Source of the DNA: Escherichia phage vB_EcoM_VR25
Sequence record: NC_028925.1
Length of the DNA stretch: 64,000 bases
Reading direction: 5' to 3' (one strand)
Shown here: positions 1 to 64,000 of the stretch, in pieces
How positions within the stretch are numbered: the first letter of the stretch is position 1
How the letters are laid out: each line of letters begins with the position of its first letter
Made by a program: the position numbers and the translations under genes
Notes under the pieces: generated by a model
Seen by the model: only the letters and a program-made list of their open reading frames with translations
Told to the model about the DNA's origin: nothing
Databases searched by the model: none

Positions 1-58
1 CTTCACAGATTAGTGCACGGATTTGGTCTTCAATTTCTTTAACAGTTTTAGTAGTCAT
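1..58 (-). CDS. hypothetical protein, 5' fragment (gene continues beyond window start)
   Basis: ATG at 56-58 (minus) preceded by AAGGA RBS; open frame runs off the left edge (MTTKTVKEIEDQIRAL...). Confidence 0.3.
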   Translation of the reverse strand, partial: MTTKTVKEIEDQIRALICE

Positions 59-66
59 TTATTTCC

Positions 67-264
67 TTAGCATTCGTAAGAGGAGGACACCCAAGAGGTA
101 CCGCTAATAGTAATGCATCCATTATAAAGCGTGATATGCCTGTCTAAGTCACGAACACCGCTAATATAGATATCAGCTTCTTCACGTTCTTCTTTACAAA
201 TCTGGATAACATTTTCAATAGCCGCTTTAGCGGTACGGATTGCACAATCTAATTCACGAGACAT
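67..264 (-). CDS. small hypothetical protein, member 1 of WVSSSxEC C-terminal tail family
   Basis: ORF track 65 aa; AAGGA RBS upstream of ATG at 264; C-terminus ...GTSWVSSSYEC. Confidence 0.5.
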   Translation of the reverse strand: MSRELDCAIRTAKAAIENVIQICKEEREEADIYISGVRDLDRHITLYNGCITISGTSWVSSSYEC

Positions 265-273
265 AATATTTCC

Positions 274-555
274 TTAACATTCAGCAGAAGAGGACACCCA
301 ACCACCTTCTGCAAGGTCTGTGGTGTAGTCATGTTGGTTAACAATAGCATATTGGGCTTCACCGTAGTTTTCCCAATGTTCAAGGTCAGCTTTCAGGGCG
401 CCAGGAGAATAATAGTCACCGCCCATACCGCGAGCAGGGTATATATTAAAATGAGTCTCATATTTGTCTGCAATTTCCTCAGCGCGACGAATAGCTTCAT
501 GGATTTCTTTTACTGCGGCCAGAAGCTCTGGTTGGTTATGGTTATCATTCATCAT
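274..555 (-). CDS. small hypothetical protein, member 2 of WVSSSxEC family
   Basis: ORF track 274..756 trimmed to internal ATG at 553-555 (MMNDNHN...) because the upstream part overlaps the next gene; C-terminus ...GGWVSSSAEC. Confidence 0.45.
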   Translation of the reverse strand: MMNDNHNQPELLAAVKEIHEAIRRAEEIADKYETHFNIYPARGMGGDYYSPGALKADLEHWENYGEAQYAIVNQHDYTTDLAEGGWVSSSAEC

Positions 556-556
556 A

Positions 557-847
557 TTAACACATCTCAGAAGAGGAGACCCAAGCACCAACGGTAACAA
601 CCCCATTTTCAACTTTTCCACCGTTGGCTTCAATATGATGGGTAAACCATTCAGAGCATTCATAACCGACTGGGTGGTATGTACGACCTGTGCCGTAATC
701 GCCGGTGCTGAATTCAATGCCATATTCATCAGCGATTTCTTCACAATGTGTTTCAATTTCAGAGGTCTTATTTAGAAGAGAATAGATAGCTTTTTCTGCA
801 GATTTCTCATCATAATACTTAGGGATAGCGATTTCAATTTTATTCAT
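557..847 (-). CDS. small hypothetical protein, member 3 of WVSSSxEC family
   Basis: ORF track 96 aa; start ATG overlaps stop of upstream gene (ATGA); C-terminus ...GAWVSSSEMC. Confidence 0.5.
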   Translation of the reverse strand: MNKIEIAIPKYYDEKSAEKAIYSLLNKTSEIETHCEEIADEYGIEFSTGDYGTGRTYHPVGYECSEWFTHHIEANGGKVENGVVTVGAWVSSSEMC

Positions 848-1197
848 GATTTACATTCCTTAATAAAGGTTTCAAGGTCATTACGTTTTGTTTTGTTCAG
901 GAACTTATTATACTCAGCCATTGCCAAAGCGTATCTCTTACGGATGGGAGCATTCAAGGCGTTTGTGTAACAGATATCATACACAACCGGGATAAAATAG
1001 GCCACAACAGCCGGAGCAATTATCATAAAGAAGCCCATCTCAATAGGCATGACTCCCTCGATTGCAGCCATAACCGTTGTCATTACCAGGCCAACCAGGC
1101 CACCGAGCATAGCGGTGGCAATCCCTAATAATAAATTGGCACCAATATCATATTCAGCCAATTGATAAACATGTGATGCAAGACTAGGCCGTTCCAT
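844..1197 (-). CDS. small membrane protein (two predicted hydrophobic helices)
   Basis: ORF track 844..1290 trimmed to ATG at 1195-1197 with AAGGAGG RBS; hydrophobic stretches LLLGIATAMLGGLVGLVMTTVMAAI and FFMIIAPAVVAYFIPVV. Confidence 0.5.
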   Translation of the reverse strand: MERPSLASHVYQLAEYDIGANLLLGIATAMLGGLVGLVMTTVMAAIEGVMPIEMGFFMIIAPAVVAYFIPVVYDICYTNALNAPIRKRYALAMAEYNKFLNKTKRNDLETFIKECKS

Positions 1198-1543
1198 TAC
1201 GAACCTCCTTGATAAATTCTTCTGCACATTTAATTTTGTGCTCTTTTTGTAGGGAAACGCATTTTTGTTCCCACTCTTTAACTCGACCACGATATCCTTT
1301 ATTCATATGATTTTGATGCCACACATTTATCAATATCATACTCAGGACTGTAATAAAAGGAGCTGCAATTATTAGTGCCCAGGCGACTCCAACACTAATG
1401 ATATTCATATCCCCACAAAGCACCATCATTATAACCCCAACGATGCACATGGACAGAGCTCCAAATGGAGGCATAAGGTCTTTATCAATCTTGTCTGCGT
1501 ACACAAATTTTTCTGGTTTACCTGGCAGATATAACGTTCGCAT
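1184..1543 (-). CDS. small membrane protein
   Basis: ORF track 1184..1567 trimmed to ATG at 1541-1543; hydrophobic segments CIVGVIMMVL and VAWALIIAAPFITVLSMILI. Confidence 0.45.
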   Translation of the reverse strand: MRTLYLPGKPEKFVYADKIDKDLMPPFGALSMCIVGVIMMVLCGDMNIISVGVAWALIIAAPFITVLSMILINVWHQNHMNKGYRGRVKEWEQKCVSLQKEHKIKCAEEFIKEVRNGTA

Positions 1544-2072
1544 TTTGAACCCCTTTAGCGTATTCACGGCATTCTTTAATAAAACGATTAAGCTTACGCT
1601 GCTGTTTACGACTTTCTAATGTATATTCGTCGGCCAAAATAGTAAGCTCATCTTTATCGTAATTTTTAATATCAGAGTAAGATGGTCTACGGTCAACCAT
1701 TCCAAATACATCGCCATTTTCTAGCGCTACATAACATACTAAATGGTAATCATCATCTGCTATATTAAGAAGCACACAATCATCGCTCTCGTTTAACGCA
1801 TACACAGAATAGCGTAATCCAGCGAATTCCACTCGTTGAATACCCAGATTTACATCAATAATTTCCAAGGCATCTGCGAAAGAAAGGTCTTCAGCTAAAG
1901 CAAAAATAAAAGGCAATTTTGTAGTATCGCCACGGCTAGTTGTTCTTCTTAAGAAATCATTGGAATAACCCAAGTCACCGCGGATTCTGTAAAGAACTGT
2001 ATTAGTTTCAGTAGCAAGGCCACTACCGCCAAACCAGTCTACATTTGATATAAGGTCAGTATATAAGCTCAT
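1518..2072 (-). CDS. hypothetical protein
   Basis: ORF track 1518..2090 trimmed to ATG at 2070-2072 with GGAGAGGAG RBS. Confidence 0.5.
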   Translation of the reverse strand: MSLYTDLISNVDWFGGSGLATETNTVLYRIRGDLGYSNDFLRRTTSRGDTTKLPFIFALAEDLSFADALEIIDVNLGIQRVEFAGLRYSVYALNESDDCVLLNIADDDYHLVCYVALENGDVFGMVDRRPSYSDIKNYDKDELTILADEYTLESRKQQRKLNRFIKECREYAKGVQNANVISAR

Positions 2073-2093
2073 AATTTTCTCCTCTCCCAATTA

Positions 2094-2116
2094 GGGGGCA
2101 AAGCCCCCTTTATCTT
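2094..2116. terminator. GC hairpin GGGGGC-aaa-GCCCCC with T-run on plus side
   Basis: perfect 6-bp inverted repeat between two minus-strand genes; U-tract is on the plus-strand side, so function on the minus transcript is uncertain. Confidence 0.3.
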
Positions 2117-2708
2117 ACTTAAGTGAATTGATGTATTCTTCAATGTCAGCGGATGTGGTATCCACACCAACCTGTGGACCTTTGAAGGTTTCAACACGCA
2201 TCAGAGTGTCTTCAATATCAATCTTAGTCAATGCAGCGATTTCAACAACATCATCTGCGGTTGCAATACCTAGGGCAGACACCTTACGGGTTTCGCGGAT
2301 GTATTCCAGTTTAACAGCTAGTTCCTGACGAGAGTCATCCAGCTCTTTAACTTTCAATTTAATTTCATTACGCATTTCAACATAATCATCTGCCTTCTTA
2401 CGAAGTTGTTTAGCAGTGCGACGATACAGGAGACCCAGTTTAGCATGGACCTGGACATCAGCACCATCAGCAATCAGTTTACGAATTTCACGCTCTTTTG
2501 AAGCGGCGAGCTGGTCTTTTTCATTCGCTAACTCGCGGATGCGTTTTTCTTCATTAACAGACTTAACGTGGGCAGTCTGGAGCTCAGTAATCTTGTCAAT
2601 CAGGGTAGAAGCCGCTTTAGTATATTGGTCTTCAATAGACAGGTTTTGTGCCATTGCAGTACCCAGTTTGGAGCGGATGAATTCAACAAGTTTCTTTAAA
2701 GTATTCAT
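2115..2708 (-). CDS. hypothetical protein, probably coiled-coil (K/E/R-rich heptad-like sequence)
   Basis: ORF track 197 aa. Confidence 0.55.
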
Positions 2709-2784
2709 GGTATTTCCTTCAGTTGGTTAATGTTTTATTATCCAGGGAACATACTATCATGTTCCCGTTAAAGCGTACACTGAT

Positions 2785-3090
2785 TTAGATTTTATTTTCC
2801 TGCACACCATAGTAAAGTTCATCAGACACGATATTCAGGATGCGGCGAACATATTCATCATGGTAACGACATTCAAAATCAAATTCAACTGTAGTTTCTG
2901 CTTCACGAGTAAACTTAACAACCACATTCAGGTGGTTAACAACTTTAGTAAAGCTGTCAGTAAAGAATTCTTTTGCTACTGCTTGTTGTACTTGTACTTT
3001 GAACTTAGTGTTGCGAATCATGTTTTCAGCTGATGCGAAATTACCAGTTTTATCAAAGTCAACAAGCGCCAGGTTGATGATGAATTTCAT
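2785..3090 (-). CDS. hypothetical protein
   Basis: ORF track 101 aa; conserved leader ...ATACTGAGTTACCAAATAAAACTGGAGAATAAA-ATG directly upstream. Confidence 0.55.
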   Translation of the reverse strand: MKFIINLALVDFDKTGNFASAENMIRNTKFKVQVQQAVAKEFFTDSFTKVVNHLNVVVKFTREAETTVEFDFECRYHDEYVRRILNIVSDELYYGVQENKI

Positions 3091-3107
3091 TTTATTCTCC
3101 AGTTTTA

Positions 3108-3158
3108 TTTGGTAACTCAGTATGGAATCATTATGCCTTAAAGCAGGGGGCTTGTATA
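3108..3158 (-). promoter_or_regulatory. early promoter-like -10 (CATAAT) plus conserved leader cassette
   Basis: 24-mer TAACTCAGTATGGAATCATTATGC (plus-strand spelling) repeated at 3113, 3641, 4529; sits immediately upstream of the gene start at 3090. Confidence 0.45.
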
Positions 3159-3168
3159 CCCCCTTTTT
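3146..3168. terminator. GC hairpin GGGGG-cttgtata-CCCCC followed by TTTTT (plus side)
   Basis: inverted repeat read directly; lies between gene end 3172 and the promoter cassette. Confidence 0.35.
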
Positions 3169-3171
3169 GAA

Positions 3172-3615
3172 TTAAATTTCAAATTCTTTGCGGAAGTTGG
3201 AAGCATAAGATTGAACAGATGCTTTGTTGAATCCAAACTCACGCACAATCATATCAATAACAGCTCTGCGAGCAGCACCATTAGACATATTAACAGTTTT
3301 GAACATATCATAGCATAAATCTTTGTTGCTCATACCGGAGCGTTTAGGTGCCTTACGCTCAGCTTTTGGTTCAGCTTTAGGAGTAGGTTTAACTTCTGGT
3401 TTAACCTGCCCATCATTCAGACCTTTAAAAATTTTACCTGCCAGAGTTGCCAGTTTAGCAGCTTCACCACGAGTGATACCAAATACTGCCGGGTTAAATG
3501 AAATACCTTCAGCTGTCAGACGTTTGAAGAACATACGCGCTGCGGATTGCGCTTCAGCTTCAGAAGAGTTGTTTAATGCCAGTTTAACGTACTTAACCAG
3601 TTTTGAAGTTTTCAT
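3172..3615 (-). CDS. hypothetical protein; lysine/proline-rich linker; C-terminal domain shared with 4068..4493
   Basis: ORF track 147 aa; C-terminus ...AARRAVIDMIVREFGFNKASVQSYASNFRK. Confidence 0.55.
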   Translation of the reverse strand: MKTSKLVKYVKLALNNSSEAEAQSAARMFFKRLTAEGISFNPAVFGITRGEAAKLATLAGKIFKGLNDGQVKPEVKPTPKAEPKAERKAPKRSGMSNKDLCYDMFKTVNMSNGAARRAVIDMIVREFGFNKASVQSYASNFRKEFEI

Positions 3616-3635
3616 TTTATTATCCCGTTTGTTTA

Positions 3636-3686
3636 TTTGGTAACTCAGTATGGAATCATTATGCCTTAGTTAAATTCCAAAGTACA
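3636..3686 (-). promoter_or_regulatory. early promoter (-35 TGTACT, 17 bp, -10 CATAAT) plus conserved leader
   Basis: minus-strand reading; same leader repeat as 3108 and 4525. Confidence 0.45.
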
Positions 3687-3688
3687 CA

Positions 3689-3985
3689 TTAATTTTCAGA
3701 AGTTGGGAAATAAACTTCAAAGTCATACATGTTTACTACTGCAGATGCAATTGCTTGATACTGCATACCCAAGAAAGTTTTCTTGTTCTTGCGCCATAAG
3801 TTAACCATTTCTGTTTTGATGCATGCCAGAGAATAGTTGGATGCAGGATACTGTTTGATGATTGCAACAACTTCTTCAGAAGCAGTTTCGCACAATTCAT
3901 TCAGTTGAGCTTCAATTTTAGCAGAAATGATTGCTTTGTTTTCTTCTTGAGCTTGTGTAGCGTGCCATGCAGGTGCGTTAAACAT
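3689..3985 (-). CDS. hypothetical protein
   Basis: ORF track 98 aa; GGAG RBS; conserved leader upstream. Confidence 0.55.
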   Translation of the reverse strand: MFNAPAWHATQAQEENKAIISAKIEAQLNELCETASEEVVAIIKQYPASNYSLACIKTEMVNLWRKNKKTFLGMQYQAIASAVVNMYDFEVYFPTSEN

Positions 3986-4004
3986 TTTATTCTCCAGTGT
4001 TTTA

Positions 4005-4056
4005 TTTGGTAACTCAGTATGGGATAATTATACACTATCCCACCTGGAAGTAAAAC
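4005..4056 (-). promoter_or_regulatory. early promoter (-35 TTTTAC, 17 bp, -10 TATAAT) with -10 inside GGGATA/TATCCC inverted repeat, plus conserved leader
   Basis: minus-strand reading of 4021-4055; 23-mer TGGGATAATTATACACTATCCCA is an exact repeat of 6394-6416. Confidence 0.5.
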
Positions 4057-4067
4057 ACTTTTCTCAA

Positions 4068-4493
4068 TTATTTTTGAGCTTTGCGGAAGTTGGAAGCATA
4101 AGACTGAACAACAGTCTTTTTGATATCATGGGTGGTAACCAGAACATCAATCAGAGCGCGGCGTGCTGCATTATCATTCATATCAATTTCTGCAAATGCC
4201 TGGAAGCAAATGTCACGGGCGTTACCAGATTTGGACTGGATTTTTTCTTCTTTAACTTCTTCAATTGGGAATTCAATCATTTCAGCTTGGATTAATTCAA
4301 TGATGGATTCTTTTGACTGTTTGGTGTTTACCTTCAGTTCAGAATTAAGGGACTTAGCGATGGCAACAATCTGGGTTGAAGTCAGATGGATAAGTGCATC
4401 TTCACGAATACAGATTTCACATACTTCGTCGGCAACCATTTTGTTAGTGATGCGGGTAACAGAGAATGCAGAGGTCAGGGTCAGAAAGTTCAT
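4068..4493 (-). CDS. hypothetical protein; C-terminal domain paralogous to 3172..3615
   Basis: ORF track 4068..4574 trimmed to ATG at 4491-4493 (GGAG RBS) because a promoter/leader cassette occupies 4525-4573; C-terminus ...AARRALIDVLV...VQSYASNFRK. Confidence 0.5.
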   Translation of the reverse strand: MNFLTLTSAFSVTRITNKMVADEVCEICIREDALIHLTSTQIVAIAKSLNSELKVNTKQSKESIIELIQAEMIEFPIEEVKEEKIQSKSGNARDICFQAFAEIDMNDNAARRALIDVLVTTHDIKKTVVQSYASNFRKAQK

Positions 4494-4524
4494 TTTATTT
4501 CTCCAAAGTTTTGTTTGATTCAGT

Positions 4525-4573
4525 GTGTAACTCAGTATGGAATCATTATGCACCCGGTCAATTCGGATGTACA
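4525..4573 (-). promoter_or_regulatory. early promoter (-35 TGTACA, 17 bp, -10 CATAAT) plus leader
   Basis: minus-strand reading; shares the 24-mer repeat. Confidence 0.45.
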
Positions 4574-4611
4574 CTACTTTTTGAAGAAAATTTCAAATTT
4601 ATTCGGGGTAT

Positions 4612-4640
4612 AAAAAAGCCCCAACCTTTCGGAAGGGGCT
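4612..4640 (-). terminator. rho-independent terminator closing the tRNA cluster transcript
   Basis: hairpin AGCCCC-N12-GGGGCT followed on the minus strand by a U6 run (plus-strand A6 at 4612-4617). Confidence 0.5.
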
Positions 4641-4689
4641 AAGCCTTGCGGCAACCTTGTCGGGGTTCCACCTGCTAGGCAAGTGTTTG

Positions 4690-4783
4690 TACGAAACGCC
4701 GGGATTTGAACCCGGTTATCAAGTAGTTGACGCTACTCAATATTTTTAAAAGGCCATATCTCGACCATATCCGAACGTTCCGT
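4690..4783 (-). ncRNA. tRNA-like element (acceptor-like ends with G-U pair, T-arm CCGGG-TTCAAAT-CCCGG); type unresolved
   Basis: T-arm and acceptor complementarity read by eye; D and anticodon arms could not be folded canonically, so this may be a type II tRNA or a stable RNA like T4 species 1/2. Confidence 0.25.
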
Positions 4784-4957
4784 CAAAAACGCCACTCGGC
4801 TTACGGCAAAGATATTTCCTCGAATCGTTAATTAGGTGCGCCGTTTCAGCTGTGAAATAAGGGACTTTAAGAGGTCAACTCATGTACGCCTTAAAATCGG
4901 GTCTTATTCAGGGAACTTCAGTCCGACGACTTACCGGTAGCGACCCGGCTTCTTGTT

Positions 4958-5033
4958 TGGTCGAGACAGTAGGGATCGAACCTACGACCTAGGACTTAGA
5001 AGGTCCTTGCTCTTCCTTCTGAGCTATGCCTCG
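4958..5033 (-). tRNA. tRNA-Arg (anticodon UCU)
   Basis: full cloverleaf folded by hand: acceptor CGAGGCA/TGTCTCG, D arm GCTC-AGAAGGAA-GAGC, anticodon arm AGGAC-CTTCTAA-GTCCT, T arm GTAGG-TTCGATC-CCTAC, encoded CCA. Confidence 0.7.
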
Positions 5034-5034
5034 T

Positions 5035-5167
5035 GTTTGTTCATAGCGGGGTGGACTCGAACCACCAATATTAAGTCACTCATGCTCCAAGCATGCTAGG
5101 GCACTTACCCCGGACGGAATCGAACCGCATCTACAATACCTATCGCCATGATAATTTAAAATAAGTT
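5035..5167 (-). ncRNA. tRNA-like / stable-RNA candidate region carrying two T-arm-like motifs
   Basis: plus-strand spellings GGTGGACTCGAACCACC (5050-5066) and GGAATCGAACC (5117-5127) are reverse complements of GGTTCGANTCC T-loops; no canonical cloverleaf found by hand. Confidence 0.25.
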
Positions 5168-5241
5168 TGGTGGCCCTGGGTGGAATCGAACCACCATCCA
5201 GCGATTATGAGTCGCTCGCTTGACCGTCCAGCTACAGGGCC
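5168..5241 (-). tRNA. tRNA with anticodon CAU (Met, or Ile if C34 is modified)
   Basis: cloverleaf folded by hand: acceptor GGCCCTG/CAGGGCC, anticodon arm AGCGA-CTCATAA-TCGCT, T arm GGTGG-TTCGATT-CCACC, encoded CCA. Confidence 0.7.
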
Positions 5242-5301
5242 TTAATTCTATTATGAAAGGCTCTTTGAGGGAAGAACCTTTGGTAATAGAGGGTACTTAT
5301 T

Positions 5302-5327
5302 AATAATAACGCGTTTTTATTAAAGCA
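5302..5327 (-). promoter_or_regulatory. middle-promoter-like element (MotA-box-like TGCTTTA, about 11 bp, TATTAT) upstream of the tRNA cluster
   Basis: minus-strand reading; overlaps the stop codon of 5320..5799. Confidence 0.3.
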
Positions 5328-5799
5328 TATCAAGTGCTTTAACGTTCGGAATTTGGATTTCTTCTTCGATGATGTATAATTTTACCCACGAAACTACGCG
5401 CATAAAATCGCTATCATATTCCACTGGCTCGCCCAGTAATTCCTGGAGAGAATATAATAATTCAAATTCCTGGTCATTGTCACCTTCAACCAGGTTTTCC
5501 AGATTTTCAATACAAAGTGTTTTGTTAATGAATTCAGAAGTTAATTGACCAGATTTTACACCAGATTCAATGTGTGCGATAACCAAGTCTTTAACTACGT
5601 CCCATTCCGAATTGCCACATTTATCTGGATAGTTACAATGAGAACCTTGAAAAAGTTCCAGGATATATTTGTACTGCTGGATTTCTTGTTCTTCTACACC
5701 AAATATTGTCTGGGTTTTATAGTTGTCACCATCATTTTCCCAGGTTTCAATTTCAATCACATAACCTTTAGGGATGGTCTGACCAAATTTAATATTCAT
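5320..5799 (-). CDS. hypothetical protein (acidic)
   Basis: ORF track 5320..5805 trimmed to ATG at 5797-5799 with GAAGG RBS. Confidence 0.5.
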   Translation of the reverse strand: MNIKFGQTIPKGYVIEIETWENDGDNYKTQTIFGVEEQEIQQYKYILELFQGSHCNYPDKCGNSEWDVVKDLVIAHIESGVKSGQLTSEFINKTLCIENLENLVEGDNDQEFELLYSLQELLGEPVEYDSDFMRVVSWVKLYIIEEEIQIPNVKALDML

Positions 5800-5801
5800 A
5801 A

Positions 5802-6185
5802 TCAACCTTCATCAACAATAGTATGGGTATTGGCATTAACAATCTGCCACCAGTCAAAACGGTTAGAACCATAACATGGTTTATTCTCGTTTTCTTTAAT
5901 GATATCACGCAGTTCATCTTCAGTCGCAGCTTTTGCGATTAGGTCTGCATAACCGCCACGGGGATAATAGCTATCGCCAGCAAACAGTAAAAAGTTTGTT
6001 TTGATATTCTTGAATTCTTCAAGAGTAATAACCGTTCCAGATGGTTGTTGAACAATATCTACGTAACTATACCCCAATTGCTGGGCTTTATCTACCGCTT
6101 CAAGCAGGGTGTCATGTGCCCACCCAATTTGACATTCTGGTTTGTCAGATGGGTTTGCCTGATAATCCGCATACACTTTATACAT
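5802..6185 (-). CDS. hypothetical protein
   Basis: ORF track 5802..6233 trimmed to ATG at 6183-6185 with AAGGTGAG RBS. Confidence 0.45.
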   Translation of the reverse strand: MYKVYADYQANPSDKPECQIGWAHDTLLEAVDKAQQLGYSYVDIVQQPSGTVITLEEFKNIKTNFLLFAGDSYYPRGGYADLIAKAATEDELRDIIKENENKPCYGSNRFDWWQIVNANTHTIVDEG

Positions 6186-6186
6186 T

Positions 6187-6372
6187 TTACTCACCTTTAG
6201 ACATTTTATCCATAACGAAAGAGATTGAACCAATTAAGAATGCAACTACTAAAGAGATTATATTCTCAGAAGTTGAAAGCATATTCAACATAAAGCCAGC
6301 AAACATGCTAAAACCAAAAGCGGTAACAGCAACAAGGGCAGTAACATTTCTAATTAATTCACAACGTTTCAT
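6187..6372 (-). CDS. small hydrophobic (membrane) protein
   Basis: ORF track 61 aa; GAGGAG RBS; hydrophobic core VTALVAVTAFGFSMFAGFML. Confidence 0.4.
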   Translation of the reverse strand: MKRCELIRNVTALVAVTAFGFSMFAGFMLNMLSTSENIISLVVAFLIGSISFVMDKMSKGE

Positions 6373-6384
6373 TTTATTCTCCTC

Positions 6385-6430
6385 ATTAGTTGATGGGATA
6401 ATTATACACTATCCCATATCTAAAAGTACA
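6385..6430 (-). promoter_or_regulatory. early promoter with -10 TATAAT inside GGGATA/TATCCC inverted repeat
   Basis: minus-strand reading; exact 23-mer shared with 4020-4042. Confidence 0.45.
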
Positions 6431-6431
6431 C

Positions 6432-6665
6432 TTATTTTTTACGGAAAATTGATTTATACTTGTTAGCCCATTTCTCGATAACTTCTGCCGGACCCTGGAT
6501 AACAAAATAGTCCCCAAACTCTTCACCGCCGAGCTGACCGTAATTATCTAAGGCGTCGCGGAGAGTTCCATAAGGCATTTCGCCCATTTTATCTTTCTTG
6601 CCGGTGTAAATGAATTGCACTTTAACATCAGCAGTTTCATTAATAAATTCTTGATAAGTTTTCAT
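6432..6665 (-). CDS. internal-protein-like small protein with N-terminal capsid-targeting sequence (MKTYQEFINE)
   Basis: ORF track 77 aa; N-terminus nearly matches the T4 IPI/IPII/IPIII targeting peptide MKTYQEFIAE as I recall it; sits at the position of the T4 ipI locus (between tRNAs and 57B). Confidence 0.6.
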   Translation of the reverse strand: MKTYQEFINETADVKVQFIYTGKKDKMGEMPYGTLRDALDNYGQLGGEEFGDYFVIQGPAEVIEKWANKYKSIFRKK

Positions 6666-6674
6666 GTTGTCTCC

Positions 6675-6719
6675 AGTAGTTGATGGGATAATTATACTGC
6701 ATTTATCCCATCGTGTACA
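6675..6719 (-). promoter_or_regulatory. early promoter (-35 TGTACA, 17 bp, -10 TATAAT) with -10 flanked by GGGATA/TATCCC
   Basis: minus-strand reading of 6683-6719. Confidence 0.45.
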
Positions 6720-7019
6720 TTACATTTTTGAACCGCGAATTACACCATAAGCGGCGAAGTCGTCAGTGATATTTTTAGGGGTGTTCTTACCAGTTTCAAT
6801 ATATGCAATGCTGGATTTCTGACTAAATGAGGTAATTTTATTATAGTTAGAGTCAAGGAAGGTATAACCATTTTTACGCAGCTGGTCAAAGTCTTCAGCG
6901 TCGCCTTTACCTTTGAAGTCAACCCATTTGTATGTGTTTTTCTTCTGAAGGCCCAGAGGCCAAGTTTTTGCTTCTGCCAGGTAATTATTTTCTACCAAAA
7001 ATTCGTGGAACGTTTGCAT
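6720..7019 (-). CDS. internal-protein-like small protein with targeting-like N-terminus (MQTFHEFLVE)
   Basis: ORF track 99 aa. Confidence 0.55.
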   Translation of the reverse strand: MQTFHEFLVENNYLAEAKTWPLGLQKKNTYKWVDFKGKGDAEDFDQLRKNGYTFLDSNYNKITSFSQKSSIAYIETGKNTPKNITDDFAAYGVIRGSKM

Positions 7020-7027
7020 TTGAAATC

Positions 7028-7300
7028 CTATTTTAGATAAATTGCGTATTTTTTATAACCAGCTGTCTCATGGCGGAGACCCTTGTCATTGGCAAAACGC
7101 TCAATGTTGTTGATTTGGTTCTGGTCAAGTTCAGAGATGTCAAACGCGAAAAAGTTGCGTTTGTTACCAATTGTTATATGGTCAGTCAAGTCAATGCTGT
7201 ACAGGTGATTGATATTGTCAATCATAGCTTTGACTGCTTTACTAATTTTTACTTCTTCATTCAGTTGGGACTCGTTGAAAAGTTCATTAAAAGTTTTCAT
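7028..7300 (-). CDS. internal-protein-like small protein with targeting-like N-terminus (MKTFNELFNE)
   Basis: ORF track 90 aa; late-promoter octamer TATAAATA 13 nt upstream of the ATG. Confidence 0.55.
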   Translation of the reverse strand: MKTFNELFNESQLNEEVKISKAVKAMIDNINHLYSIDLTDHITIGNKRNFFAFDISELDQNQINNIERFANDKGLRHETAGYKKYAIYLK

Positions 7301-7308
7301 AAGAAACC

Positions 7309-7641
7309 TTATTTATACAGTTTAGCTAGTTCTTTACGTCCGCGAGCAGACATAATGAATTGTTCATCACCAATTTTGAAATAAGCCATACCGCCGTCAA
7401 CAGCGATGCCAATTTCTTTAGTACCTTCTTTGCCTTTCCACTTGCCACCAGATTTCAGGACAGCTTCAACTGCAGCTTTGGAATATTTGGACGTTTGAAA
7501 ACGTTCATTACCAATCTGAAAGAAAACACCATCTGCATTTTTGGATAAACCAAATTTCAGAGAGCCTTCACTATCATCAATTGATTTGGTTTCATTGATG
7601 GCGGATTCGGCTAAAAACTCGTTATAAGTCTTGATGTTCAT
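7309..7641 (-). CDS. internal-protein-like small protein with targeting-like N-terminus (MNIKTYNEFLAE)
   Basis: ORF track 7309..7674 trimmed to ATG at 7639-7641 with GGAG RBS. Confidence 0.5.
   Translation of the reverse strand: MNIKTYNEFLAESAINETKSIDDSEGSLKFGLSKNADGVFFQIGNERFQTSKYSKAAVEAVLKSGGKWKGKEGTKEIGIAVDGGMAYFKIGDEQFIMSARGRKELAKLYK
7310..7317 (-). promoter_or_regulatory. T4-type late promoter core TATAAATA
   Basis: exact octamer on the minus strand upstream of the gene starting at 7300. Confidence 0.4.
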
Positions 7642-7659
7642 TTTAACTCCGTTTGTTCG

Positions 7660-7701
7660 TGGGTGTAGGAACATAATACTGTGCCTACACTCATTTGTAC
7701 A

Positions 7702-7702
<1 letters not shown>
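7660..7702 (-). promoter_or_regulatory. early promoter (-35 TGTACA, -10 TATTAT) with -10 inside TGTAGG/CCTACA inverted repeat
   Basis: minus-strand reading of 7664-7702. Confidence 0.4.
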
Positions 7703-8386
<684 letters not shown>

Positions 8387-8387
<1 letters not shown>

Positions 8388-9064
8388 TATATTACCTTAT
8401 TAATTTTATCAAAAAGTTCTTCGAGTGTGCCATCGTTTTTAATAACAATGTCACTAGCTAGTGGTGGAAGTCCAGCTTCCGTAATGTGTGTATCAGTAGA
8501 ATGATTTGCTTCATCGCGTTCTACAAAGATTATTGTAGCACCCATCGCCCGAAGCGAATCAAGTTCGTTCTTTTGGCGAACATCTGGGACAACGTAATAT
8601 TTATATCCAGAATAGAGGTTGTCAAGATAATCGCATGCAAAAGTTTTAATCCAAAACATGCTGTCGAACTCTGTACAAACGATGTCAGTTCCAAGGGTCT
8701 GCATGAAACGTCTAACTGTCCAGGGCTCAACATTATTTAGTGTGTGAAATTCAATGATTTTACGAACCATATCTGGATTCGGAAGGTCAAGATTATATTG
8801 CTGTTTCAACCATTCAAGAGCGTCAACCAGAAGAATATGAGCTTCAGTGTTGTTCATTATCAAGGTTTTTTCACGGTCATAACCTTGTCCATCAAAATTT
8901 TCCAGGGTCAAATTGTGTGGCAGGTCTTGACGAACCCACGCTTTATAAAGCGCTTCTTTAATTGGACCAGCAAGTTGCCACTTTGTTCCGTTTTGACTAA
9001 TAACATAATCAGCAGTCGTATCTTTACCACTGCGTTTTTTACCCACAATCGCAATTAATTTCAT
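8387..9064 (-). CDS. 1: deoxynucleoside monophosphate kinase (gene 1)
   Basis: ORF track 225 aa; P-loop GKKRSGKDT near the N-terminus; conserved position. Confidence 0.8.
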
Positions 9065-9660
9065 ACGTTTCTCATAGATGGATGCATTGACTTAGACCTG
9101 ATTTCCTGTTGCATTGCTGCATTACTATCAATCTGTGGTCTACCTTCTATTATTATACCATCAATTTCTACAGCAAAAGACTTAAAGTTAAAAGTTGCTG
9201 TTGCATTGATAGCAGGGTCAGAATCTTCTTTATATGAATACTGAATCTCTGACAGGTCGGACGGCCATGCTCCATAGTAATGGATTGACATGACAATTTT
9301 GTCCTTGTTATTATCTAAGATATGAAGCGTGACCGCTTCGGGACGACCCTTTGGATGCCATGCTTTTGATTCGTGTGTGATGTAATTGTTAAGCGAGAGC
9401 ATCCATTTATAGATATCAAGCCATGCCCTTAGGTCTTTGTCACACAGAAAGTTAACAATCAGCGGGTCGAATTCTATTGTACTACCAGGAAGACTGGAGC
9501 GATTTATACCTTGCGTTCCGCCGGGGACATCTGTAACAGGGATGTGAACCCCTGGGAGGGTAACGTCTTGAACGTTGAGTTTAAAAGTCTGTGTGAGGTT
9601 TGAATCGCTTACCTCTAATATAAAGTTAGTCGTGTTAGTTTGATTATATAAACCTGACAT
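9061..9660 (-). CDS. 3: gp3 tail completion / sheath stabiliser
   Basis: ORF track 199 aa; position between genes 1 and 2 as in T4; sequence identity not independently recalled. Confidence 0.6.
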   Translation of the reverse strand: MSGLYNQTNTTNFILEVSDSNLTQTFKLNVQDVTLPGVHIPVTDVPGGTQGINRSSLPGSTIEFDPLIVNFLCDKDLRAWLDIYKWMLSLNNYITHESKAWHPKGRPEAVTLHILDNNKDKIVMSIHYYGAWPSDLSEIQYSYKEDSDPAINATATFNFKSFAVEIDGIIIEGRPQIDSNAAMQQEIRSKSMHPSMRNV

Positions 9661-9672
9661 AGTGCACCTTGT

Positions 9673-9710
9673 TTGCTTTAAACCAATCAGTGTTATAATG
9701 GTTCTAGACC
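9673..9710 (+). promoter_or_regulatory. middle-promoter-like element (TTGCTTTA, 13 bp, TATAAT, GGTTCTAGACC) oriented antisense to the HNH gene
   Basis: plus-strand reading; same TATAATGGTTCTAGACC core as the minus-oriented copies at 44704 and 52228. Confidence 0.35.
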
Positions 9711-9745
9711 TTTTGTCCTTACCAATAACACTGACCGATAATAGA

Positions 9746-10420
9746 TTATTTTATTAATGTGTTAAGTCTTAGCTTAGTCATAAACGGATAACGTTCCAAC
9801 ATTGGCTTTACCCAGTATCGAGGATGCAATTCCTTTTTATATGCTAGGACCAACTCTCGAGCTTGCTCGACGGTATCAACTCCGAAGTTTTTACACATTT
9901 CTTGCCTATCTTTTTCCCACCGGCGCTTTCTCAATTCATCCTGAATCTCTTTATTTTTAAAATGTCCATTATTGCGAGAATGTTTTGTGCCCTTGGTTGG
10001 ACTGTAATGTCTTCCTTTGACAAACCCATCCGGAACATCTTCCCATGGAAATAGTTTTATCGATTTGACACCATTAGTAAAGTAAACTTTACCGGTTTGA
10101 CTTTTAGAAATATTGTCAGCGTGTCTACGTCTTAACCAGCCAAATAATTTATTATTACGTTTCAAATACTTGCTTGACTGACTCATAGATGTGGCGGCAA
10201 AACTTAAACCTGGATTTGTAGGATATATTTTAACCAATAGTTGATGGGCTACATAATGTTCCTCGGGAGTCAAATCGACTAGGTTATCAGGAGCATTTGA
10301 ACCACCCATACATTTCGGAATGATGTGATGAGATTCTTTATATGAAATCAGGACCCTGTTACGGGCCCTTTCAATTAACGATGAATATATAAACTGATAA
10401 TTCAAAGTGAATTTCTCCAT
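9746..10420 (-). CDS. free-standing HNH homing endonuclease
   Basis: ORF track 224 aa; HNH motif [29 protein letters not shown]; basic C-terminal half; inserted between genes 3 and 2, which are adjacent in T4. Confidence 0.75.
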
Positions 10421-11238
10421 ACTTTCTGTGAAGAAAATCTTTTGCCTTTTGAAAAAAACTGCTGAAGGGGAAGTAATACCACATTTGCCCAGTCGCTGGG
10501 CTTGATTTCAGTGATAGTACCTTTTATATTACCAGGTATATATGCTTTAATCATCTGGTCAGCCCCTTTAAATCCCTTCACCTTTGACCAATCAATCTTC
10601 AGATGAGTCTTGTTCGTAATCGTAGGAGTATTAGCATATTGCTTAAGAAGTTCCTCAAGGAACTCTTGACGCGCCTTCGGTGGAATATAGTGCAAGTTCA
10701 AACCATACATCAAATTGTGTTTGCCTAACCCAAGATAAATGATTAACGGATATTTGTCCCAGTATGGAAGAGTATCCTTATGCTTTGCATCATAGATATA
10801 AGCATAAATCTTACCTGGTTGAGGTTTAGCCGTTACGTGTCCTCTGACAGCTTTCTTAATTGTCTCTGCGAACCATCTGGCAGATTTGGTGTTGCTTGCA
10901 GCGCCTTCGTTAGCAATCTTATCTCTTATACTCTTTCTAAAGCTATTCACCATTATCAGTTGGCGTTCAGTCTTCGTAAGTTTACCAGCAGGTTTCTTTT
11001 TGAGTTTGGATACTTTATAAGCAGTCTGAATTCTCGAATGATATCTTGACATGCTTTTGGTAAAGGTTGAATAGTTGATTCCTTTCTCTTCAGCAAACTT
11101 TTTCGAGGTCATTCCCTTTTCTTTTGCTGTATAAAATTCAACCCCTATCTCAACCCATTGTTGTTCGGATTTACTGGGTTTTGGACCTGGTTTATCTGCA
11201 GATTCATTGATAAATGTAAAAATACTCATCCTTTCCAT
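10402..11238 (-). CDS. 2: gp2 DNA end-protector protein
   Basis: ORF track 278 aa (T4 gp2 about 274 aa); conserved position. Confidence 0.7.
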
Positions 11239-11675
11239 CCTAATTTTTTCAGTGAGTTTTCAGTGATTATCCTGAACGTTATACCCATTTTATCTGCCGT
11301 AGATTGTGCAGCTTTCCATTTGTCCGAGTTAACAGCCCAGGTATACATCTCGTTAATAAATCTCTTTTTGCTCGCAGCGGTATTATTAACAGGTTTGGTT
11401 GGTGGTCTTGTTTCTTTTAATGGCTTAACTTCGAAAAAGAACTGTTGTCCTGTATCAAACTTAACCCAGAAATCCATATAATACCTGCGCTTTTTACCAT
11501 CGGCATTGCTAAAGTAAGGGATGATAACAGTCTCAGAACCCCATTGAACAACGTTCGGATGGTTGTCGAGCCATCTCATAAGCCATGCCTCCCAGCTTGA
11601 CCTGTATTGTATTTTCTTCCAGTCGCCCTTATATTTTTCTATATTAGTGGGCTTAAATTTCCCGGAGTATGCCAT
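11226..11675 (-). CDS. 4: gp4 head completion protein
   Basis: ORF track 149 aa; MAYSGKF... resembles T4 gp4 (about 150 aa). Confidence 0.8.
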
Positions 11676-11723
11676 ATAGCCTCCTAATAAATATTGATAT
11701 ACTTATTTATAAATGGAGGCTTT

Positions 11724-12326
11724 ATGCTTTTTTCATTTTTTAACCCAATTGATTATGATGCTAAAACAATCAGAAAAAACCCTGCATCATTGACGAAAGA
11801 AGATGTCTTAAGCATTCCAATGACAGACATCTTCAGAAATTATCGTGCTTACTTTGATAAGGTCGCGGTCAATTATACACCAAAAACCTATTACATCGCC
11901 GGAGCTCCGAGACCTGAAGAATTATCATATCAGCTTTACGGTAACACGCAGCTATATTGGGTTCTCCTTATGCTCAATGATATCTATGACCCTTATTATG
12001 GTTGGCTTTGTACCCAAGAAGCATCGTATCAAGCATCAATTCAGAAATATTCGAATGTCGGGGGTAATCAGGTCCTTTATCATGTGAATGAAGATGGTGA
12101 AAAGTTCTGGAACCTTGTTTCTTATCCTGATAATCCATACACATGGTACGATAAAGGTGACAAGAACAAATTATATCCACAATACGAAGGTCCATTAGCT
12201 GCAGTGGATATCTATGAAGATGCTATCCGTAAAAATGAATACAAACGCGAAATAAAAATAATCGACCCGGAAGATATTGAGTCATTTATTTCCGCACTTA
12301 TCCGTGAAATGGAGAAGGCGCTATGA
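11724..12326 (+). CDS. 53: gp53 baseplate wedge protein
   Basis: ORF track 11694..12326 trimmed to ATG at 11724 preceded by GGAGG; divergent from gene 4 as in T4. Confidence 0.8.
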   Translation: MLFSFFNPIDYDAKTIRKNPASLTKEDVLSIPMTDIFRNYRAYFDKVAVNYTPKTYYIAGAPRPEELSYQLYGNTQLYWVLLMLNDIYDPYYGWLCTQEASYQASIQKYSNVGGNQVLYHVNEDGEKFWNLVSYPDNPYTWYDKGDKNKLYPQYEGPLAAVDIYEDAIRKNEYKREIKIIDPEDIESFISALIREMEKAL

Positions 12327-14053
12327 TTAATATGTCAGATAGTGTAAGTTGGTTCGTCGGTGTAGTTGAAGACCGAATGGACCCGCTTCAGCAAGGCCGT
12401 GTGCGCGTTCGCGTGTGGGGTATGCATCCATATGAGAAAGCACAAGGTCCTGTGAAAGGTATCAGAACCGAAGACCTCCCTTGGATGTCTGTATTGATGC
12501 CAACATCATCTGCGTCGGTTTCTGGAATTCAAACCGCAATGACTGGTATGGTACCAGGGACTCAGGTATATGGTCACTTTTTGGACAAGTGGAAGCTCAA
12601 CGGTCTTGTCATTGGTACATATGGTTCAGCCTCAAGACAAAAAGCAAATCCTAACGAAGGCTTCTCTGACCCCACGGGACAATATCCACTTTATGTCGGT
12701 AATGATGCTGCAGCGCTTAACCGTGGGGGTGAAGTTGGTTATGATGCTACTTCGAACGTAATCCAGGATGCAAACCTTGACCTTGGTATTAACCCTGATG
12801 GCCTTGATTTAAGCCAGGTTAAGCCAGATGATAATCCCAATTTCACAATTGAAAATATGCTTCACCGCGATGAAGGTCTTCGTTTGAAAGTATATTGGGA
12901 CTCCGAAGGATATCCGACTGTCGGGATTGGTCACCTTATTACCCCGCAAAAAATTCGTAATATGGAACAAATCAACTTGATATTATCAAAGCAAGTTGAC
13001 CGTGAAGTTAAAGGAAACCCAGGCACAATATCCATGGATGAAGCTTCGAAGTTATTCCAGGAAGACCTTAAGAAAGTACAAAAAGATATTGGCAGTACAA
13101 ATGCGCTTTTATCCCAGGTTTATAACCAAGAAAACAGGTCAAGACAAATGGCCCTGGAAAACATGGCATTCCAAATGGGTGTAGGTGGACTGGCTAAGTT
13201 TCGTAGCATGCTAGGCAATATGCTTGTTAAAGATTATAAAGCCGCTTTCGATAACGCAAGGGATTCGGTTTGGTTCCAACAGACAAAAGGCCGGGCATCA
13301 AGGGTATCGATGATTATCTTGACTGGCAACATGGAGTCATATGGCATCATGGCTCCAAAAGAAGGTGGACGTGCTCGCATGACTACTTTTGCCGAACCAA
13401 GAGAAGCCGACCCGGCTGACCCGTGGACTCCAGAAGATACAAGGATTCTGTTTAAAGAACCAGAATCAAGTTACAAAGGCGAATATCCTTACATACAGAC
13501 AATGCAAACCGAAGGCGGTCACATTCAGGAATTCGATAACACTCCTGGACAAGAACGTTATCGACTGATTCACCCGACTGGCTCCTATGAGGAAGTTGCT
13601 CCGGATGGTCGTAAGACTTCAAAGACAGTAGCCGATGGTTATTATATGACCCAGGGCGATTCGAGCACTTATGTTGGCGGTAATAATAAAGTCAACGTCG
13701 GCGGCGATGAAACCTATTACAATATGGCTAACGTTCGCAGACAAACCGATGGAAACGAAAGCATTCATATCAGAGGGAATGAAACCAAAACTATCGAAGG
13801 TGACGGTACAATTATTGTCAAAGGTAATGTAAGTATTCTGGTCGAAGGTAATGCTGAAATAACTGTTAAAGGTGATGCAAAAACTCTTGTCGAAGGTAAC
13901 CATGATTATACAGTAAATGGTAATGTCAAATGGTCCGTTAATGGAAACGTTGATATGACTGTAGCTGGCAACTGGTCCGAGACTATGGCTTCAATGAGTT
14001 CTATTGCATCCGGACAATATACTATTGATGGTTCGAGGATTGACATTGGCTAA
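12323..14053 (+). CDS. 5: gp5 baseplate hub / cell-puncturing protein with lysozyme domain
   Basis: ORF track 576 aa; WFVGVVED...GRVRVRV N-terminus, lysozyme-like DEGLRLKVYWDSEGYPTVGIGHL, C-terminal VxGxxxxx beta-helix repeats. Confidence 0.9.
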   Translation: MINMSDSVSWFVGVVEDRMDPLQQGRVRVRVWGMHPYEKAQGPVKGIRTEDLPWMSVLMPTSSASVSGIQTAMTGMVPGTQVYGHFLDKWKLNGLVIGTYGSASRQKANPNEGFSDPTGQYPLYVGNDAAALNRGGEVGYDATSNVIQDANLDLGINPDGLDLSQVKPDDNPNFTIENMLHRDEGLRLKVYWDSEGYPTVGIGHLITPQKIRNMEQINLILSKQVDREVKGNPGTISMDEASKLFQEDLKKVQKDIGSTNALLSQVYNQENRSRQMALENMAFQMGVGGLAKFRSMLGNMLVKDYKAAFDNARDSVWFQQTKGRASRVSMIILTGNMESYGIMAPKEGGRARMTTFAEPREADPADPWTPEDTRILFKEPESSYKGEYPYIQTMQTEGGHIQEFDNTPGQERYRLIHPTGSYEEVAPDGRKTSKTVADGYYMTQGDSSTYVGGNNKVNVGGDETYYNMANVRRQTDGNESIHIRGNETKTIEGDGTIIVKGNVSILVEGNAEITVKGDAKTLVEGNHDYTVNGNVKWSVNGNVDMTVAGNWSETMASMSSIASGQYTIDGSRIDIG

Positions 14054-14063
14054 TATCCTACCA

Positions 14064-14585
14064 ATGAGCGCTGATTTAGGAGACTCCATGGAAGGAGCCT
14101 CAATCGATGTTACGTTTACAGCTCAATTAGAAACAAACGAAACATTAGTCGAAATAAATATAACTGAATATGAGGCCACCCCTGGCGTTAATGTTGAGGG
14201 CAATCATCTTTATGGTGTTTATGAATCCGTGTTCGGATTTGCAGATGATGCGCTTAAATATCGGCTTAACGATGAATTTAAAACTGCTGGTTCATGGGAA
14301 GACCTTCCTGCGGATAAGAGTACTCAATTGTATCTCTGGAGGGCCCCAGCGAGCCTCCAGAAGGTCTTTTCATACACAGTAACCCTAACCTATGACTTTC
14401 AAGAAGAGAGCTCTGGTGGAGACACAGGGAACTCTGGTGGCAGTAATAGTCGTGCAGGTAATGAGACTAACCCACCGCCAGCTCCAGTAAGGAAGACAAT
14501 GACAAAAGTTTACACAAAAACTATCGTCGGTAACTGGAGCCGGTGGGCAGATAAATTGCGTTCATACGTATACGCGAGGGATTAA
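14064..14585 (+). CDS. 5.1: gp5.1-like hypothetical protein
   Basis: ORF track 14004..14585 trimmed to the first ATG after the gene 5 stop; position between 5 and 5.4. Confidence 0.5.
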
Positions 14586-14878
14586 TGGCTGGATTAAGTT
14601 TTAATCAATGTGTTACAGCAGGTCACGAAGCATGGCCGCCGACTGTAATCAATGCAACTCAAGGTAAAGTATTCACCGGGGGAATTCCTGTGTTAGTTGC
14701 CGGGGACCCTATTACCGAGCATACCGAAATTAAAAAACCATATGAAACCCACGGTGGAGTAACACAACCAAGAACTCCGAAGGTATTTGTTACCGGTAAG
14801 AAAGCTGTTCAAATGGCGGACCCGATTTCATGTGGTGATACTGTGGCTCAAGCCTCATCAAAAGTCTTTATAAAATAG
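14585..14878 (+). CDS. 5.4: gp5.4 PAAR-like spike-tip protein
   Basis: ORF track 97 aa, same length as T4 gp5.4; position after 5.1. Confidence 0.7.
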
Positions 14879-14886
14879 GAAATAAA

Positions 14887-16845
14887 ATGGCTACTCCTAC
14901 GAATTACCAATTAACAAGAACCGTTAACGCTATCCCAAAAGTATTTGTGGGAGCTACGTTTGAAGAAATTAAAAAGAACATCATCGACTGGTTATCAAGC
15001 CAGGATGAATTTAAGGATTATGATTTCGTAGGTTCGCGAATGAACATCCTGATTGATATGCTTGCATATAATACATTGTATATGCAGCAGTTTGCTAATA
15101 CAGCGGTTTATGAAACATTCATCGGAACTGCAAACTTAAGGTCTTCGGTTGTTCAGGCTGCACAGGATAATGGTTATCTACCATCTTCACGTTCGGCTGC
15201 AAAGACTTCGGTTATGTTGACATGTTCTCACGCTCTGCAACCATCGAATATTGAAATTCCGCGCGGGACTAAGTTCCTGGCTTATGCTCGTGATACATCA
15301 GCTGACCCTTATATGTTTGTCACAACGGATAATGTAATCGCGGTAAAAGACATTAACAACCAATATCTGCCGATTGTATCCCTTGCACAAGGTCGTATTA
15401 TTCGTACTGAACTTTTGTATGACCCGAAACAACCTATTCTTATTCGTGACCCGGATATTGACCGAAAAGAAGTTAAGCTTTTCGTGAACGGTATCGAGTG
15501 GACAGACTGGACAAACAAATCAATGGTTCATGCTGGCTCAACGTCCACTATTTTCTATATGCGCGAAACTGTTGATGGTAATACCGAATTCTTCTTTGGT
15601 GAAGGTGAAGCATCGAAATCTGTTGCCGGGGGTGTCATGGAAGCCAACTATATTGGTGGTCTGAAACCTGTACAAGACTCGACCATTGTTATCGAATATC
15701 TTCGCACTTCAGGAGCCGATGCAAACGGCGCAGTTGATTTCAGCTATGCAGACTCCTTGACTTATATCACAGTTGACAAGATTACAGAAAACTACAATAA
15801 TGACCCAGATTATGTTGGTGCTGATGGTGGCGGTGACCCGGAAGATATTGAACGAATTCGTGAACTGGCTGTAGTTAAACGTGAAGCGCAAATGCGTGCA
15901 GTCACCGGGACCGATTATGATACCTTCGTATCAGAAAGATTCGGCTCAATCGTGCAAGCCGTACAGACGTTTACGGACGCGAATAAGCCTGGGTATGCGT
16001 TTATATCAGTTAAACCTAAATCGGGCTTGTATCTCACCGCAGTGCAGCGTGAGGACATCAAAAACTACCTTAGTGAGTTCAACGTATCGACAATTACACC
16101 ATCGGTAATTTCTCCCGATTATTTGTTCCTTAAACACAATATCAAAGTGTCTTATGCGCTGAATAAATTACAGGAATCTGAACAGTGGTTACAAGCACAA
16201 ATCATTAACCAGATTGACCGTTATTATATTGATGAAGTTGAATTGTTTAACCACAGCTTTGCCAAATCGAAAATGCTCACTTATGTGGATAATACTGACC
16301 ATAGTATTTTGGGTTCGTCTGCAACAGTGACAATGGTTCGTGAAGTCTTGAACTTCTTTAAGACTCCGGAATCCGGCATTAAATATTATAATCAATATAC
16401 TAATAGGTCTGTGGAATCAAGCGAATTCGAATTTGTTCCAACTAACCAAAGTGATACCGTTACCTCCTATAATGTTCGTATTGTAGCGACTGACCGTAAC
16501 TCATCTGGTGATGGTAAAATGGTCATTGGCCCATTCCGTGTGGGTGATGTGCAGCTTAATGCGAATATTCAACCTTATACAGGTACTGACTTTAATAAGA
16601 TGGCTGCTCCGGCTGACCAGACTCAATACTTTGTAATCGGCGAAATCGATTATTGGTCTGATTATATTTTCTGGGACATTGCTGCAATTGGTTTATCTTC
16701 TGAACGTTTTGAAGTGCAATCAATCGAATTGTATGCAGGCCCCGACCAGGACAACATCTATACAAAAGACGGTTCGCTTATCGTATTCGAAAATGACCTT
16801 CGTCCACAGTATACGACTATTAATTTAGAACCAATTACATTATAA
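14887..16845 (+). CDS. 6: gp6 baseplate wedge protein
   Basis: ORF track 652 aa; conserved order. Confidence 0.85.
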   Translation: MATPTNYQLTRTVNAIPKVFVGATFEEIKKNIIDWLSSQDEFKDYDFVGSRMNILIDMLAYNTLYMQQFANTAVYETFIGTANLRSSVVQAAQDNGYLPSSRSAAKTSVMLTCSHALQPSNIEIPRGTKFLAYARDTSADPYMFVTTDNVIAVKDINNQYLPIVSLAQGRIIRTELLYDPKQPILIRDPDIDRKEVKLFVNGIEWTDWTNKSMVHAGSTSTIFYMRETVDGNTEFFFGEGEASKSVAGGVMEANYIGGLKPVQDSTIVIEYLRTSGADANGAVDFSYADSLTYITVDKITENYNNDPDYVGADGGGDPEDIERIRELAVVKREAQMRAVTGTDYDTFVSERFGSIVQAVQTFTDANKPGYAFISVKPKSGLYLTAVQREDIKNYLSEFNVSTITPSVISPDYLFLKHNIKVSYALNKLQESEQWLQAQIINQIDRYYIDEVELFNHSFAKSKMLTYVDNTDHSILGSSATVTMVREVLNFFKTPESGIKYYNQYTNRSVESSEFEFVPTNQSDTVTSYNVRIVATDRNSSGDGKMVIGPFRVGDVQLNANIQPYTGTDFNKMAAPADQTQYFVIGEIDYWSDYIFWDIAAIGLSSERFEVQSIELYAGPDQDNIYTKDGSLIVFENDLRPQYTTINLEPITL

Positions 16846-16873
16846 GCCTCTCCGGAGGCTTTAAGGAATCTTA

Positions 16874-19800
16874 ATGACCGTTAAAGCCCCTTCTGTTACT
16901 AGCTTGCGGATTGATAAACTATCTGCCAACCAGGTTAGTATTAAATGGGATGATGTAGGCTCCAACTTTTACTATTTTGTGGAGATTGCGCAAATCACAG
17001 AAAATGGAGTACACATCCCAACTAGAGATTTAATTTGGCGTGACCTTGGTTATACCGCAGACAATGAATGGTTCGAGCAGGAATATATTCGTCCGTTAAC
17101 AAGTTATCAGATGCGTGTGTCTGTTGCGGCAATGGGCTTCGAACAGTCTGATTGGGAATACACCGAAGAATTTGAAACCTTTGCAACAAACGCATATACT
17201 TTTGAACATATGCGCGAATTTAGTTTGGCCAATAAATTCATTGAAGAAAAATTCACCAATAACAATCAGAGATATATCAACTTTAACAATGATGCTATTA
17301 TGGCCTCATTGATGTCCGAAGACTTTACATGGACCTCTGCATATTCTCATTTGTCTTCAATCTCGAACTATGTTTTACAAGAAGACCAATATCACGAAAT
17401 CCAGGGACCGATTCAAGCAGTTTGTGTTGACCAAAACCGCACGATGCTTGCTGAACTCGGTGGAGTTCTTTATTTGTTCGAACGCTTCCAGCCGATGGTT
17501 AAAGTCTCCAATGACAAAGGTCAGAACTGGTATTACATAAGACTCTTTAACGAGCGTATCGGTAACCCTGTATCAAGAACTGTGTATTACCAGACTGATA
17601 CCACAACTTACGTTTTGGGGTATGACCGTATATTCTATGGTCGCCAATCAAGTGACATAAGATGGTCTGCAGATGATGTTCGATTCAGTTCTGAAGATAT
17701 TACATTTGCTAAAGTCGGTTCGGATATTAACCTTGGATTTGATATTGAAATCTTCGGTAACTATGCAAGACTTCCGGCCTATATTTCGCAAATAGCAGAA
17801 GCTATTACGGTTTCGGATGAGTTCATTTATGTCGCGGCTCGTGGTCGTGTATATAAAGCAAAAACCTCTGATGCGCCGATTGATACAACCCCAGGGTCTC
17901 CGACCTTTGGTGAAAAACTATTTGAAACTGGTTACAGTACAATTACGGCGAACCCTAAAGCAGTTTGCTATAAAATGGATTCGGTTCAAGGTCATACGTT
18001 TGCATTAATTACGGGCGAAGTTAAAGAAGAAAGACAAGACCCAACTAAACCTGAAAACGTTGTTGACTCTCTGGATAAAGGTGTTTATAAATTAGACCCT
18101 GTTACTGATACATGGACGAGAGTTTTTGGTAATACAGAAGAAGAACGTCGTCGAATCGAACATGGTTATGCGAGCATGTCAACTGATGGCATCGAAGTGT
18201 TCTTTAGCTCCAGCAACTTCAAATATTCGGTTGAGCCTGATACTGAACTCCCTCTTAAATATCCTGATGAAGTTAACGAAGCAGTCAAATACGTTTACGA
18301 TGAACAATGGATACATGATAAGCATTACCTGATGATGAGCTTCAGAGCTGGTGAAGATTCTGGCTTCGAAGAGTTCAAACCTGGGCGTATGACTTACTAT
18401 GCAGAGCCGTTCTTTAACTGGTCAAGACGTGACGATACTCGTTGTTGGATTACAACTTCTGACCGAGCAATGGTCGTATATAACGATGTCCTTTATCAGT
18501 ACATCATCGATACATTTGGTGGAACTTCCCCAGAACGTATTGTACATGAATACTGGAACAAAGGTCAAGTAACGATTACTGCACCTAACATCGAATTCAA
18601 TAGCTTTAAAAAATATGCCTCCGGGATTATGCTTCATAAAAATACCGGGGAATTAATTGGCTATTTTGAGTTTGACTATCGCGTGCGTGATGAAGTGCGT
18701 ATCATCTGGAAGCCAAAAGAAATTATGCTTATGGCTGAACTGCAAAACCAGGAACACGATATTCCATGGACTCCGGAAAATGAGAACAAGGAAAAAGACC
18801 CTGACTTACAGCCACTGTTAACGAAGATGGTCCCGGATAGTTATCTTTTACAGGATAGCAAATTTGAAAAATTCTGTGAATACTATTTGCAGTTCATCAG
18901 TGATGGCTCCGGTACATACTATAACAACCTGTTGAATCTTATTCGCAACCAATATCCGCGAGAGGAAGATGCATGGGAATATCTCTGGAGCGAAATGTAC
19001 AAACGCAACATTTATCTCTCCAAGGAAAAACGTGACGAAGCTGTTCGATTCTTCCAAGCCAGACAATCTGATTTTTGGGCAACAAAAGGCACAGAAGCGT
19101 CTTATAAGTTCCTGTTCAAATTGTTATATAATGAAGATGTTGAAATTGACATCGAATCCAAGAACGGAACCGAGTATGATATCGTAGTTGAATCTGATAA
19201 TATCAGTGAAGACATTGTAGGCCAAACCATTTATACCGCTACCGGGCGCAGTAATGTGACTTATATGGAGCGCGATTATAAAGATGGTAAATTAAGATGG
19301 CGCATCACGATTCATAACCTCCTGGGCCGTTTTATTGCTGGACAAGAAATTAAATCAGAAAGAACCTCATTCGAGGGGATGATTGTACAAGGTGTTCGTG
19401 GTAAAGAGTTGTTGAGTAACAACATCGATTATATTAACCGTAATCGCTCTTATTACGTAATGACAATTAAGTCAAACCTTCCGACCTCCCGTTATCGTAA
19501 TGACGTTTTAAGATTCGTTCACCCGGTTGGATTTGGATTCATCGGTATTACGTTGCTGACAATGTTTGTTAACGTTGGTTTGACTCTTAAACACACCGAG
19601 ACAATCATTAATAAATTAAGTAACTATAGATGGTCTTCTGGTATTCCGTCCGAATGGAATGACCGAGTTGCGGTGATTGGTGTTGATGGTACTATTGAGA
19701 AAAACCCTACCACAGGCGAAGCAATATATAACATCGCTCCTAATGCTGGTCAACCTTTCCCGTTACCTGCGGATTATGATGCTGAGAATGATTTCTCCAT

Positions 19801-19969
19801 GTTCTATGGGTTGTTACCGTCACAACGTCGTGGAAAATATAGTCCACTGTTTGACCAGTCTGCTGTTACATTCTCGAATTGGAGAGCATTAGTTGACCAA
19901 CGTCTTAAAGATGATATTGGTAATCCAAGAGACCCGGTTAATCCTACACAGGTAAATGTAAATGAATAA
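16874..19969 (+). CDS. 7: gp7 baseplate wedge initiator
   Basis: ORF track 1031 aa (T4 about 1032); conserved order. Confidence 0.85.
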   Translation: MTVKAPSVTSLRIDKLSANQVSIKWDDVGSNFYYFVEIAQITENGVHIPTRDLIWRDLGYTADNEWFEQEYIRPLTSYQMRVSVAAMGFEQSDWEYTEEFETFATNAYTFEHMREFSLANKFIEEKFTNNNQRYINFNNDAIMASLMSEDFTWTSAYSHLSSISNYVLQEDQYHEIQGPIQAVCVDQNRTMLAELGGVLYLFERFQPMVKVSNDKGQNWYYIRLFNERIGNPVSRTVYYQTDTTTYVLGYDRIFYGRQSSDIRWSADDVRFSSEDITFAKVGSDINLGFDIEIFGNYARLPAYISQIAEAITVSDEFIYVAARGRVYKAKTSDAPIDTTPGSPTFGEKLFETGYSTITANPKAVCYKMDSVQGHTFALITGEVKEERQDPTKPENVVDSLDKGVYKLDPVTDTWTRVFGNTEEERRRIEHGYASMSTDGIEVFFSSSNFKYSVEPDTELPLKYPDEVNEAVKYVYDEQWIHDKHYLMMSFRAGEDSGFEEFKPGRMTYYAEPFFNWSRRDDTRCWITTSDRAMVVYNDVLYQYIIDTFGGTSPERIVHEYWNKGQVTITAPNIEFNSFKKYASGIMLHKNTGELIGYFEFDYRVRDEVRIIWKPKEIMLMAELQNQEHDIPWTPENENKEKDPDLQPLLTKMVPDSYLLQDSKFEKFCEYYLQFISDGSGTYYNNLLNLIRNQYPREEDAWEYLWSEMYKRNIYLSKEKRDEAVRFFQARQSDFWATKGTEASYKFLFKLLYNEDVEIDIESKNGTEYDIVVESDNISEDIVGQTIYTATGRSNVTYMERDYKDGKLRWRITIHNLLGRFIAGQEIKSERTSFEGMIVQGVRGKELLSNNIDYINRNRSYYVMTIKSNLPTSRYRNDVLRFVHPVGFGFIGITLLTMFVNVGLTLKHTETIINKLSNYRWSSGIPSEWNDRVAVIGVDGTIEKNPTTGEAIYNIAPNAGQPFPLPADYDAENDFSMFYGLLPSQRRGKYSPLFDQSAVTFSNWRALVDQRLKDDIGNPRDPVNPTQVNVNE

Positions 19970-20966
19970 CTCTACCATAGTTTACCGTTCGATTGTTACA
20001 TCAAAATTCAGAACGGAAAAAATGTATAACTTTTACGGCGCTATCGGGGATAGCGCCACTGAAAATACAATGTATGTCACGTTCGGTCGTGCAGAACCAT
20101 GGGCTGCAAACGAGAACGACCCAGGGTTTGCTCCACCTTATCCGGTTGATGATGCTCAAGGCGTTGAAGATGTTTGGACTAATATGATGGGGGCAGTCAA
20201 GGTGTATAAATCTATGCTTGACTGTGTAGTTCCTCGTAAAGATTGGGGTGATGTTCGTTATCCTAACCCGTTGAACTTCCAGATTGGTGAAATTGTTGTA
20301 AGTAATACCGCGCCATATAACCGAACTGATGTTGGTAAAGGTTGGATGGTTTATCGTTGTGTGGATGTTCCTGAATCTGGTACATGTTCGATTTATTCCA
20401 TCACCAATAAGCAAGAATGTCTTAAGCTTGGTGGCAAATGGACATCAGACTATGCTTCCAGCCGTGCTCCATCTGGGACCGGTGACACCGAAGGTCGTGT
20501 TGATATGGGTGATGGCTATCTCTGGGAATATCTCTATGAGATTCCGCCTGACGTATCCATTAACCGCTGTACAAACGAATATATCGTTGTTCCATGGCCA
20601 GAAGAAATTGCAGAAGACCCAGAACGTTGGGGGTACAAAGATAACCTGACATGGCAGCAAGATGATTATGGTTTAATCTATCGTATCAAGGGTAATACAA
20701 TTCGATTCAAGGCTTTCATGGATTCGATTTATTTCCCCCAGTTCAGTCTTCCAGGTAACAAAGGATTTAGACAGATTTCAATTGTCGCCAACCCTCTGGA
20801 AATTAAAGCTGCACCTAATGACCCGAACATCAAAGCAACAAAAGAATATTACGATGCTATTGATTTGAGTCGACATTCTGGTGAAATGATTTACATGGAA
20901 AACAGACCACCTGTTTATCGTGCAATGGACCAAACCGAAGAAGTAAATATTATTTTTGAATTCTAA
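19962..20966 (+). CDS. 8: gp8 baseplate wedge protein
   Basis: ORF track 334 aa (T4 334). Confidence 0.85.
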   Translation: MNNSTIVYRSIVTSKFRTEKMYNFYGAIGDSATENTMYVTFGRAEPWAANENDPGFAPPYPVDDAQGVEDVWTNMMGAVKVYKSMLDCVVPRKDWGDVRYPNPLNFQIGEIVVSNTAPYNRTDVGKGWMVYRCVDVPESGTCSIYSITNKQECLKLGGKWTSDYASSRAPSGTGDTEGRVDMGDGYLWEYLYEIPPDVSINRCTNEYIVVPWPEEIAEDPERWGYKDNLTWQQDDYGLIYRIKGNTIRFKAFMDSIYFPQFSLPGNKGFRQISIVANPLEIKAAPNDPNIKATKEYYDAIDLSRHSGEMIYMENRPPVYRAMDQTEEVNIIFEF

Positions 20967-20969
20967 CTA

Positions 20970-20991
20970 GGGACCTTCGGGTCCCTTTTTT
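20970..20991 (+). terminator. rho-independent terminator GGGACC-UUCG-GGUCCC plus U-run
   Basis: perfect hairpin with UUCG tetraloop followed by TTTTTT. Confidence 0.6.
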
Positions 20992-20995
20992 ATTT

Positions 20996-21003
20996 TATAA
21001 ATA
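20996..21003 (+). promoter_or_regulatory. late promoter TATAAATA
   Basis: exact octamer 28 nt upstream of the gene 9 ATG. Confidence 0.55.
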
Positions 21004-21030
21004 TAGCTATATCAATAATGAGGCTTACCT

Positions 21031-21900
21031 ATGATTAATCAAACCCCAAAACTTTTAATAGATGTCGGCGAAATTGGTAACGCCAGCACCGGCGATATCT
21101 TATATGATGGTGGTCGTAAAATTAACGAAGATTTTGATAACGTCTACAATACCTTCGGTGACCAACGTCTTTATTCAATCGATAACGGTCAGAACTCCCA
21201 AGTCTTGCATGCTACTGGTTATTATCAAAAAGCAACAAACATAATCGAATGGAACACTCCTGTTGCACTCGGTTCTCTCCGTGACGTTGATACCTCCAAG
21301 GGTGTTGTTACTGCCAGGATTGCCCGCGGTAAAATGGGTGAAGGTATTATCTTCATTAACTCTAACGGGACTTTATCACCGACTCAATCTCTGGAAATCG
21401 AACTACAAGGCACAGATACTTTCGTTTCGGCTCCGACCAACAAAATTCGCTTCACCAGCCCTTACACAAAGATTACTCTTTGGTGTATCGATGATGCAAA
21501 CGGCGTCGGTACCTGGGATTATTCAATCGAAAATATGTTTGGTGTAAAACACATTCCTTTGGACCGAACTTATAATATTGGCCTGAACGCAAGAGATATT
21601 CCGATTGCATTGCGCGGTGATTTCAAAACAATGAAACTTTTGTTAACCGCTATATCTACTGATGAAACTAAATACAAAGCATCAGAGGTCATGCTCTTTG
21701 TAGACACTCAAGCTAACCAAGTGTATAGCACAGAATACGGTGTATTGCGTCGTGGTCACGTGAATGACGATGATGAGTTATATACCATTAACTTTAAAAT
21801 AGGCGCTGACAACTTCGTTACGGCGACCGTAAGCGCACCAGTCTCCATGAAGCTCGCCTTTAAGGTAGCCGAGACACAAACCATTGGGGTAGCAATCTAA
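21031..21900 (+). CDS. 9: gp9 baseplate wedge tail-fiber connector
   Basis: ORF track 289 aa; ...IDVGEIGNASTGDILYDGG... matches T4 gp9. Confidence 0.88.
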   Translation: MINQTPKLLIDVGEIGNASTGDILYDGGRKINEDFDNVYNTFGDQRLYSIDNGQNSQVLHATGYYQKATNIIEWNTPVALGSLRDVDTSKGVVTARIARGKMGEGIIFINSNGTLSPTQSLEIELQGTDTFVSAPTNKIRFTSPYTKITLWCIDDANGVGTWDYSIENMFGVKHIPLDRTYNIGLNARDIPIALRGDFKTMKLLLTAISTDETKYKASEVMLFVDTQANQVYSTEYGVLRRGHVNDDDELYTINFKIGADNFVTATVSAPVSMKLAFKVAETQTIGVAI

Positions 21901-23711
21901 TGAAACAAAATTTAAAAATAGGCGTGATGGTCGATGATGGCACCGGCGATTATCTTCGTCTCGGCGGCCAAAAAATTAATAATAACTTTGATGACCTTTA
22001 CTACCAGCTCGGTGATGGGGAAAATCCTCATGCTGCTGGCGCATGGAAAACATGGTCAGTAGCTGATGGTACAACCCTGGAAGCTGTTATGGGTCGTAGC
22101 TATGCAGTGAATACCTCAAATGGTATGATTACTGTTAAACTCCCTAAAGGAACTCCAGCCGAATATAATTACGTTATTCGTTTGCGTGATGTATTTGCAA
22201 CATGGCAAGTCTCCCCGGTGACGATTGTTCCGGCTGTCGGTGACACAATGAAAGGTTCTCCTGACCCTGTTATTATCCGTCGCAACCTGGCAGATATCGA
22301 ACTGGTTTATTGCTCTCCGGGTCGTTGGGAATATATTGACAACAAACAAATTGACAAGATTTCGAATAACGATGTAGCAACCGTTGAGACCCAGCAATTC
22401 ATTGCAACAGAAGGCCAAACGGACTTCCTGGATGTGTTTAATGGTCGTCCTTATAACATTGCTAGCCTCGAAGTTAAACATCGTGGTAACGACCTGTTTT
22501 ATGGTAAAGATGATATTTTCGACCCGGTTAATGCTGAATTCGGTTCCCCTGGGGCATCACCTGGTGAAATTGTAACCCTTGATGGTCGCAATATTCGTTT
22601 ACGTATGCCTTGTGCTGCCGGTGATACAGTCATTGTTAGAACATTCAACGATGGTATTGCCCAGTATCGTAGTTCTTATAACCGCCGTGATGTTCAAATT
22701 CGTGATTCGAAATTTACCCTTGAAACCCCGGTTGAAGGTTCTTTGGTTGTAGCTGATTTATCTACTAAACATCTTTTTATGGTTACTGAACTGGCGGTAT
22801 CTCCAAGCAGTCCGATTAACCCGAATGCATGCGAAGTTTATATCAACAGCATATTGCAGCACGAAGCCGGGACTGCAAACTATCCAGCTTATACATGCGA
22901 AGGTGCTGATGGTGAAACTGCAGAAGAGTGTACAGATAATGGTGGTCAATGGTCTAAATCAAAAGAAGACTATATAACAGCCTTTGATGAAGACAACCGT
23001 ATTGAATCTTTTGAGTTTGCTCGCACATTTGAAGATGGTGATATTCTGTCTATCGTTTGGTATAATAACGATATCGGCACCACAATGACTCTTGACGAAA
23101 TTACAGATGAAACAAATAACATCTATGTTTCCCAGGGTCCAGAAGTTTCAATCACCGGCGATATAAGAATTACGGATTACGATAATCCATTTGCTCCTAA
23201 CCTGGAACCGGTTGACCCGAGCGAAATTAAACCATCTGCTGTTTCGATTCTCTTTAATATGTTCCACCCAATTGGCACAATTTATGAGAATACGACTAAC
23301 CCAAATAACCCTGCAACATATATGGGTATGGGAACATGGAAGCGCCTTGAAGAGCGTGTTTTGATTGGTTGGTCTGCTGACCCTGCCTCGAACTTCCATA
23401 CGAACAATAACGACCTAGATTCTTCTGGTGTTCCACAGGCAACTGCAGGCGGAACTGGTGGTGATGTGCAGATTCATATTAAACCGGCCAATATTCCTAA
23501 AATTCAGACCGATGAAAAAGTATTGGTAGCTGATGCAACTGGCCCAATTATTGTTGGTGGTTGTCAGATTGACCCGGATGCGCAAGGTCCTGCTTATACA
23601 AACTATCGTGAAGACAAAGCAACCATTAACGAAGCTCTTGACCCACTGGCCCAGCCAATAGCTACGCTTCCTCCATATTTGATTGTTTACCGTTGGGTAA
23701 GGATTGCATAA
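21900..23711 (+). CDS. 10: gp10 baseplate wedge / tail pin
   Basis: ORF track 603 aa; ...VDDGTGDYLR...GAWKT... and C-terminus ...YRWVRIA match T4 gp10. Confidence 0.88.
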   Translation: MKQNLKIGVMVDDGTGDYLRLGGQKINNNFDDLYYQLGDGENPHAAGAWKTWSVADGTTLEAVMGRSYAVNTSNGMITVKLPKGTPAEYNYVIRLRDVFATWQVSPVTIVPAVGDTMKGSPDPVIIRRNLADIELVYCSPGRWEYIDNKQIDKISNNDVATVETQQFIATEGQTDFLDVFNGRPYNIASLEVKHRGNDLFYGKDDIFDPVNAEFGSPGASPGEIVTLDGRNIRLRMPCAAGDTVIVRTFNDGIAQYRSSYNRRDVQIRDSKFTLETPVEGSLVVADLSTKHLFMVTELAVSPSSPINPNACEVYINSILQHEAGTANYPAYTCEGADGETAEECTDNGGQWSKSKEDYITAFDEDNRIESFEFARTFEDGDILSIVWYNNDIGTTMTLDEITDETNNIYVSQGPEVSITGDIRITDYDNPFAPNLEPVDPSEIKPSAVSILFNMFHPIGTIYENTTNPNNPATYMGMGTWKRLEERVLIGWSADPASNFHTNNNDLDSSGVPQATAGGTGGDVQIHIKPANIPKIQTDEKVLVADATGPIIVGGCQIDPDAQGPAYTNYREDKATINEALDPLAQPIATLPPYLIVYRWVRIA

Positions 23712-24376
23712 TGACTACGTTGACAAATAAAAAGGCGAGTGTAATATCTCGCCAGGCTGGTTACCTCCAGTTTGATTATACAACTACTGATTCCACTGCT
23801 GTAGCGGGTAACCGCTATATCGGTGGCCCGTCTGCTAACCAGACAAATGATGGTGTGTTCTATCCAACAGTCCAAAGTGCAATTGATGATATTGCATTTC
23901 GTGCAGAACTCCCTGTTGGTTCGATAATTACTCGTCATGAGAATACCGCCCCTGGATTTATTAGTCAGTCTGATAAAATTAAGTTCACTGGGTCTATTTC
24001 CGGTGAAACTCTTGGCGCAACCGTGCTTATTAAAGTATTCGGTTTCCCGGTAGAAGTTATTGTTGGTGACTCAAGCGTGCTGGTTGCATCGAAGGTCAAT
24101 GATGTTCTTTTGACTGCAATTTCACAAGGTCTTATTCTTGCGGAAACAGCAATTGATGCACTGGACCAGTCTATATTAAATATTACATATAACGACTATC
24201 AGAATCATATCTTTGAATCCAAATCCCAATATGGTTGCGTTATGGAACAAACTATTGTTCAACAACCACGTGCTGGGTATGGACAATGGGAATATCTTGG
24301 TGCACAAGATGTAACCTTGCAAGGTGGTTCGGTTAATGGTCCAACATCTCTTTACTACTATAAGCGAGTCTACTAA
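23711..24376 (+). CDS. 11: gp11 baseplate wedge / short tail fiber attachment
   Basis: ORF track 23693..24376 trimmed to ATG at 23711 overlapping the gene 10 stop (TAATG). Confidence 0.8.
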   Translation: MTTLTNKKASVISRQAGYLQFDYTTTDSTAVAGNRYIGGPSANQTNDGVFYPTVQSAIDDIAFRAELPVGSIITRHENTAPGFISQSDKIKFTGSISGETLGATVLIKVFGFPVEVIVGDSSVLVASKVNDVLLTAISQGLILAETAIDALDQSILNITYNDYQNHIFESKSQYGCVMEQTIVQQPRAGYGQWEYLGAQDVTLQGGSVNGPTSLYYYKRVY

Positions 24377-25911
24377 TGACAACGACTAACACGCTAAAAC
24401 ATATTAGCGATAAATCCGAATATAAAACATTTGACCCGACGGGAACTTCATTTCCTCCGTCAGTAACAAATGTTCAGGAAGCATTGGGGGCTTTGGCTCC
24501 TATTGCTATTGATGGATTTATCCCAGAATCTACGGTTGCGGTACCAGGTATTATTCGCCTGGCGACTGAACAAGAAGTTATTGATGGCATAGGCAATAAC
24601 ACAGCAGTAACCCCCGAAACTCTTAAAGCTCGTTTGAATATTCCAACCCAGGCCACAGAGACTGTTGTCGGAATTACCCGTTACGCAACCAATGCAGAAG
24701 CTATTGATGGCACAGTAACCGATGCAGCTATTGTCCCATCAAGCCTTAAAGCTTCTATTGATAATACATTTAATACCCGCACTTCTACAGAAGACCGTAA
24801 TGGTGTAATTAAGATTTCGACCCAAGCCGCTGCTCTGGCAGGAACGGATGATACAACGGCCATGACTCCTTTGAAGGTTTCATTGGCCATCGGTGCAGCA
24901 ACTGCAGCTCTTCCAACTTATAGCACAGCAACAACCACTATACAAGGGATTGTTAAAATTGCAACCCCAGCCGAGGTTCAAGCTGGTGCAATGAATAACG
25001 GTGTGGCAGTTTCTCCACTTGGGCTTATTTCATTGACTGCAAATGCCTCCCGCAGAGGGTTGGTCCAATTGGCTTCCAGTGCTGAAGCAATTACAGGTAC
25101 GGATGCAACAAAAGCAATTACTCCACAAGCTCTTCAGGCAAAAACTGGTAATACCGGGCGACTTGGCATTGTCAAACTGACAACTACCGTTGGTTCAGGG
25201 GATGGTAACACTGCTCTTGCATATAATGCAAACGTAATTTCAACCACTGGCGGTACAATTAATGGAACTCTTAACGTTAATGGAACTTTACGCAGAAATG
25301 GTCAGGATGTTGTAACCCGTAACGAACTAAAAGATAGTGTGCCAATCGGAACTATTATTATGTGGGGCGGTCAAACTGGTAATATTCCTTCTGGTTGGGA
25401 AATTTGTGACGGCGGTAATGTCGGTGATGCTGGTTTCCGAAATGTCGTTGGTAGTAAATGGGGCGCAACTGGTAATAAGCCAGATTTTCGTGGATTGTTT
25501 CCCCGTGGTTCCAACAGCTCTAACGATGGTGCTATGAAGGAATGGGAAACAAACATTAATATAAGAAACGCCAAGGGAAATGATTCCAAACAAAAACCTA
25601 AATTGGGCCAAGGTGTTGGTTCATATGGTCACGGTACAGTACAGGCACAACAACTCCGTTTCCACAAGCACGCCGGTGGTTTTGGTGAACATGATAATTC
25701 GGGTGCATTTGGTAACACAGTTCGTTCAAACTATGCAGGCACCCGTAAAGGTTTGGACTGGGATAACCGTTCTTATTTTACGAACGAAGGTTATGAAATC
25801 GATGGCGCTGGTAGCCGTGATTCTCGAACTACATTAAACAGCGAAGGTCTGATAGGTAATGAAAGCCGCCCATGGTCCATGTCCATTCTTTTTATTATTA
25901 AGGTCAGATAA
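24376..25911 (+). CDS. 12: gp12 short tail fiber
   Basis: ORF track 511 aa; conserved order. Confidence 0.85.
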   Translation: MTTTNTLKHISDKSEYKTFDPTGTSFPPSVTNVQEALGALAPIAIDGFIPESTVAVPGIIRLATEQEVIDGIGNNTAVTPETLKARLNIPTQATETVVGITRYATNAEAIDGTVTDAAIVPSSLKASIDNTFNTRTSTEDRNGVIKISTQAAALAGTDDTTAMTPLKVSLAIGAATAALPTYSTATTTIQGIVKIATPAEVQAGAMNNGVAVSPLGLISLTANASRRGLVQLASSAEAITGTDATKAITPQALQAKTGNTGRLGIVKLTTTVGSGDGNTALAYNANVISTTGGTINGTLNVNGTLRRNGQDVVTRNELKDSVPIGTIIMWGGQTGNIPSGWEICDGGNVGDAGFRNVVGSKWGATGNKPDFRGLFPRGSNSSNDGAMKEWETNINIRNAKGNDSKQKPKLGQGVGSYGHGTVQAQQLRFHKHAGGFGEHDNSGAFGNTVRSNYAGTRKGLDWDNRSYFTNEGYEIDGAGSRDSRTTLNSEGLIGNESRPWSMSILFIIKVR

Positions 25912-25920
25912 GGAATAAAA

Positions 25921-27507
25921 ATGATTAACAAATTAGAATTAGCGAATCTTCCGTTTGTCGATGGTGTACCAGAAGCTGACCAGAAACGAATTGAATGGAT
26001 TCGCAACGGTGATTGCTTAACTGCAGCCACTACCAAATACGGGCACGATGGTGCCCTTAATGCTGCAGCTTTGGGTGTGCAGACCAACGTTGAAACTCTG
26101 GAAAAGAATGACACGACCACTAAAGACAAAGTAAACGAAATTGTCGATAGCGTTAACCAGATTAAAGAAGCTCTGGATATTTCTACAGATGCAAGCGTTA
26201 TTCAACAGATTGAAACCAACCGTATTAATATTGTAAGCCTCCAGACAGGATTAGCTGAAACTGATATTGCTTTACTTGATACCAGTACAAATCTCGGTGA
26301 ATTACAGGAAGATGTTGGTTATTATAACCCACTGGAAGATGGACCATATTTGACCGTGCGCGCCAATATTAATCGTATTAAGCGCGAAATGGGCCATTAT
26401 GCGAACCAAGATATCAACGGTGACCCATTGCCTGAAGGTGAAACCAATGATGCCACCGGGATGAAACGTATTATCATCGATAACAGTACGGCAATTGCAA
26501 CCACGCAACGTCGTCTTACTATTCTCGAAGATAATTATAATGATTCGGATGTTGGTGGCCTCACGATTAAATTAAATGAGATGCGCGAAGAACTTGGTCC
26601 TCGCACTGAAGGTATTGGTAAATCTCCTGTTTATACTCGTTTGACTGCAGTCGAAGCTAAAGCGGAAACTAATGAAACTGATGTAAGCAATATCAAAGCC
26701 GCAATTGGTTTTGACCAAGGACAAAGTATTGCAAACCGTGTTGGGACTCTGGAAACCAAGGCAACAAATTTAGAAAATACCACATCTGGTATGAATACAA
26801 GATTGTCAACGGTTGAAACTGATATTGGCACTGATGCCGAACCTACTTCAATTAATGGTCGTCTAAAAACGTTGCGTGACGATATGACAGGTGTTCGTGT
26901 TGTTATCGGGGAAAATACAAGCAGTGGTTTGCAAGGACAAGTTGTTGCCCTTAACGTTGCAGTAGGTATTAGCGATAGCCCGGCGCCAACTTCCTTGATT
27001 CCGCGTATGCGTGAAGTCGAAACTTCTAGTCGCGCAAATACCGCGGCTATTCAGGATATTCAGGCTGAAATTGGTAACAATCAGTCAGGCATCAAAGGTT
27101 CTATCCTGACGATTAAATCACAAATCGACGGGACTAACCCAAACGGTTCTACGGTTGCTGAAAAAGGTATTCTTCCGACTGTTGAAACTCTTAACAACGA
27201 AATGCCTACCAAAATTAGTGATGCTCCATCTGATACGAAGATATATGGTCGCCGTGATGCAGCATGGGTAGAAATCGCTACAGGCGGTGATGTATCTGCT
27301 CTGACATTGCGTGTGGATGGTATCGAAACGCGCACCGGTGAAGCCGAGACGAAGATAACTGAACTAGAAGGTAAAGTATCAGCCCTAGAAACAGAGCTCT
27401 CCAAAAGGCCTCCTGTCGCCCCTGCGGCTGATGGTCTTCCTTATGTACTTGTTGATAATGCATGGGTTCTTTTGTCTACATTCGTGACATTAAATCCAGC
27501 GCCATAA
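25921..27507 (+). CDS. wac: fibritin (whisker antigen control)
   Basis: ORF track 528 aa; coiled-coil body and C-terminal foldon-like ...PYVLVDNAWVLLSTF... Confidence 0.85.
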   Translation: MINKLELANLPFVDGVPEADQKRIEWIRNGDCLTAATTKYGHDGALNAAALGVQTNVETLEKNDTTTKDKVNEIVDSVNQIKEALDISTDASVIQQIETNRINIVSLQTGLAETDIALLDTSTNLGELQEDVGYYNPLEDGPYLTVRANINRIKREMGHYANQDINGDPLPEGETNDATGMKRIIIDNSTAIATTQRRLTILEDNYNDSDVGGLTIKLNEMREELGPRTEGIGKSPVYTRLTAVEAKAETNETDVSNIKAAIGFDQGQSIANRVGTLETKATNLENTTSGMNTRLSTVETDIGTDAEPTSINGRLKTLRDDMTGVRVVIGENTSSGLQGQVVALNVAVGISDSPAPTSLIPRMREVETSSRANTAAIQDIQAEIGNNQSGIKGSILTIKSQIDGTNPNGSTVAEKGILPTVETLNNEMPTKISDAPSDTKIYGRRDAAWVEIATGGDVSALTLRVDGIETRTGEAETKITELEGKVSALETELSKRPPVAPAADGLPYVLVDNAWVLLSTFVTLNPAP

Positions 27508-27513
27508 CAAAAA

Positions 27514-27531
27514 GGGCTTCGGCCCTTTTTT
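27514..27531 (+). terminator. rho-independent terminator GGGC-UUCG-GCCC plus U6
   Basis: hairpin read directly. Confidence 0.6.
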
Positions 27532-27533
27532 CG

Positions 27534-27541
27534 TATAAATA
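27534..27541 (+). promoter_or_regulatory. late promoter TATAAATA
   Basis: exact octamer upstream of gene 13. Confidence 0.55.
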
Positions 27542-27559
27542 CAGTAAAGAGGAAAACAT

Positions 27560-28498
27560 ATGGCAACTGAATCATACAACCCGAAACAATTAAAAGATGC
27601 AATCCTTCGTCGTCTTGGTGCACCAATCACGAATATCGAAGTTACGACCGAACAGGTTTATGATTGTATCCAGCGTGCATTAGAATTATATGGCGAATAT
27701 CATTATAATGGTTACAACAAAGGCTATCAGGCTTTTTATATTGGTCATGATGAAGTTTCACAACAGAAATTCCGTGATGGTGTTTTCGATTTAAAAGGTC
27801 GTAATATTTTTGCAGTAACACAAATTATTCGTACTAACGTCGGTTCATTAACTTCAATGGATGGCCAGGCAACATATCCATGGTTTACAGATTTCGTTCT
27901 GGGACTTGCCGGGATTAACGGTGGGATGGGTAGCTCGTGTAATAGCTTTGGGCCAAATGCCTTTGGTGCAGACCTTGGTTATTTTACACAGCTTATGCAA
28001 TATCGTTCGATGATGCAAGACCTGATGGTTCCACTGCCAGATTACTGGTATAATGACGATACTGAACAACTTAAAATTATGGGCAACTTCCGCCAGGGAG
28101 ATGTGATTGTAATTGAAGTTTACACCAAATCCTTTAATGGCGTTGATGCAATGGCCAGCAATACGGCAGGTTATGGTTATGCTTCTGGTGATTGTTCAAA
28201 TCCATGGAACACTGGTGCGCAGTGGGATAACCCTGCACGCAGAATAAGCGGCATGAGAGCTGGTGAGGACCTTGGACTTCAAGATGGCGCATACAACAAC
28301 CGTTGGGTGAAAGACTATGCCACGGCGCTTGTTAAGGAAGTTAACGGCAACGTATTGGCAAAGCACCAGGGAATGATGATGCCAGGTGGAGTTACGGTTG
28401 ATGGTGTTCGTTTAATTGAAGAAGCTCGTATGGAAAAAGAACGTCTCCGCGAAGAACTTGACCTGCTGGATGCACCGACTCCTATATTGGTGGGCTAA
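27560..28498 (+). CDS. 13: gp13 neck protein
   Basis: ORF track 312 aa; conserved order. Confidence 0.82.
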
Positions 28499-29283
28499 TG
28501 ACTACATACGACGCAAGATTATTCGCCCGGCTCGAAGACGGGACCGGGTATGACAATACCAATGCTACAGAGATATTGAACCCTTATGTAAACTTTATGC
28601 ATCATGAAAATACCCAGACTTTAGCCGATGCTATTGTTGCTGAAAGTATTCAGATGCGCGGGATGTCTCTCTATTACATCCCAAGACAATTCGTTAAACC
28701 AGATTTGTTATTCGGTGAAGACCTCCAGAGTAAATTTGATAAAGCATGGAAATTTGCTGGTTATCTGGATACGTTCGATGCTTATCAGGGTGATGGTTCC
28801 ATCTTCAGTAAATTTGGTATGACTGTGAATGATGAAATCACAGTGTCGATTAACCCTAATCTGTTTAAACATCAATGCAACGGCACCGAACCTATTGCAG
28901 GGGATTTGATTTATTTCCCTCTTGATAACAGTCTGTTCGAAATAACCTGGGTGCAACCTTATGACCCGTTCTATCAGGTAGGTCAAAACGCCATCCGTAA
29001 AATCACCGCGAGCAAATACATTTACTCCGGAGAAGAGCTTAAACCTGAATTGCAACGAAATGAAGGTATTAATATTCCAGAATTCAGTGAGCTCGATTTG
29101 CAACCAATCCACAATATCGATGGCCTTACAGATATCAGTGATATCCCTTATGCTGAATCCGATGAGATTAACGCAGAAGCAGCTGAATATGTTAAACCAT
29201 ATTTTGTGCAGAATGGCCGTGGACTTGAGTCACCGCCTAAGGCAAAACAGGATAGCTTTGACGATAGTTTCTTTGATGAATAA
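28498..29283 (+). CDS. 14: gp14 neck protein
   Basis: ORF track 261 aa; conserved order. Confidence 0.82.
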
Positions 29284-29326
29284 ATACATTTATTAATGCG
29301 CCCGAACTGGGCGCCTGGAGGTTACT

Positions 29327-30198
29327 TTGTTTGGGCATTTTTATAATTCGTCTCTGCGTCGCTATATCGTTTTAATGGGCGATTTATTTTCCCATGTACA
29401 AGTGGCCAGAACCAGAGAAGACACTGGACTTAAATATATTAAGGTCCCTATTTCCTATGCATCAAAAGAAAAATTCATGATGCAGCTTGGAAAATGGACC
29501 GCAATTCAGAATACACCGACTCCTGACATGTCACCACAAGAACGTGCTGCTCAGAAGGCTAAAATCGAGACCGTACTGCCCCGTATGAACTTACATCTTG
29601 TTGACTTGATGTATAACGGGCAATATAAAACGGCTCTCCAGAATCACACACAGGCGCGATTTGCTAATAACGACCCTCGCAAGCAGATATCTCAATATTC
29701 TCCGGTGCCGGTCAAAATGATTTTTGAGCTTGGAATATATACAAGGCATCAAGATGATATGTTCCAGATTATCGAACAAATCATGCCTTACTTCCAGCCA
29801 CATTTTAATACAACTATCACCGAACTTTACACGAATGAAATTACATTCGAACGTGATATACGAATCGTGCTTCAGTCCATTGCTATGGATGAGCAAATTG
29901 AAGGTGATGCAATGACTCGTCGTAGACTCGAATGGTCCATTATGTTCGAAGTCAACGGTTGGTTATATCCACCGGTTAAAGAAGTGGCCGGAGAAATCCG
30001 TACTATCTATCTTGACTTCTTTGCAAATTCCAGAGAGCTTGCGCCGGAAGGTAATTTCGAATCTGTTGACTCGGAAGCCGTTCCGCGAGATGTCGACCAA
30101 GAAGACTGGCAAGGTGAATCCGTTCAAACATACTCGCAGGATATTCCTGTACCGGTTGACCCAGCGCCTCCAGCACCAAGAAAAAATAGGGTACCATT

Positions 30199-30202
<4 letters not shown>
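29327..30202 (+). CDS. 15: gp15 tail sheath terminator/completion protein
   Basis: ORF track 291 aa with TTG start after GGAG; N-terminus [13 protein letters not shown]... matches T4 gp15. Confidence 0.8.
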
Positions 30203-32509
<2,307 letters not shown>

Positions 32510-32538
32510 AAGTAAAGCAAACTATTAGAGGACTCAAA

Positions 32539-34518
32539 ATGGCTTTATTATCCCCGGGCATTGAGCTCAAAGAAACAACGGTCCAAAGCACTGTTGTTCG
32601 TAACGCGACGGGTCGTGCGGCGCTGGTTGGTAAATTCCAGTGGGGCCCAGCTTTCCAGGTAACTCAGATTACAAACGAAGTGGAACTTGTTGATTTGTTT
32701 GGTGGCCCGAACAATATCACAGCTGACTACTTTATGAGTGGAATGAACTTCCTTCAATATGGTAATGACCTGCGCACAGTTCGTGTAGTTAACCGCGACC
32801 ACGCTAAAAACGCATCCCCGGTAGCAGGGAACATCGAAAGTACAATCGCTACTGCAGGTTCTAACTATGCAGTCGGTGACGTTATCCAGGTTAAACACAA
32901 CCAGACTGTTGTTGAAACTTCTGGCCGTATTACCAAGGTTGACGTTGACGGGAAAATCCTCGCGGTCTTCATTCCGTCTGACAAAATTATTGCCTTTGCA
33001 AAATCTGTAAACCAGTATCCGGACCTTGGTCCAGCATGGACTGCTGAAATCCTGACCACTTCTTCAGGTGTGTCTGGTACGATTACCCTTGGGAAAATTG
33101 TCACCGATTCTGGTATCCTGTTGACCGAAGCAGAAAATAGCGAAGAAGCTATTACCTCTTTGGAATTCCAGGCTTCCCTGCAGAAATATGCAATGCCAGG
33201 TGTTGTTGCTCTTTATCCTGGTGAAATCGGTTCGACTCTCGAAGTTGAAATCGTTTCCAAAGCTGCATATGATGTTGGCGCTTCGAAGATGCTTGACATT
33301 TATCCGAATGGTGGTTCCCGTGCTTCTGTTGCTCGTGCGGTGTTTAACTATGGTCCGCAGACTGACGACCAGTATGCAATCATCGTTCGTCGTGATGGCG
33401 CTATCGTTGAAAACGTTGTTCTGTCAACCAAAGAAGGCGATAAAGACGTTTACGGCAACAACATTTATCTGGACGACTACTTTGCAAAAGGTACTTCCAA
33501 TTACATCTATGCAACTTCTCTGAACTGGCCAAAAGGCTTTGCAGGCATCATCAATCTGATGGGTGGTATTTCTGCAAACGACCAGGTTACTGCTGGTGAT
33601 TTGATGCAAGGTTGGGACCTGTTTGCTGACCGTGAAGCACTGCATATTAACCTGCTTATCGCTGGTGCAGTAGCTGGTGAAGGTGATGCAACCGCTTCAA
33701 CTGTTCAGAAGCACGTGGTTTCTATCGCTGACGAACGTCAGGATTGCCTGGCATTTATCTCTCCACCAAAAGGCCTTCTGGTTAACGTTCCTCTGACCCG
33801 TGCAGTGGATAACCTGATTGACTGGCGTACAGGTGGCGGCTCATTCGATACTGATAACATGAATATCAGCACGACTTATGCAGCGATTGATGGCAACTAT
33901 AAATATCAGTATGATAAATATAACGACGTTAACCGTTGGGTTCCTCTGGCAGCTGATATGGCTGGTCTGTGTGCTCGTACTGATGATGTTTCTCAGCCTT
34001 GGATGTCTCCGGCCGGTTATAACCGTGGTCAGATTCTGAACGTACTGAAATTGGCTATCGAACCTCGTCAGACCCAACGTGACCGCATGTATCAAGAAGC
34101 TATCAACCCGGTTGTTGGTTTCGCAGGTGGTGATGGTTTTGTTCTTTACGGTGATAAGACTGCAACTAAAGTTCCATCTCCGATGGACCATATCAACGTT
34201 CGTCGTCTTACGAATATGCTGAAGAAAAATATCGGTGACGCATCCAAATATAAACTGTTTGAGCTTAACGATAACTTCACTCGTGCATCATTCCGTATGG
34301 AAACTTCTCAATACTTGGATGGTATTCGTGCGCTCGGTGGCATTTATGAAGGTCGTGTGGTTTGTGATACTACCAACAACACCCCGTCGGTCATAGACCG
34401 AAATGAGTTTGTTGCTAGCATTTATTTTAAACCTGCGCGCAGCATCAACTACATCACACTTAATTTCGTAGCCACAAGCACTGGTGCTGATTTTGATGAG
34501 CTGATTGGGCCGCAATAA
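32539..34518 (+). CDS. 18: gp18 contractile tail sheath
   Basis: ORF track 659 aa (T4 659). Confidence 0.92.
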   Translation: MALLSPGIELKETTVQSTVVRNATGRAALVGKFQWGPAFQVTQITNEVELVDLFGGPNNITADYFMSGMNFLQYGNDLRTVRVVNRDHAKNASPVAGNIESTIATAGSNYAVGDVIQVKHNQTVVETSGRITKVDVDGKILAVFIPSDKIIAFAKSVNQYPDLGPAWTAEILTTSSGVSGTITLGKIVTDSGILLTEAENSEEAITSLEFQASLQKYAMPGVVALYPGEIGSTLEVEIVSKAAYDVGASKMLDIYPNGGSRASVARAVFNYGPQTDDQYAIIVRRDGAIVENVVLSTKEGDKDVYGNNIYLDDYFAKGTSNYIYATSLNWPKGFAGIINLMGGISANDQVTAGDLMQGWDLFADREALHINLLIAGAVAGEGDATASTVQKHVVSIADERQDCLAFISPPKGLLVNVPLTRAVDNLIDWRTGGGSFDTDNMNISTTYAAIDGNYKYQYDKYNDVNRWVPLAADMAGLCARTDDVSQPWMSPAGYNRGQILNVLKLAIEPRQTQRDRMYQEAINPVVGFAGGDGFVLYGDKTATKVPSPMDHINVRRLTNMLKKNIGDASKYKLFELNDNFTRASFRMETSQYLDGIRALGGIYEGRVVCDTTNNTPSVIDRNEFVASIYFKPARSINYITLNFVATSTGADFDELIGPQ

Positions 34519-34551
34519 TTATCATCGCTTAGAATTTAATTAGTAGTGAAA

Positions 34552-34602
34552 CCGTAGAACCATTATACAGTGTTATAAATAAAAGCATAATCGGTTCTAC
34601 GG
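34552..34602. promoter_or_regulatory. 10-bp perfect inverted repeat (CCGTAGAACC / GGTTCTACGG) with 31-nt loop containing TATAAATA and a minus-oriented MotA-box-like/TATAAT pair
   Basis: read directly in the gene 18-19 intergenic region. Confidence 0.4.
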
Positions 34603-34660
34603 GCTCCTGTAATCAATTCTGGGAAGCCATTATCTTGAGATGATGAATCATATTACCTAG

Positions 34661-34668
34661 TATAAATA
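34661..34668 (+). promoter_or_regulatory. late promoter TATAAATA
   Basis: exact octamer upstream of gene 19. Confidence 0.55.
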
Positions 34669-34720
34669 CATGCATCAGGGACGCGTTCGCGCGACCTGTG
34701 TCTATAAAGAGGATTCCTTA

Positions 34721-35212
34721 ATGGAGTTGACCGATATCACACGCGCTTTCGAATCCGGTGACTTTGCTCGCCCTAACCTGTTCGAAGTCGAAATCCCATT
34801 CCTGGGTAAAAACTTTGCTTTCCATTGTAAAGCAGCCCCGATGCCTGCTGGCATTGTAGAAAAAGTACCAGTTGGTTATATGAACCGTAAAATCAACGTT
34901 GCGGGAGACCGTACATTTGATGACTGGACTATTACGATTTATAACGACGATGCTCATAAAGTTCGTCAAGCAATTGTTGATTGGCAAAATATGTGTCACG
35001 GTATGACTAACGAAATTACCGGTGCAGCTCCTGCTGATTATAAGAAAACCGCTACTGTCCGCCAGTTCCATCGTGATGGCAAGACCATTACTAAAGAAGT
35101 TGTTATCACCGGCATGTGGCCAACTAACGTTGGGGAAGTCCAGATGGATTGGGATTCGAATAATGAGATTGAGACATTCGAAACTACGTTTGCAATTGAC
35201 TGGTGGGAATAA
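34721..35212 (+). CDS. 19: gp19 tail tube protein
   Basis: ORF track 34670..35212 trimmed to ATG at 34721 (AAAGAGGA RBS), giving 163 aa as in T4. Confidence 0.88.
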   Translation: MELTDITRAFESGDFARPNLFEVEIPFLGKNFAFHCKAAPMPAGIVEKVPVGYMNRKINVAGDRTFDDWTITIYNDDAHKVRQAIVDWQNMCHGMTNEITGAAPADYKKTATVRQFHRDGKTITKEVVITGMWPTNVGEVQMDWDSNNEIETFETTFAIDWWE

Positions 35213-35213
35213 G

Positions 35214-35221
35214 TATAAATA
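35214..35221 (+). promoter_or_regulatory. late promoter TATAAATA
   Basis: exact octamer upstream of gene 20. Confidence 0.55.
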
Positions 35222-35269
35222 AAGTTATTATGAGGCTTCGGCCTCATTTCCCAAACTTCGGAGACTCTA

Positions 35270-36844
35270 ATGGCAGGTTTTAATACAATACTAAATTTTC
35301 TTAAGCCTTGGGCTAAAGAAGATGAACAAGAATATAAGCAACAAGAAAAAAATAATTTAGAGTCAATGACCGGGCCGAAGTTTGATGATGGGGCTCGCGA
35401 AATTGAGTCACAAGAACAAAACGTCCCGTATAATGCATTGATGCAACAGATGTTCGGGAGCAACGAACCGGAAGTAAAAAACACCAGGGAATTAATTGAC
35501 ACATACCGCAACCTACTAAATAATTATGAAGTTGATAACGCGGTGCAAGAAATTGTGTCTGATGCTATCGTTTTTGAAGATGGTAAAGATGTCGTAGCTC
35601 TTAACCTTGATGCTACTGAATTTAGTCAGAAAATTAAAGACCGAATTCTCGAAGAATTCTCGGAAGTTAATAACCTCCTTAATTTCGAGCGTAAAGGTTC
35701 TGACCACTTTAAACGTTGGTATGTGGATTCTCGAATTTTCTTCCACAAAATTATCAACCCTTCAAAACTTAAAGAAGGCGTTCAAGAACTTCGTCGCCTT
35801 GACCCAAGACAAATCCAGTTCATCCGTGAAATCGTTACACGCATGGAAAATGGTACGAAAATTGTTGACGGTTACAGAGAATATTTTGTATACGATACTG
35901 GACATGAAAGCTATTGTGCCGATGGTCGTATATATGAAGCGGGTACTAAAATAAAAATTCCTCGTGCGGCAATTGTATATGCACATTCCGGATTACTTGA
36001 TTGTTGCGGTAAGAATATCATCGGATACCTGCAACGAGCAATCAAACCTGCAAACCAATTAAAACTATTAGAAGATGCTTTAGTCATTTATCGTATAACT
36101 CGTGCGCCAGACCGCCGAGTCTTTTATATCGATACTGGGAATATGCCGTCTCGTAAAGCAGCAGCACATATGCAACATATTATGAACACGATGAAAAACC
36201 GTGTCGTATATGATGCAACTACGGGTAAAATCAAAAATCAACAGCATAATATGTCAATGACAGAAGACTATTGGTTGCAACGTCGTGACGGTAAAGCAGT
36301 CACTGAAGTTGATACTCTCCCAGGTGCACAAGGCATGTCGGATATGGACGATGTTCGCTGGTTTAAGAACAACCTATATCAGGCTCTCAGAATTCCATTA
36401 TCTCGTATCCCTAATGACCAGAACAGTGGCGTTATGTTTGATGCGGGGGCGACAATTACTCGCGATGAATTGAATTTCTCTAAATGGATTAGACAACTAC
36501 AGAATAAATTTGAAGAAGTTTTCCTCGACCCGCTTAAAACCAACCTTATCCTGAAAAAAGTTATTTCAGAAGAGGAATGGGACAAGGAACTAAATAATAT
36601 TAAAGTTACGTTCAACCGTGATAGCTATTTCACCGAAATGAAAGATGCAGAAATCATGGAACGCAGAATCAATATGCTAACGATGGCTGAACCGTTTATC
36701 GGTAAATATATTTCGCATCAAACTGCAATGAAGGATTTCCTCCAGATGTCTGATGAAGAAATTAATCAAGAAGCTAAGCAAATTGAATTGGAGTCCAAAG
36801 AGGCTCGTTTCCAAAACCCTGAAGAAGAAGAAGAGGATTTCTAA
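35270..36844 (+). CDS. 20: gp20 portal vertex protein
   Basis: ORF track 524 aa (T4 524). Confidence 0.92.
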
Positions 36845-37098
36845 TGGATGATTTATTTGAAGCCATTAAATCAAACGACCTCGTAGCCGTTCGCAAATAT
36901 TTTGCTGAAAACATTGGCCCAGTATGCGGTAGTTTGATTGAAGAACGTAAGATTGAAATTGCACGTTCCATCATGATTGAAGGTGAAGAGCCTAAAGAAG
37001 ATGATGAAAACAAGGACGACAAAGCAGAAAAGAAAGACAAAAAAGAATCTGACGACGCTGACGAAGGCGACGACGATGAAGATGAGGACGATGAATAA
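36844..37098 (+). CDS. 67: gp67 prohead core protein
   Basis: ORF track 84 aa with acidic C-terminal tail; conserved position. Confidence 0.72.
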
Positions 37099-37526
37099 TG
37101 TTTATTATCCCTGACGATTACGAATTAACTCTTGAAAACATCGAAAGTGTTTCCGAAGAAGCTCAGGGACAATTTGATTCATTATCTGAAGCCTTAGAAA
37201 AAGACGATATAAATATTATTGTAGAAAACATGTTTGCAGCCGGTGAATATGAAAAAGCAACGGTTATCGGCGCACTGAATGAAGGTGTTCAGCTTAACGA
37301 ATTTATCGTTAAACATGTATCGTCTCGCGGTGAGTTAACCCGCACAAAAGACCGAGCTACTCGTAAGCGTAATGCTTTCCAAACAACTGGTCTTTCTAAA
37401 GCTAAACGTCGTCAAATTGCCCGACTGGCTACTAAAACGAAAAGAGCAAACCCATCTACGCAAATCAGAGCAGAGCGCAAGCGTAAAAAAGCTCGAGCTA
37501 AGCGTAAAGCATTCGGACTTGATTAA
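37098..37526 (+). CDS. 68: gp68 prohead core protein
   Basis: ORF track 142 aa; conserved position. Confidence 0.72.
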
Positions 37527-38164
37527 TGGAACAGAAACCAGAGTTACTAATCGAACACTGGGGTCAACCGGGCGAAATTAAAGATGGTGTACCGATGTTG
37601 GAATCTCATGATGGTTCCAGCAGCGGTTTAAAGCCAGGACTTTATATTGAAGGTATTTTCCTACAAGCTGAAGTTGTTAACCGTAATAAACGACTTTATC
37701 CTAAACGTATTTTGGAAAAAGCCGTTGCGGACTATATCGCCGAACAGGTTGAAACCAAGCAGTCTCTTGGAGAATTAAACCATCCACCTCGTGCAAACGT
37801 TGACCCTATGCAGGCAGCAATTATTATCGAGGAAATGTGGTGGAAAGGGAATGATGTATATGGCCGCGCGCGTATTATCGAAGGCGACCATGGTCCAGGT
37901 GATAAACTTGCTGCGAATATAAGAGCGGGTTGGATTCCTGGTGTATCTAGTCGTGGGCTCGGTTCCCTGACTAAATCAGCAAAAGGTTATAACATCGTCA
38001 ATGAAGGTTTTAAATTGACGGTTGGAGTAGATGCAGTATGGGGGCCAAGTGCTCCGGACGCTTGGGTCAAACCAAAGCAGATTACAGAATCACAAACGGC
38101 GGAAGCCGATACAAGTGCCGACGACGCCTTTATGGCTCTCGCAGAGGCTTTAAAGACGTTATAA
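37526..38164 (+). CDS. 21: gp21 prohead core protease
   Basis: ORF track 212 aa (T4 212). Confidence 0.88.
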   Translation: MEQKPELLIEHWGQPGEIKDGVPMLESHDGSSSGLKPGLYIEGIFLQAEVVNRNKRLYPKRILEKAVADYIAEQVETKQSLGELNHPPRANVDPMQAAIIIEEMWWKGNDVYGRARIIEGDHGPGDKLAANIRAGWIPGVSSRGLGSLTKSAKGYNIVNEGFKLTVGVDAVWGPSAPDAWVKPKQITESQTAEADTSADDAFMALAEALKTL

Positions 38165-38167
38165 ATA
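38160..38167 (+). promoter_or_regulatory. late promoter TATAAATA
   Basis: exact octamer upstream of gene 22. Confidence 0.55.
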
Positions 38168-38196
38168 AATGTATATCTTAACAACAGGACTACAAA

Positions 38197-39015
38197 ATGC
38201 TTAAAGAACAACTCATTTCTGAAGCTCAAAACATCGATGCTTCCGTTGCTCTCGATAGTATTTTCGAATCAGTTAATTTGTCCCCGGAAGCGAAAGCTAC
38301 CTTCGGCACTGTATTCGAAGCTACCGTCAAGCAACACGCCATCAAACTGGCAGAATCTCACATTCACGCCATCGCTGAAAAAGCTGAAGAAGAAGTCGAA
38401 AAGAATAAAGAAGAATCCGACGAAAAAGCAGAGAAAAAACTGAAAGAATCTGCAGCTAAATTCCTGGACCACGTTGCTAAAGAATGGCTTGCTGAAAACA
38501 AACTGGCTGTCGACCGTGGCATTAAAGCTGACCTGTTCGAATCCATGTTTACCGGCATGAAAGAACTGTTCGTTGAGCACAACGTTGTTGTTCCAGAAGA
38601 ATCTGTTGATGTTGTTGCAGAAATGCAGGAAGAACTGGAAGAGCAAAAAGCTGAAACCGCTAGTCTGTTCGAAGAAGTTTCTAAGCGTGATGCTTATATC
38701 AATTATGTCCAGCGCGAAGTTGCGTTGACTGAAGCGACCAAAGACCTGACCGAATCTCAAAAAGAAAAAGTTGGTTCTCTGGTAGAAGGTATGGATTATT
38801 CCGATGCGTTCGGTACCAAAATTGGCGCTATCGTTGAAATGGTTAAAGGTCAGGTAGACACCGCCGAAAAACCTATCACCGAAGCAGCTATAAATAATTC
38901 TGTAGACGATGCTGCGGCACTGAATTACATCTCAGAAGCAGTTGAAGAAAAAGGCGCCAAGCCTACCCTGTCCTTCGCGGACTTGTCTGCTCTCGCAGCA
39001 TCACGAATTTCTTAA
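38197..39015 (+). CDS. 22: gp22 prohead scaffold core protein
   Basis: ORF track 272 aa; E/K-rich helical sequence. Confidence 0.85.
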   Translation: MLKEQLISEAQNIDASVALDSIFESVNLSPEAKATFGTVFEATVKQHAIKLAESHIHAIAEKAEEEVEKNKEESDEKAEKKLKESAAKFLDHVAKEWLAENKLAVDRGIKADLFESMFTGMKELFVEHNVVVPEESVDVVAEMQEELEEQKAETASLFEEVSKRDAYINYVQREVALTEATKDLTESQKEKVGSLVEGMDYSDAFGTKIGAIVEMVKGQVDTAEKPITEAAINNSVDDAAALNYISEAVEEKGAKPTLSFADLSALAASRIS

Positions 39016-39036
39016 TTTAATAAGGTTATACAACAC

Positions 39037-40596
39037 ATGAAAAAGAATGCATTAGTTCAAAAATGGTCCGCTCTGCTGGAAAACGAAGCTCTTCCTGAAA
39101 TCGTTGGTGCTTCTAAACAAGCTATCATCGCTAAAATCTTTGAAAACCAGGAACAAGATATCCTGACCGCTCCTGAATACCGTGACGAAAAAATCTCCGA
39201 AGCATTTGGTTCTTTCCTGACTGAAGCTGAAATCGGTGGTGACCATGGTTATGATGCTACCAATATCGCGGCTGGCCAGACCTCTGGTGCAGTAACTCAG
39301 ATTGGGCCGGCAGTTATGGGTATGGTTCGTCGTGCTATCCCGCATCTGATTGCGTTTGATATTTGTGGCGTGCAGCCTCTGAACAACCCGACTGGCCAGG
39401 TATTTGCCCTGCGTGCAGTTTACGGTAAAGACCCTGTAGCTGCTGGTGCTAAAGAAGCTTTCCACCCGATGTATGCTCCGAACGCTATGTTCTCTGGTCA
39501 GGGCGCTGCTGAAGCTTTCGAAGCTCTGGCTGCAAGCAAAGTTCTTACCGTTGGTAAAATTTATTCTCACTTCTTCGAAGCAACCGGTTCCGCACACTAC
39601 CAGGCTGTTGAAGCTGTAACCGTTGATGCTGGCGCTACTGATGCTGCTAAACTTGACGCTGAAGTTACCAAACTGCTCGAAGCTGGTAAACTGGCAGAAA
39701 TTGCTGAAGGTATGGCTACCTCTATCGCCGAACTGCAGGAAGGTTTCAACGGTTCTCAGGATAACCCGTGGAACGAAATGGGCTTCCGCATCGATAAACA
39801 AGTTATCGAAGCTAAATCCCGTCAGCTGAAAGCAAGCTACTCTATCGAACTGGCACAGGACCTGCGCGCTGTTCACGGTATGGACGCTGATGCTGAATTG
39901 AGTGGTATTCTGGCTACTGAAATTATGCTGGAAATCAACCGCGAAGTTATCGATTGGATTAACTACTCCGCACAGGTTGGTAAATCTGGTATGACCAACA
40001 CCGTTGGCGCTAAAGCTGGTGTGTTTGACTTCCAGGACCCAATTGATATCCGTGGCGCTCGTTGGGCTGGTGAAAGCTTCAAAGCTTTACTGTTCCAGAT
40101 TGATAAAGAAGCCGCTGAAATCGCTCGTCAGACCGGTCGTGGTGCAGGTAACTTCATCATCGCTTCCCGTAACGTAGTTAACGTACTGGCTGCAGTTGAT
40201 ACCTCCGTATCTTATGCTGCTCAGGGTCTGGGTAAAGGTTTCAACGTTGACACCACTAAAGCTGTGTTCGCTGGTGTTCTGGGTGGCAAATACCGTGTCT
40301 ATATCGACCAGTATGCTCGCGCAGATTACTTCACCATCGGTTACAAAGGCGCTAACGAAATGGATGCTGGTATCTACTACGCACCATATGTTGCACTGAC
40401 CCCGCTGCGTGGCTCTGACCCGAAAAACTTCCAGCCGGTTATGGGCTTCAAAACCCGTTACGGTATCGGTATTAACCCGTTCGCTGACCCGGCAGCTCAG
40501 GCTCCGACCAAGCGTATTCAAAACGGCATGCCGGACATTGTTAACAGCCTCGGCTTGAACGGTTACTTTAGACGTGTATATGTAAAAGGTATCTAA
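39037..40596 (+). CDS. 23: gp23 major capsid protein
   Basis: ORF track 519 aa; codon usage typical of a highly expressed gene; conserved position. Confidence 0.95.
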   Translation: MKKNALVQKWSALLENEALPEIVGASKQAIIAKIFENQEQDILTAPEYRDEKISEAFGSFLTEAEIGGDHGYDATNIAAGQTSGAVTQIGPAVMGMVRRAIPHLIAFDICGVQPLNNPTGQVFALRAVYGKDPVAAGAKEAFHPMYAPNAMFSGQGAAEAFEALAASKVLTVGKIYSHFFEATGSAHYQAVEAVTVDAGATDAAKLDAEVTKLLEAGKLAEIAEGMATSIAELQEGFNGSQDNPWNEMGFRIDKQVIEAKSRQLKASYSIELAQDLRAVHGMDADAELSGILATEIMLEINREVIDWINYSAQVGKSGMTNTVGAKAGVFDFQDPIDIRGARWAGESFKALLFQIDKEAAEIARQTGRGAGNFIIASRNVVNVLAAVDTSVSYAAQGLGKGFNVDTTKAVFAGVLGGKYRVYIDQYARADYFTIGYKGANEMDAGIYYAPYVALTPLRGSDPKNFQPVMGFKTRYGIGINPFADPAAQAPTKRIQNGMPDIVNSLGLNGYFRRVYVKGI

Positions 40597-40614
40597 GCCT
40601 TAAAAATTAAAAAA

Positions 40615-40641
40615 GGGACCTTCGGGTCCCTTTCTTGTTTT
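40615..40641. terminator. bidirectional-looking terminator GGGACC-UUCG-GGUCCC flanked by A-run and U-rich tract
   Basis: hairpin read directly between gene 23 (+) and the convergent 97-aa ORF (-). Confidence 0.6.
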
Positions 40642-40934
40642 CATACCATACCATTTAAATGAACTTCTACCCGGCGCTTGATGAGGTCTCTGAAATTAAC
40701 ACTGTTCTCTTGAAGTTTCAACCAGTTACCTGATTTGTCTTTGGTGTGAGTAGAATAATTACCATTCCACCAAAAATCAGTATCATATGCTAAGTTTTCA
40801 TATTTTTTAACTAGTTTGTTCAGAGCATTACCATTAACACCATTTGGGTATTTGTTGACCAATGCAACAACTTCAATTTCCAGATTTTTAAAGGTATTCC
40901 GAAGGAAAGATACTTTGTTCATTTTAGACTCCAT
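40641..40934 (-). CDS. hypothetical protein (early gene embedded in the late module)
   Basis: ORF track 97 aa; own early promoter and conserved leader upstream. Confidence 0.5.
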   Translation of the reverse strand: MESKMNKVSFLRNTFKNLEIEVVALVNKYPNGVNGNALNKLVKKYENLAYDTDFWWNGNYSTHTKDKSGNWLKLQENSVNFRDLIKRRVEVHLNGMV

Positions 40935-40937
40935 TGT

Positions 40938-40988
40938 TTGGTAACTCAGTATGAAATCATTATGTCTTATCTTAATCGGGTTGTAAAC
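40938..40988 (-). promoter_or_regulatory. early promoter (-35 GTTTAC, 17 bp, -10 CATAAT) plus conserved leader
   Basis: minus-strand reading; leader GGTAACTCAGTATG shared with the cassettes at 3.1-4.5 kb. Confidence 0.5.
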
Positions 40989-40994
40989 AACTTT

Positions 40995-41002
40995 TATAAA
41001 TA
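40995..41002 (+). promoter_or_regulatory. late promoter TATAAATA
   Basis: exact octamer upstream of gene 24. Confidence 0.55.
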
Positions 41003-41027
41003 AAGTATATCACAAAAGGAAAGCGCA

Positions 41028-42308
41028 ATGGCAAAGATTAACGAACTGCTGCGCGAGTCAACTACCACTACCAGCAACTCCTTGGGCCGCCCGAATCTTG
41101 TTGCTTTGACCCGTGCTACAACCAAATTGATTTACCGCGATATTATCGCTGAACAACGTACTAACCAGCCAGTTGCGGCTCTGTACGGTGTTAAATATCT
41201 TACTCCTGATAATGAATTCAGTTTCCAGACTGGTGCTACTTATGGTGGTGAAGTCGGTTCTAAAGACCGTACAACTATTCCAGAATTAGCTACAGCTACT
41301 CAGCCTGTTGCTAAAGGCGAATATGTAAAATATCAAAATATCGTTTACAAAGCTCTGGTGGATAATCCATTTGCAACAACCACAGAAACAGTATTATCTG
41401 ATGTTCTACAGGAAGGTCTTATTGCATCGACTATTCGTTTAGTTCCTGATGCAGCGCATACCGAGAAATTTGAAGCCGGTGATGTTGAAATTAGTAACGC
41501 CGTGTTCCAGGTTAATAAATGGAATGCTCCTGTTAAATCCCGTAAATTGAAAACTGCACTGACTGTTGAACTTGCTCAGGATATGGAAGCAAACGGTTTT
41601 AATGCTCCTGCTTTCCTGGAAGACCTGCTTGCAACTACCATGGCAGACGAAATTAACAAAGATGTTCTGCAGTCTCTGATTACCGTTTCCAAGCGTTATA
41701 AAGTCACTGGCGTTTCTGATAAAGGTTTCATCGATTTGACATATGATTCAGCTCCAGAAGGCGCACGTAAACTATACGAACTGGTTTGCGAAATGAACTC
41801 TGAAATTCAGAAAACTACATCTTACTCTGGTACATTCGTTGTTGCCTCAAGTCGTGTGGCCGCGATGCTCGCCGGTTCCGGTTGGTTGAAACATAAACCT
41901 GAAGATGAACAATGGCTCCCGGAAACCGCGTACGGCTATTTGATTAATGGTCTTCCTGTATTCTGTGATGTTAACAGTCCATTGGATTATGTAACCGTTG
42001 GCGTTAAAGAAAATTACGGTGGAAACGAAGTCGTAGGCTCAATCTTCTATGCTCCTTATACCGAAGGCCTGGACTTAGATGATGAAGAACATGTAGGTGC
42101 GTTTAAGGTCATTGTGGACCCAGACAGCTTGCAGCCATCTATCTCCTTGATGGTTCGATATGCACTTTCAGCTAACCCTTACACCGTTGCTAAAGACGAC
42201 AAAGAAGCTCGTATTATCGATGCAACTAATATGGATTTAATGGCCGGCCAGAGCAACATGTCTTATCTGCTCGGTGTTAAACTTCCACCAATCATTTATG
42301 AGGCGTAA
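41028..42308 (+). CDS. 24: gp24 head vertex protein
   Basis: ORF track 426 aa; N-terminus MAKINELLRESTTT...GRPNLVALTRATTKLIY matches T4 gp24. Confidence 0.9.
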   Translation: MAKINELLRESTTTTSNSLGRPNLVALTRATTKLIYRDIIAEQRTNQPVAALYGVKYLTPDNEFSFQTGATYGGEVGSKDRTTIPELATATQPVAKGEYVKYQNIVYKALVDNPFATTTETVLSDVLQEGLIASTIRLVPDAAHTEKFEAGDVEISNAVFQVNKWNAPVKSRKLKTALTVELAQDMEANGFNAPAFLEDLLATTMADEINKDVLQSLITVSKRYKVTGVSDKGFIDLTYDSAPEGARKLYELVCEMNSEIQKTTSYSGTFVVASSRVAAMLAGSGWLKHKPEDEQWLPETAYGYLINGLPVFCDVNSPLDYVTVGVKENYGGNEVVGSIFYAPYTEGLDLDDEEHVGAFKVIVDPDSLQPSISLMVRYALSANPYTVAKDDKEARIIDATNMDLMAGQSNMSYLLGVKLPPIIYEA

Positions 42309-43592
42309 ATGCAAAAGATTAACGCACTAATTCACGAATCAACATTAACGGCGGCCAACCAGGTCGCCCGTCCTAATTTGCTTTCTTATACTCGGGCTAC
42401 GAATAAACGAATTTTTAAAGCTCTTGTGGCCGAACAGAAAACTACTCAGCCAGTCGCAGCGCTGTATGGCGTTCGTGTTCTGAACCCAGATGATAAAATG
42501 ACTTATCTTGGTGGAGCAACATTTGCAGGCCAGATTGGTATGTTCGAGCGTAAGAATATTCCAGAATTTACGAACAAAGACGAAGCTTATGCAGTCGGCA
42601 ACATGTTCCAGTTTGAAAGCATTGTATTCAAAGCTTTGGAAGCTTCTCCTTTTGCCGGGACCCTCGAAACTGATTTGGGTGAAGTTATTTCTGAAGCCAT
42701 TGCGGCTGGCCATATAAGAATGATGTCAGATGCGGCTTTCACTGATAAATTTGAACAAGGACATCCTGAAATTGCTGAAGCCGGTTTCCGTATTGATAAA
42801 TGGCAGACTGAAGTTAAATCCAGAAAACTGAAAACCTCTTTAACCGTTGAGCTTGCGCAAGACCTGGAAGCAAATGGTTTCGACGCAACAGATTTTATTG
42901 ATAATATCCTTGGTATTCAAATGGCAGAGGAAATTAATAAGGACGTACTGCAATCTTTAATTACCGTGAGTTCGCGTTTTAAAGTCCAGGGTGTTTCCGA
43001 AAAAGGTGTACTTAATCTTACTGATGCCGCTTATGATAATGCTCAGGACCGTGCTCGAACTCTGTATTATTATATGTGCGAAATGAATTCCGCAGTTCAA
43101 CGTCAGACTTCGTTCGCTGGTACATATGCAGTCGCTTCTTCCCGTTGTGCAGCTATTTTAGCAGCTTCTGGCTGGGTTGAGAAAAAGGAAGACCAAGATG
43201 AATTGGCCTATGGTGTTCTGAAGAACGGTTTGCCACTTTATGCAGATATGAATAGCCCGTGCGATTATGTTATTGTTGGTGTAAATGCTGATATGGGTGA
43301 AGGTCAGACAGTCGCATCTTTGTATTATGCGCCTTATACGGAAGGTCTTAGTGAAGTTGATGATGAGGGTGACACCTCGGTTGGGGAATTCAAGGTTATC
43401 GTTGACCCCGAAAGTTTACAGCCTACAGTTGCACTGTTAGCTCGTTATGCACTGACTGCAAACCCTTACACCGTTGCTAAAGACGATAAAGAAGCTCGCA
43501 TTATTGATGGAGCTGATATGGATAAGATGGCTAACCAAAGCCAATTGAGTTCTTATCTTGGTGTTAAACTTCCACCACTGGAAAAAGAATAA
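42309..43592 (+). CDS. gp24 paralog (second head vertex protein copy, tandem duplicate)
   Basis: ORF track 427 aa; collinear similarity to the preceding gene (MQKINALIHEST..., ...PYTVAKDDKEARIID...GVKLPP). Confidence 0.85.
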   Translation: MQKINALIHESTLTAANQVARPNLLSYTRATNKRIFKALVAEQKTTQPVAALYGVRVLNPDDKMTYLGGATFAGQIGMFERKNIPEFTNKDEAYAVGNMFQFESIVFKALEASPFAGTLETDLGEVISEAIAAGHIRMMSDAAFTDKFEQGHPEIAEAGFRIDKWQTEVKSRKLKTSLTVELAQDLEANGFDATDFIDNILGIQMAEEINKDVLQSLITVSSRFKVQGVSEKGVLNLTDAAYDNAQDRARTLYYYMCEMNSAVQRQTSFAGTYAVASSRCAAILAASGWVEKKEDQDELAYGVLKNGLPLYADMNSPCDYVIVGVNADMGEGQTVASLYYAPYTEGLSEVDDEGDTSVGEFKVIVDPESLQPTVALLARYALTANPYTVAKDDKEARIIDGADMDKMANQSQLSSYLGVKLPPLEKE

Positions 43593-43611
43593 GGGCCTTG
43601 CGGCCCTTTTT
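43593..43611. terminator. terminator hairpin GGGCC-UUGC-GGCCC plus U-run
   Basis: read directly between the gp24 paralog (+) and rnlB (-). Confidence 0.55.
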
Positions 43612-43612
43612 A

Positions 43613-44617
43613 TTAACTAATTAATGCAATCCAAACATGTCTTAATGTATCTCTTACATTTGCAATGAGTTGCTTTTTAACTTCAACAGGATTTTCCGTC
43701 TGGGTTAATTCAAGGCCTTCCCGACCTGCTTCTTCCAAAATATCTTGAACAGTCAAACCCATTACCTTTCCAAAATCCTTTGGCGTTACTTCCCCAATTT
43801 TACTGATAACATTGTTGATGCGGTTAACAGTCACATAATCAGTGAACTTCCATAAAATGTCCAGGTCTTCCTGGGACAACACAACAGCAGCCTTGATAGG
43901 CTTATCAGACTTTTTCTTTTCGCTGAATTTAGAGTTCTTACATTTAATCGCTACGCGCTCACCATTAGGTAACCAGGCCGGAGTATCAGGTTTAAGAACA
44001 TACCCTTCTGCAGTGAATACTTTACCTTCAACCTTTGCGTCAAAATCGGTGGTATTCGCGGTAGTCAAACCCGCATTATCTACTGTAAAATTGTAATCAG
44101 GAACCACAGAATCCAGGTCGTTAGGGAGCTTAATCAAGTCTTCAAAGCTACCCGTAGCCAGTCGTGGGGCAACCTTAAATTTATGGATAATACAGAAGGC
44201 TTCCATCAATGAATCAGTCAAAACAGATTCAGAGCCATCTTCCTTAGTAACGCGGATATCAAATACATAGAAATCTTTGTCACCATAATCAACATTCTTC
44301 TGGATACCCGCCCCGGCAAACTCACCATAAATTTGGTATGATTGATAATTAATATCCTGTAAAAGTCTCTGCACAGTTTTAATGGAATCTGCATAGTTCT
44401 TGAGTACAATTTCGTAGCCATAGAAATCTTCTGCAGGTAGGATAGGTCCAGTGCGTTTCGCACATGTCACATTGTCTTGTTCAATGATTAATGAAAAGTT
44501 GGTGCCATGAATTTTCTCACGCGCTACCCATTCACCGCTGGTGAAGCCTTGCAGGCGAATCTTTTCAATGAACTTGTTGTTATAGTGATTTTCAAGGCTG
44601 TTGTATTTCTTAAACAT
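43613..44617 (-). CDS. rnlB: RNA ligase 2
   Basis: ORF track 334 aa (T4 Rnl2 334); [13 protein letters not shown]... and nucleotidyltransferase motif KIHGTN. Confidence 0.9.
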
Positions 44618-44703
44618 AATCTCTCACTTTTGATGTTATAAATATCATTATAAATTATACCCTCTATACTTTCTTTCTCTGAAAGGAATTAATCGTATCG
44701 GAA

Positions 44704-44740
44704 GGTCTAGAACCATTATACCACAATTTTATTTGAAGCA
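44704..44740 (-). promoter_or_regulatory. middle-promoter-like element (MotA-box-like TGCTTCA, 13 bp, TATAAT, GGTTCTAGACC) upstream of rnlB
   Basis: minus-strand reading. Confidence 0.45.
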
Positions 44741-44746
44741 AAAAGG

Positions 44747-45010
44747 TCAGAATTTTACATACAATGTTGGCTTGTTTTCTTGCCAATTATAATTCCAGGT
44801 AAATGATGTAAATTTTTCTGCCCGCAGAAAATCAGATATCTTTGTGCGGTTTCCTTCTTCATACTCTTTTTCAGAAACTGCCATATTAACAGCATCTTTG
44901 CCATTCTCGGCAGCGGCAATAGCCACTTTGCGAAATATAACAATAAAGTCATTTGCAACTTTATCTTGTGATTCTTTAGCCATTTGGCGTAGTTCTTCTG
45001 CGAATGTCAT
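44747..45010 (-). CDS. hypothetical protein
   Basis: ORF track 87 aa. Confidence 0.45.
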   Translation of the reverse strand: MTFAEELRQMAKESQDKVANDFIVIFRKVAIAAAENGKDAVNMAVSEKEYEEGNRTKISDFLRAEKFTSFTWNYNWQENKPTLYVKF

Positions 45011-45210
45011 TTCTTCACCTTTTTGTTAAACAACCGCTTGCGGTATACGATTTTCTCTCGTGACTTGAACTTTTCTTTAGCTTGTTCAACATCAACCCAT
45101 GCCTTTGCCATTTCTTTAGCGGTCCCGCCTAATACCTTGGCGATTTCAATAAATGTCATACCAGTTTCATGCAGGAAATGTACTTTAACCTTATTCATAA
45201 CCATTCTCAT
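45007..45210 (-). CDS. hypothetical small basic protein
   Basis: ORF track 67 aa; start/stop overlap with the downstream gene. Confidence 0.4.
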   Translation of the reverse strand: MRMVMNKVKVHFLHETGMTFIEIAKVLGGTAKEMAKAWVDVEQAKEKFKSREKIVYRKRLFNKKVKK

Positions 45211-45347
45211 GTTGAGTTAGTGAAGCTATCTTAACATGGAATTTTTAACTTGTAAACAGGAGTTTTATGCCAGATATTCTTGAACGTAAAGATTTACTTT
45301 ACAACCGCCACTACTTTAATAAATATTAAATTAATAACGGAGGATTT

Positions 45348-46928
45348 ATGACACAAACTACAGGTGAAAAAGAAGGCGTATTTTACGGTTATTCTCTTTA
45401 TGATTTGAATAAAGAAAAACTAATAACTTTTGATGAATTACTTACAGGTGTTCAAGGAGAGCCCGGAGAAAATGGCGATATTGGACCAAAAGGCCCTATT
45501 GGTTTAACAGGTCCTCAAGGACCGAAAGGTGATACCGGGTCAAAAGGTATTAAAGGTGATACCGGCCCTCAAGGTATTCAAGGGCCCGCTGGCCCACAAG
45601 GTCCTCAGGGAGAAAAGGGAGTCCAAGGTTTAGCTGGAGTCCAAGGCATTCAAGGACCAGTCGGCCACCAAGGAGTGAAAGGTGATACCGGCCCTCAAGG
45701 TATTCAAGGACCGAAAGGTGATACAGGTCCTCAAGGCCCACAAGGTGACAAAGGCGAAATGGGTCCGGTGGGTCCGGCTGGTCTAACATGGAAAGGAACA
45801 TGGGACGCTGATGTAGAGTATTCTATAAATGAGGCTGTCGGATATGGTGGTTCTTTATATTTCGCCAAAACAAAAGTTCCTAATGGCGAAATACCAACAC
45901 CGACTTCTAACTATTGGGGTGTTTTGGCTACCGAGGGTCCACAAGGTCCACAAGGTCAACAAGGTCTTAAAGGTGATACCGGTCCTCAAGGTATTCAAGG
46001 ACCTGTAGGGCCTGTAGGGCAGCAGGGTATTCAGGGACCAAGAGGACTTCAAGGGTCAGAAGGTGAAATAGGACCGCGGGGTATTCAAGGGCTAAAAGGC
46101 GAAACTGGGCCCGCTGGTCCACAGGGTATTCAAGGGCTAAAAGGCGAGGTGGGTGCTCAGGGTCCTTCTGGTTCTCCTGGACTTACAGGACCAGAAGGAC
46201 CTCGTGGGTTAACAGGCGAAGCTGGAGCTCAAGGACCTCGTGGTGCTATAGGTCCTATCGGTTTAACAGGTCCTATCGGTTTAACGGGTCCTCAAGGTAT
46301 TCAAGGTCCTAAAGGTGATACAGGTCCTCAAGGCTTACAAGGTCCTCAAGGCTTACGAGGTATTCAAGGAGCTCCTGGAGTAAAAGGAGAAGCGGGTGCA
46401 CAAGGTCCTATCGGTTTAACAGGTCCGAAAGGTGATACCGGTCCTCAAGGTATTCAAGGACCGAAAGGTGATACAGGAGCACAAGGTCCTATTGGTTTAA
46501 CTGGACCTAAAGGTGATACAGGCCCGAGCCCTTATACTGTTTATAATTATTCTAATGTTGCAACTGGTTATGCTGAAATGGTTATGCCTGGTGTGTCATC
46601 AAACACAGTATTTAGACTTCGTTCAGTTGGAACTAATATAGAATATAGTGTTCTAAGTAAAGGCGGAGCTAATAGATATGTAGATTGGCACTTTTCAATT
46701 CCAAGTGTTTCCGGCAATACAGTAAGTACTAATAGCGGAACTAATACATTAACTCCTACAGGTAATTTTACTATTGTGGCGACCGCTTATAATGGACTAA
46801 GGGGATTTACAATAACATTATGCGAGTGGGGTTCAAGAGCTATTGTTGATATCACTGTTTATCATCATGGGCGTTCGGGAGACACAACCAAAGCTGTGGC
46901 TATTCGTATGACTACTACAAAATACTAA
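45348..46928 (+). CDS. collagen-like (Gly-X-Y repeat) protein with C-terminal globular domain
   Basis: ORF track 526 aa; two long Gly-X-Y runs separated by a roughly 50-aa non-collagenous insert; GGAGG RBS; no counterpart in T4 at this position. Confidence 0.8.
   Translation: MTQTTGEKEGVFYGYSLYDLNKEKLITFDELLTGVQGEPGENGDIGPKGPIGLTGPQGPKGDTGSKGIKGDTGPQGIQGPAGPQGPQGEKGVQGLAGVQGIQGPVGHQGVKGDTGPQGIQGPKGDTGPQGPQGDKGEMGPVGPAGLTWKGTWDADVEYSINEAVGYGGSLYFAKTKVPNGEIPTPTSNYWGVLATEGPQGPQGQQGLKGDTGPQGIQGPVGPVGQQGIQGPRGLQGSEGEIGPRGIQGLKGETGPAGPQGIQGLKGEVGAQGPSGSPGLTGPEGPRGLTGEAGAQGPRGAIGPIGLTGPIGLTGPQGIQGPKGDTGPQGLQGPQGLRGIQGAPGVKGEAGAQGPIGLTGPKGDTGPQGIQGPKGDTGAQGPIGLTGPKGDTGPSPYTVYNYSNVATGYAEMVMPGVSSNTVFRLRSVGTNIEYSVLSKGGANRYVDWHFSIPSVSGNTVSTNSGTNTLTPTGNFTIVATAYNGLRGFTITLCEWGSRAIVDITVYHHGRSGDTTKAVAIRMTTTKY
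45553..46477 (+). repeat. near-identical direct repeats inside the collagen-like gene
   Basis: 32-mer AAAGGTGATACCGGCCCTCAAGGTATTCAAGG exact at 45553 and 45678, one mismatch at 45969, again within 46425-46477; tandem CCTATCGGTTTAACAGGT at 46252/46267. Confidence 0.7.
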
Positions 46929-46937
46929 GGAGCTTTA

Positions 46938-47801
46938 ATGGAACCGGTTAAAGCTGTGTTAGAGCCTGATGTAATAGATGTGGAATATGGTAATACATAC
47001 TCGGCTACTGTAACTCTGTCTCCTATAGAAAATATTCCAGATGGTTCCGTGATAAGATATGATTGGGTTGTTAATAACAAGTTCGTTGGTACGGGTGAAG
47101 CTACTCGTACCACCCAACCATCTCAGACCGGAAATTATGTATTATCATGTAGAGTATTCATTACTCCGCCTAATGAAAATACTGTAATGATAACAACTAA
47201 TAAATCATATGGGTATGTATATAAAAATTCCGATACAAGTCCAGTAGATGCAGAAATATTATATGATAACAAGATATACCAAATAGGAAGCAAAGTTAGA
47301 TTATTAGCCGTTGCCAATAACCCAGATACCAACTTTGTTAAAGGTATTATATGGAAGGATGCTGATGGTAAGATAATAGGTATAGGTCGGGAATATATCC
47401 ATACAATGCAATCAGAGTATGATATAGTTCGAGCTAAAGTTACAATGGATTCGCCTATAAGAGATGAATTTAGTAAGAACTTTACTATACATTTGTACGC
47501 TATAAATGTTCAAGAAGGAACATGTATAAGATATATTCATCCTTTAGACCACAGGGATGCAGGATTTATCTGGTGTGGTTGGTGGGTTATGGATGAAATC
47601 CAACGAGCGATAAAACTTGGGCTGGATTGGAAAAATCCAAAAGAGCTAGATTTAAATTACAAGTGTGATTTAGAGACATTAGCGTTATTGCTCAAGACAT
47701 ATCCTGAAGCCGAAGTTCAAGAATCAAGACACGGATATATAATAACCAGACTACAAATTGAGACTGGCGAAATATATAAAAAACCATATGAAGTAAAATA
47801 A
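46938..47801 (+). CDS. Hoc-like capsid decoration protein (second copy)
   Basis: ORF track 287 aa; C-terminal ...HPLDHRDAGFIWCGWWVMDEIQRAIK...YPEAEVQESRHGYII... parallels the capsid-binding C-terminus of the hoc product downstream. Confidence 0.7.
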   Translation: MEPVKAVLEPDVIDVEYGNTYSATVTLSPIENIPDGSVIRYDWVVNNKFVGTGEATRTTQPSQTGNYVLSCRVFITPPNENTVMITTNKSYGYVYKNSDTSPVDAEILYDNKIYQIGSKVRLLAVANNPDTNFVKGIIWKDADGKIIGIGREYIHTMQSEYDIVRAKVTMDSPIRDEFSKNFTIHLYAINVQEGTCIRYIHPLDHRDAGFIWCGWWVMDEIQRAIKLGLDWKNPKELDLNYKCDLETLALLLKTYPEAEVQESRHGYIITRLQIETGEIYKKPYEVK

Positions 47802-47804
47802 AAG

Positions 47805-47822
47805 GGCCTTGCGGCCCTTTAT
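47805..47822. terminator. terminator hairpin GGGCC-UUGC-GGCCC between convergent genes
   Basis: read directly. Confidence 0.5.
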
Positions 47823-47824
47823 CA

Positions 47825-48928
47825 TTAATAGACGTAATCGTATATAATACCAGCTTCCAATGCCGAACGGTGGACGATACGACCGTTACGAGATTCCTGT
47901 ACATCAACTTCCGGGTAATCACTAAGCATTTTGGCTAATACCGCCAGATGACAATAATATGGTGTATCCTCTTTAGTGGCTTTTTTCCAATCTGTACTTT
48001 CAGATGTTAATTTCTGAATAGCGTCCATAACCCACCAGCCACACCAAATATACGCAGTATTACGGACAGGAAGTGGATGTACATAAATTAAAGGGCATTC
48101 TTCTGGAATAACAGGCTCTGCTTCTTCCACAGTAACGGACTTAGTACCTGATTTAACTGAATTTGTAAAGCCTGTTTGTGATGCGGTAACTTCACAAGTA
48201 TATGTCTTCAAGCCTTCAGTGGATTCCGTTATTGCTCTTGTTGCTTCTGTTGAGTTGTCGTCCCATTTATATGCAAGAGTCGCACCAGGGATAGCAGGGG
48301 ACACAGAAGCTGTCAAATTGAATGGAACATCAACCGTTGCAGTAGACGGGCCTGAAATCTCAACAGTGAACTCAGGAAATGTATTGTTTTCGACCGTAAC
48401 AACTACTGCCTCAGGATTAATAACTTGATTGTCATAATCTGCCGCAGAAACGGTAATTTGGCAAGTTAAAGAAACTGGTCCTGCGTCAGTAGCAGCACGA
48501 GTAATATCTTTAGTAATTTCACCAGTAGACCACAAATATGCTATTGTAGCTCCACCGGGTTCACCTGTTACATTAGCCGAAGCGTTATATTCCTGACCAA
48601 CTTTAACAGTAGGAGTGGAAGTTGTTAATGTTGCTGTTGCAGCCATAGTCTTATTATTAACCGTAATGGTTGTTTGAGCCTCTGCCGTTTCAGGCTCTCC
48701 TTCTTCCGGCGTTGTGGTGGCAACAACTTTAATTACTTTTGAACCTGCTGGGCCAGCTGCAATATAATCCATAGTAGCAATAACAGAATCTTGTGGAACA
48801 TCATCAACGGTCCATACAAAAGATTCGGTACCAGCGACAGCGGCTCCAGCCCCAGTAGCAGTAAAATTAGTTGTTGCACCTATAACCGCTGTAGGTGTTA
48901 AAGGGGCAATTGATACAGTATAAGCCAT
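47825..48928 (-). CDS. hoc: Hoc, highly immunogenic outer capsid protein
   Basis: ORF track 367 aa (T4 about 376); C-terminus ...CPLIYVHP...AYIWCGWWVMD...YPEVDVQESRNGRIVH... matches T4 Hoc; minus orientation as in T4. Confidence 0.8.
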   Translation of the reverse strand: MAYTVSIAPLTPTAVIGATTNFTATGAGAAVAGTESFVWTVDDVPQDSVIATMDYIAAGPAGSKVIKVVATTTPEEGEPETAEAQTTITVNNKTMAATATLTTSTPTVKVGQEYNASANVTGEPGGATIAYLWSTGEITKDITRAATDAGPVSLTCQITVSAADYDNQVINPEAVVVTVENNTFPEFTVEISGPSTATVDVPFNLTASVSPAIPGATLAYKWDDNSTEATRAITESTEGLKTYTCEVTASQTGFTNSVKSGTKSVTVEEAEPVIPEECPLIYVHPLPVRNTAYIWCGWWVMDAIQKLTSESTDWKKATKEDTPYYCHLAVLAKMLSDYPEVDVQESRNGRIVHRSALEAGIIYDYVY

Positions 48929-48939
48929 AAAACCTCCAA

Positions 48940-48958
48940 GGGCCGAAGCCCTTTTGTT
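48940..48958. terminator. GC hairpin GGGC-N4-GCCC (UUCG loop on the minus strand)
   Basis: read directly between inh end and hoc start; may be a terminator or a stabilising 5' hairpin. Confidence 0.35.
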
Positions 48959-49637
48959 AATTTAAACGAATAAAAGATGAGTTACGTGTTTCACGAATAA
49001 GAATGGAACCGTCACGATTGATATAGTAAATCAAACTAAACAATGTTTGGTGTGCGCTTGCATGAGTAAAAGAAGTAGGGCGTTCTTTCCAGTCCGGGGT
49101 CTCTTTAATCCACTGGTAAATCCACCAAGGGAGAGTACAATATCCAGGAGCTTTGCCCAGCATAAGCAGATTGGGGCTAAAATTTTTAGGCAGTGTAAAT
49201 TTAGGAGTTTCAGCTTCGATGATTTGAGCGACAGCTTCTTCAAAGTCTTCGGAAACAAACGGCACTTCAATTTCAACGAGTTTAACTTCTGATTCAGGAA
49301 CAACTTCCTGGGTAACTTCGACTACTTCAACGGGTGCTTCTGGAGCATCAAACAAAAGAACAGCTTCAGGTTTAGCTGATTCTTCACCTTCAAACTTACC
49401 ACCTGATAATTCATCATCGGCATTAATAAGGTCGGTGATGCTTAAGCCTTCGTTATCGTCCGGCATAGGCATGTCAGCAAATGCTTGCAGCCCGGCTTCC
49501 AGGTCAATCAACATATTATCGAAAGTTTTTGTTTTCTTAACATCAACACCAAGCGATGATGCATATTCAGCTAATTTTTCTTTGGCTTCTTTTTTCTCGA
49601 GGACACGAATTTCCTCAATATAGTTCTTATCAATCAT
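48957..49637 (-). CDS. inh: Inh, inhibitor of prohead protease
   Basis: ORF track 226 aa (T4 Inh 226); position next to hoc. Confidence 0.7.
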   Translation of the reverse strand: MIDKNYIEEIRVLEKKEAKEKLAEYASSLGVDVKKTKTFDNMLIDLEAGLQAFADMPMPDDNEGLSITDLINADDELSGGKFEGEESAKPEAVLLFDAPEAPVEVVEVTQEVVPESEVKLVEIEVPFVSEDFEEAVAQIIEAETPKFTLPKNFSPNLLMLGKAPGYCTLPWWIYQWIKETPDWKERPTSFTHASAHQTLFSLIYYINRDGSILIRETRNSSFIRLN

Positions 49638-49655
49638 AATGAACCTCGGTTATTG

Positions 49656-49663
49656 TATAAATA
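49656..49663 (+). promoter_or_regulatory. late promoter TATAAATA
   Basis: exact octamer upstream of uvsW. Confidence 0.5.
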
Positions 49664-49691
49664 TAGATATATTTATTACCTTGGAATCATC

Positions 49692-51191
49692 ATGGATATC
49701 AAAATCAACTTTTTAAATTTTAGTCATGTACATGTTGAATGTGAAGATAGTATCTTCTATGAACTCCGTGACTATTTCAGTTTTGAAGCCGAAAACTATC
49801 GGTTTAACCCTAAATTCAGAGCGGGAGTTTGGGACGGACGTATCCGTCTCCTGGATTATAACCGTAAATTACCGTACGGCTTAGTTAACCAGATTAAAAA
49901 ATTCGCTGACCAGTTTGGTTATTCATTTTGGATTGACCCTCAAATCACCGAGAAAGAGGAAATCTCCCGTGTGGATTTCGATAAATGGGTCGAGTCAAAA
50001 GAAATCTATTCAGGCCATACCAAGATTACTCCCCATTGGTACCAAACAGACGCCGTATACGACGGTCTGGTCAACAGAAGAAAGATATTGAACTTACCTA
50101 CGTCTGCAGGTAAAAGCCTCATCCAGGCGCTCCTGGCGCGATATTATCTCGAGAACTATGAAGGCAAGGTTCTTATCCTTGTACCTACAACCGCGCTCGT
50201 TGACCAGATGATTAACGATTTCGTCGATTACAGATTGTTCCCTCGAGAAGCCTGTCTCGGTATCCGCTCCGGAACTAAACGTGATTCGGATGCAATGATT
50301 TATGTGTCTACTTATCAGACGGCAGTAAAACAACCTAAAGAATGGTTTTCACAGTTCGGTCAGTTTATGAATGATGAATGTCATATGGCTACTGGTAAAT
50401 CCATTTCGACCGTTATCGAAGGCCTGACTAATTGTATGTTTAAATTTGGTCTCTCTGGTTCTCTCCGTGATGGCAAAGCAAACCTTATGCAATATATGGG
50501 TCTGTTTGGTGATATCTTTAAACCCGTATCCACATCCCAATTAATGGATGAAGGCCAAGTTACTGACCTTAAGATAAATAGTATTTTCCTTCGTTACCCT
50601 GATGAATTCACCATTAAAATGAAAGGCAAATCTTATCAAGATGAAATCAAGGTAATTACAAAAGCTACGCGTAGAAATAAATGGGTAACAAACCTTGCAC
50701 TCAAGCTTGCTAAAAAAGATGAAAACGTCTTTTTGATGTTTAAGAATATCGAGCACGGTAAATCGATGTTTGAAATGCTTAAGGAAGCTGGTCATGAGAA
50801 TGTGTATTATGTTTCCGGGGAAGTTGATACAGAAACACGTAACGCATTAAAGGTCATGGCAGAGAATGGAAAGGGAATTATCGTTGTAGCTTCATATGGT
50901 GTATTCTCGACGGGAATTTCCGTTAAAAACCTCCATCATATTATTTTCGCTCACCCGGTCAAGTCAAAGGTAATTGTACTCCAGACAATTGGTCGTGTAC
51001 TTCGAAAACATGAATCCAAATCGACCGCAAACGTGTGGGACATCGTGGACGATATGGGGGTCAAACCCAAATCAGCAAACGCTAAAAAGAAATATGTTCA
51101 CTTGAACTTTGCACTGAAACACGCATTAGAACGTATTCAGCGGTATGCAGACGAAAAATTCAATTATATCATTAAACAGGTGGAAATATAA
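49692..51191 (+). CDS. uvsW: UvsW RNA-DNA / DNA helicase
   Basis: ORF track 49653..51191 trimmed to MDIKINF... (T4 UvsW starts MDIKVHF); helicase motif I PTSAGKS and DECH box. Confidence 0.88.
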   Translation: MDIKINFLNFSHVHVECEDSIFYELRDYFSFEAENYRFNPKFRAGVWDGRIRLLDYNRKLPYGLVNQIKKFADQFGYSFWIDPQITEKEEISRVDFDKWVESKEIYSGHTKITPHWYQTDAVYDGLVNRRKILNLPTSAGKSLIQALLARYYLENYEGKVLILVPTTALVDQMINDFVDYRLFPREACLGIRSGTKRDSDAMIYVSTYQTAVKQPKEWFSQFGQFMNDECHMATGKSISTVIEGLTNCMFKFGLSGSLRDGKANLMQYMGLFGDIFKPVSTSQLMDEGQVTDLKINSIFLRYPDEFTIKMKGKSYQDEIKVITKATRRNKWVTNLALKLAKKDENVFLMFKNIEHGKSMFEMLKEAGHENVYYVSGEVDTETRNALKVMAENGKGIIVVASYGVFSTGISVKNLHHIIFAHPVKSKVIVLQTIGRVLRKHESKSTANVWDIVDDMGVKPKSANAKKKYVHLNFALKHALERIQRYADEKFNYIIKQVEI

Positions 51192-51418
51192 TGAAGTCAT
51201 TTGAAGAAATTATGTATGAAGCGGCAATTGAAAGCTTCATGTCTAAGATAGGTTCTTGTCAGACCATGGACGGTCTGAAGGAGCTGGAAGGTTATTATAA
51301 AAAGCGCAGCAAAGAAGCTGAATTGAAAGATTCCGATGATATCAGTGTTCGCGATGCTCTAGCGGGTAAACGTGCCGAGCTTGAGGATATGGACGACGAA
51401 GAAGACGAAGATTTCTAA
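51191..51418 (+). CDS. uvsW.1: UvsW.1 small acidic protein
   Basis: ORF track 75 aa; overlaps the uvsW stop. Confidence 0.65.
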   Translation: MKSFEEIMYEAAIESFMSKIGSCQTMDGLKELEGYYKKRSKEAELKDSDDISVRDALAGKRAELEDMDDEEDEDF

Positions 51419-51420
51419 AT

Positions 51421-51449
51421 AAAAAGGCCCCAACCAAAAAGGAAGGGGC
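51421..51449 (-). terminator. rho-independent terminator (minus): GCCCC-N13-GGGGC then U5
   Basis: read directly downstream of the small minus-strand ORFs that follow uvsY. Confidence 0.45.
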
Positions 51450-51475
51450 AAAACCAAAATGGTTAACAACACTAG

Positions 51476-51643
51476 CTAAATTAAAAGTTGGGTCTCGTTC
51501 AGTTGCTCTTGTGTATTTTCCGTAACTGGCAAACTCTGAACATAATTATAACAGGCGCCCGGATGCACCGGACCTTGGTCTGTATCCACAACCAATGCAG
51601 AATCGATTGGAGTTTTACAGACAACACAAATCTTATCTGACAT
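51476..51643 (-). CDS. small Cys-containing protein (uvsY.-2-like position), 55 aa
   Basis: hand-translated MSDKICVVCKTPIDSALVVDTDQGPVHPGACYNYVQ...; GGAG RBS; below the ORF-track size cut-off. Confidence 0.4.
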   Translation of the reverse strand: MSDKICVVCKTPIDSALVVDTDQGPVHPGACYNYVQSLPVTENTQEQLNETQLLI

Positions 51644-51675
51644 GATTGTCTCCTCAGTTAAACTTACATATCTAT

Positions 51676-51780
51676 TTAGTGCTTCTTTAATGCGGCATTA
51701 ATAAACTGTTGAAATTCACGCATCTTCTCTTCAGAAGGTTTTAATGGTTTTCTAATATTTGCTTTACGACAACCCATCAT
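51676..51780 (-). CDS. very small basic ORF (34 aa), possibly uvsY.-1-like
   Basis: hand-translated MMGCRKANIRKPLKPSEEKMREFQQFINAALKKH; ATG overlaps the uvsY stop (ATGA). Confidence 0.25.
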   Translation of the reverse strand: MMGCRKANIRKPLKPSEEKMREFQQFINAALKKH

Positions 51781-52211
51781 TTACCTGCCTCAAATTGTCT
51801 TATTTCTAACATATGTTTAAGCGCGAAACTTCGTGACTTAACACCATCTAATGCAGCGCTACAGAAGTCCTGGAGCAGTGCCCAATATTGAATTGAAGTA
51901 TCAATCTTAAGCACGCTTGAATCTGCAGCCATGACTGTTTTCAATTCTGACTTCTCGTACACATCCATGCATACTTCTTCCCCTGGGTCACCCCTTCCTG
52001 TATAATGGTCAAGCCTCTTTTTAAGAGCTGTTTTCTTCTGAATCTCAAGACGCATTATTTCTTTCTTGCAGTTAGTATACAATCTCAACCATTTGCTATG
52101 CAACAAAACGTTGTTTTGTGTTTCATATTGAATTTGTGTACCATCAATTTTTAAATCTGCATCCAACTCATCCTGAAATACTTCCAACTTATATTCAATC
52201 TCTGTTTTCAT
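51777..52211 (-). CDS. uvsY: UvsY recombination mediator
   Basis: ORF track 51777..52241 trimmed to ATG at 52209-52211 because the upstream ATG lies inside the -10; C-terminus ...YWALLQDFCSAALDGVKSRSFALKHM...FEAGK matches T4 UvsY. Confidence 0.85.
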   Translation of the reverse strand: MKTEIEYKLEVFQDELDADLKIDGTQIQYETQNNVLLHSKWLRLYTNCKKEIMRLEIQKKTALKKRLDHYTGRGDPGEEVCMDVYEKSELKTVMAADSSVLKIDTSIQYWALLQDFCSAALDGVKSRSFALKHMLEIRQFEAGK

Positions 52212-52227
52212 AATGTATCCAATGTAA

Positions 52228-52264
52228 GGGTCTAGAACCATTATACAGCCATAAAATTAAAGCA
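52228..52264 (-). promoter_or_regulatory. middle promoter candidate for uvsY (MotA-box-like TGCTTTA, 12 bp, TATAAT, GGTTCTAGACC)
   Basis: minus-strand reading; T4 uvsY is known to have a MotA-dependent middle promoter. Confidence 0.5.
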
Positions 52265-52654
52265 TTAACCATTTTGACTTAACTGAATCCTGATTTGTTC
52301 GAGGGTGTCAGGGTCATCAACAATGCTGAACTGAACCGTTACGATGATGGAGTTATCATCATACATAGGGACAACCGCAACCTGTAGATTGCTTATCCTT
52401 GGTTCGAAGTTCCGCACCGCGGAGACGATGTTGCGTTTAATAGTATCTGTGATTAATGGAGTGATATTCTCAAAAAGCTGATTACTTATATCACATCCAA
52501 ATTCAGGCATAAAAGGCCTTGACCCTTTTCTTGTGGTGATTATTCCCAGAAGACTGTTCTTAACAGACCTTGCACCAGTTACTTTAGCAACGTCTTTATC
52601 CCAACTCATTGACAAGTCGGGAGGCACATCGCTATACATTTTGTTTATATTCAT
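52265..52654 (-). CDS. 25: gp25 baseplate wedge protein
   Basis: ORF track 129 aa; ...SLLGIITTRKGSRPF.PEFGCD... matches T4 gp25. Confidence 0.9.
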   Translation of the reverse strand: MNINKMYSDVPPDLSMSWDKDVAKVTGARSVKNSLLGIITTRKGSRPFMPEFGCDISNQLFENITPLITDTIKRNIVSAVRNFEPRISNLQVAVVPMYDDNSIIVTVQFSIVDDPDTLEQIRIQLSQNG

Positions 52655-53278
52655 TTACATAAACTTAAAGAATTCTTTAAGCCCCTTAATTACATGGACA
52701 GAATGCGCTCCACACTCACAAGAGATAGGAATAGCCATTTGGACCTGTGGCTTGAGAAGTTCTTCCGTTAGTGCATTGATATCATCGAGGGTAATTGCAT
52801 TGTACAGGTCCTCGATTTCGGCCTCATTTAAGTCATCAACAACGATGCGCTCGCCGCCTTCCGTGATAATATATTCAATGCAACAAGCAATCATTTTTCC
52901 TTTATCACCGTCTTCAAACAGCCCAGGATAACGGAATTTGATTTTAAACGACCCGAAATCACGAATAACTTCAGACTCGTCCACGATGCTCGCACGGCTA
53001 ATCGTTACCGGAATATCTTGTTCCTTTCCACACTCACATACCCATGTATGCTCGACGTTGACAGCTCCGAGACTATTTGCCCAGAGATTAATAAGAAGCA
53101 GTTCAGCTTCCTGTTTGTTTAACCCTTTAGCATCAGTGCATTTATTAAGCAGTTCAATTATTGCAGGTTCCATACGCTTTTCTAATTTTGCCTGAAGCAA
53201 ATCTTTATATTCGCGCAAGGTAAAAGCCCTACAATTTATAGTTTTATTTTTAATTTGGACAATAAATTCATAAGTCAT
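52655..53278 (-). CDS. 26: gp26 baseplate hub protein
   Basis: ORF track 52655..53311 trimmed to ATG at 53276-53278 with AAAGGAG RBS (207 aa; T4 208). Confidence 0.75.
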   Translation of the reverse strand: MTYEFIVQIKNKTINCRAFTLREYKDLLQAKLEKRMEPAIIELLNKCTDAKGLNKQEAELLLINLWANSLGAVNVEHTWVCECGKEQDIPVTISRASIVDESEVIRDFGSFKIKFRYPGLFEDGDKGKMIACCIEYIITEGGERIVVDDLNEAEIEDLYNAITLDDINALTEELLKPQVQMAIPISCECGAHSVHVIKGLKEFFKFM

Positions 53279-53299
53279 AATTTGCTCCTTTACTGTATT

Positions 53300-53307
53300 T
53301 ATAAATA
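53300..53307 (+). promoter_or_regulatory. late promoter TATAAATA
   Basis: exact octamer upstream of gene 51. Confidence 0.5.
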
Positions 53308-53331
53308 TCAATAAAGATAAAAGGGGATTCT

Positions 53332-54084
53332 ATGGCCAATATCGTAAGATGTGAAATGCCAGACGGAGTTCATCGTTTCAAACCGTTTACAGTCGCTGAT
53401 TACCGTGATTTACTGCTTGTGCGAAACGACATGAACAACAAACCCGTCGAAGAACAAAAACAATTATTAGACGAACTGTTAGAAGATTATTTTGGAGAGT
53501 ATCCGAAAGCATGGAGACCTTACATATTCTTGAAGGTATTCACTTCCTCTATCGGCAAGACAAAAGTCCCGGTAGCGTTCGAATGTCAAAAATGTAAAAA
53601 GACAAAGCAGACTTTGTTTAACATGAGTCAAGGCCCATTGATAAATCCAACGATGGAAACCGCAGGGATAAAAATACAATTTAAGTTCCCTGAAATGGAA
53701 TATAAAGATAAGTCGGAGCTTGTTCTAAACACCATCCAGACTGTCGAAGACTCAGAACAAAAGTACAATTGGGAAGACCTTCCTGAAGAAACGAAGATGC
53801 AGGTTATTGATGCCATTGATATAGAGAGTCTCGAAGAGCTCCTTAAGAAAATGCACTCGATTTATCTTCCATTTACATATGGTTGTTGCGAAAAGCACAA
53901 AACCGAATACACTGACCTGCTTGATGTCTTTAAGCTCATCCTTAACCCGGATGAAGTCTTTATATTTTACCAAATTAACCACTTGCTGGTAAAGAATCAA
54001 TATTCGCTGGATAGCATCATGCACATGATTCCTATCGAACGAGGTATCGCTTTATCGTTAGTTGAGAAGGACTTGAAGAAATGA
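53332..54084 (+). CDS. 51: gp51 baseplate hub assembly catalyst
   Basis: ORF track 250 aa (T4 249); conserved position. Confidence 0.78.
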
Positions 54085-55250
54085 CAGCTAAATCTATGCA
54101 GCGCGAAGGCTTTCCTAATATCAGCATACGCCTTTACGAAGATTATGATGCCTGGCTTGAACACCGTTTTGTAGAACTGGCTGCAACATTTACAACGTTA
54201 ACCATGCGTGATTCCCTTTATGGAAGAAACGAGGGGCTGTTGCAATTCTATGACACAAAGAACTTACATACAAAAATGAATGGCGAACAAATTATTCAGG
54301 TCTCCGTTAAGAATGCCAACTCAGACCGAACCCAATCCAGGATATACGGAAGCAAGCACTTTGCTGTTTCTGTGGATGCAAAGGGTGATAACATAATTAC
54401 AATTCAACTGGCACCGATTCATGAAATTGAGGACCTGAAATTTAGCCGTATGTTTTACCCGAGTGTACAAGAAACATTAGTCGAAATGACCGGGGTAATT
54501 TATCAGGACCGACCATTACTTGCTCCTCCGATAAACGGCATAAACGTTTATGCTCCTAATGTTCCATGGTGTGATTCGATGAACCAATATATGGAATTCA
54601 TAAGGGAAGTAGGTCTTGCGGTTGAGTCTGATAAATTTGTATTTGTTTGGGAAGATATCGATGGCATAAGTATTCAGGATTATGAGTGGTTAACCACCCA
54701 AGAGCCGATTAATTTTGTGGTAGGAGAACCTCGATTGGTTGGTCAGTTTGTACAAAACCTCGAGACTCCGTTAGCCTTCGATTTTGAATGGTTAACAAAA
54801 GCAAACCAACATACAAGAAAACCATATGAAAACGCAACCGTGTACGCGCATTCATTCCTTGACAAGAATGCAACCAGAATAACTTTTGGGGAAGGACAAA
54901 ACAGCATTCTGGTATCTCGTTCCGGGGGCTATTCGGATTACACATACCGAAATGGTTTCGAGGAAGCACAACGATTAATAACCATGTCTCAATATGATGG
55001 TTACGCGCACTGCAAAACATACGGGAACTTTGAATTAACCCCGGGTGATAAGATTAACTTCTATGACCCGAAGAACCAATTCAAATATGATTTTTACGTA
55101 GACGAAGTTATTCATGAAGTGAGTAACAATACATCAATTACAAACCTCTATATGTTTACCAATGGTAAGCCTATCGAAGTTGAAGAACCACCGAAGGTTA
55201 AAAATGAACTTAAAACTGATTCTGCCGACGAAGAAAATACAGCTGGGTGA
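54081..55250 (+). CDS. 27: gp27 baseplate hub protein
   Basis: ORF track 389 aa (T4 391). Confidence 0.88.
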
Positions 55251-55722
55251 TAAAGAGATTCACGTTCCTAAGCTTGGACTCAAGCATCACAATCTGATTA
55301 AAAACGAGGCCAACCCTTACGCTGCATTAAGAAAGGTTATGCAATCGATATTCCCTAATCTTACGGCAGCCGAATCCGACTTTGTATCCTTACATCTTCT
55401 GGAATTCAATGGCAAGCTAAAAGACAAACGCGAGATTAATGGATTTACATATAAGCTGGACGATGTTTATATCTGCCAACGTCTTGAATTCTCTTATCAA
55501 GGAAAGACATTTAAATTCCGCTCGAATAAACCGTATGAAGAATTCGGGCCAGTTGACAATCTTCTGGAGACTCTTTATCTCGGGGAAGATGTTCCAGACT
55601 TTCTGGATATGCCTGCTTTTGTTGCTAAGTGGGCAGACGATATCACAAGCACATTAGCAATCCCGGGCCCGAATGGTCCTGTTAAGGGGTTACTGAAAAT
55701 AATGGAACTCCTAAATGAATAA
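55204..55722 (+). CDS. 28: gp28 baseplate hub distal subunit
   Basis: ORF track 55162..55722 trimmed to internal ATG ([11 protein letters not shown]...); overlaps the gene 27 end in another frame. Confidence 0.72.
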
Positions 55723-57460
55723 GAACTCCGAACAAACGAGCTTCAGACGCGGTGGACCGAATAAAAAGCTTATCGAAGAATTAGCACCACAAAGGAGGGC
55801 GGAAGCCCTCTCTGCTGAACAGAATGATGAACTATCGAATCTGAATACGACTCTTACAAATACTCAGGCTGCGACCGAACTTGTATCGGAAGCTATTGAG
55901 GATAAGGGTAATCAGATTATCGAGAATATCCAAACCAATAATGGAGTCCTCCAGGATATCAGTGCCGGGGTCGAACTGACGGCTGAAGCCACCGAGAAGA
56001 CTCAACAAGGGATTAAAAACCTCACGGATATTCTCTCGGATAAGCTCGACAAACTCAGCGCAATGATAAGCGGTAAAATAGGCGTCACGTCTCCTGTGGC
56101 TGGTTCTGAAAGCCTTAAACCCGTTGAGGATGCATTACCAGAGCCTGAAGAGAATAAGCCCACAGCGAGCGTTCCAGCGCTTATACCACCCGAAGAACAA
56201 AAGCCAGATGCAGACTTCATACCGGAACCGGAGCAGCCAAAGAATGATGCAGAAGGTAAAGAGACTAACACTTGGTCTCTCGGCGATAAGCTTGACACTC
56301 TTTCGAAGATAACCGAAAAAGGATTTAAGGCATCGGTTTCTGTAGCCGACCGAATCTCAGGGATGCTGTTCAAATACACAATAACTGCGGCAGCAGAAGC
56401 AGCTAAATTAATAGGCGGATTATTGTTGTTGGTATTCGGTATCGATGCAATACGAGTTTACTTCCAATATTTTATGAAGCAATTTGAAGCTGGTTGGAAA
56501 GAATTTAATGATAAGTTCAAAGAGTGGGGGCCGTTACTCGAAGGATTAATGACTTGGGCTAAGAATGCTGAAGCTATGTTTAGTGAAAGAAATTGGCTTG
56601 GGCTGGCAGAAGCTATTATCCGTGGAATGGTTAACTTAACGAAGAATATGGCTCAACTTCTTATGCTTGGTATTTCAAAATTAATCTCGGCTATCTTAAG
56701 TAAAATCCCTGGGATGGGTGACCTGGCAGATAATGTGGAAGCCTCTGCGTTGATGTCTTATCAGCAAAACACGGGCGCAGCCCTTGATGATGAAGACCAA
56801 ACGAAGATAGCTAAGTATCACGATAAACGTTCGGCCGAAGCAATGAAAACTGCGGAGAAGATGAATAAGAAGTATAAGGATAAACCTGAACTGATTAATC
56901 AAGCCGAAAAATATGGCAATCTTACCAAGGAACAAGCTGACCAGCTTCGTGCGGGTGGTATTGACACAAGCTTCAGAGACCTTCCAGAAGAAGAACGTCT
57001 GGACTATTTCAAGAAGCGTGATAAAACCCAAGCCGATATTATTCGTTTAACCCAGACTGCAGATAACTTAATGAAGCCAGATGCAACCGATAAAAAGAAT
57101 GCTGAAGCCTCATATAAAGCAATCCAGGAACAGTTGGCTGACCCTGTTATGGCAAAAGGTGGAGCCCCGAAAGACCTTAATATGCATGCCCTCCTGGAAA
57201 AACTCGATAAGTCTCTTGAGAAGTTCAAAGACGAACCGAAAGTTAAACCACCTGATGTTAAGGCTTCTCCGGATGCACAACAAGCTGCGAAGGTTGACGA
57301 AGGCATGAAGGCCAAAGAAAATAAATACAAGGATGCACCAGCTAATGCGCAAATTAACACGGTCAATAATATTCAGAAGACTTCCAGGACGCAATACAAT
57401 ATGCCTCCTCAAAGTTCAACCCCTGCCCCTGGCATGAGACAGGCCACGAGAATTAACTAA
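55715..57460 (+). CDS. 29: gp29 baseplate hub / tail length determinator
   Basis: ORF track 581 aa (T4 590). Confidence 0.85.
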   Translation: MNKNSEQTSFRRGGPNKKLIEELAPQRRAEALSAEQNDELSNLNTTLTNTQAATELVSEAIEDKGNQIIENIQTNNGVLQDISAGVELTAEATEKTQQGIKNLTDILSDKLDKLSAMISGKIGVTSPVAGSESLKPVEDALPEPEENKPTASVPALIPPEEQKPDADFIPEPEQPKNDAEGKETNTWSLGDKLDTLSKITEKGFKASVSVADRISGMLFKYTITAAAEAAKLIGGLLLLVFGIDAIRVYFQYFMKQFEAGWKEFNDKFKEWGPLLEGLMTWAKNAEAMFSERNWLGLAEAIIRGMVNLTKNMAQLLMLGISKLISAILSKIPGMGDLADNVEASALMSYQQNTGAALDDEDQTKIAKYHDKRSAEAMKTAEKMNKKYKDKPELINQAEKYGNLTKEQADQLRAGGIDTSFRDLPEEERLDYFKKRDKTQADIIRLTQTADNLMKPDATDKKNAEASYKAIQEQLADPVMAKGGAPKDLNMHALLEKLDKSLEKFKDEPKVKPPDVKASPDAQQAAKVDEGMKAKENKYKDAPANAQINTVNNIQKTSRTQYNMPPQSSTPAPGMRQATRIN

Positions 57461-57468
57461 GGAATAAC

Positions 57469-58569
57469 ATGAAAGTAAAAGAACTCGATTTCGATTTAGA
57501 TATTGCGGGTTTATTTAACGGAGGTTCTAAGACCTCCGCTGGGCAGTCAAAAGCTGCCCAGACTCAAGCTACTATTGTGGCGCAATATCCAGCAGAACGA
57601 GCTTCCGGTAATGATTCTTCAGATGATATGCGAGTTAATGACCTTTATAAAAATGGTCTGTTATTCACGGCATACAATTTCAGTTCAAGAACATCTCCGG
57701 AATTACGCTCAGACCGGTCAAGCCAATTGACTTCATTAAAGAAAGTTTCCAATGGTGCTTCATTTAACCCGGTTAAAAGTTTAACATCTTTTGCTAAATC
57801 AAAATTAACCGGCTCCGGTTCAACAGGTAAAAGTTTTGATTCGAACGCTGTTGCAAATATCCTGTTGCCTCGTTCGAAGTCTGATGTAGAATCCGTATCG
57901 CATCGATTCAATGATGTTGGCGAATCTCTTGTTACGAAAGGCGGCGGCTCAGCCACTGGTATTCTTAGTAACATCGCATCGACTGCAGTTTTTGGCGCGC
58001 TCGAATCAGTTACAAACGGTGTAATGGCCGACCATGGCGAACAGATTTACACAACGGCAAGAAGCATGTATGCTGGTCCGGATAACAGGACAAAAGTTTA
58101 CACATGGGAAATGACTCCACGTAGCGCGCAAGACTTAATCCAGATAGTGAAGATATACGAGATTTTCAACTATTATTCTTATGGTGAAACTGGTAAAAGC
58201 TCCTTTGCTTCCGAGCTGAAAGATAAAATCGATACGTGGTATAAATCCACCTTCAAAAAGGAAGCAATCGATAACTTTGATGGTAAGTTGCTCGGTGAAG
58301 AGATAACAAGCTTCTTAACGAACGTTCTGGTGGTCTCTAACCCTACTATCTGGTATATCCGCAACTTCGGTGATACAAGCTCATACGATGGCCGTGGGGA
58401 GCTATTTGGGCCATGTCAGATTCAGAGCATAAGATTCGATAAATCTCCGGATGGTCATTTCGGTGGATTAGCTATTGCTCCTAACCTGCCATCGACTTTT
58501 GTACTTGAAATCACTTTCCGTGAAATCATTACGCTTAACCGTGGCTCATTATATGCGGAAGGTTTCTAA
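57469..58569 (+). CDS. 48: gp48 baseplate tail-tube cap
   Basis: ORF track 366 aa (T4 364). Confidence 0.85.
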   Translation: MKVKELDFDLDIAGLFNGGSKTSAGQSKAAQTQATIVAQYPAERASGNDSSDDMRVNDLYKNGLLFTAYNFSSRTSPELRSDRSSQLTSLKKVSNGASFNPVKSLTSFAKSKLTGSGSTGKSFDSNAVANILLPRSKSDVESVSHRFNDVGESLVTKGGGSATGILSNIASTAVFGALESVTNGVMADHGEQIYTTARSMYAGPDNRTKVYTWEMTPRSAQDLIQIVKIYEIFNYYSYGETGKSSFASELKDKIDTWYKSTFKKEAIDNFDGKLLGEEITSFLTNVLVVSNPTIWYIRNFGDTSSYDGRGELFGPCQIQSIRFDKSPDGHFGGLAIAPNLPSTFVLEITFREIITLNRGSLYAEGF

Positions 58570-59528
58570 TGTTTACTTTACAAGAATTTCAAACACAAGC
58601 GATTAATATCGACTTGCAGAGGAATAACCTTTTTAGCGTGGTCTTCGCGACCGCGCCTTCCTCTAAATCTCAGAATCTATTGGACCAGTTCGGTGGTGCG
58701 TTATTCAGTAACCTTCCTGTTAACTCGGATTGGTTTGGTTTAACGCAAGGCGACTTAACCCAGGGAATAACAACTCTTGTTACTGCCGGGACACAAAAGC
58801 TTATTCGTAAATCAGGGATAAGCAAATATCTTATAGGGGCAATGAGTAACCGTGTTGTGCAATCATTATTAGGGGAATTTGAGGTTGGTACTTACCTGCT
58901 TGATTTCTTTAATATGGCTTATCCAACTGCTGGGCTATTAGTTCACTCCGTTAAGCTTCCGGACAACACATTGAACTACGAAATGGACCTTAACCATAAC
59001 GCGCCAAATATCAAGATAACAGGGAGAGAATATTCTCCGTTGGTATTAAGCTTTAGAATGGATTCAGAGGCAGGGAACTTCAGAGCATTTAACGATTGGG
59101 TTAACTCTGTACAGGACCCAGTTACCCAGCTAAGGGCTTTGCCTGAAGATGTTGAAGCAGATATTCAGGTCAACCTTCACTCACGTAATGGATTGCCACA
59201 CACGGTTGTTATGTTAACTGGTTGTGTTCCTGTAAGTGTATCTGCACCTGAATTGAGTTATGAAGGGGATAATCAGATAGCTACATTTGATGTGACTTTT
59301 GCTTATCGCGTTATGTCAACTGGGGCGGTGGGAAGAAATGCTGCATTAGAATGGTTAGAAGATAAGGTTATTAAGGGTGTATCTGGTATTAGTTCAGATA
59401 ACAACTTGAACGCAGAAGTTGCCAAATTGAGTCGCCTGTCTGGTGCCCAATCTGGATTAACAAGTCTGTACAATACGTTCACTGGTTCTGGGAGAGCAGT
59501 CTCTGGTGGAAGTCAACGTATATTATAA
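58569..59528 (+). CDS. 54: gp54 baseplate tail-tube initiator
   Basis: ORF track 319 aa (T4 320). Confidence 0.85.
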   Translation: MFTLQEFQTQAINIDLQRNNLFSVVFATAPSSKSQNLLDQFGGALFSNLPVNSDWFGLTQGDLTQGITTLVTAGTQKLIRKSGISKYLIGAMSNRVVQSLLGEFEVGTYLLDFFNMAYPTAGLLVHSVKLPDNTLNYEMDLNHNAPNIKITGREYSPLVLSFRMDSEAGNFRAFNDWVNSVQDPVTQLRALPEDVEADIQVNLHSRNGLPHTVVMLTGCVPVSVSAPELSYEGDNQIATFDVTFAYRVMSTGAVGRNAALEWLEDKVIKGVSGISSDNNLNAEVAKLSRLSGAQSGLTSLYNTFTGSGRAVSGGSQRIL

Positions 59529-59535
59529 AAAGAAA

Positions 59536-59557
59536 GGGACCCGAAGGTCCCTTTTTT
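59536..59557. terminator. terminator GGGACC-CGAA-GGUCCC with flanking A-run and U6
   Basis: read directly between gene 54 (+) and the convergent minus-strand genes. Confidence 0.6.
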
Positions 59558-59846
59558 ATTTGCGGAATGAAATGAAACCTGCTACAGTCATTACAGCTTC
59601 TTTCTTAACAAAGACTGTAATCGCAATTGGTGCTTCAGATTCAAGCTGTCCAGTTACTATACCATTAAAAATATTTTCTGTTTGTTCAGAATTTACAAAG
59701 TTTTCAACAGGGCGAAGGTCGAACTTCTTATCTTCACCAAATACACGTCGTAATTCATTACCCACTGCGCTGTCAAACTCTTCTGAAGCTGGGATAACAT
59801 TCTCAACTACCAGTTCCTGACCATTAAAGCGAAAAGATGATTTCAT
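59556..59846 (-). CDS. hypothetical protein (alt.-1-like position)
   Basis: ORF track 59556..59879 trimmed to ATG at 59844-59846 with GAGGA RBS. Confidence 0.45.
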   Translation of the reverse strand: MKSSFRFNGQELVVENVIPASEEFDSAVGNELRRVFGEDKKFDLRPVENFVNSEQTENIFNGIVTGQLESEAPIAITVFVKKEAVMTVAGFISFRK

Positions 59847-59909
59847 TTTGTTTTCCTCATGTGCAATTGATATGAACATTGTATCGCACTTCCTTGTGCT
59901 TGTAAACCC

Positions 59910-61961
59910 CTACGAAAGGAATTTAGGAGGAATACTTTCCAAATTAATACAACTAGCAAGAATACCAAGGCCTTGGTTGACTTTCTTCGTCACCCTGGAG
60001 GATGCAAACGATGCGAAGTCAACAGATTCTTCTGGTTCCTCGCCTTTATAAACGACAAGCTCGCCAGTTTCCATCAACACATCACCATCATAGATAACTG
60101 CATTTTCATCCAGTTGGTCAGTGGTCTGAATGTCAGCTTCCAGCATTTTGACGTTCGCATTTCCTTGATACGACGCATCCGTAATTTTTGTAATCTTAAC
60201 TATAGTTCCACGAGGAAGAATAACTTCTTGCTCGGTCGGGTTTCCTGACAATTCACCAGGAACAATTACGTTAATTAAGTCCGCTCCAGAAATTTTCCAA
60301 CCGACATGCATCATTACGTGGTCGCGGCGGGCATCCGGCATATCTGGTAAAACAATTTCGTCATCAGCCTGGAAAGATGTCCCATCACGATAGTCCTGAT
60401 GAACTGCGGCCATAGCAACGTTCGCCACCCAGCCACCAAAGATAATCGGTTTAAACGACGTTGATACATAGTTCCTGAAATAAAATAATTTAGATTTCTT
60501 AATTTTATCAAATGTAGGAACGTTTAAATATTGACCACGCCAAAGAGTTGTATTAGGCGGCAACTTATGTCCAATTTCAAAGGCCGAATCCAATTCCTTA
60601 ATTGTTTCGACAACTCTGTCTAGATTTAGGAATTCAGCTTCTTCTTCATAATATTTGCCCATCAAATAATTATTAATATCGGCATAGTTTGCTCCACAAT
60701 AATCTGCAATTGCTTCTCGCTGGCCATAATGGAAACGGTTGTCAGTATACCCTGCTGTGAAATTAAGAGTATTTTCTGATGCTTCTTCGGCAAAGTCTTT
60801 AACTGCAACACGAATGGCGCTTGTGTATTCTTTTTCCCAGAGCGAGGCTGCATAAGTGGCTGCATCCAGGTTAGGAGGAGCATCATTCATTTTTCTTTCG
60901 ATAAATGCGGCTTTGCGAAGGTTAAGAATCTCTGCGCATGATTCGGCAAAAATCTGCATCTGCTTCATGCTACCAACTGGGGCACGTTTAAGTTCACGAT
61001 GCATACGGTTAAAAATTGGGTCAGTGTCTTCAACACGAATTTCTTCTTTCCAAACACCATTTGCTCGCATAGCCGTATCCGCGGCGCGCATACGAGCCAT
61101 AGTATTCGTTTCAGAAGGCCGGACGAAAATTTCCAGTTCTTCGGCATCATCAATTAATTCAGCAGTTGCAGGTCGACTAAATTTAGCAGCTTCTGCATCA
61201 ATTTCGTCCCAACCTTCTGGCACGGAATCACTTGGTGCGTACTGGGCTTGTGCAATAGCTCGGCGACTGATTTTAGTTTTCTGTGCAACAGAAGCATCAG
61301 TCTTTTTGTTTGCGGCATCAATCAGAACTTCGGCTGCAATTTCTTGTTTGGAGACTTGTGCACCGTTATCTTTATTAGTGAATACGTCGCCAACTTTTGT
61401 TGTGACTTTTTGATATTTCTCAGGGACTGGTGGCATACCATCAACCGAAAGTAAGTCAACCCCCTTTTTGTACATAATTACATAAGCGTTCTTTTTACCG
61501 AGACCAGATGCATTCGGAAGAACATGATAACGCCCGGAAGTTTTCATTTGAATCAGTCGATTCATAATACGAATAACAGCTTGCTCTTGACCTTTCATCT
61601 TTTTGGAGGGGAAACGGAACAAGACTACATCAGGTTTGCCTAGCTTAATACTTTCCCAGACTGTGGTAAAAATCAGGTTAATCGCATCAAGAGGTTTTTC
61701 ACCTAGGCCGCCTTTCAGAGGAACAGCATGACCATGTGAAGTCCCGGATAACAGGAATACCTCAGCAATTGCATCACCGCGTTTATATTGTTTAACTGTT
61801 TCTTTACCCGTGAATTGCATCAAACGAGCCATAAGAGAATTGGTCCCAGGAACACCGAATTGCCACACCTGTGGGACCTTGTATTTCGGGTTCATATTAA
61901 TGACAGGATAACCGAAGACTTCGATATATTTGTCAAAGAGTTCATTTAATTGTTCAGACAT
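59910..61961 (-). CDS. alt: Alt ADP-ribosyltransferase (packaged, modifies host RNA polymerase)
   Basis: ORF track 683 aa (T4 Alt 682); conserved position between gene 54 and gene 30. Confidence 0.82.
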   Translation of the reverse strand: MSEQLNELFDKYIEVFGYPVINMNPKYKVPQVWQFGVPGTNSLMARLMQFTGKETVKQYKRGDAIAEVFLLSGTSHGHAVPLKGGLGEKPLDAINLIFTTVWESIKLGKPDVVLFRFPSKKMKGQEQAVIRIMNRLIQMKTSGRYHVLPNASGLGKKNAYVIMYKKGVDLLSVDGMPPVPEKYQKVTTKVGDVFTNKDNGAQVSKQEIAAEVLIDAANKKTDASVAQKTKISRRAIAQAQYAPSDSVPEGWDEIDAEAAKFSRPATAELIDDAEELEIFVRPSETNTMARMRAADTAMRANGVWKEEIRVEDTDPIFNRMHRELKRAPVGSMKQMQIFAESCAEILNLRKAAFIERKMNDAPPNLDAATYAASLWEKEYTSAIRVAVKDFAEEASENTLNFTAGYTDNRFHYGQREAIADYCGANYADINNYLMGKYYEEEAEFLNLDRVVETIKELDSAFEIGHKLPPNTTLWRGQYLNVPTFDKIKKSKLFYFRNYVSTSFKPIIFGGWVANVAMAAVHQDYRDGTSFQADDEIVLPDMPDARRDHVMMHVGWKISGADLINVIVPGELSGNPTEQEVILPRGTIVKITKITDASYQGNANVKMLEADIQTTDQLDENAVIYDGDVLMETGELVVYKGEEPEESVDFASFASSRVTKKVNQGLGILASCINLESIPPKFLS

Positions 61962-62002
61962 AATAGGTTCCTTATAAAATATGATGTATTTATACTAAAA
62001 AA

Positions 62003-62018
62003 GGGCCGAAGCCCTTTT
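62003..62018. terminator. GC hairpin GGGC-CGAA-GCCC plus T-run between gene 30 and alt
   Basis: read directly. Confidence 0.4.
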
Positions 62019-62019
62019 G

Positions 62020-63552
62020 TTATTTTAACCCCGTCTGTGACCAGTCGCCAAATACTTCTTCGAAAGTATCTGCCTTATCTTTATCGAATCTGAAACCTTT
62101 GATAATCGGAAGGAACAGTTTAACGGTATTATCTTTACGAGTTTCAGAAGTCAACCAACCATTACATTCACAATCAGCAATCATTCCAACTAATTCACCT
62201 TTGCGAGCCTTAATCATAAGAGCTTCGCGGTCCATTTCATGACGCTCATCAATTGGGATAATAGTCCATTTCTTAGTCTTCGGGTCTTTGACTTGTGTTG
62301 TATCTTTGAAGCCTGACCCACAATTGGTAACAATTTTACCGCAAGAAGATTGAAGTACAACACCACCAATTTTATTTGGGTCTTTCTCGTGCTCATAGAA
62401 TCCGATAATTTCCAAAGCGATGTCAATAACTTCTTTGAACTTGTACATATTCTTAGAACGCTTGTTTTCCCAAGGAGCTGCAGTGTTTTTAAGAATAATA
62501 CCTTCGAGTTTTAAAGCAATATATTTCTTATAGATGGCTTTGGCTTCTTCGAGGTTATTAACCACGTGGTTTTCAATCAGAATCATACGGTCGTAGCCAT
62601 GAAGCACCACGTTATCTGCAATCATCTTCTCTAATACCGCGAACCGCACATCATATTTCAGAGGGTTAAGAATTTTAACATCTGAATACACTTCAATCAA
62701 CGGAACATAATCCCAGACCTGGAATTTCATGCCAGCTGCTTCAACCGCAGTGATAGTTCCTTTTAATGATTTGTTCGCTAGACCGTTTGACTTAGTACGA
62801 GATTCCGCAGATTCAATTTGAGTCTCGGCTTGCTCTGTATCGCCAAAAAGGAAGCCCAAACCGTCATTCTGGGGAGCTACTTTCTGTTCATGGTATACTA
62901 ACTCGCCATCAATTAAAACGCCCTCAGGATGTCTCTCACGCGCTTCACGGGTAGCTTCAATCAATTCCTTTTTAAGGAGGTCAAGCTTAAGGTATTCGTT
63001 ACCAGCTCGGGATAGCAATCGAACATCATCCAACTCATCGCCACGAACTTCTGCAAAACACCGAGCACCATCGGCTTTCAATTGTGCAAAGGCCGGGAAC
63101 TTAATGTTCTTGGCAATACCGGCTTCATCATAGGAAGAAGCGAGCATCTGCGGTTGTTCGGGAATTAAACCTTTCCAAACTTTATTCGCAATCGATACGG
63201 ATGCACCACATTCCAGGTCACGCATCATCACACGGCGCAGGACTTCAACATCATCTTTTTTACCATCAGCAATATAGCCAGATAATTCCTCAATTGCAGC
63301 ATTACCTGTTAATTTACGAGGTGCCAATGTAAATTCGATAAAGTCAAGCATATCATCGATATTCAACATGCCAAAGCTTTGAGTCGTTGTCCCGGGTTTT
63401 GGCCATTTCTTGATATAAAACTGAATACCTTTGGAATATGTCAAACGATATACACGTTTAAGGGTTTCATTTTCAGAATACGATTCCAGGATAGCTTGTT
63501 TCTCTTTCGTAGAATCGGTTGCAGCAATTTCATTTAAAATATCTAAAATCAT
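62020..63552 (-). CDS. 30: ATP-dependent DNA ligase (gene 30)
   Basis: ORF track 510 aa; N-terminus MILDILNEIA...KRVYRLTYS...YIKKWPKPG and adenylation motif KADGAR match T4 DNA ligase. Confidence 0.9.
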   Translation of the reverse strand: MILDILNEIAATDSTKEKQAILESYSENETLKRVYRLTYSKGIQFYIKKWPKPGTTTQSFGMLNIDDMLDFIEFTLAPRKLTGNAAIEELSGYIADGKKDDVEVLRRVMMRDLECGASVSIANKVWKGLIPEQPQMLASSYDEAGIAKNIKFPAFAQLKADGARCFAEVRGDELDDVRLLSRAGNEYLKLDLLKKELIEATREARERHPEGVLIDGELVYHEQKVAPQNDGLGFLFGDTEQAETQIESAESRTKSNGLANKSLKGTITAVEAAGMKFQVWDYVPLIEVYSDVKILNPLKYDVRFAVLEKMIADNVVLHGYDRMILIENHVVNNLEEAKAIYKKYIALKLEGIILKNTAAPWENKRSKNMYKFKEVIDIALEIIGFYEHEKDPNKIGGVVLQSSCGKIVTNCGSGFKDTTQVKDPKTKKWTIIPIDERHEMDREALMIKARKGELVGMIADCECNGWLTSETRKDNTVKLFLPIIKGFRFDKDKADTFEEVFGDWSQTGLK

Positions 63553-63562
63553 TAATCACCTC

Positions 63563-63841
63563 TTAGTCGTTGGCTCTATTATATGCCACGTCTTCCAAAA
63601 GCAAATCCAGACGCTTATGATATGAGAACACAAATTTCGTGGCACCATCTGGTTTCATTTTAGTCATGAAGTGAACATAAATGAATCCTTGCTCAACACA
63701 TTCACGCCAAACGGGATTATCTTTAGCCGGATTAATATCAAACGAGTAATCATGATTCACATGACGAATAAACTGGTTAACATGACCATAATCCATCGTG
63801 GTGGTTGGACCACGGTCAGAAATAGTATGAACGACAAACAT
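63563..63841 (-). CDS. hypothetical protein (30.1-like position)
   Basis: ORF track 63563..63883 trimmed to ATG at 63839-63841 with GGAAGGGG RBS. Confidence 0.45.
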   Translation of the reverse strand: MFVVHTISDRGPTTTMDYGHVNQFIRHVNHDYSFDINPAKDNPVWRECVEQGFIYVHFMTKMKPDGATKFVFSYHKRLDLLLEDVAYNRAND

Positions 63842-64000
63842 ATTAACCCCTTCCACAGGTCGGTTGATTATACCAGTATTCAATACCAGTACCTACGCCA
63901 TATTGGTATGGATATGCTGGATTATATCCAGGAGTCCATGGCTGACCTGGCTGCCAGCCTTGTTGCATTTGTTGCTGAAGACGTCGAGTTTCACGAAACA
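63842..64000 (-). CDS. hypothetical Pro/Gly/Tyr-rich small protein, 3' fragment (start beyond window end)
   Basis: hand-translated ...MQQGWQPGQPWTPGYNPAYPYQYGVGTGIEYWYNQPTCGRG; frame open to the right edge. Confidence 0.2.

Follow-up and report, generated by a model that had tools for sequence, protein, structure and literature searches.

A probable array of four T4-type internal head proteins at the 57B-tRNA.4 locus of Escherichia phage vB_EcoM_VR25

The internal head proteins (IPs) of T4-like phages enter the host cell together with the DNA, before phage gene expression, and are thus good first-line candidates for counteracting host defences. Reviews describe them as diverse defence proteins whose sole common part is the capsid-targeting sequence (CTS). 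The determinants of the CTS have been mapped genetically in T4 IPIII: targeting depends on aromatic residues 4 and 7, and processing on residues 8 (L/I) and 10 (Glu). The cleavage motif of the prohead protease gp21 is L/I-x-E. A 10-residue CTS peptide is sufficient for the packaging of foreign proteins in T4, and the CTS already serves as a tool for this purpose. T4 Ip1, Ip2 and Ip3 are inhibitors of GmrSD type IV restriction enzymes, each acting on a different one with no cross-protection, and it has been proposed that all genes of the two Ip loci are GmrSD inhibitors (Silas et al. 2025). Arrays of several IP genes, with a conserved leader and with promoter/terminator repeats on their flanks, were described, according to the papers that cite that work, by Repoila et al. 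1994 (PMC395341), and promoter-early stem-loop (PeSL) cassettes of T4-like phages have also been reported (Arbiol 2010; Comeau 2014).

The DNA analyzed here is a stretch of 64,000 nucleotides (the window) from Escherichia phage vB_EcoM_VR25 (NC_028925.1), which belongs to the genus Gaprivervirus (VR7/VR20/SP18 group). Four small genes of this stretch very likely encode T4-type internal head proteins, which occupy the hyperplastic 57B-tRNA.4 locus of Gaprivervirus and would be packaged and injected as in T4. The observation is real but already known: variable loci for internal proteins have been on record since 1994, and deposited genomes of nearly identical phages contain the same genes.

The four genes, their leaders and their processing partners

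Four minus-strand ORFs of 77, 99, 90 and 110 amino acids adjoin one another, and each of them has an N-terminus resembling the T4 CTS. Their coordinates, strand and N-termini agree with those given in a preliminary description of the locus. The features of the locus are listed below in the direction of transcription, with an arrow marking the end of each leader.

7702..8157, minus strand: 57B/Acb1, anti-CBASS phosphodiesterase (Pfam PF23474 Acb1, E 1.2e-59; PHROG 755)
7642..7701, minus strand: promoter and stem-loop upstream of the first cassette (TGTACA-17-TATTAT; stem GTGTAGG/CCTACAC)
7309..7641, minus strand: homologue of VR7 gp156 and VR20 gp278, 110 aa, leader MNIKTYNEFLAE↓S
7028..7300, minus strand: ip9, 90 aa, leader MKTFNELFNE↓S
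6720..7019, minus strand: homologue of VR7 gp154 and VR20 gp280, 99 aa, leader MQTFHEFLVE↓N
6666..6719, minus strand: promoter and stem-loop repeat of family D1 (TGTACA-17-TATAAT; stem GATGGGATAA/TTATCCCATC)
6432..6665, minus strand: ip6, 77 aa, leader MKTYQEFINE↓T
6373..6431, minus strand: promoter and stem-loop repeat, second copy of D1, upstream of tRNA.4
6187..6372, minus strand: tRNA.4 homologue (PHROG 1692, E 4.7e-33)

The two outer genes are the conserved anchors of the IP locus. 57B/Acb1, on the upstream side, has the position of T4 57B. The downstream anchor is a predicted membrane protein of 61 amino acids, for which the VR7 and VR20 annotations note a similarity to T4 Trna.4. In T4, ipI is alone between 57B and trna.4, and four genes are found between the same flanks in the window. 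The earlier placement of the array at the ipI locus, with a single ipI gene in T4, is thus supported by the flanking genes of both phages. The immediate neighbourhood of the array and Acb1, a known anti-CBASS gene, was counted in favor of an anti-defence role.

In a six-frame search of the whole 64 kb with strict and relaxed regular expressions, the CTS-like N-terminal motif was found at these four ORFs only. Confined as it is to four adjacent ORFs in 64 kb, the motif occurs there far beyond chance. Neither a further CTS ORF nor a paralogue of gp154 was found within the window. The gp156 homologue starts at ATG 7641, which has GGAG 8 nt upstream; an alternative start, ATG 7674, was rejected as it sits within the promoter hairpin. 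Removal of the leaders would leave mature parts of 67-98 residues.

The leaders do resemble the T4 CTS, as had been claimed, and the mapped determinants are kept in three of the four. The Ip6 leader (Y4, F7, I8, E10) is in exact agreement with those of IPIII, and the gp154 leader (F4, F7, L8, E10) is a conservative match. In the gp156 homologue, two additional N-terminal residues precede the CTS and the pattern is shifted by +2 (Y6, F9, L10, E12). The leader of Ip9 (F4, L7, F8, E10), on the other hand, deviates at positions 7 and 8, and its first site breaks the L/I-x-E rule because of F8. Second candidate sites are present in Ip9 (L-N-E↓E, residues 13-15) and in gp154 (L-A-E↓A, residues 14-16). 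The sequence MKTYQEFIAE, previously taken as the CTS of the T4 internal proteins, is indeed the beginning of both IPII and IPIII, but not of IPI, which begins MKTFKEFTSTTTPVSTITE↓A and has a leader of 19 residues. The CTS-coding DNA is 63-73% identical among the four genes and contains synonymous changes, which points to conservation at the peptide level.

The proteins that would act on these leaders are encoded in the same window.

37526..38161, plus strand: gp21 prohead protease (Pfam Peptidase_S77, E 2.4e-102)
38197..39012, plus strand: gp22 scaffolding core protein (Pfam T4_CASP, E 2e-90)

The gp21 and gp22 proteins are 87.7% and 73% identical to their T4 counterparts, respectively, and LTE↓AEIGGD, the cleavage site in gp23, is kept. 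The presence of the cognate protease, which the preliminary description had invoked for leader cleavage, is therefore confirmed at the level of the gene, and gp21 is expected, by analogy with T4, to be the enzyme that cuts off the leaders of the four proteins. If the T4 pathway applies, the N-terminal CTS would attach each protein to the scaffolding core of gp22 while the prohead assembles. Cleavage by gp21 after L/I-x-Glu would then produce mature polypeptides of about 7.7-10.7 kDa, which would stay inside the head alongside the DNA and be ejected into the next host.

All four proteins, the gp278 homologue included, are 97-100% identical to their VR20 counterparts: Ip6 is 97% identical to VR20 Ip6, the gp154 homologue is 98% identical to VR20 gp280, and Ip9 is 100% identical to Ip9 of both VR20 and VR7. 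The numbering of the internal proteins of T-even phages, for example Ip6 of phage T6 and Ip9 of RB32, is said to originate from Repoila and colleagues. Full-length homology was found to PHROG 8111 "internal virion protein" for Ip6 (E 1.8e-51), to PHROG 7673 "internal head protein" for Ip9 (E 3.3e-56), to PHROG 2667 for the gp154 homologue (E 2.4e-21) and to PHROG 3966 for the gp156 homologue (E 1.2e-33); three of the four match internal head or virion protein families. Scans of the four proteins against Pfam and NCBIfam gave only sub-threshold noise. The families are widespread, with Ip6 present in 244 phage records, the gp154 family in 181 and Ip9 in 171. In most records gp156 is annotated as "hypothetical". 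The novelty implied by the preliminary description was not borne out. Annotated genes of VR7 (2010) and VR20 are 97-100% identical to the four, two of whose products already bear the names Ip6 and Ip9, and the VR20 counterpart of a third, gp280, carries the RefSeq label "internal head protein".

Cassettes and their exchange among relatives

The gp156, ip9 and gp154 genes are tightly packed into a single unit, with spacers of 8 nt between them. The ip6 gene is a separate cassette, located between two copies of an element of about 55 nt that consists of a sigma-70-like promoter and a hairpin. Two exact copies of the D1 repeat motif, and no more, are present in the window. The element at 6666..6719 matched in the promoter scan and has a predicted fold of -13.6 kcal/mol (z -3.1), and its second copy at 6373..6431 folds with -15.2 kcal/mol (z -2.6). 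The element upstream of the first cassette, at 7642..7701, gave a promoter match at 7701-7673 and a fold of -14.3 kcal/mol (z -2.2); its architecture is that of the T4 57B>ipI spacer, although the stem sequence differs. As the hairpins between the genes have no U-tract, they did not score as intrinsic terminators. The promoters that flank the cassettes are sigma-70-like and of early type by appearance. The locus has a single exact copy of the T4 late promoter TATAAATA, which overlaps the stop codon of gp156 directly upstream of ip9. It was not counted, because the octamer (5 copies on the minus strand and 15 on the plus strand) is about as frequent as expected by chance in the AT-rich window. 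With the late consensus present only upstream of ip9 and at chance frequency, late expression of the array would have to rely on read-through of upstream late genes.

The order of the genes in the array is that of VR7 and VR20, from which the window differs by exactly one cassette. The missing cassette encodes a 92-aa protein (gp153 in VR7, gp281 in VR20), and the junction lies inside the promoter/hairpin repeat at 6666..6719. The 5' part of this repeat corresponds to the 280>281 spacer of VR20 and its 3' end to the 281>ip6 spacer. The BLAST segments shared by the window and VR20 overlap by 95 nt, in the repeat and the start of the CTS. The difference from VR20 is therefore a single repeat-to-repeat unit.

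A comparison of the window with eight deposited Gaprivervirus genomes extends this picture. In all nine, the gp156-Ip9 part is constant and the distal slots are variable, with 3-5 genes in each genome. In a wider set of 30 loci downstream of 57B, the number of CTS ORFs varies from 0 to 5 per locus, and these ORFs fall into 16 sequence families that occur in mosaic combinations. The IP genes are organized as exchangeable cassettes. Through recombination between the repeats, together with the shared CTS-coding start, cassettes are gained, lost and swapped, thus giving closely related phages different sets of internal proteins.

The number of such proteins per phage is not limited to this locus. 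VR20 has five CTS-tagged proteins here and four around denV/e, and the gp154 family has a paralogue in this second IP locus. The second locus of the relatives falls outside the 64-kb window, and the CTS-tagged candidates probably number eight or nine genome-wide.

Mature domains and possible functions

The mature parts had been described as unrelated to one another and to T4 IPI, and both statements hold. No pairwise similarity was detected by BLAST among the four mature parts and T4 IPI, IPII and IPIII (Ip1, Ip2 and Ip3) in an 8-sequence database (all E > 0.09), the best match to the T4 proteins having an E value of 0.48. An apparent relationship between Ip6 and gp156 (tblastn E 5e-4; hhalign 94%) falls to 9.7% probability when the CTS columns are removed, so that for this pair the BLAST result is confirmed by profile comparison. 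Sequence searches of the PDB with the four mature parts found nothing, the IPI* chain included.

Structure prediction had been proposed for the mature domains. The model of the gp156 homologue (pLDDT 76, moderate confidence) consists of two tandem beta-beta-beta-beta-alpha repeats in one domain, and the 110-aa protein is thus predicted to have a Whirly/PUR-like fold. Its sequence identity to the single-stranded nucleic-acid binders of the Whirly/PUR/MRP1-MRP2 fold is only 8-13%, and similar fold-match scores were obtained for SsgA and ErpC, neither of which is a nucleic-acid binder. The AF2 model of Ip6 (pLDDT 78.7) is a small alpha/beta fold, for which Foldseek matched only generic small alpha/beta (ferredoxin-like) entries of the PDB, with E values of at least 0.075, and no specific relative. 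The mature domain of Ip9 was found in two unrelated siphoviruses as a small stand-alone ORF without a leader, in a region that also holds replication genes (primase/helicase). JSSK01 gp64 and SHIN8 CDS0081 are such tag-less homologues. The domain is therefore an autonomous module that is able to work without packaging.

By analogy with T4, the array is probably a set of injected anti-defence effectors, each directed against a host defence. That each injected protein neutralizes a specific defence is the weakest step of the scheme. The idea of an injected anti-defence arsenal is itself the published consensus.

The enzymes inhibited by Ip1, Ip2 and Ip3 sense glucosyl-hmC or ara-hmC in the DNA of the phage. 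The canonical positions of gene 42, beta-gt and alpha-gt lie outside the window and were checked in the close relative VR20, where beta-gt and gene 42 were not found between uvsX and imm, and alpha-gt was not found between 47 and 55. According to two comparative studies, Gaprivervirus is without any known enzyme of the hmC pathway and retains dCTPase, denA, denB and alc. The literature suggests that Gaprivervirus DNA probably carries a modification of another, so far undescribed kind. With no gene 42 or glucosyltransferases in the relatives, the DNA probably lacks glc-hmC, the substrate of the known GmrSD targets, and an IPI-like anti-restriction function is not simply transferable to these four proteins.

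This bears on the possibility, which we regard as rather unlikely, that all four proteins inhibit different GmrSD-family type IV restriction enzymes, as hypothesized by Silas et al. 2025. The authors extrapolate to all genes of the Ip loci from Ip1, Ip2 and Ip3, each of which blocks a single GmrSD variant, and the extreme diversity of GmrSD enzymes fits that of the internal proteins. However, besides the probable absence of the substrate, the four proteins have no homology to Ip1, Ip2 and Ip3, and the fold predicted for the 110-aa protein is of a nucleic-acid-binding rather than an enzyme-mimicking type. A further reading, rather doubtful as a whole, is that the injected proteins are directed at other defences. 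If Gaprivervirus DNA is not glycosyl-hmC, the array cannot consist of glc-hmC-specific GmrSD inhibitors and would show that injected internal proteins act on other defences. In that case the 110-aa protein could act as a Whirly/PUR-like nucleic-acid binder, shielding or masking the entering DNA, and the domain of Ip9 could have a general anti-defence role in common with siphoviruses, where it would be expressed without packaging. Candidates of this kind in Gaprivervirus are a direct test of the claim that every gene of the Ip loci inhibits GmrSD.

It is improbable that the proteins are mainly structural or physico-chemical components of the head (DNA counter-ions, packaging aids or core accessories) whose variability reflects weak constraint. 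T4 IPIII mutants do have slower head assembly and smaller bursts, and the lysines of internal proteins touch DNA phosphates. The predicted pI of 9.3 makes mature gp154 and gp156 basic, and the Whirly/PUR-like fold predicted for the latter is typical of nucleic-acid binders. Mature Ip6 and Ip9, however, are near neutral (predicted pI 7.8 and 6.8, respectively). Moreover, the members of each family are 50-100% identical across 54-244 records, which argues for specific folded functions, siphoviruses keep the Ip9 domain without its packaging tag, and all three T4 internal proteins were proved to have specific targets.

Finally, it is most improbable that the ORFs encode early cytoplasmic proteins that are accessory and unpackaged, their N-terminus being kept as a cassette boundary or an efficient translation start, since, despite the early type of the flanking promoters and a repeat common to neighboring cassettes that reaches into the first codons, the essential targeting and processing residues are kept in CTS DNA with synonymous substitutions, the same 10-residue peptide is sufficient for packaging in T4, and the cognate protease and core are conserved.

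Comparison with known systems

As the class of proteins, the locus, the variability of its cassettes and the role of Ip1-3 have been published and the genes are in GenBank, existing knowledge is unchanged by the array interpreted here as T4-type internal head proteins. The additions are modest: the Whirly/PUR-like prediction for the 110-aa protein, the tag-less Ip9 domain of siphoviruses, and the occurrence of the array in a genus without hmC or glucosylation genes. The residual value lies in four small, well-delimited candidates in a genus without known hmC enzymes.

The T4 internal proteins and the array are alike in the ipI slot between 57B and trna.4, in the small size of the proteins and in the gp21 and gp22 partners. 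The leader of Ip6 differs from that of T4 IPII and IPIII in a single residue (MKTYQEFINE and MKTYQEFIAE), and the L/I-x-E processing motif is common to them. The two systems differ in that T4 has one gene at the locus and the window four, and in that the mature domains have no detectable sequence similarity. Furthermore, the T4 proteins counteract restriction of hmC/glucosyl DNA, whereas Gaprivervirus has no known hmC/glucosyl pathway.

The promoter/terminator repeat of the IP locus studied by Repoila and colleagues is reportedly roughly 70 bp long; the stem of the window element has no U-tract after it. The PeSL and the window element both combine a sigma-70-like promoter, a stem-loop, a Shine-Dalgarno sequence and a start codon, and both are repeated around a cassette. 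The likeness extends to the insertion/deletion difference between close relatives, which maps to the repeat in the window locus. In the window and in the T4 ipI spacers the hairpin lies across the spacer and the -10 box, whereas in the PeSLs of PST and nt-1 it is described as being upstream of the promoter. The ip6, gp154, ip9 and gp156 genes of VR7 and VR20 are direct orthologues of the four window genes.

The array between 57B and trna.4

Four minus-strand ORFs with N-termini resembling the capsid-targeting sequence (CTS) of T4 internal proteins (IPs) lie at the ipI locus of the window:

6432-6665, minus strand: Ip6, 77 aa, N-terminus MKTYQEFINE
6720-7019, minus strand: gp154, 99 aa, N-terminus MQTFHEFLVE
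7028-7300, minus strand: Ip9, 90 aa, N-terminus MKTFNELFNE
7309-7641, minus strand: gp156, 110 aa, N-terminus MNIKTYNEFLAE
7702-8157, minus strand: 57B, which is Acb1 (Pfam PF23474, E 1e-59), directly upstream of the array
other flank of the four ORFs: trna.4 (PHROG 1692)
4958-5033, minus strand: tRNA-Arg(tct), downstream of the locus
5168-5241, minus strand: tRNA-Met(cat), downstream of the locus

The lengths, coordinates and N-termini of the ORFs match the preliminary description exactly. Among all Met-initiated ORFs of the 64-kb window, read in six frames, a strict and a relaxed pattern scan alike detect a CTS-like start only in these four, and their clustering is therefore not due to chance. 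T4 was said to carry a single ipI gene here, and it does indeed have ipI alone between 57B and trna.4, the same two genes that enclose the four ORFs. Acb1 is an anti-CBASS cyclic-nucleotide phosphodiesterase; a proven counter-defence gene thus abuts candidate counter-defence cassettes. The region corresponding to the two tRNA genes contains eight tRNA genes in T4.

The gp156 start at ATG 7641 has a GGAG 8 nt upstream. An upstream ATG at 7674, which would give 121 aa, was rejected: it falls within the promoter hairpin, and no ribosome-binding site precedes it. The VR7 record (HM563683) starts gp156 at this upstream ATG, giving 121 aa.

The region is 96-98% identical in DNA to Escherichia phages vB_EcoM_VR20, VR7, TH57 and other members of Gaprivervirus (Tevenvirinae), and the proteins are 97% (Ip6), 98% (gp154; VR20 gp280), 100% (Ip9) and 100% (gp156; VR20 gp278) identical to those of VR20. 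The VR7 record of 2010 names the genes ip6 ("similar to T6 Ip6"), ORF154c, ip9 ("similar to RB32 Ip9") and ORF156c. RefSeq labels three of the four products as internal head or virion proteins, and the PHROGs matched include the internal head/virion protein families 8111, 2667 and 7673, with gp156 falling into PHROG 3966, a family without an assigned function. In tblastn searches the families were found in 244 (Ip6), 181 (gp154), 171 (Ip9) and 54 (gp156) deposited phage genomes, nearly all of them T4-like. Annotation in relatives is faulty not only in the VR7 start of gp156: the record of phage EAWsc9 (PQ341120) calls the 99-aa protein a 'homing endonuclease' and the 110-aa protein a 'profilin'.

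Leaders and mature domains

The CTS alone suffices for packaging; it is taken off by the prohead protease gp21, which cleaves after L/I-x-E, and the propeptides of IPs span 10-19 residues. Genetic work on the IPIII leader mapped targeting to positions 4 and 7, and processing to positions 8 and 10. The likeness of the leaders to the T4 CTS holds, but MKTYQEFIAE, previously given as the IPI peptide, is the N-terminus of IPII and IPIII; T4 IPI has a longer leader of 19 residues, MKTFKEFTSTTTPVSTITE/A (slash, cleavage). The determinants in the window are:

Ip6: Y4 F7 I8 E10, identical to IPIII
gp154: F4 F7 L8 E10, conservative; second canonical site L-A-E/A at 14-16
gp156: Y6 F9 L10 E12, the IPIII pattern offset by two residues; a further site, I-N-E/T, at 15-17
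Ip9: F4 L7 F8 E10, first site departing from L/I-x-E; L-N-E at 13-15 fits

Over their first 30 nt the four genes share only 63-73% identity, with synonymous codon differences (AAA/AAG, ACT/ACG, GAA/GAG, TTG/TTA), so selection acts on the peptide. The processing machinery is present in the window:

37526-38161: gp21 (Peptidase_S77, E 2e-102), 87.7% identical to T4
38197-39012: gp22, the scaffolding core, together with gp67 and gp68

The T4 cleavage site of gp23, LTE/AEIGGD, is unchanged. By analogy with T4, the four proteins are highly likely to be packaged and processed. Downstream of gene 23, tblastn gives two weak and separate matches to gp23 (28% identity), at 41505-42182 and 42777-43469 (both plus strand), which probably mark a pair of gp24-like vertex protein genes instead of a single one.

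Pairwise comparison found no similarity between the mature parts, or between them and T4 IPI, IPII or IPIII, in agreement with the earlier claim that they are unrelated to each other and to IPI. A match of Ip6 to gp156 was wholly due to the CTS and fell to 9.7% hhalign probability once the CTS had been trimmed. No solved structure related by sequence to the mature parts was found. AlphaFold models, built from small alignments of 10-12 sequences, give Ip6 a helical leader and, behind it, a small alpha/beta domain (pLDDT 78.7), for which no specific PDB neighbor was found, and predict a Whirly/PUR-like fold for gp156.

The Ip9 family is very small: tblastn, together with HMMER run exhaustively against 1.8 billion representatives, recovered 8 representatives. 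It includes tag-less proteins of 66-74 aa that start where the mature domain of Ip9 starts. Two of these, about 50% identical and without the CTS leader, occur in siphoviruses unrelated to T4:

L034 (Kagunavirus JSSK01), 3007-3225: stand-alone Ip9 domain, gene 64
L035 (Seuratvirus SHIN8), 2992-3216: stand-alone Ip9 domain, CDS0081

These ORFs (72-74 aa) are situated among small ORFs near replication genes (primase/helicase). A chimeric relative, P0026, has only the C-terminal 36 residues in common with Ip9. The effector domain is thus a self-contained module, to which T4-like phages have joined a packaging tag.

Spacers and cassette exchange

The genes gp156, ip9 and gp154 form one unit with 8-nt spacers, preceded by a promoter and hairpin:

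7642-7701: TGTACA-17-TATTAT; stem GTGTAGG/CCTACAC

A repeat of 54-59 nt, TGTAC...GATGGGATA...GTATAAT-TATCCCATCAACTA...SD, borders ip6 on either side; in it a 10-bp stem straddles the -10 box of a sigma-70-like promoter (folding energy -13.6 to -15.2 kcal/mol, z -2.6 to -3.1). The exact motif has only 2 copies in the window. The two ipI spacers of T4 have the same architecture but different stem sequences, and thus the pairing is kept while the sequence changes. The repeat is the IP-locus promoter/terminator repeat attributed to Repoila et al. (1994) and later generalised as PeSLs. An exact T4 late-promoter octamer, TATAAATA, at 7310-7317 (minus strand) overlaps the gp156 stop codon, 10 nt ahead of the start of ip9; octamers of this kind have about chance frequency within the window.

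In VR7 and VR20 a fifth gene (92 aa, MKTYQEFINES...) is inserted between gp154 and ip6. Aligned to VR20 by BLAST, the window yields two collinear segments, with an overlap of 95 nt on the window side and a gap of 239 nt on the VR20 side. Compared with VR20 (L001, 3067-3454), the single window spacer 6666-6719 is a hybrid, its 5' part being the VR20 280>281 spacer and its 3' end the 281>ip6 spacer; one cassette of VR7 and VR20, consisting of the 92-aa CTS ORF and one promoter/hairpin repeat, is absent from the window. One repeat-to-repeat unit has therefore been gained or lost through recombination in the repeat and the shared CTS start.

The gp156-Ip9 pair comes first in all nine Gaprivervirus genomes (the window and eight deposited), followed by variable slots (F4-F5-F3, F3 alone, F5 alone, F3-F6, F4-F3 or F4-F5, with ip5 also in some) in arrays of 3-5 genes. 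Across 30 loci downstream of 57B, taken from IMG/VR contigs, T4, VR7 and the window, 0-5 CTS ORFs per locus belong to 16 sequence families in mosaic combinations; the families of the window recur in 12, 9, 6 and 3 of these loci.

A second IP locus surrounds denV/e in VR20 (L037, VR20 57.3-59.1 kb) and contains ip7, a paralogue of the 99-aa gp154, ip10 and ip5, all with MKTY... leaders; its counterpart lies just outside the window. VR20 has nine CTS proteins in total. As the second locus adds four CTS genes, the full complement of such phages is about eight or nine.

Probable counter-defense role and comparison with known internal proteins

IPI*, described earlier as an anti-restriction effector, has been shown to inhibit the GmrSD enzyme from E. 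coli CT596. Ip2 and Ip3 act on two further GmrSD variants, which they inhibit without cross-protection, and the authors of that study (Silas et al. 2025) proposed GmrSD variants as the targets of all genes of both Ip loci. No function has been reported in the literature for Ip6, Ip9, gp154 or gp156. By comparison with the characterized IPs, an anti-defense role is likely, and these proteins would most likely serve as pre-loaded, injected counter-defense. Their specific assignment to GmrSD is uncertain on two grounds. In VR20 (L036, VR20 14000-46000), beta-gt and gene 42 are both missing between uvsX and imm, and no alpha-gt lies between genes 47 and 55; the place of T4 beta-gt and gene 42 (dCMP hydroxymethylase) is taken by one hypothetical gene of 167 aa. 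According to two comparative studies, Gaprivervirus has no known hmC-pathway enzyme, yet keeps dCTPase, denA, denB and alc, which suggests an unknown DNA modification.

The four-gene array is a known, real feature, correctly recognized. The IP class, the CTS, the hyperplastic locus, its flanking promoter/hairpin repeats, the shuffling model and the anti-restriction rationale were already published, and these four genes were already deposited and largely annotated. The present additions are minor: the junction of the one-cassette difference from VR7 and VR20; the recognition of gp156, labelled "hypothetical" or, wrongly in one record, "profilin", as a CTS protein with a predicted fold; the tag-less Ip9 domains of siphoviruses; and the observation that one of the larger IP sets is carried by a genus lacking the hmC/glucosyl pathway, and that this genus is therefore well suited to testing the hypothesis that all IPs inhibit GmrSD.

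Follow-up and report, generated by a model that had tools for sequence, protein, structure and literature searches.

Between two genes that are adjacent in bacteriophage T4, genes 3 and 2, an open reading frame with an HNH motif is found in a T-even phage, and from just beyond its stop codon a sequence resembling a MotA-dependent middle promoter points back into it from the opposite strand. The arrangement lies in a 64,000-nucleotide stretch of Escherichia phage vB_EcoM_VR25 (NC_028925.1), the whole of which is referred to here as the window, and it raises the question of whether the gene and the promoter-like element form a single unit or have separate histories. The comparisons reported below make it highly probable that a mob-like HNH endonuclease cassette has come to sit on the end of gene 2, and that the MotA-type middle-promoter element is a separate and older constituent of the locus.

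The gene 3/gene 2 locus

Over positions 8300-11800 the window is 96% identical to Escherichia phage vB_EcoM_VR7 and 94–98% identical to some 30 other Gaprivervirus genomes (Straboviridae, Tevenvirinae), and its source is a VR7-like T-even phage (Gaprivervirus). The minus strand carries gene 1 (dNMP kinase, 8387-9064), gene 3 (tail completion and sheath stabilizer, 9061-9660, assigned by PHROG 45, Pfam PF06841 and the VR7 annotation), gene 2 (DNA end protector, 10402-11238, assigned by PHROG 429 at 2.2e-78 and by comparison of the C-terminus with relatives) and gene 4 (11226-11675), and gene 53 starts at about 11694 on the plus strand. In T4 a 106-bp spacer is all that separates genes 3 and 2, and the corresponding spacer of the window phage measures 85 bp. 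The placement of the ORF between these two neighbours, as originally predicted, is correct.

Upstream of gene 4 is the late promoter TATAAATA (11704-11711, minus, read from 11711 to 11704). From there as far as gene 3 the minus strand has no other, and none was found upstream of gene 3. Genes 4 and 2, the endonuclease gene and gene 3 therefore constitute one late operon, and the endonuclease cassette is without a promoter of its own. Endonuclease genes have three distinct insertion sites in the gene 4-2-3 operon, which is thus a local hot spot for them.

Identity of the endonuclease

Counted from an in-frame upstream ATG at 10418-10420, the ORF occupies 9746-10420 (minus) and encodes 224 aa, and the 29-residue HNH motif previously read from it is present. 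The coding sequence preferred here, for reasons given below, is 9746-10405 (minus), with a TTG start and 219 aa plus stop. The ORF matches PHROG 655 'homing endonuclease' at 5.7e-56, and the VR7 counterpart, VR7ORF161c, is annotated as a putative mobile endonuclease similar to T4 MobB; the Pfam HNH profile (PF01844) scores 16.3 bits, below its cut-off of 21.4. The catalytic motif HH...N...EH...H maps to 10244-10330 (minus), corresponding to residues 26-54 of the 219-aa protein, and H26, H27, N41, H50 and H54 are invariant in an alignment of 42 sequences. An AlphaFold model with a mean pLDDT of 91 has a strand-strand-helix arrangement across residues 24-60 (strands 24-27 and 42-45, helix 47-60, pLDDT >90 there), and the His...Asn...His motif is carried on this core as in HNH (beta-beta-alpha-metal) endonucleases. 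In a sequence search of solved structures the motif aligned to the HNH motifs of McrA and pyocin AP41, and as regards a structural homologue of the whole endonuclease the match was limited to this short motif.

The protein is modular. Its first ~100 aa are 45–62% identical to mob-like endonucleases at many other loci, among them nrdA, uvsW, topoisomerase II and T4 mobB, and the full length and the C-terminal half are common only to endonucleases adjoining gp2. The ORF is a free-standing mob-like HNH homing endonuclease gene, cleavage and homing being presumed for it as for the whole lineage, and it is of a known kind, already annotated in close relatives (VR7, RB32). The PHROG match, the VR7 annotation and the absence of the gene from collinear relatives all sustain the initial call of a homing endonuclease.

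A seamless insertion at the gene 2 stop codon

The insertion site could be defined by comparison with insert-free relatives, as had been suggested with the original prediction. Alignments to VR26 and RZ and comparison of the junctions delimit a cassette of 659 bp (9749-10407, boundary ambiguous by 1 nt), positioned between the last sense codon of gp2 and the gp2 TAA stop. The coding strand of insert-free phages reads ...TGG AGA AAT TCA then TAA TCTATTATC..., and that of the window reads ...AAT TCA CTT TGA ATT ATC AG...(ORF)...ATA AAA then TAA TCTATTATC. In the window gp2 has accordingly received one added Leu codon and a new TGA stop from the insert, and the TAA that ends the endonuclease gene (9746-9748, minus) is the ancestral gp2 stop of insert-free phages. 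Both flanks of the cassette align directly to insert-free relatives with no intron-like sequence, a search of Rfam over 9500-10600 returned nothing relevant, and the cassette is nearly all ORF, with essentially no non-coding DNA inserted. The junction is the same in the four genera examined; when intact, it reads ...TGGAGAAATTCA then TAATCTATTATC..., and the VR26-type junction includes AAAGTATGGAGAAATTCATAATCTATTATCGG. The endonuclease is in this respect a very clean case of seamless insertion, an ORF and nothing more having been grafted onto a host stop codon.

The ORF start had been described as overlapping the 3' end of gene 2; the overlap stands, but the ATG is less likely to be the start than a TTG with a shorter overlap. 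The conserved start is probably TTG 10403-10405, six codons downstream of the ATG, giving a protein of 219 aa. Homologues from Dhakavirus, Kanagawavirus and Acinetobacter phages all start M-N-Y, and their ATG aligns with this TTG; the VR7 gene is annotated from the TTG, and the 219-aa database cluster P0001 is 100% identical to the TTG-started endonuclease. A GGAG is found 9 nt upstream of the TTG, within gp2 codons. The ATG at 10418-10420, from which the overlap with the gp2 3' end would be 19 nt, is ancestral gp2 sequence; it is found in VR26 and is absent from VR7, which has CAA there. The TTG and the new gp2 TGA (10402-10404) overlap by 4 nt as TTGA (10402-10405, minus), and the Dhakavirus and Kanagawavirus homologues have an equivalent TAATG overlap with the gp2 stop. 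An endonuclease start overlapping the stop of the upstream gene is also found in T4 nrdA/mobE, where the UAAUGA start/stop overlap has been described and interpreted as translational coupling (PMC2988022).

Other features are likewise shared with the T4 Mob family (MobA-E, of which MobE has been characterised): the N-terminal HNH domain, with the first ~100 aa 48% identical to MobB, the free-standing position between two conserved genes with borrowing of host operon transcription, and the sporadic distribution among close relatives. Unlike the Mob family, the present endonuclease has its site at the gene 2/gene 3 junction and a C-terminal half limited to the endonucleases of that junction, it has a TTG start in a purely late operon, and its cassette has entered precisely at a stop codon, which it uses again as its own.

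A middle-promoter-like element opposing the late operon

On the strand opposite the endonuclease gene, all parts of the MotA-box-like/TATAAT element predicted past the ORF stop were recovered. The element (9672-9706, plus) comprises a MotA box TTTGCTTTA at 9672-9680, which includes TTGCTTTA at 9673-9680, a 13-nt spacer with an extended TG at 9691-9692, a TATAAT -10 hexamer at 9694-9699, and GGTTCTAGACC at 9700-9710, within which a GG discriminator (9700-9701) and a predicted start A (9706) are found. It is located 40-75 bp downstream of the ORF stop and points into the ORF. In the published consensus (PMC2988021) 12 +/- 1 bp separate the MotA box (a/t)(a/t)(a/t)TGCTTtA from the sigma-70 -10 TAtaaT downstream of it, and TTTGCTTTA-13 nt-TATAAT fits this consensus. 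Homologues of T4 MotA are present in Gaprivervirus TH55 and 212 (33% identity, 98% coverage), the motA locus being outside the window.

Such sequences are overrepresented in the 64-kb window. The pattern TGCTTYA-N11-13-TATAAT has 3 matches against 0.07 expected, a count reached by none of 100 shuffles, and the looser TGCTTYA-N11-13-TANNNT has 6 against 1.4 expected, five on the minus strand, in the early/middle direction, and one on the plus strand, which is the present element (9674-9699). The sequence TATAATGGTTCTA occurs in 4 copies against 0.15 expected, each 12-13 nt after a TGCTT box, and two of these copies (44720 and 52245, minus) are just upstream of minus-strand ORFs, like ordinary middle promoters. 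From -10 to +5 the element has the very sequence of two canonical middle promoters on the minus strand of the window. With the MotA/AsiA-dependent middle promoters of T4 (P1, PuvsY) it shares the MotA box, the 13-nt spacer, the TGn-extended TATAAT and the A at +1; unlike them it opposes the surrounding genes, being antisense to late genes 2 and 4, and it is a prediction from sequence whose T4 counterpart (about 76000) is outside the 58 identified.

The conservation of the element was followed in gp3 loci taken from viral contigs and aligned by anchoring on the hexamer. In 16 distinct lineages, T4 among them, the TATAAT is invariant and mostly followed by GG, a GCTT core is kept ~13 nt upstream of it, and the spacer sequence varies freely. 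The element occupies the same position in T4, Dhakavirus, Kanagawavirus, Acinetobacter phages and others, and KPV15-like and Slopekvirus-like phages (L033-L037), in which the spacer is missing, are without it. That these latter phages might also be MotA-less was considered and rejected, MotA homologues of ~66% identity being found in 164 Klebsiella phage records; several of those MotA-bearing Klebsiella phages have genomes of KPV15-like size.

The T4 counterpart, AATGCTTTA-13 nt-TATAATGGGTCTA, is found at 75967-76000 (plus). The same search rule recovers T4 promoter P1 with a predicted start equal to the published 75393, and the start of the T4 plus-strand element can therefore be placed at about 76000. 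The T4 element is missing from the list of 58 identified T4 middle promoters, in which P57A at 74877 and P1 at 75393 come closest to 76000 (PMC2988021 Table 1). The replication origin oriE is ~2 kb downstream of the element, and according to a replication review no middle-mode promoter is known near oriE (PMC3016281). No description of a plus-strand promoter or of an antisense RNA between T4 genes 3 and 2 was found in the literature searched; differential RNA-seq data for T4 are public (GEO GSE255091; bioRxiv 10.1101/2024.04.04.588121).

The spacer hairpin

The spacer that holds the element also encodes a stable hairpin in the sense of the late mRNA (9682-9739, minus), in the stretch from the endonuclease stop to the ribosome-binding site of gene 3, with a 10-bp inverted repeat (9687-9696/9725-9734) as its core. 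As the cassette reuses the gp2 stop, this hairpin now follows the endonuclease gene. Sense-strand RNA of 9661-9748 folds better than its complement (-26.1 kcal/mol, z -5.3, for the minus strand and -18.1 kcal/mol, z -2.6, for the plus strand). A hairpin is present between the gene 2 stop and gene 3 in most lineages examined, differing in sequence and position, and the minus strand is favoured in most of those, usually being the more stable because of G-U pairs; some of the pairs show compensatory changes across Dhakavirus and Kanagawavirus. In the window phage half of the TATAAT is within the sense-strand stem. These properties, and the absence of the element from the published list of T4 middle promoters, are what would speak for a constraint on the sense strand, exerted through the hairpin or the gene 3 translation initiation region, with no promoter present and the likeness to a MotA promoter fortuitous. 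Such an explanation deserves to be taken seriously but is rather unlikely. The hairpin is wholly downstream of, and excludes, the TATAAT in T4 and in the lineages L026, L039-L042 and L044, and the invariance of the hexamer is therefore not explained by the hairpin; the GCTT keeps its ~13-nt spacing in such lineages as well. Stem sequences vary freely whereas the hexamer does not, and elsewhere in the window two minus-strand genes are each preceded by a MotA box with an identical TATAATGGTTCTAGACC after it. The element can very probably be regarded as a true promoter of the MotA type.

Distribution of the cassette and signs of its mobility

The cassette is present in six Gaprivervirus genomes (VR7, TH55, TH22, UPEC07, P479 and fPSFA) and absent from about 20 closely related ones, the otherwise collinear locus being cassette-free in VR26, VR20, SP18, CJ20, MN01, P8, 212 and RZ. 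The gene is thus not a constant resident of the site in all relatives, which would have marked it as ancestral. A full-length homologue (E <= 1e-40) was retrieved from 75 phage records, and wherever these carry functional annotation it adjoins the gp2 'DNA end protector'. Carriers include Tequatrovirus RB32, RB33 and HY03, Dhakavirus and Kanagawavirus, and Serratia, Erwinia, Citrobacter and Acinetobacter phages. VR7ORF161c, RB32 ORF146c and the other genes beside gp2 that are annotated as 'site-specific intron-like DNA endonucleases' belong to this one lineage and share its junction. As the lineage occurs 75 times at a single junction in several genera, it would be a good system for studies of target choice.

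At the amino acid level the endonuclease is 88% identical to that of VR7, 98% to those of UPEC07, TH55 and P479, and 59% to that of RB32. It is under purifying selection, with dN/dS about 0.1 (0.13 against VR7, 0.09 against UPEC07 and 0.09 against Konradin). Relative to VR7 the window has 0-4 mismatches per 100 bp over nearly all of 7800-12300. Within 9900-10499 the figure rises to 13-26 in five of six 100-bp bins, and there the window matches the allele of UPEC07, TH55, P479 and fPSFA rather than that of VR7. Unlike VR7ORF161c, the window copy is accordingly a UPEC07-type allele on a VR7-type backbone, and the alignments define a local recombination patch (about 9900-10499) with the cassette at its centre. 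Gene 2 is hypervariable over its final ~70 nt (10408-10480, minus), with three Gaprivervirus alleles: allele A in the window, UPEC07, TH55, P479, fPSFA and insert-free RZ, allele B in VR26, VR20, P8, 212 and MN01, and allele C in VR7 and insert-free SP18 and CJ20. The mosaic patch and the hypervariable gp2 end are compatible with co-conversion from diverged donors; the fit is not a clean one, because each cassette-linked gp2 allele is also found without the cassette.

Patchiness of this kind could also arise by repeated loss of a domesticated or decaying resident gene that is no longer mobile. RZ, which has a cassette-linked gp2 allele and no cassette, looks as it would after a precise loss, and the gene lacks its own promoter and begins with a weak TTG. 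This alternative is nevertheless improbable, as none of the six Gaprivervirus carriers has a disrupted ORF, the catalytic residues are invariant, dN/dS is 0.09–0.13, and the same junction is filled in distant genera. Moreover, the window and VR7 copies differ by a dS of 0.55 on near-identical backbones, and two such alleles require a recent horizontal replacement.

A mobile endonuclease at this locus would be made late and at a low level, through translational coupling to gp2. In a mixed infection it may nick or cut the intact gp2/gp3 junction of phages lacking the cassette, and recombinational repair would then copy the cassette, together with a short flanking stretch of gene 2, into the recipient. 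Since the insert splits the conserved junction, carriers would be immune.

Relative age of the element and the cassette

Insert-free VR26 has the same 85-bp spacer, element included, and insert-free RZ departs from it at one base, with MotA box and TATAAT intact. In the carrier UPEC07 the spacer has one or two substitutions, outside box and hexamer, and in VR7 a 1-nt deletion is located inside the MotA box. The end of the cassette at 9749 is 43 bp from the predicted start at 9706. From these comparisons the element is judged to be older than the insert and separate from the endonuclease cassette. The notion that it is a regulatory part of the cassette, having arrived with the gene or evolved for restraining it, can draw on its proximity to the ORF stop, its aim into the ORF and the tight regulation known for homing endonuclease genes (PMC2988022), but is scarcely credible given the insert-free VR26 and RZ spacers, the distance to the cassette boundary and the retention of the element in T4 and other lineages without an endonuclease gene here. 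The link between promoter and endonuclease implied by the original prediction is not supported, for the same reasons. The antisense direction of the element through the endonuclease gene holds as to orientation, and is a by-product of the landing site rather than a property of the endonuclease: the predicted crossing results from the cassette having landed between a pre-existing element and gene 2.

Possible antisense transcription

If the element fires in the middle period, an RNA antisense to gene 2 would be produced in every phage that carries the element, and in this phage it would cross the endonuclease gene first, and middle-period RNA antisense to gene 2 is the most likely product of the element. 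A terminator-like hairpin GCCCAGTCGCTGGGC, then TTGATTTCA, is found at 10487-10511 (plus). Its distance from the predicted start is 122 nt for VR26 and 781 nt for the window, and in this phage and close relatives the cassette would lengthen the predicted antisense RNA, counted to the first terminator-like hairpin, from about 140 nt to about 800 nt. As a conserved plus-strand terminator the hairpin was rejected, being found in some lineages only and within conserved coding sequence. A conserved small plus-strand ORF downstream of the element was rejected too: there is a short ATG ORF in VR26 and IME08 and none in T4.

We tentatively put forward, as a possibility well short of even chances, that the T4-like gene 3/gene 2 spacer harbours a conserved, unlisted MotA-dependent promoter giving rise to middle-period RNA antisense to late genes 2 and 4. 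Speculatively, such an RNA could damp the expression of gene 2, gene 4 and, here, the endonuclease before the late period, and by its antisense position it would put the endonuclease gene under the same control; in an alternative role, equally speculative, it could serve as a primer or R-loop transcript for replication toward oriE. The classical 'anti-late RNA' might have a defined source in this element. What is presented by this locus is a perfect but wrong-way MotA-type promoter sequence in a late operon, conserved from T4 to Acinetobacter phages and yet uncatalogued in T4. If active, it would give the best-studied phage a concrete start point, open to mutation, for transcription antisense to its late genes. 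The window has another such element, at 34555-34590 (minus), which points into late gene 18 and for which no T4 counterpart was found between genes 18 and 19.

Variation in the 4-2-3 operon

The late minus-strand operon of genes 4, 2 and 3, which in VR25 carries the HNH endonuclease cassette (659 bp, 9749-10407) at the junction of genes 2 and 3, is a hot spot for endonuclease genes (gene 4, window 11200-11700; fetched loci L003, L004, L087-L089, L092 and L093). Other homing endonuclease genes lie between genes 2 and 4 in the Gaprivervirus relatives RZ, P479, fPSFA and P8; in UPEC07 and 212 such genes occupy the junction of genes 4 and 53. When gene 4 is compared with that of the window, phages with such an extra gene show roughly 10-32 mismatches per 100 bp, and those without one 0-12. 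The last ~70 nt of gene 2 (10408-10480) are sharply divergent: three alleles, separated by about 15 differences over 70 nt, segregate in phages otherwise 95-99% identical. These alleles are only loosely linked to the presence of the cassette.

Hairpins flanking the insertion

Within gene 2, a terminator-like hairpin is located on the plus, and hence antisense, strand at 10487-10511, reading GCCCAGTCGCTGGGC followed by TTGATTTCA. From the antisense start predicted at the plus-strand MotA-type element in the gene 3/gene 2 spacer (the 9694 element, 9672-9706), the distance to this hairpin is 781 nt in the window, as opposed to 122 nt in the insert-free relative VR26. The hairpin was found in two other lineages as well and is absent from T4. 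A stable hairpin of the late mRNA (-26.1 kcal/mol, z -5.3) occupies 9682-9739 on the minus strand, between the stop of the endonuclease gene or gene 2 and gene 3; it has no U-tract and is therefore no obvious terminator. Most of the T4-like lineages examined have a hairpin between these genes, differing in sequence.

Middle-promoter-like elements

Two canonical middle-promoter matches were found on the minus strand of the window, at 44708-44740 upstream of the minus-strand ORF 43613-44617 and at 52233-52264 upstream of the minus-strand ORF 51777-52241, and both share with the 9694 element exactly the same sequence from -10 to +5, TATAATGGTTCTAGACC. A second antisense element of the MotA type, a MotA box with TATAATGGTTCTA, is directed into a late gene from the minus strand at 34555-34590, in the spacer between a 659-aa ORF the size of gp18 (32539-34518) and a 180-aa ORF of about the size of gp19 (34670-35212). 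A 10-bp inverted repeat, CCGTAGAACC...GGTTCTACGG, surrounds this element, which has no counterpart in the 18/19 spacer of T4. In VR7 (locus L001, about 1875) the MotA box of the element corresponding to that at 9694 carries an internal 1-nt deletion (TTTGC-TTA), and the resulting TGCTTAA is also the form present in Dhakavirus.

Domain matches of gp4 and gp2

The head completion protein gp4 (11226-11675, minus strand) matched the N-terminal domain of TnsA-like endonucleases (Pfam PF08722, 1.4e-21). The N-terminal ~80 aa of gp2 (10996-11238, minus strand) matched a separate family, PHROG 32288 'HTH DNA binding protein' (4.9e-28), and the remainder matched the DNA end protector family; in NC_055715 (KPV15) an 'HTH DNA binding protein' feature is annotated adjoining gp2.

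Follow-up and report, generated by a model that had tools for sequence, protein, structure and literature searches.

Four T4-type middle promoters with a shared start region in the late-gene region of a Gaprivervirus, and their relation to the T4 origins oriF and oriG

The window, i.e. the whole 64-kb stretch of DNA analysed here, belongs to a Gaprivervirus, a T4 relative of the VR7/VR26 type. Its late-gene region carries four elements built as T4-style middle promoters with nearly identical start regions, and each was found where the first-pass annotation had placed it. Two of them precede a gene on the same strand (uvsY, rnlB) and two lie in spacers and point against their neighbours. Their parts are listed below, the block being the conserved bases directly downstream of the -10.

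9674-9710, plus strand: site 1, with MotA box TGCTTTA (9674-9680), 13-bp spacer and TGT-TATAAT (9691-9699); in the gp3/HNH-gp2 intergenic spacer, antisense to the HNH homing-endonuclease gene and to genes 2 and 4
9700-9710, plus strand: block of site 1, GGTTCTAGACC, with the predicted start A at 9706
9687-9696 and 9725-9734: perfect 10-bp inverted repeat (TCAGTGTTAT / ATAACACTGA) around site 1
34552-34587, minus strand: site 4, with imperfect box TGCTTTT (34587-34581), 13-bp spacer, TATAAT (34567-34562) and GGTTCTACGG (34561-34552)
34555, minus strand: predicted start A of site 4, in the gp18-gp19 intergenic spacer; transcript antisense to gene 18
34552-34561 and 34593-34602: perfect 10-bp inverted repeat (CCGTAGAACC / GGTTCTACGG) around site 4
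44704-44740, minus strand: site 3, with MotA box TGCTTCA (44740-44734), 13-bp spacer, TGG-TATAAT (to 44715) and block (44714-44704)
44708, minus strand: predicted start A of site 3, sense promoter for rnlB (43613-44617), with a 91-nt leader
52229-52264, minus strand: site 2, with MotA box TGCTTTA (52264-52258), 12-bp spacer, TATAAT (52245-52240) and block (52239-52229)
52233, minus strand: predicted start A of site 2, sense promoter for uvsY (51777-52211, ATG at 52211)

The 17-mer TATAATGGTTCTAGACC, made up of the -10 and the block, has three exact matches in the window, at 9694-9710 (+), 44720-44704 (-) and 52245-52229 (-), and the number stays at three when up to three mismatches are tolerated; the number expected from shuffled sequence is 0.18 (three matches reached in 0 of 100 shuffles). 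A fourth copy at 34567 (-), TATAATGGTTCTACGG, agrees with the 17-mer at 13 of 17 positions. All three exact copies are preceded by TGCTT[TC]A and a spacer of 12-13 bp that varies in sequence between copies. Identity among them is 100% from -12 to +5, 17-50% in the spacer and 37-43% from +6 to +40; since it is confined to -12..+5, the block is selectively retained and is not a piece of a longer duplication.

The T4 middle promoter consensus is (a/t)3TGCTTtA, 12 +/- 1 bp, TAtaaT (PMC2988021). In the window, the box near -30 matches (a/t)(a/t)(a/t)TGCTTtA as TGCTTTA at sites 1 and 2 and as TGCTTCA at site 3, with A/T-rich bases 5' of it at these three sites, and the TGCTTTT of site 4 departs from the consensus at its final position. 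The spacers have two lengths, 13 bp (sites 1, 3 and 4) and 12 bp (site 2), both within 12 +/- 1 bp, and the -10 is TATAAT at all four sites, in agreement with a sigma-70 -10 (TAnnnT). The proposal that these are MotA-type middle promoters, in sense and antisense orientation, is thus borne out by box, spacer and -10. The motA and asiA genes, which the 64-kb window does not span, are both present in VR26, the closest complete relative (~97% identical over the compared segments). We infer that the four promoters depend on MotA/AsiA in this phage, where MotA and AsiA would activate all of them by sigma appropriation.

Promoters of this type are syntenic in T4, the JS98-like phages and Gaprivervirus (i) in the gene 3/gene 2 spacer, antisense to genes 2 and 4; (ii) in the srd/modA spacer, antisense to modA; (iii) within gene 34, antisense, which is oriG in T4; and (iv) upstream of uvsY. 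The gp18/gp19 antisense site and the rnlB site are common to Gaprivervirus and the JS98-like phages; the former has no T4 counterpart and the latter is not shared with T4, whose PrnlB differs. An ortholog of site 1 was found at 15 of 15 loci, in T4 (75968-75999, +), the JS98-like phages and four other lineages, and the element is present also in phages that have no HNH gene. Orthologs of site 4 occur in VR20 and VR26 (GGGTCTAAGCTA), in the JS98-like phages (GGTTTTAGGTTC) and in one further lineage (GACTTCAGGTCT), and a promoter of the same type stands upstream of rnlB in the JS98-like phages (GGGTCTAGGTCC) and several other lineages. In alignments of the syntenic sites, box, -10 and block are conserved and the spacers vary. 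The antisense copies are kept at the same positions in three genera, and the uvsY copy, taken from the start as a middle promoter as in T4, corresponds in gene order to T4 PuvsY, a promoter mapped by experiment.

The block differs between the T4, Gaprivervirus and JS98-like lineages, the lineage variants clustering within one or two changes of the consensus GG(G/T)TCTA(A/G)G(T)CC. Within a lineage, 17-21 nt are identical at non-orthologous sites (TCTAAGTCC three times in T4, TCTAGACC three times in Gaprivervirus, GGGTCTAGGTCCT twice in the JS98-like phages). The block had been called invariant, which is right within Gaprivervirus (window, VR20, VR26 and VR7) but not in other genera, where related variants are found.

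Identical 17-mers at three loci could also be the trace of a mobile or recombining cassette similar to PeSL/PmSL, spread recently, whose identity would reflect shared descent and not function. Promoter cassettes, Mot-box versions included, mediate shuffling in T4-like phages (PMC4122927); like the window elements they come in several copies per genome, and copies from one lineage resemble each other more than they do those of another, and the HNH homing endonuclease gene, ~40 bp downstream of site 1, is inserted in some relatives only. However, the synteny over T4, the JS98-like phages and Gaprivervirus indicates that the sites are ancient and not recently inserted, and the identity breaks off abruptly at -12 and at +5, beyond which spacers and flanks are unrelated. 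In PeSLs a stem-loop precedes an early promoter and a ribosome-binding site with start codon forms the 3' end, and the cassettes flank variable genes in hyperplastic regions, whereas the window elements are syntenic, lie in core regions and in half of the cases face no gene. At sites 2 and 3 no stem-loop directly precedes the promoter, and the inverted repeats at sites 1 and 4, unlike the upstream stem-loop of PeSLs, enclose the promoter core: that at 9687-9734 surrounds the block of site 1 together with the end of its -10 and the initial 19 nt of its transcript, and that at 34552-34602 has the site 4 block as one arm, with MotA box and -10 in the loop. No gene lies downstream of sites 1 and 4, and no border of variable genes was seen at the four sites, which are in conserved late-gene/core regions syntenic across genera. 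Recent spread of a cassette is accordingly very improbable as the source of the copies.

What the block consists of can be read from T4, where the mapped starts of PuvsY (115371), PnrdC.7 (53325) and P34i (153011) fall on an A seven nt after TATAAT, so that the block corresponds to -6 to +5. By alignment with these starts, the predicted start is the A of TCTAGA, and the block takes in the discriminator and the start site and reaches only five bases (AGACC) into the RNA. The earlier view that the block forms the 5' end of the transcripts is corrected by the same mapped starts to the first five RNA bases only. Other identities for the block were considered. A dimeric operator at the TCTAGA palindrome is unlikely because other lineages do not keep the palindrome, T4 having TCTAAG and some lineages TTTAAG or TTCACG. 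A direct repeat of the discriminator behind the start, GGTYYT-A(N)-GGTYYT, seen by eye in many JS98-like and other members, was dropped as a general rule because it is absent from the main block of the window. The likeness of GGTTCTAGACC to the tRNA T-arm/B-box consensus was judged coincidental because the start site splits it. Starts that favour an NAD cap have purines at -2/-1 in their consensus, and the block, with pyrimidines at these positions, was set aside as such a start context. An exact-string literature search with the block sequences returned nothing relevant, and a degenerate IMG/VR scan for the block gave T4-like matches mixed with chance matches and contributed little.

The generic T4 MotA/AsiA middle promoters (58, Hinton 2010) share MotA box, spacing and sigma-70 -10 with the window elements but differ in having mostly A/T-rich discriminators and no conserved start region. 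TATAAT followed by G is found in 7 of the 58 listed, both R-loop origins included (hypergeometric p = 0.013). Because most T4 middle promoters have A/T-rich discriminators, the GG-type block defines a distinct promoter subclass; judged by sequence, the four elements are members of this conserved subclass, which holds both known T4 R-loop origins, oriF and oriG. Two plus-strand T4 members (~11.9 and 76.0 kb) are absent from the published list of 58, in which all promoters are on the early strand. Ordinary sense promoters also belong to it, namely that of rnlB, T4 PnrdC.7 with its VR26 ortholog and the site upstream of cd.3, and the block alone therefore cannot specify an origin.

The presence of these sense members would fit an explanation by promoter strength alone, in which the block is the optimal -35-independent core for AsiA-bound E. 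coli RNA polymerase (TGn, TATAAT, a GG discriminator for sigma region 1.2 and a pyrimidine-purine start), employed wherever a strong middle promoter has to stand on its own, and the antisense copies are by-products or roadblocks. All these phages infect enterobacteria and share the same polymerase, the lineage variants stay close to one consensus, and G behind TATAAT together with a start at an A 7 nt away is also preferred at the early promoters of these phages. Strength alone leaves unexplained the syntenic conservation of antisense promoters over three genera and the exact identity within lineages at non-orthologous sites while lineages differ. It also does not account for the inclusion of +3 to +5 in the block, positions at which we know of no established polymerase contact. 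As a full explanation it appears quite unlikely. Polymerase contacts may nevertheless be what maintains the block: our best guess is that sigma region 1.2 and RNAP core contacts at the discriminator and start conserve it and give a strong -35-independent promoter.

The layout around site 2 (gene 25, promoter, uvsY) is that of T4 oriF, for which the T4 annotation states 'oriF (oriuvsY); primer RNA is same as transcript for gene uvsY'. Site 2 and T4 PuvsY/oriF are alike in position, between gene 25 and uvsY, and in MotA box, 12-13 bp spacing, TATAAT, a G-initial discriminator and an A start 7 nt downstream, site 2 being the positional ortholog of PuvsY; their start regions, GAATCTAAGTCC in T4 and GGTTCTAGACC at site 2, are related, with 4 of 12 aligned positions different when a one-base gap is counted. 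The oriF transcript of T4 forms an R-loop primer, and site 2 is likened to it by sequence and position. Both oriF and oriG are MotA-promoter R-loop origins (PMC3016281), and the middle-mode promoter, an essential component of the two, is present by sequence at the window sites. T4 P34i/oriG is an earlier case of a middle promoter that runs antisense within a late gene, codes for nothing and serves as an origin; it belongs to the same subclass (TATAAT GGTCCCAGAG) and is conserved in VR26 and JS98, the gene 34 site being outside the window. It differs from the antisense copies of the window in lying inside coding sequence, whereas these lie in intergenic spacers with a TCTAGACC-type block. The correspondence of the uvsY copy with oriF and the membership of oriG were overlooked in the first reading. 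Together they provide a concrete reason why promoters of this kind can face the 'wrong way'.

We propose, with somewhat better than even confidence, a joint reading in which all four are promoters of the subclass, the uvsY copy is oriF-like, the rnlB copy is a sense promoter and the antisense copies are oriG-like. Each combines a MotA box near -30 with a perfect TATAAT, in many cases extended by TGn, and with a G-rich discriminator/start, GG(T/G)TCT-A(+1)-(A/G)G.., which takes in the window the form GGTTCT-A-GACC as the -6..+5 promoter core. The uvsY copy would drive uvsY, and its transcript, by orthology with oriF, most likely also forms an R-loop from which origin-dependent synthesis of the leading strand is primed. 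The copy at rnlB would belong to the subclass as a plain sense promoter. The gp3/gp2 and gp18/gp19 antisense copies would give rise to non-coding transcripts, whose most likely role is that of a primer or R-loop transcript in late-gene regions, as for T4 oriG inside gene 34. No defined T4 origin lies at positions equivalent to sites 1, 3 and 4.

The two backward-pointing copies, at positions conserved over three genera, may prime replication or make antisense RNA, and their predicted products were examined. No credible ORF was found on the transcript downstream of site 1. The transcript of site 4 would reach the 3' end of gene 18, which ends at 34518, after ~37 nt; it is this transcript that is antisense to the gene, as had been noted of the fourth element, the element itself lying in the gp18-gp19 spacer. 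Hidden protein genes behind the antisense promoters were rejected, the four candidate ORFs having no PHROG match, as was a structured small RNA, with no Rfam family for the antisense transcripts and folding of the first 120 nt no better than shuffles (z from -0.7 to +0.6). These results fit a transcript that is not meant to encode or fold. Short terminated transcripts were likewise discarded, no convincing intrinsic terminator being found close downstream of the antisense promoters, and long antisense RNAs are therefore possible.

At sites 1 and 4 the transcript is complementary to an opposite-strand mRNA, the geometry of a cis-antisense regulator. RNA pairing or transcriptional interference could lower or delay genes 2/4, the HNH gene and gene 18, the copies would be a defined promoter source of the classical 'anti-late RNA', and the srd/modA copy of the relatives would likewise shut off modA, an early gene, at middle times. 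All non-coding members face genes of another temporal class, the positions of the antisense copies are conserved across genera, and 22 antisense start sites have been reported from dRNA-seq of T4 (bioRxiv 10.1101/2024.04.04.588121). Against such regulation, late genes are silent at middle times, which leaves an antisense RNA little to repress then; T4 P34i, the sole characterised antisense member, is documented as an origin and not as a regulator of gene 34 (PMC3016281); and the core shared with the sense promoters of uvsY and rnlB is left unexplained. Regulation as the purpose of the antisense copies is hence unlikely, interference with the overlapped genes being their next most likely role after the oriG-like one.

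A stronger form of the origin reading, in which the block marks a dedicated 'primer' promoter class of T-even-type phages and, besides oriF and oriG, the members in the gene 3/2, gp18/19 and srd/modA spacers are themselves R-loop origins, is doubtful. In favour of the joint reading, the distance of the three other T4 block sites from oriA, oriC and oriE is 3.4-5.7 kb (3.4 kb from oriE for the site 1 ortholog), with random-placement p = 0.037 for any origin and 0.002 for three distinct origins with F and G excluded, values that go with a distance threshold chosen post hoc and an approximate oriC position. According to a review, oriE depends on an early promoter and the T4 origins have no sequence motif in common (PMC3016281). 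The dependence of oriE on an early promoter counts against the joint reading, as does the T4 oriA promoter, P56/69, which is without the block. R-loop origins of the oriF/oriG type have an A+T-rich DNA unwinding element ~50-100 bp or less downstream. From +1 to +60 the four window sites have an A+T content of 0.63-0.72, compared with 0.59 window-wide; in T4, downstream A+T and duplex stability set block sites little apart from other middle promoters (p = 0.04-0.37), and the purine content of the antisense RNAs of the window (0.43-0.50) is unremarkable, so that no clear separation from other promoters was obtained by A+T, nearest-neighbour stability or purine content. The plasmid screens of the 1980s reportedly recovered only oriF and oriG, a mild argument against further autonomous origins. 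If such a class existed, these origins would have been overlooked or lumped at low resolution into oriE, oriA and oriC, and the block would be identical within lineages because a phage factor recognises it or because R-loop capture at the start imposes a common mechanistic requirement. The T4 late enhancer follows a known polarity rule. As the antisense RNAs would pair with the non-transcribed strand of late genes, their primer junctions could load the gp45 clamp in the polarity of late promoters, which would couple origin firing to late transcription; this coupling is included in the doubtful form.

Both R-loop origins defined at the molecular level fall into a promoter subclass that is small and recognisable and to which other conserved promoters belong that face no gene. 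If the antisense copies were only regulators or strong promoters, they would still make up a set of conserved promoters apparently missing from published T4 lists, and would illustrate clearly how the promoter core is homogenised within phage lineages. The subclass points to candidate sites in T4 at ~11,897 (+), 76,000 (+) and 53,325 (-), and to the gp18/19 spacer in JS98 and VR7.

Megablast assigns the window to Gaprivervirus, the T4-related E. coli phages like VR7, VR20, VR26 and SP18, with 97% identity to VR26 around rnlB and 97.5% identity to phage P479 around gene 3, and the usual T4 late region was recovered in it. The four promoter-like elements proposed in the first-pass annotation were all found as described, TGCTT[TC]A and then 12-13 bp preceding each of the three exact copies. 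For the fourth, the imperfect box was retained, and its location is the gp18-gp19 spacer, antisense to gene 18. Genes were placed with an ORF map and the annotation of VR26, and PHROGs confirmed the HNH gene.

9674-9710, plus: site 1, gp3/gp2 spacer
52229-52264, minus: site 2, uvsY promoter
44704-44740, minus: site 3, rnlB promoter
34587-34552, minus: site 4, gp18-gp19 spacer, box TGCTTTT, block TATAATGGTTCTACGG
9061-9660, minus: gp3
9746-10420, minus: HNH homing endonuclease gene (PHROGs phrog_655, E = 6e-56)
minus: gp2, gp4
plus: gp53 through gp24
43613-44617, minus: rnlB
51777-52211, minus: uvsY

The HNH gene sits between the site 1 promoter and gene 2, its boundary about 40 bp past the start predicted for site 1; this insertion is present in P479, TH22, UPEC07 and VR7 and absent in VR26, VR20, SP18 and others. 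Gene 24 (capsid vertex) has tandem paralogs (41028-42308 and 42309-43592, plus), named vertex protein I and II in the VR26 and VR7 annotation, where T4 has one. Rfam finds two tRNA genes (4961-5033 and 5171-5241, minus); just one (Met) is annotated in the matching region of VR26.

The string TATAATGGTTCTAGACC occurs in three exact copies in the window, where shuffles expect 0.18, and no further match was found there even when three mismatches were allowed. Compared pairwise, these copies are 100% identical from -12 to +5, 17-50% in the spacer and 37-43% from +6 to +40; because identity is confined to -12..+5, the element is short and constrained and not a duplicated segment. The same three copies, and no more, are found in VR20 and in VR26, and all three are unchanged in VR7, a different species with flanks 84-92% identical. 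The block is missing from other MotA-type matches in the window, e.g. at 62518 (minus) and, ahead of the tRNA region, at 5327 (minus).

Mapped starts are tabulated for 58 T4 middle promoters (Hinton review, PMC2988021), and in PuvsY (115371), PnrdC.7 (53325) and P34i (153011) the start is an A seven nt past TATAAT. Carried over to the window, this predicts starts at 9706 (plus), 52233, 44708 and 34555 (all minus), and the block spans -6 to +5: a GGTTCT discriminator, the A start and GACC. The proposal that the block forms the transcript 5' end thus holds for AGACC, the only transcribed part, and fails for the discriminator.

The complete T4 and VR26 genomes, together with orthologous loci from IMG/VR, were searched for further members of the family, which occupy syntenic positions:

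(i) gene 3/gene 2 spacer, plus, antisense to genes 2 and 4: T4 75968-75999 (TATAAT GGGTCTAAGTCC), the window, JS98-like phages (GGTCCTAGGTCT) and four further lineages
(ii) srd/modA spacer, plus, antisense to modA: T4 11866-11896 (GAATCTAAGTCC), VR26 (GGTTCTAAGGTC), JS98 (GAATCAAGGACT)
(iii) gp18/gp19 spacer, antisense to gene 18: the window, VR20, VR26, JS98-like phages and one more lineage; absent in T4
(iv) upstream of rnlB: Gaprivervirus, JS98-like phages (GGGTCTAGGTCC) and several other lineages; T4 PrnlB is unrelated
(v) uvsY promoter
(vi) gene 34 internal promoter
sense: PnrdC.7, T4 (GGTTCTAAGCCC) and its VR26 ortholog (GGTTCTGACC)
sense: upstream of cd.3, VR26 and JS98-like phages (GGGTCTAGGTCC)
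sense: internal to gene 49 (GAATCTGA)

The gene 3/gene 2 site was found in 15 of 15 loci, with gp3 identity as low as 54%. The idea of a recently mobile cassette is contradicted by this synteny. In VR26 (KP007362) an extra ORF, 'gp19.1', lies between gp18 and gp19 (98158-98841), with none in the window; the antisense promoter is retained on the gene-18 side, where its start region differs (GGGTCTAAGCTA) and a GGGGA/TCCCC hairpin follows after about 45 nt.

In 56 distinct family sequences conservation covers the box, a G at -13, the -10 and the block, and the spacer and downstream region vary; position +3 is a G (1.4 bits), though the search pattern left it free. Functional promoters kept by purifying selection are expected to look like this, and the pattern is especially telling for the copies that precede no gene. 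The four elements are read as middle promoters of a conserved subclass resembling oriF and oriG, the T4 R-loop replication origins; both their identity as promoters and their conservation have good support.

Discriminators of the 58 listed T4 promoters are mainly A/T-rich. A perfect TATAAT followed by G is found in just 7, both R-loop origins included (p = 0.013), and the narrower G[AG]N-YYY-A, a pattern set after data inspection, in 3/58 (p = 0.002). Within one lineage, the core is exactly alike at non-orthologous sites: 17 nt are common to three Gaprivervirus sites and 19 nt to the rnlB and cd.3 sites of JS98-like phages, and of three T4 sites with the core TGGTATAATG..TCTAAGTCC two agree over all of 21 nt, with two differences in the third. 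Every lineage variant is at most one or two changes from GG(G/T)TCTA(A/G)G(T)CC. This identity could reflect a phage factor with which the block co-varies, or drift around a single polymerase optimum combined with short-tract gene conversion. Exact-string searches with the block sequences returned nothing relevant in the open literature.

For the oriF/oriG-like reading, the T4 record states at the uvsY promoter 'oriF (oriuvsY); primer RNA is same as transcript for gene uvsY' and within gene 34 'oriG (ori34); primer RNA is opposite direction of adjacent gene 34'. A MotA-dependent middle promoter and an A+T-rich unwinding element make up each of the two origins, and the transcript forms a persistent R-loop, the primer for leading-strand synthesis (Kreuzer and Brister review, PMC3016281). 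Their sequences are TGCTTCA-13-TATAAT GAATCTAAGTCC (oriF) and TGCTTCA-13-TATAAT GGTCCCAGAGAG (oriG), and oriG-type promoters lie within gene 34 of VR26 (TATAAT GGTCCCAGAGCG) and JS98 (TATAAT GGTTCCATAAGG). Site 2 is the positional ortholog of oriF (order gene 25, promoter, uvsY) and by orthology is likely a replication origin; the antisense sites 1 and 4 are reasonable candidates. For these two copies, antisense regulation and a block that is just a strong promoter core are live rival readings. A T4 dRNA-seq data set reports 22 antisense starts (bioRxiv 10.1101/2024.04.04.588121). The T4 plus-strand members (NC_000866 11866-11896 and 75968-75999), MotA-type promoters sharing TATAATG..TCTAAGTCC with oriF, have predicted starts near 11,897 and 76,000; they are not among the 58 promoters of Hinton 2010 (PMC2988021), all early-strand entries, and carry no promoter annotation in either T4 record.

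Besides oriF and oriG, T4 has three block sites, which lie 4.9 kb from oriA, 5.7 kb from oriC and 3.4 kb from oriE. Under random placement p = 0.037 when any origin counts and 0.002 when three distinct origins other than oriF and oriG are required, with a post hoc distance threshold and an approximate oriC position ('rI.-1 near oriC'), and the proximity is only suggestive of an origin link. Counting against it, PnrdC.7 transcription runs away from oriC, the oriA promoter P56/69 is without the block, and oriE is ascribed to an early promoter (Kreuzer and Brister review, PMC3016281).

Over the first 120 nt, RNA structure in the four transcripts was not above shuffles (z from -0.7 to +0.6). No Rfam family matched, and the ORFs on the antisense transcripts matched no PHROGs family; no clear terminator was seen downstream of the promoters. 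In sequence tests for an unwinding element or special R-loop propensity, downstream A+T and duplex stability differed marginally between T4 block sites and other middle promoters (p = 0.04-0.37), and purine content was not distinctive.

Sites 1 and 4 each lie within a perfect 10-bp inverted repeat (9687-9734 and 34552-34602) in late-operon intercistronic spacers (gene 2 to gene 3, gene 18 to gene 19). Late mRNA would carry them as hairpins with 28-31 nt loops, which may act in message stability or processing independently of the promoters. Inverted-repeat arms also flank the -10 of early-type promoters (GTGTAC/GTTTAC -35, TATAAT), at 6431-6380 (minus) in the window, 7190, 167244, 137222 and 169076 (minus) in the VR26 record and 7191 (minus) in that of T4, as in ATGGGATA-gtgTATAAT-TATCCCAT (window) and GGGACC-agagTATAAT-GGTCCC (T4). 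The arms vary between promoters yet remain complementary, which looks like covariation. In PeSLs, the promoter-stem-loop cassettes of T4-like phages, the stem-loop is upstream, whereas here the -10 is in the loop.

What the first reader, a model, noticed from the sequence alone, without database searches (positions are those of the whole stretch)
41028..43592. Tandem duplication of the head vertex gene 24
Two adjacent about 427-aa ORFs are collinear paralogs, both resembling T4 gp24 (T4 has one copy). They share the N-terminal MxKIN.L..EST motif and many internal blocks but differ at many positions (similarity judged by eye). gp24 itself is an ancient duplicate of gp23, so a further duplication suggests sub-functionalised vertex proteins or a larger, variant capsid.
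Basis: partly seen in the sequence, partly recalled or inferred. Interest (0 to 1): 0.55.

Follow-up and report, generated by a model that had tools for sequence, protein, structure and literature searches.

The report
Known paired T4-type head vertex genes
This T4-like coliphage carries two adjacent, intact genes for the capsid corner (vertex) protein gp24 where T4 has one, but the pair is old, conserved and already annotated in about 115 sequenced phages, and what the second copy does is still untested.

Summary
ORFs 41028-42308 (copy A, 426 aa) and 42309-43592 (copy B, 427 aa) abut on the + strand. They are 57% identical (E 3e-176), and both are gp24-type, at about 71% and 57% identity to T4 gp24.

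The pair is not new. The window is a Gaprivervirus, 96.8% identical in DNA to phage VR26. The same pair is annotated in GenBank as 24a/24b (JS98, JS10, IME08), 24(1)/24(2) (VR7) and capsid vertex protein I/II.

It is also not a recent duplication:
- A-type copies group with T4's single gp24 to the exclusion of B in 200 of 200 quartet bootstraps.
- B forms its own clade (100% bootstrap).
- In all ten loci inspected, B sits directly downstream of an A-type gene.
- A-B identity within a genome is 53-57% in all ten genomes compared.

Both copies are under strong purifying selection (dN/dS 0.01-0.08 in unsaturated pairs). Both keep the prohead-protease cleavage motif. They form one late operon: promoter, 24A, 24B, terminator.

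Carrier genomes are 158-176 kb, close to the T4-type records here (about 165-169 kb), so a larger capsid is not supported. Division of labour between the two proteins is plausible but untested.

The parts
40612..40633 (+). Terminator-like hairpin after gene 23 (AAAGGGACCTTCGGGTCCCTTT followed by a T-rich tail). It is also scored on the - strand. It separates gene 23 from the gene 24 unit.
40995..41002 (+). T4-type late promoter box TATAAATA, 26 nt upstream of the 24A start codon. It is the only such box between the gene 23 terminator and the end of 24B.
   Evidence: A box in the same position is present in 8 of the 9 related loci inspected; locus m17 has CATAAATA.
41016..41023 (+). Shine-Dalgarno-like AAGGAAAG upstream of 24A.
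   Evidence: Read from the sequence. GGAAAGCGCAATG is conserved across related loci.
41028..42308 (+). Gene 24A, the T4-orthologous capsid vertex protein (426 aa). It has a 10-residue propeptide ending in L-R-E before Ser11.
42300..42303 (+). GAGG Shine-Dalgarno-like element for 24B, embedded in the last codons of 24A, 5 nt before the ATG. This arrangement suggests translational coupling.
42309..43592 (+). Gene 24B, the deep-branching second gp24-type vertex protein paralog (427 aa). Its propeptide ends in I-H-E before Ser11.
43591..43608 (+). Terminator-like hairpin (AAGGGCCTTGCGGCCCTT followed by a T run) immediately after 24B. It is bidirectional and shared with the convergent rnlB gene.
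   Evidence: An equivalent hairpin follows 24B in all nine related loci.

Best explanation
The region is a conserved late operon with two cistrons: late promoter, gene 24A, gene 24B, terminator. It encodes two gp24-type (HK97-fold) capsid vertex proteins.

Copy A is the ortholog of T4 gp24. Copy B belongs to a distinct, old paralog lineage. That lineage is found in Gaprivervirus, Dhakavirus, Gelderlandvirus, Marfavirus and related Enterobacter, Kosakonia and Erwinia phages. In every locus inspected it lies directly downstream of an A-type gene. The pair arose either by an ancient tandem duplication followed by loss of B in lineages such as T4 and Karamvirus, or by ancient capture of a divergent gene 24. 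Either way, it predates the radiation of the A, T4, Karamvirus and PM2-like gp24 group.

Shown here: paralogy, age, synteny, intactness, purifying selection on both copies, co-transcription signals and conserved protease-site motifs.

Inferred mechanism. Both proteins are made late, enter the prohead, and are cleaved after Glu10 by the gp21 protease. Each forms separate homopentamers that fill the 11 non-portal vertices. My preferred version, at roughly 30% on its own, is that the two pentons are specialised for the two geometric classes of vertices in a prolate T4-type head. One class is the ten 'shoulder' vertices at the boundary between cap and midsection. The other is the single apical vertex opposite the portal. 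The main alternative is interchangeable or stochastic filling of vertices.
For: Paralogy and gp24 identity.

Same pair annotated in VR26, VR7, VR5, JS98, S16 and F48. tblastn at E <= 1e-175 finds 115 phage records with a B-type gene, in phages of Escherichia, Klebsiella, Salmonella, Enterobacter, Erwinia and Kosakonia.

Synteny: B lies immediately after an A-type gene in four further metagenomic or Erwinia-type loci.

Phylogeny:
- The B clade has 100% bootstrap support and the A clade 97-98%.
- Quartets (A,X|B,Out) are recovered in 200 of 200 bootstraps for X = T4/Karamvirus, PM2-like and FBB1_A-like gp24, with gp24-type outgroups (Krischvirus/Gualtarvirus or Acinetobacter-phage gp24).
- d(B,Out) minus d(A,Out) is only +0.02, so B is not a fast-evolving derivative of A.
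- Within-genome A-B identity is 53-57% in 10 genomes.

Selection: dN/dS is 0.01-0.08 for pairs with unsaturated dS, and dN of B is at or below dN of A in distant pairs.

Processing: the [L/I]-x-E|S motif at residues 8-11 is kept in every B sequence. The PDB chains of mature gp24 start at residue 11.

Operon: there is a single TATAAATA box, a GAGG before the B start codon, abutting or overlapping stop and start codons, and flanking terminators, all conserved in related loci.

Homopentamers rather than obligate A-B heteromers: closely related B copies (79-84% identical) are paired with A copies from different sublineages (65-72% identical).
Against: No experimental data could be reached on whether both proteins are in the virion, their stoichiometry or their position. 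All 10 literature searches found nothing on the pair, and the primary JS98 papers looked up are not in the held library.

T4 fills both vertex classes with a single gp24, so vertex-class specialisation is not required by the geometry.

Translational coupling would suggest comparable synthesis of the two proteins, which fits a 10:1 use poorly.

The phylogeny rests on neighbour-joining and four-point distances, not on maximum likelihood. With gp23 as the outgroup, quartet support falls to 142-188 of 200. The position of B relative to the Jiaodavirus, Winklervirus and Acinetobacter-phage gp24 is unresolved.

The AlphaFold model of B was of low confidence (mean pLDDT 56), so no structural argument could be made.
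Confidence: 0.7

Rival explanations
1. This is a recent, lineage-specific tandem duplication of this phage's gene 24, followed by rapid divergence of the downstream copy (neofunctionalisation).
For: The genes are adjacent, collinear and of equal length, as expected for a tandem duplication.
Against: Copy A is 71% identical to T4 gp24 but only 57% identical to copy B. Copy B is as close to Jiaodavirus JD18 gp24 (64%) as copy A is (65%). A groups with T4, Karamvirus and PM2-like gp24 to the exclusion of B in 200 of 200 quartets with gp24-type outgroups. B is not rate-accelerated: the difference in distance to the outgroup is +0.02, and dN of B is at or below dN of A. The pair is present, at a constant 53-57% identity, in phage genera that infect six host genera.
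Confidence: 0.05
2. Copy B was captured laterally from a different T4-like lineage, by illegitimate or homeologous recombination during co-infection, rather than duplicated in place. It then spread as a 24A-24B or 24B cassette among Tevenvirinae.
For: B branches outside the A and T4 group and has weak affinity to Jiaodavirus gp24 (59% bootstrap; unresolved). The A partners of closely related B genes belong to different gp24 sublineages. There is a mosaic boundary between A and B even among close relatives: between the window and VR26, dS is 0.256 in A and 0.080 in B.
Against: No phage or contig with a B-type gene as its only gene 24 was seen among the loci inspected. The order 23-24A-24B was the same in every locus inspected. 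Ancient duplication followed by losses explains the same data. This rival concerns origin only and does not change what the genes encode.
Confidence: 0.3
3. One copy is redundant or decaying: a dispensable spare with no distinct role.
For: T4 needs only one gp24, and even that can be bypassed by gp23 mutations (PMC10580926, read).
Against: Both ORFs are intact in all 10 genomes analysed. dN/dS is 0.01-0.08 for both copies in unsaturated pairs. B is the more conserved of the two, with B-B identity of at least 68% against A-A identity down to 63%. The cleavage motif and 116 shared conserved columns are retained.
Confidence: 0.05
4. Copy B has left the vertex role. It might be a minor shell subunit at special lattice positions near the portal, or a prohead-only assembly factor, while copy A alone forms the pentons.
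For: B carries fixed, clade-specific substitutions concentrated in the N-terminal arm region (T32N, L34R, Y36F, K56R, Y57V in T4 numbering). My own knowledge of HK97-fold proteins is that this region mediates contacts between capsomers or with the scaffold.
Against: B keeps full-length collinearity with gp24 at 55-57% identity to the crystallised T4 protein, against about 29% to gp23. It has the same length, the same propeptide and the same late expression unit. No feature specific to hexamer-forming gp23 is present; for example, it lacks the long N-terminal extension of gp23, which is 519 aa here.
Confidence: 0.1

Closest known systems
Annotated gene 24 pairs of JS98-like and VR7-like phages: JS98, JS10 and IME08 24a/24b; VR7 24(1)/24(2); VR5, VR20 and VR26 'capsid vertex protein I/II'; Salmonella phage CGG4-1 'head vertex protein I/II'
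   Same: This is the same feature. The order is the same (23, small reverse ORF, 24A, 24B, rnlB) and the lengths match. Copy B is 99.8% identical to VR7 24(2). The locus is 96.8% identical in DNA to VR26.
   Different: Nothing substantive; this window is another member of the same group. The database records only name the genes. I found no functional or evolutionary treatment of the pair in the searchable literature.
Bacteriophage T4 gp24 capsid vertex protein (PDB 1YUE, 5VF3, 7VRT)
   Same: Both copies match it end to end (E 1e-197 and 4e-148). Both have the same roughly 427-aa length, a 10-residue propeptide with an L/I-x-E cleavage motif, a position downstream of gene 23, and a late promoter.
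   Different: T4 has one gene and this phage has two. Copy B is only 55-57% identical to T4 gp24 and carries seven clade-fixed substitutions at positions that are otherwise conserved in gp24.
The older gp23/gp24 paralogy of T4-like phages (hexamer-forming major capsid protein and penton protein)
   Same: It is a precedent for duplication and specialisation of an HK97-fold capsid gene within the same head-gene cluster. gp23 here is 28-29% identical to both copies.
   Different: The roles of gp23 and gp24 (hexamer and pentamer) are experimentally established. No such evidence exists for 24A versus 24B.
Tandem pentamer (BMC-P) paralogs of bacterial microcompartments, such as csoS4A/csoS4B of alpha-carboxysomes (analogy from my own knowledge, not tested here)
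   Same: Two adjacent paralogous genes for the vertex-capping pentamer of one polyhedral shell.
   Different: The protein fold and the system are unrelated. This is an analogy for how such a pair might work, not a family assignment.

Membership tests
T4 gp24 capsid vertex protein family (within Pfam PF07068 Gp23) | Full-length sequence match to PF07068, and closer to gp24 than to gp23 | tested here: met
   A scores 333 bits and B 330 bits against PF07068. Against the PDB, T4 gp24 scores E 1e-197 (A) and 4e-148 (B), while gp23 scores about 1e-11. In the tree, all gp24-type sequences, including the B clade, separate from gp23 with 100% support.
T4 gp24 capsid vertex protein family | Length of about 420-430 aa, without the long N-terminal extension of gp23 | tested here: met
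   A is 426 aa and B is 427 aa, against 519 aa for gp23.
T4 gp24 capsid vertex protein family | Short N-terminal propeptide removed by the gp21 prohead protease after an L/I-x-E motif, so that mature gp24* starts at residue 11 | tested here: inconclusive
   The motif is present in both copies (A ...LLRE|S, B ...LIHE|S) and in all 19 B-clade sequences. The PDB chains of mature gp24 begin at query residue 11. Actual cleavage cannot be shown from sequence.
T4 gp24 capsid vertex protein family | Position in the late head-gene cluster downstream of gene 23, with T4-type late promoter control | tested here: met
   The cluster runs 20-67-68-21-22-23-(small ORF)-24A-24B-rnlB. TATAAATA lies at 40995-41002. 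B has no promoter of its own and is co-transcribed with A.
T4 gp24 capsid vertex protein family | HK97-like fold with an insertion domain | tested here: inconclusive
   The AlphaFold2 model of B has mean pLDDT 56 and pTM 0.60. Foldseek still ranks T4 gp24 chains first (E 5e-33), but TM is only 0.46. The fold is inferred from 55% sequence identity to 1YUE instead.
T4 gp24 capsid vertex protein family | Forms pentamers at the 11 non-portal vertices of the mature capsid | not testable with these tools
   This needs virion proteomics and cryo-EM. No solved structure matches B better than T4 gp24 does.
B-type gp24 paralog clade (24b, 24(2), 'vertex protein II') | Monophyly with annotated 24b and 24(2) genes, and a position immediately downstream of an A-type gene 24 | tested here: met
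   The clade has 100% bootstrap support. Copy B is 99.8% identical to VR7 24(2). The tandem arrangement is present in 10 of 10 loci inspected.

The most novel reading that the evidence does not exclude
The two gp24 paralogs form distinct homopentamers that occupy different geometric classes of vertices in the prolate head: the ten shoulder vertices and the single apical vertex opposite the portal. This would be the first case of position-specific penton proteins in a tailed phage, and would explain why the pair has been kept under strong purifying selection across several genera. Alternatively, the B penton could confer a distinct stability or decoration-binding property.
Probability: 0.2. Interest if true: 0.6.

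Novelty: already known. Interest (0 to 1): 0.25.

Why it matters
As a discovery it matters little, because the gene pair has long been annotated in public phage records.

What remains open is why about 8% of the sequenced phage records carrying a gp24 homolog (115 of 1416 records) keep two penton genes under strong purifying selection, when T4 needs one and can even bypass that one. Phages such as JS98, VR7 and S16 are culturable, so the question can be addressed directly with quantitative virion proteomics and focused cryo-EM of the vertices.

A position-specific answer would bear on how prolate capsids handle non-equivalent vertices.

Tried and rejected
1. Literature. None returned a paper that discusses the pair. 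The JS98 papers could not be opened by PMC id or DOI. Whether both proteins have been seen in virions therefore remains unknown to me.

2. Structure. AlphaFold2 on copy B with a 34-sequence alignment gave a low-confidence model (pLDDT 56). Foldseek only restated the sequence result. No interface analysis was possible.

3. Gene conversion or concerted evolution between A and B. Rejected, because within-genome A-B identity (53-57%) is no higher than between genomes.

4. Accelerated evolution of B. Rejected by relative-rate and dN comparisons.

5. A gp23 signature that co-varies with the presence of B. No column separates carriers from non-carriers.

6. A link between the second gp24 and the extra decoration genes (collagen-like and second Hoc-like). 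Rejected, because the annotated JS98, S16 and F48 regions show the pair but not those genes.

7. A larger capsid. Rejected on genome size.

8. gp23 as a proxy for the species tree. It is too poorly resolved and too mosaic to reconcile against the gp24 tree.
Full report
**1. Observation**

Listing ORFs over 36-48 kb of the window shows a canonical T4-type head-gene cluster on the + strand. It contains portal gene 20 (35270-36844), genes 67 and 68, the gene 21 protease, the gene 22 scaffold and the gene 23 major capsid protein (39037-40596). A small reverse ORF follows (40641-40934). Then come two abutting ORFs, 41028-42308 (426 aa, 'A') and 42309-43592 (427 aa, 'B'), followed by the convergent rnlB gene.

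A and B are 57% identical and 75% similar over their whole length (E 3e-176). Each is 28-29% identical to gp23 over the C-terminal two thirds. Both match Pfam PF07068 end to end and PHROG 138. Both match the solved T4 gp24 chains (1YUE, 5VF3, 7VRT) at E 1e-197 (A) and 4e-148 (B), against about 1e-11 for gp23 chains.

**2. What the window is, and whether the pair is known**

Megablast of 39000-44700 finds 100% coverage at 96.8% identity to Escherichia phage vB_EcoM_VR26 (genus Gaprivervirus), and 92-94% identity to VR20, VR7 and many others.

The deposited annotations already name the pair:
- 'capsid vertex protein I / II' in VR26 and VR5;
- '24(1) / 24(2)' in VR7;
- '24a / 24b' in JS98, JS10 and IME08;
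- 'head vertex protein I / II' in Salmonella phage CGG4-1.

Copy B of the window is 99.8% identical to VR7 24(2). The feature is thus already known at the level of annotation.

**3. Distribution**

tblastn with copy B finds gp24 homologs in 1416 phage records, with 1533 matched places in all. That implies about 117 records with two places.

Restricting to E <= 1e-175 isolates the B type. It gives 115 records, in phages of Escherichia, Klebsiella, Salmonella, Enterobacter, Erwinia, Kosakonia and Yersinia, with genome lengths of 158-176 kb.

Annotated regions show the tandem pair in Dhakavirus (JS98, VR5), Gelderlandvirus (S16) and Marfavirus (F48). They show a single gene 24 in a T4 derivative, Karamvirus, Jiaodavirus JD18, Winklervirus X20, Acinetobacter phage 133, Tegunavirus, Gualtarvirus and Krischvirus.

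The large protein database adds B-type sequences down to 65% identity, including Erwinia phage FBB1. Four contigs looked up by exact protein all show the order 23, 24A-type, 24B-type.

**4. Age and origin**

*Identities.* The identity matrix gives A-B 57%, A-T4 71%, B-T4 57%, A-JD18 65% and B-JD18 64%. If B were simply a fast-evolving copy of A, it should be further than A from every other gp24 by the same amount. It is not.

*Trees.* Neighbour-joining trees give a 100%-supported B clade and a 97-98% A clade. The A clade groups with T4 and Karamvirus at 77-83%.

*Quartet tests.* Four-point quartet bootstraps give (A,X|B,outgroup) in 200 of 200 replicates for X = T4/Karamvirus, PM2-like or FBB1_A-like gp24, using Krischvirus/Gualtarvirus or Acinetobacter-phage gp24 as outgroups. 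With gp23 as the outgroup the count is 142-188 of 200. The position of B relative to Jiaodavirus, Winklervirus and Acinetobacter-phage gp24 is unresolved.

*Rate.* The distance of B to the outgroup exceeds that of A by only 0.02.

*Constancy.* Within-genome A-B identity is 53-57% in ten genomes spanning the B clade. This leaves no sign of gene conversion and none of ongoing divergence from a recent event.

*Partner swapping.* Closely related B genes are paired with A genes of different sublineages. For example, contigs c80268 and c44063 are 84% identical in B and 66% in A.

The A/B split therefore predates the radiation of the A, T4, Karamvirus and PM2-like gp24 group. An ancient tandem duplication with later losses, and an ancient capture of a divergent gene 24, cannot be told apart with these data.

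Caveat: the distances are simple Kimura protein distances and no likelihood method was available.

**5. Are both copies functional?**

Nei-Gojobori estimates on nine genomes give dN/dS of 0.04-0.07 for A and 0.01-0.08 for B in the pairs where dS is not saturated. Values stay at or below 0.2 elsewhere. In distant pairs, dN of B is at or below dN of A. B-B identity never falls below 68%, whereas A-A identity falls to 63%.

Between the B and non-B groups, 116 of 427 columns are conserved to the same residue. Only seven columns are fixed to different residues: T32N, L34R, Y36F, K56R, Y57V, P244Q and E335Q in T4 numbering. These are mostly in the N-terminal arm region. A further 41 columns are conserved in B but variable elsewhere.

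The least similar stretch between A and B is roughly residues 60-160, which is also the most variable part of gp24 in general.

The propeptide motif [L/I]-x-E before Ser11 is kept in A, in B and in all B-clade sequences. The PDB chains of mature gp24 start at residue 11.

Neither copy shows any sign of decay.

**6. Expression anatomy**

- A terminator-like hairpin follows gene 23, at 40612-40633.
- A T4 late-promoter box TATAAATA lies at 40995-41002. The window has 20 such boxes against 4.5 expected by chance.
- AAGGAAAG precedes the 24A ATG.
- There is no late box inside A or B.
- GAGG lies at 42300-42303, inside the end of A, 5 nt before the B ATG, which directly follows the TAA of A.
- A bidirectional terminator-like hairpin at 43591-43608 follows B.
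- The layout (promoter box, abutting or overlapping stop and start codons, terminator) recurs in the related loci, with two exceptions. The upstream region is missing from the FBB1-like locus. Locus m17 has CATAAATA in place of the promoter box.

The two genes are therefore one late transcription unit, with likely translational coupling.

**7. Mechanism**

*Shown.* There are two intact, co-transcribed, selectively maintained gp24-type genes.

*Inferred from what is established for T4 gp24.* T4 gp24 forms pentamers at 11 vertices, is cleaved by gp21, and fills vertices of the gp23 shell (background as summarised in PMC10580926 and PMC10385173). By analogy, both proteins enter the prohead, are processed, and form pentons.

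The partners are exchangeable across lineages, and the axial and insertion regions are divergent. For these reasons I favour separate homopentamers over obligate heteropentamers.

A prolate head has two geometric classes of non-portal vertices: ten at the cap-midsection boundary and one apical. Specialisation to these classes is my preferred but weakly supported version. T4 manages with one protein, and translational coupling argues against a 10:1 ratio.

The 'larger capsid' idea is not supported. Carrier genomes are the size of T4's, and no gp23 residue tracks the presence of B.

**8. What failed**

The literature tools returned nothing on the pair, and the primary JS98 papers are not held. 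The AlphaFold model of B was of low confidence, and Foldseek only restated the sequence match.

**9. Verdict**

The feature is already known, as an annotated gene pair in JS98-like and VR7-like phages and several other genera.

The added value here is the evidence that the pair is ancient, syntenic, under purifying selection and organised as a single late operon. Interest is low to moderate. The functional question is open and testable, but the finding itself is not new.

Noticed in passing
window 45348-48928: Downstream of rnlB there is a 526-aa collagen-like (G-x-y repeat) protein at 45348-46928 on the + strand. Next to it are two convergent Hoc-like head-decoration genes, 46938-47801 (+, 287 aa) and 47825-48928 (-, 367 aa). 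Both match PHROG 1149 'Hoc-like head decoration', and their C-terminal capsid-binding domains are 43% identical (E 7e-28). This is a second capsid-protein paralogy in the same window. The annotated JS98 region shows a single hoc at this place, whereas VR26 and VR5 share the extra genes.
   Followed up: partly
window 40641-40934 (- strand): A small 97-aa reverse ORF lies between gene 23 and gene 24A. It has no Pfam hit but matches PHROG 6003 (unknown function, E 3e-49), and it is conserved in VR26, VR5 and JS98. The annotated T4-type, JD18 and Karamvirus regions show no gene in this gap. Acinetobacter phage 133 and a Tegunavirus carry homing endonuclease genes there, so the 23-24 gap looks like an insertion hotspot.
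   Followed up: partly
window 41028-43592 compared with L001 (VR26), L002 (JS98) and L014 (VR5): There is a mosaic boundary within the pair. Between the window and VR26, dS is 0.256 in 24A but 0.080 in 24B, and copy B is 99.8% identical to VR7. VR5 groups with JS98 in the A tree but branches outside JS98 plus the window in the B tree. This suggests recombination between or within the two genes among close relatives.
   Followed up: partly
L015 5327-6046; L017 5326-6841; L018 2676-4506: In metagenomic and Erwinia-type loci, one or two extra + strand genes are inserted between 24B and the rnlB block. In L018 one of them is a 332-aa product with a faint collagen hit. Their function is unknown and they are absent from the window at that position.
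   Followed up: no
L003 4803-5366; L004 4788-4964; L005 4812-5360: A DprA-like gene sits between gene 24 or 24B and rnlB in S16, in F48 (truncated) and in JD18. It is absent from the window, where rnlB directly follows the 24B terminator.
   Followed up: no
whole window: The T4 late-promoter octamer TATAAATA occurs 20 times against 4.5 expected from shuffles. Most occurrences are on the + strand between 21 and 41 kb, ahead of structural genes. This is consistent with a T4-type late transcription programme.
   Followed up: no
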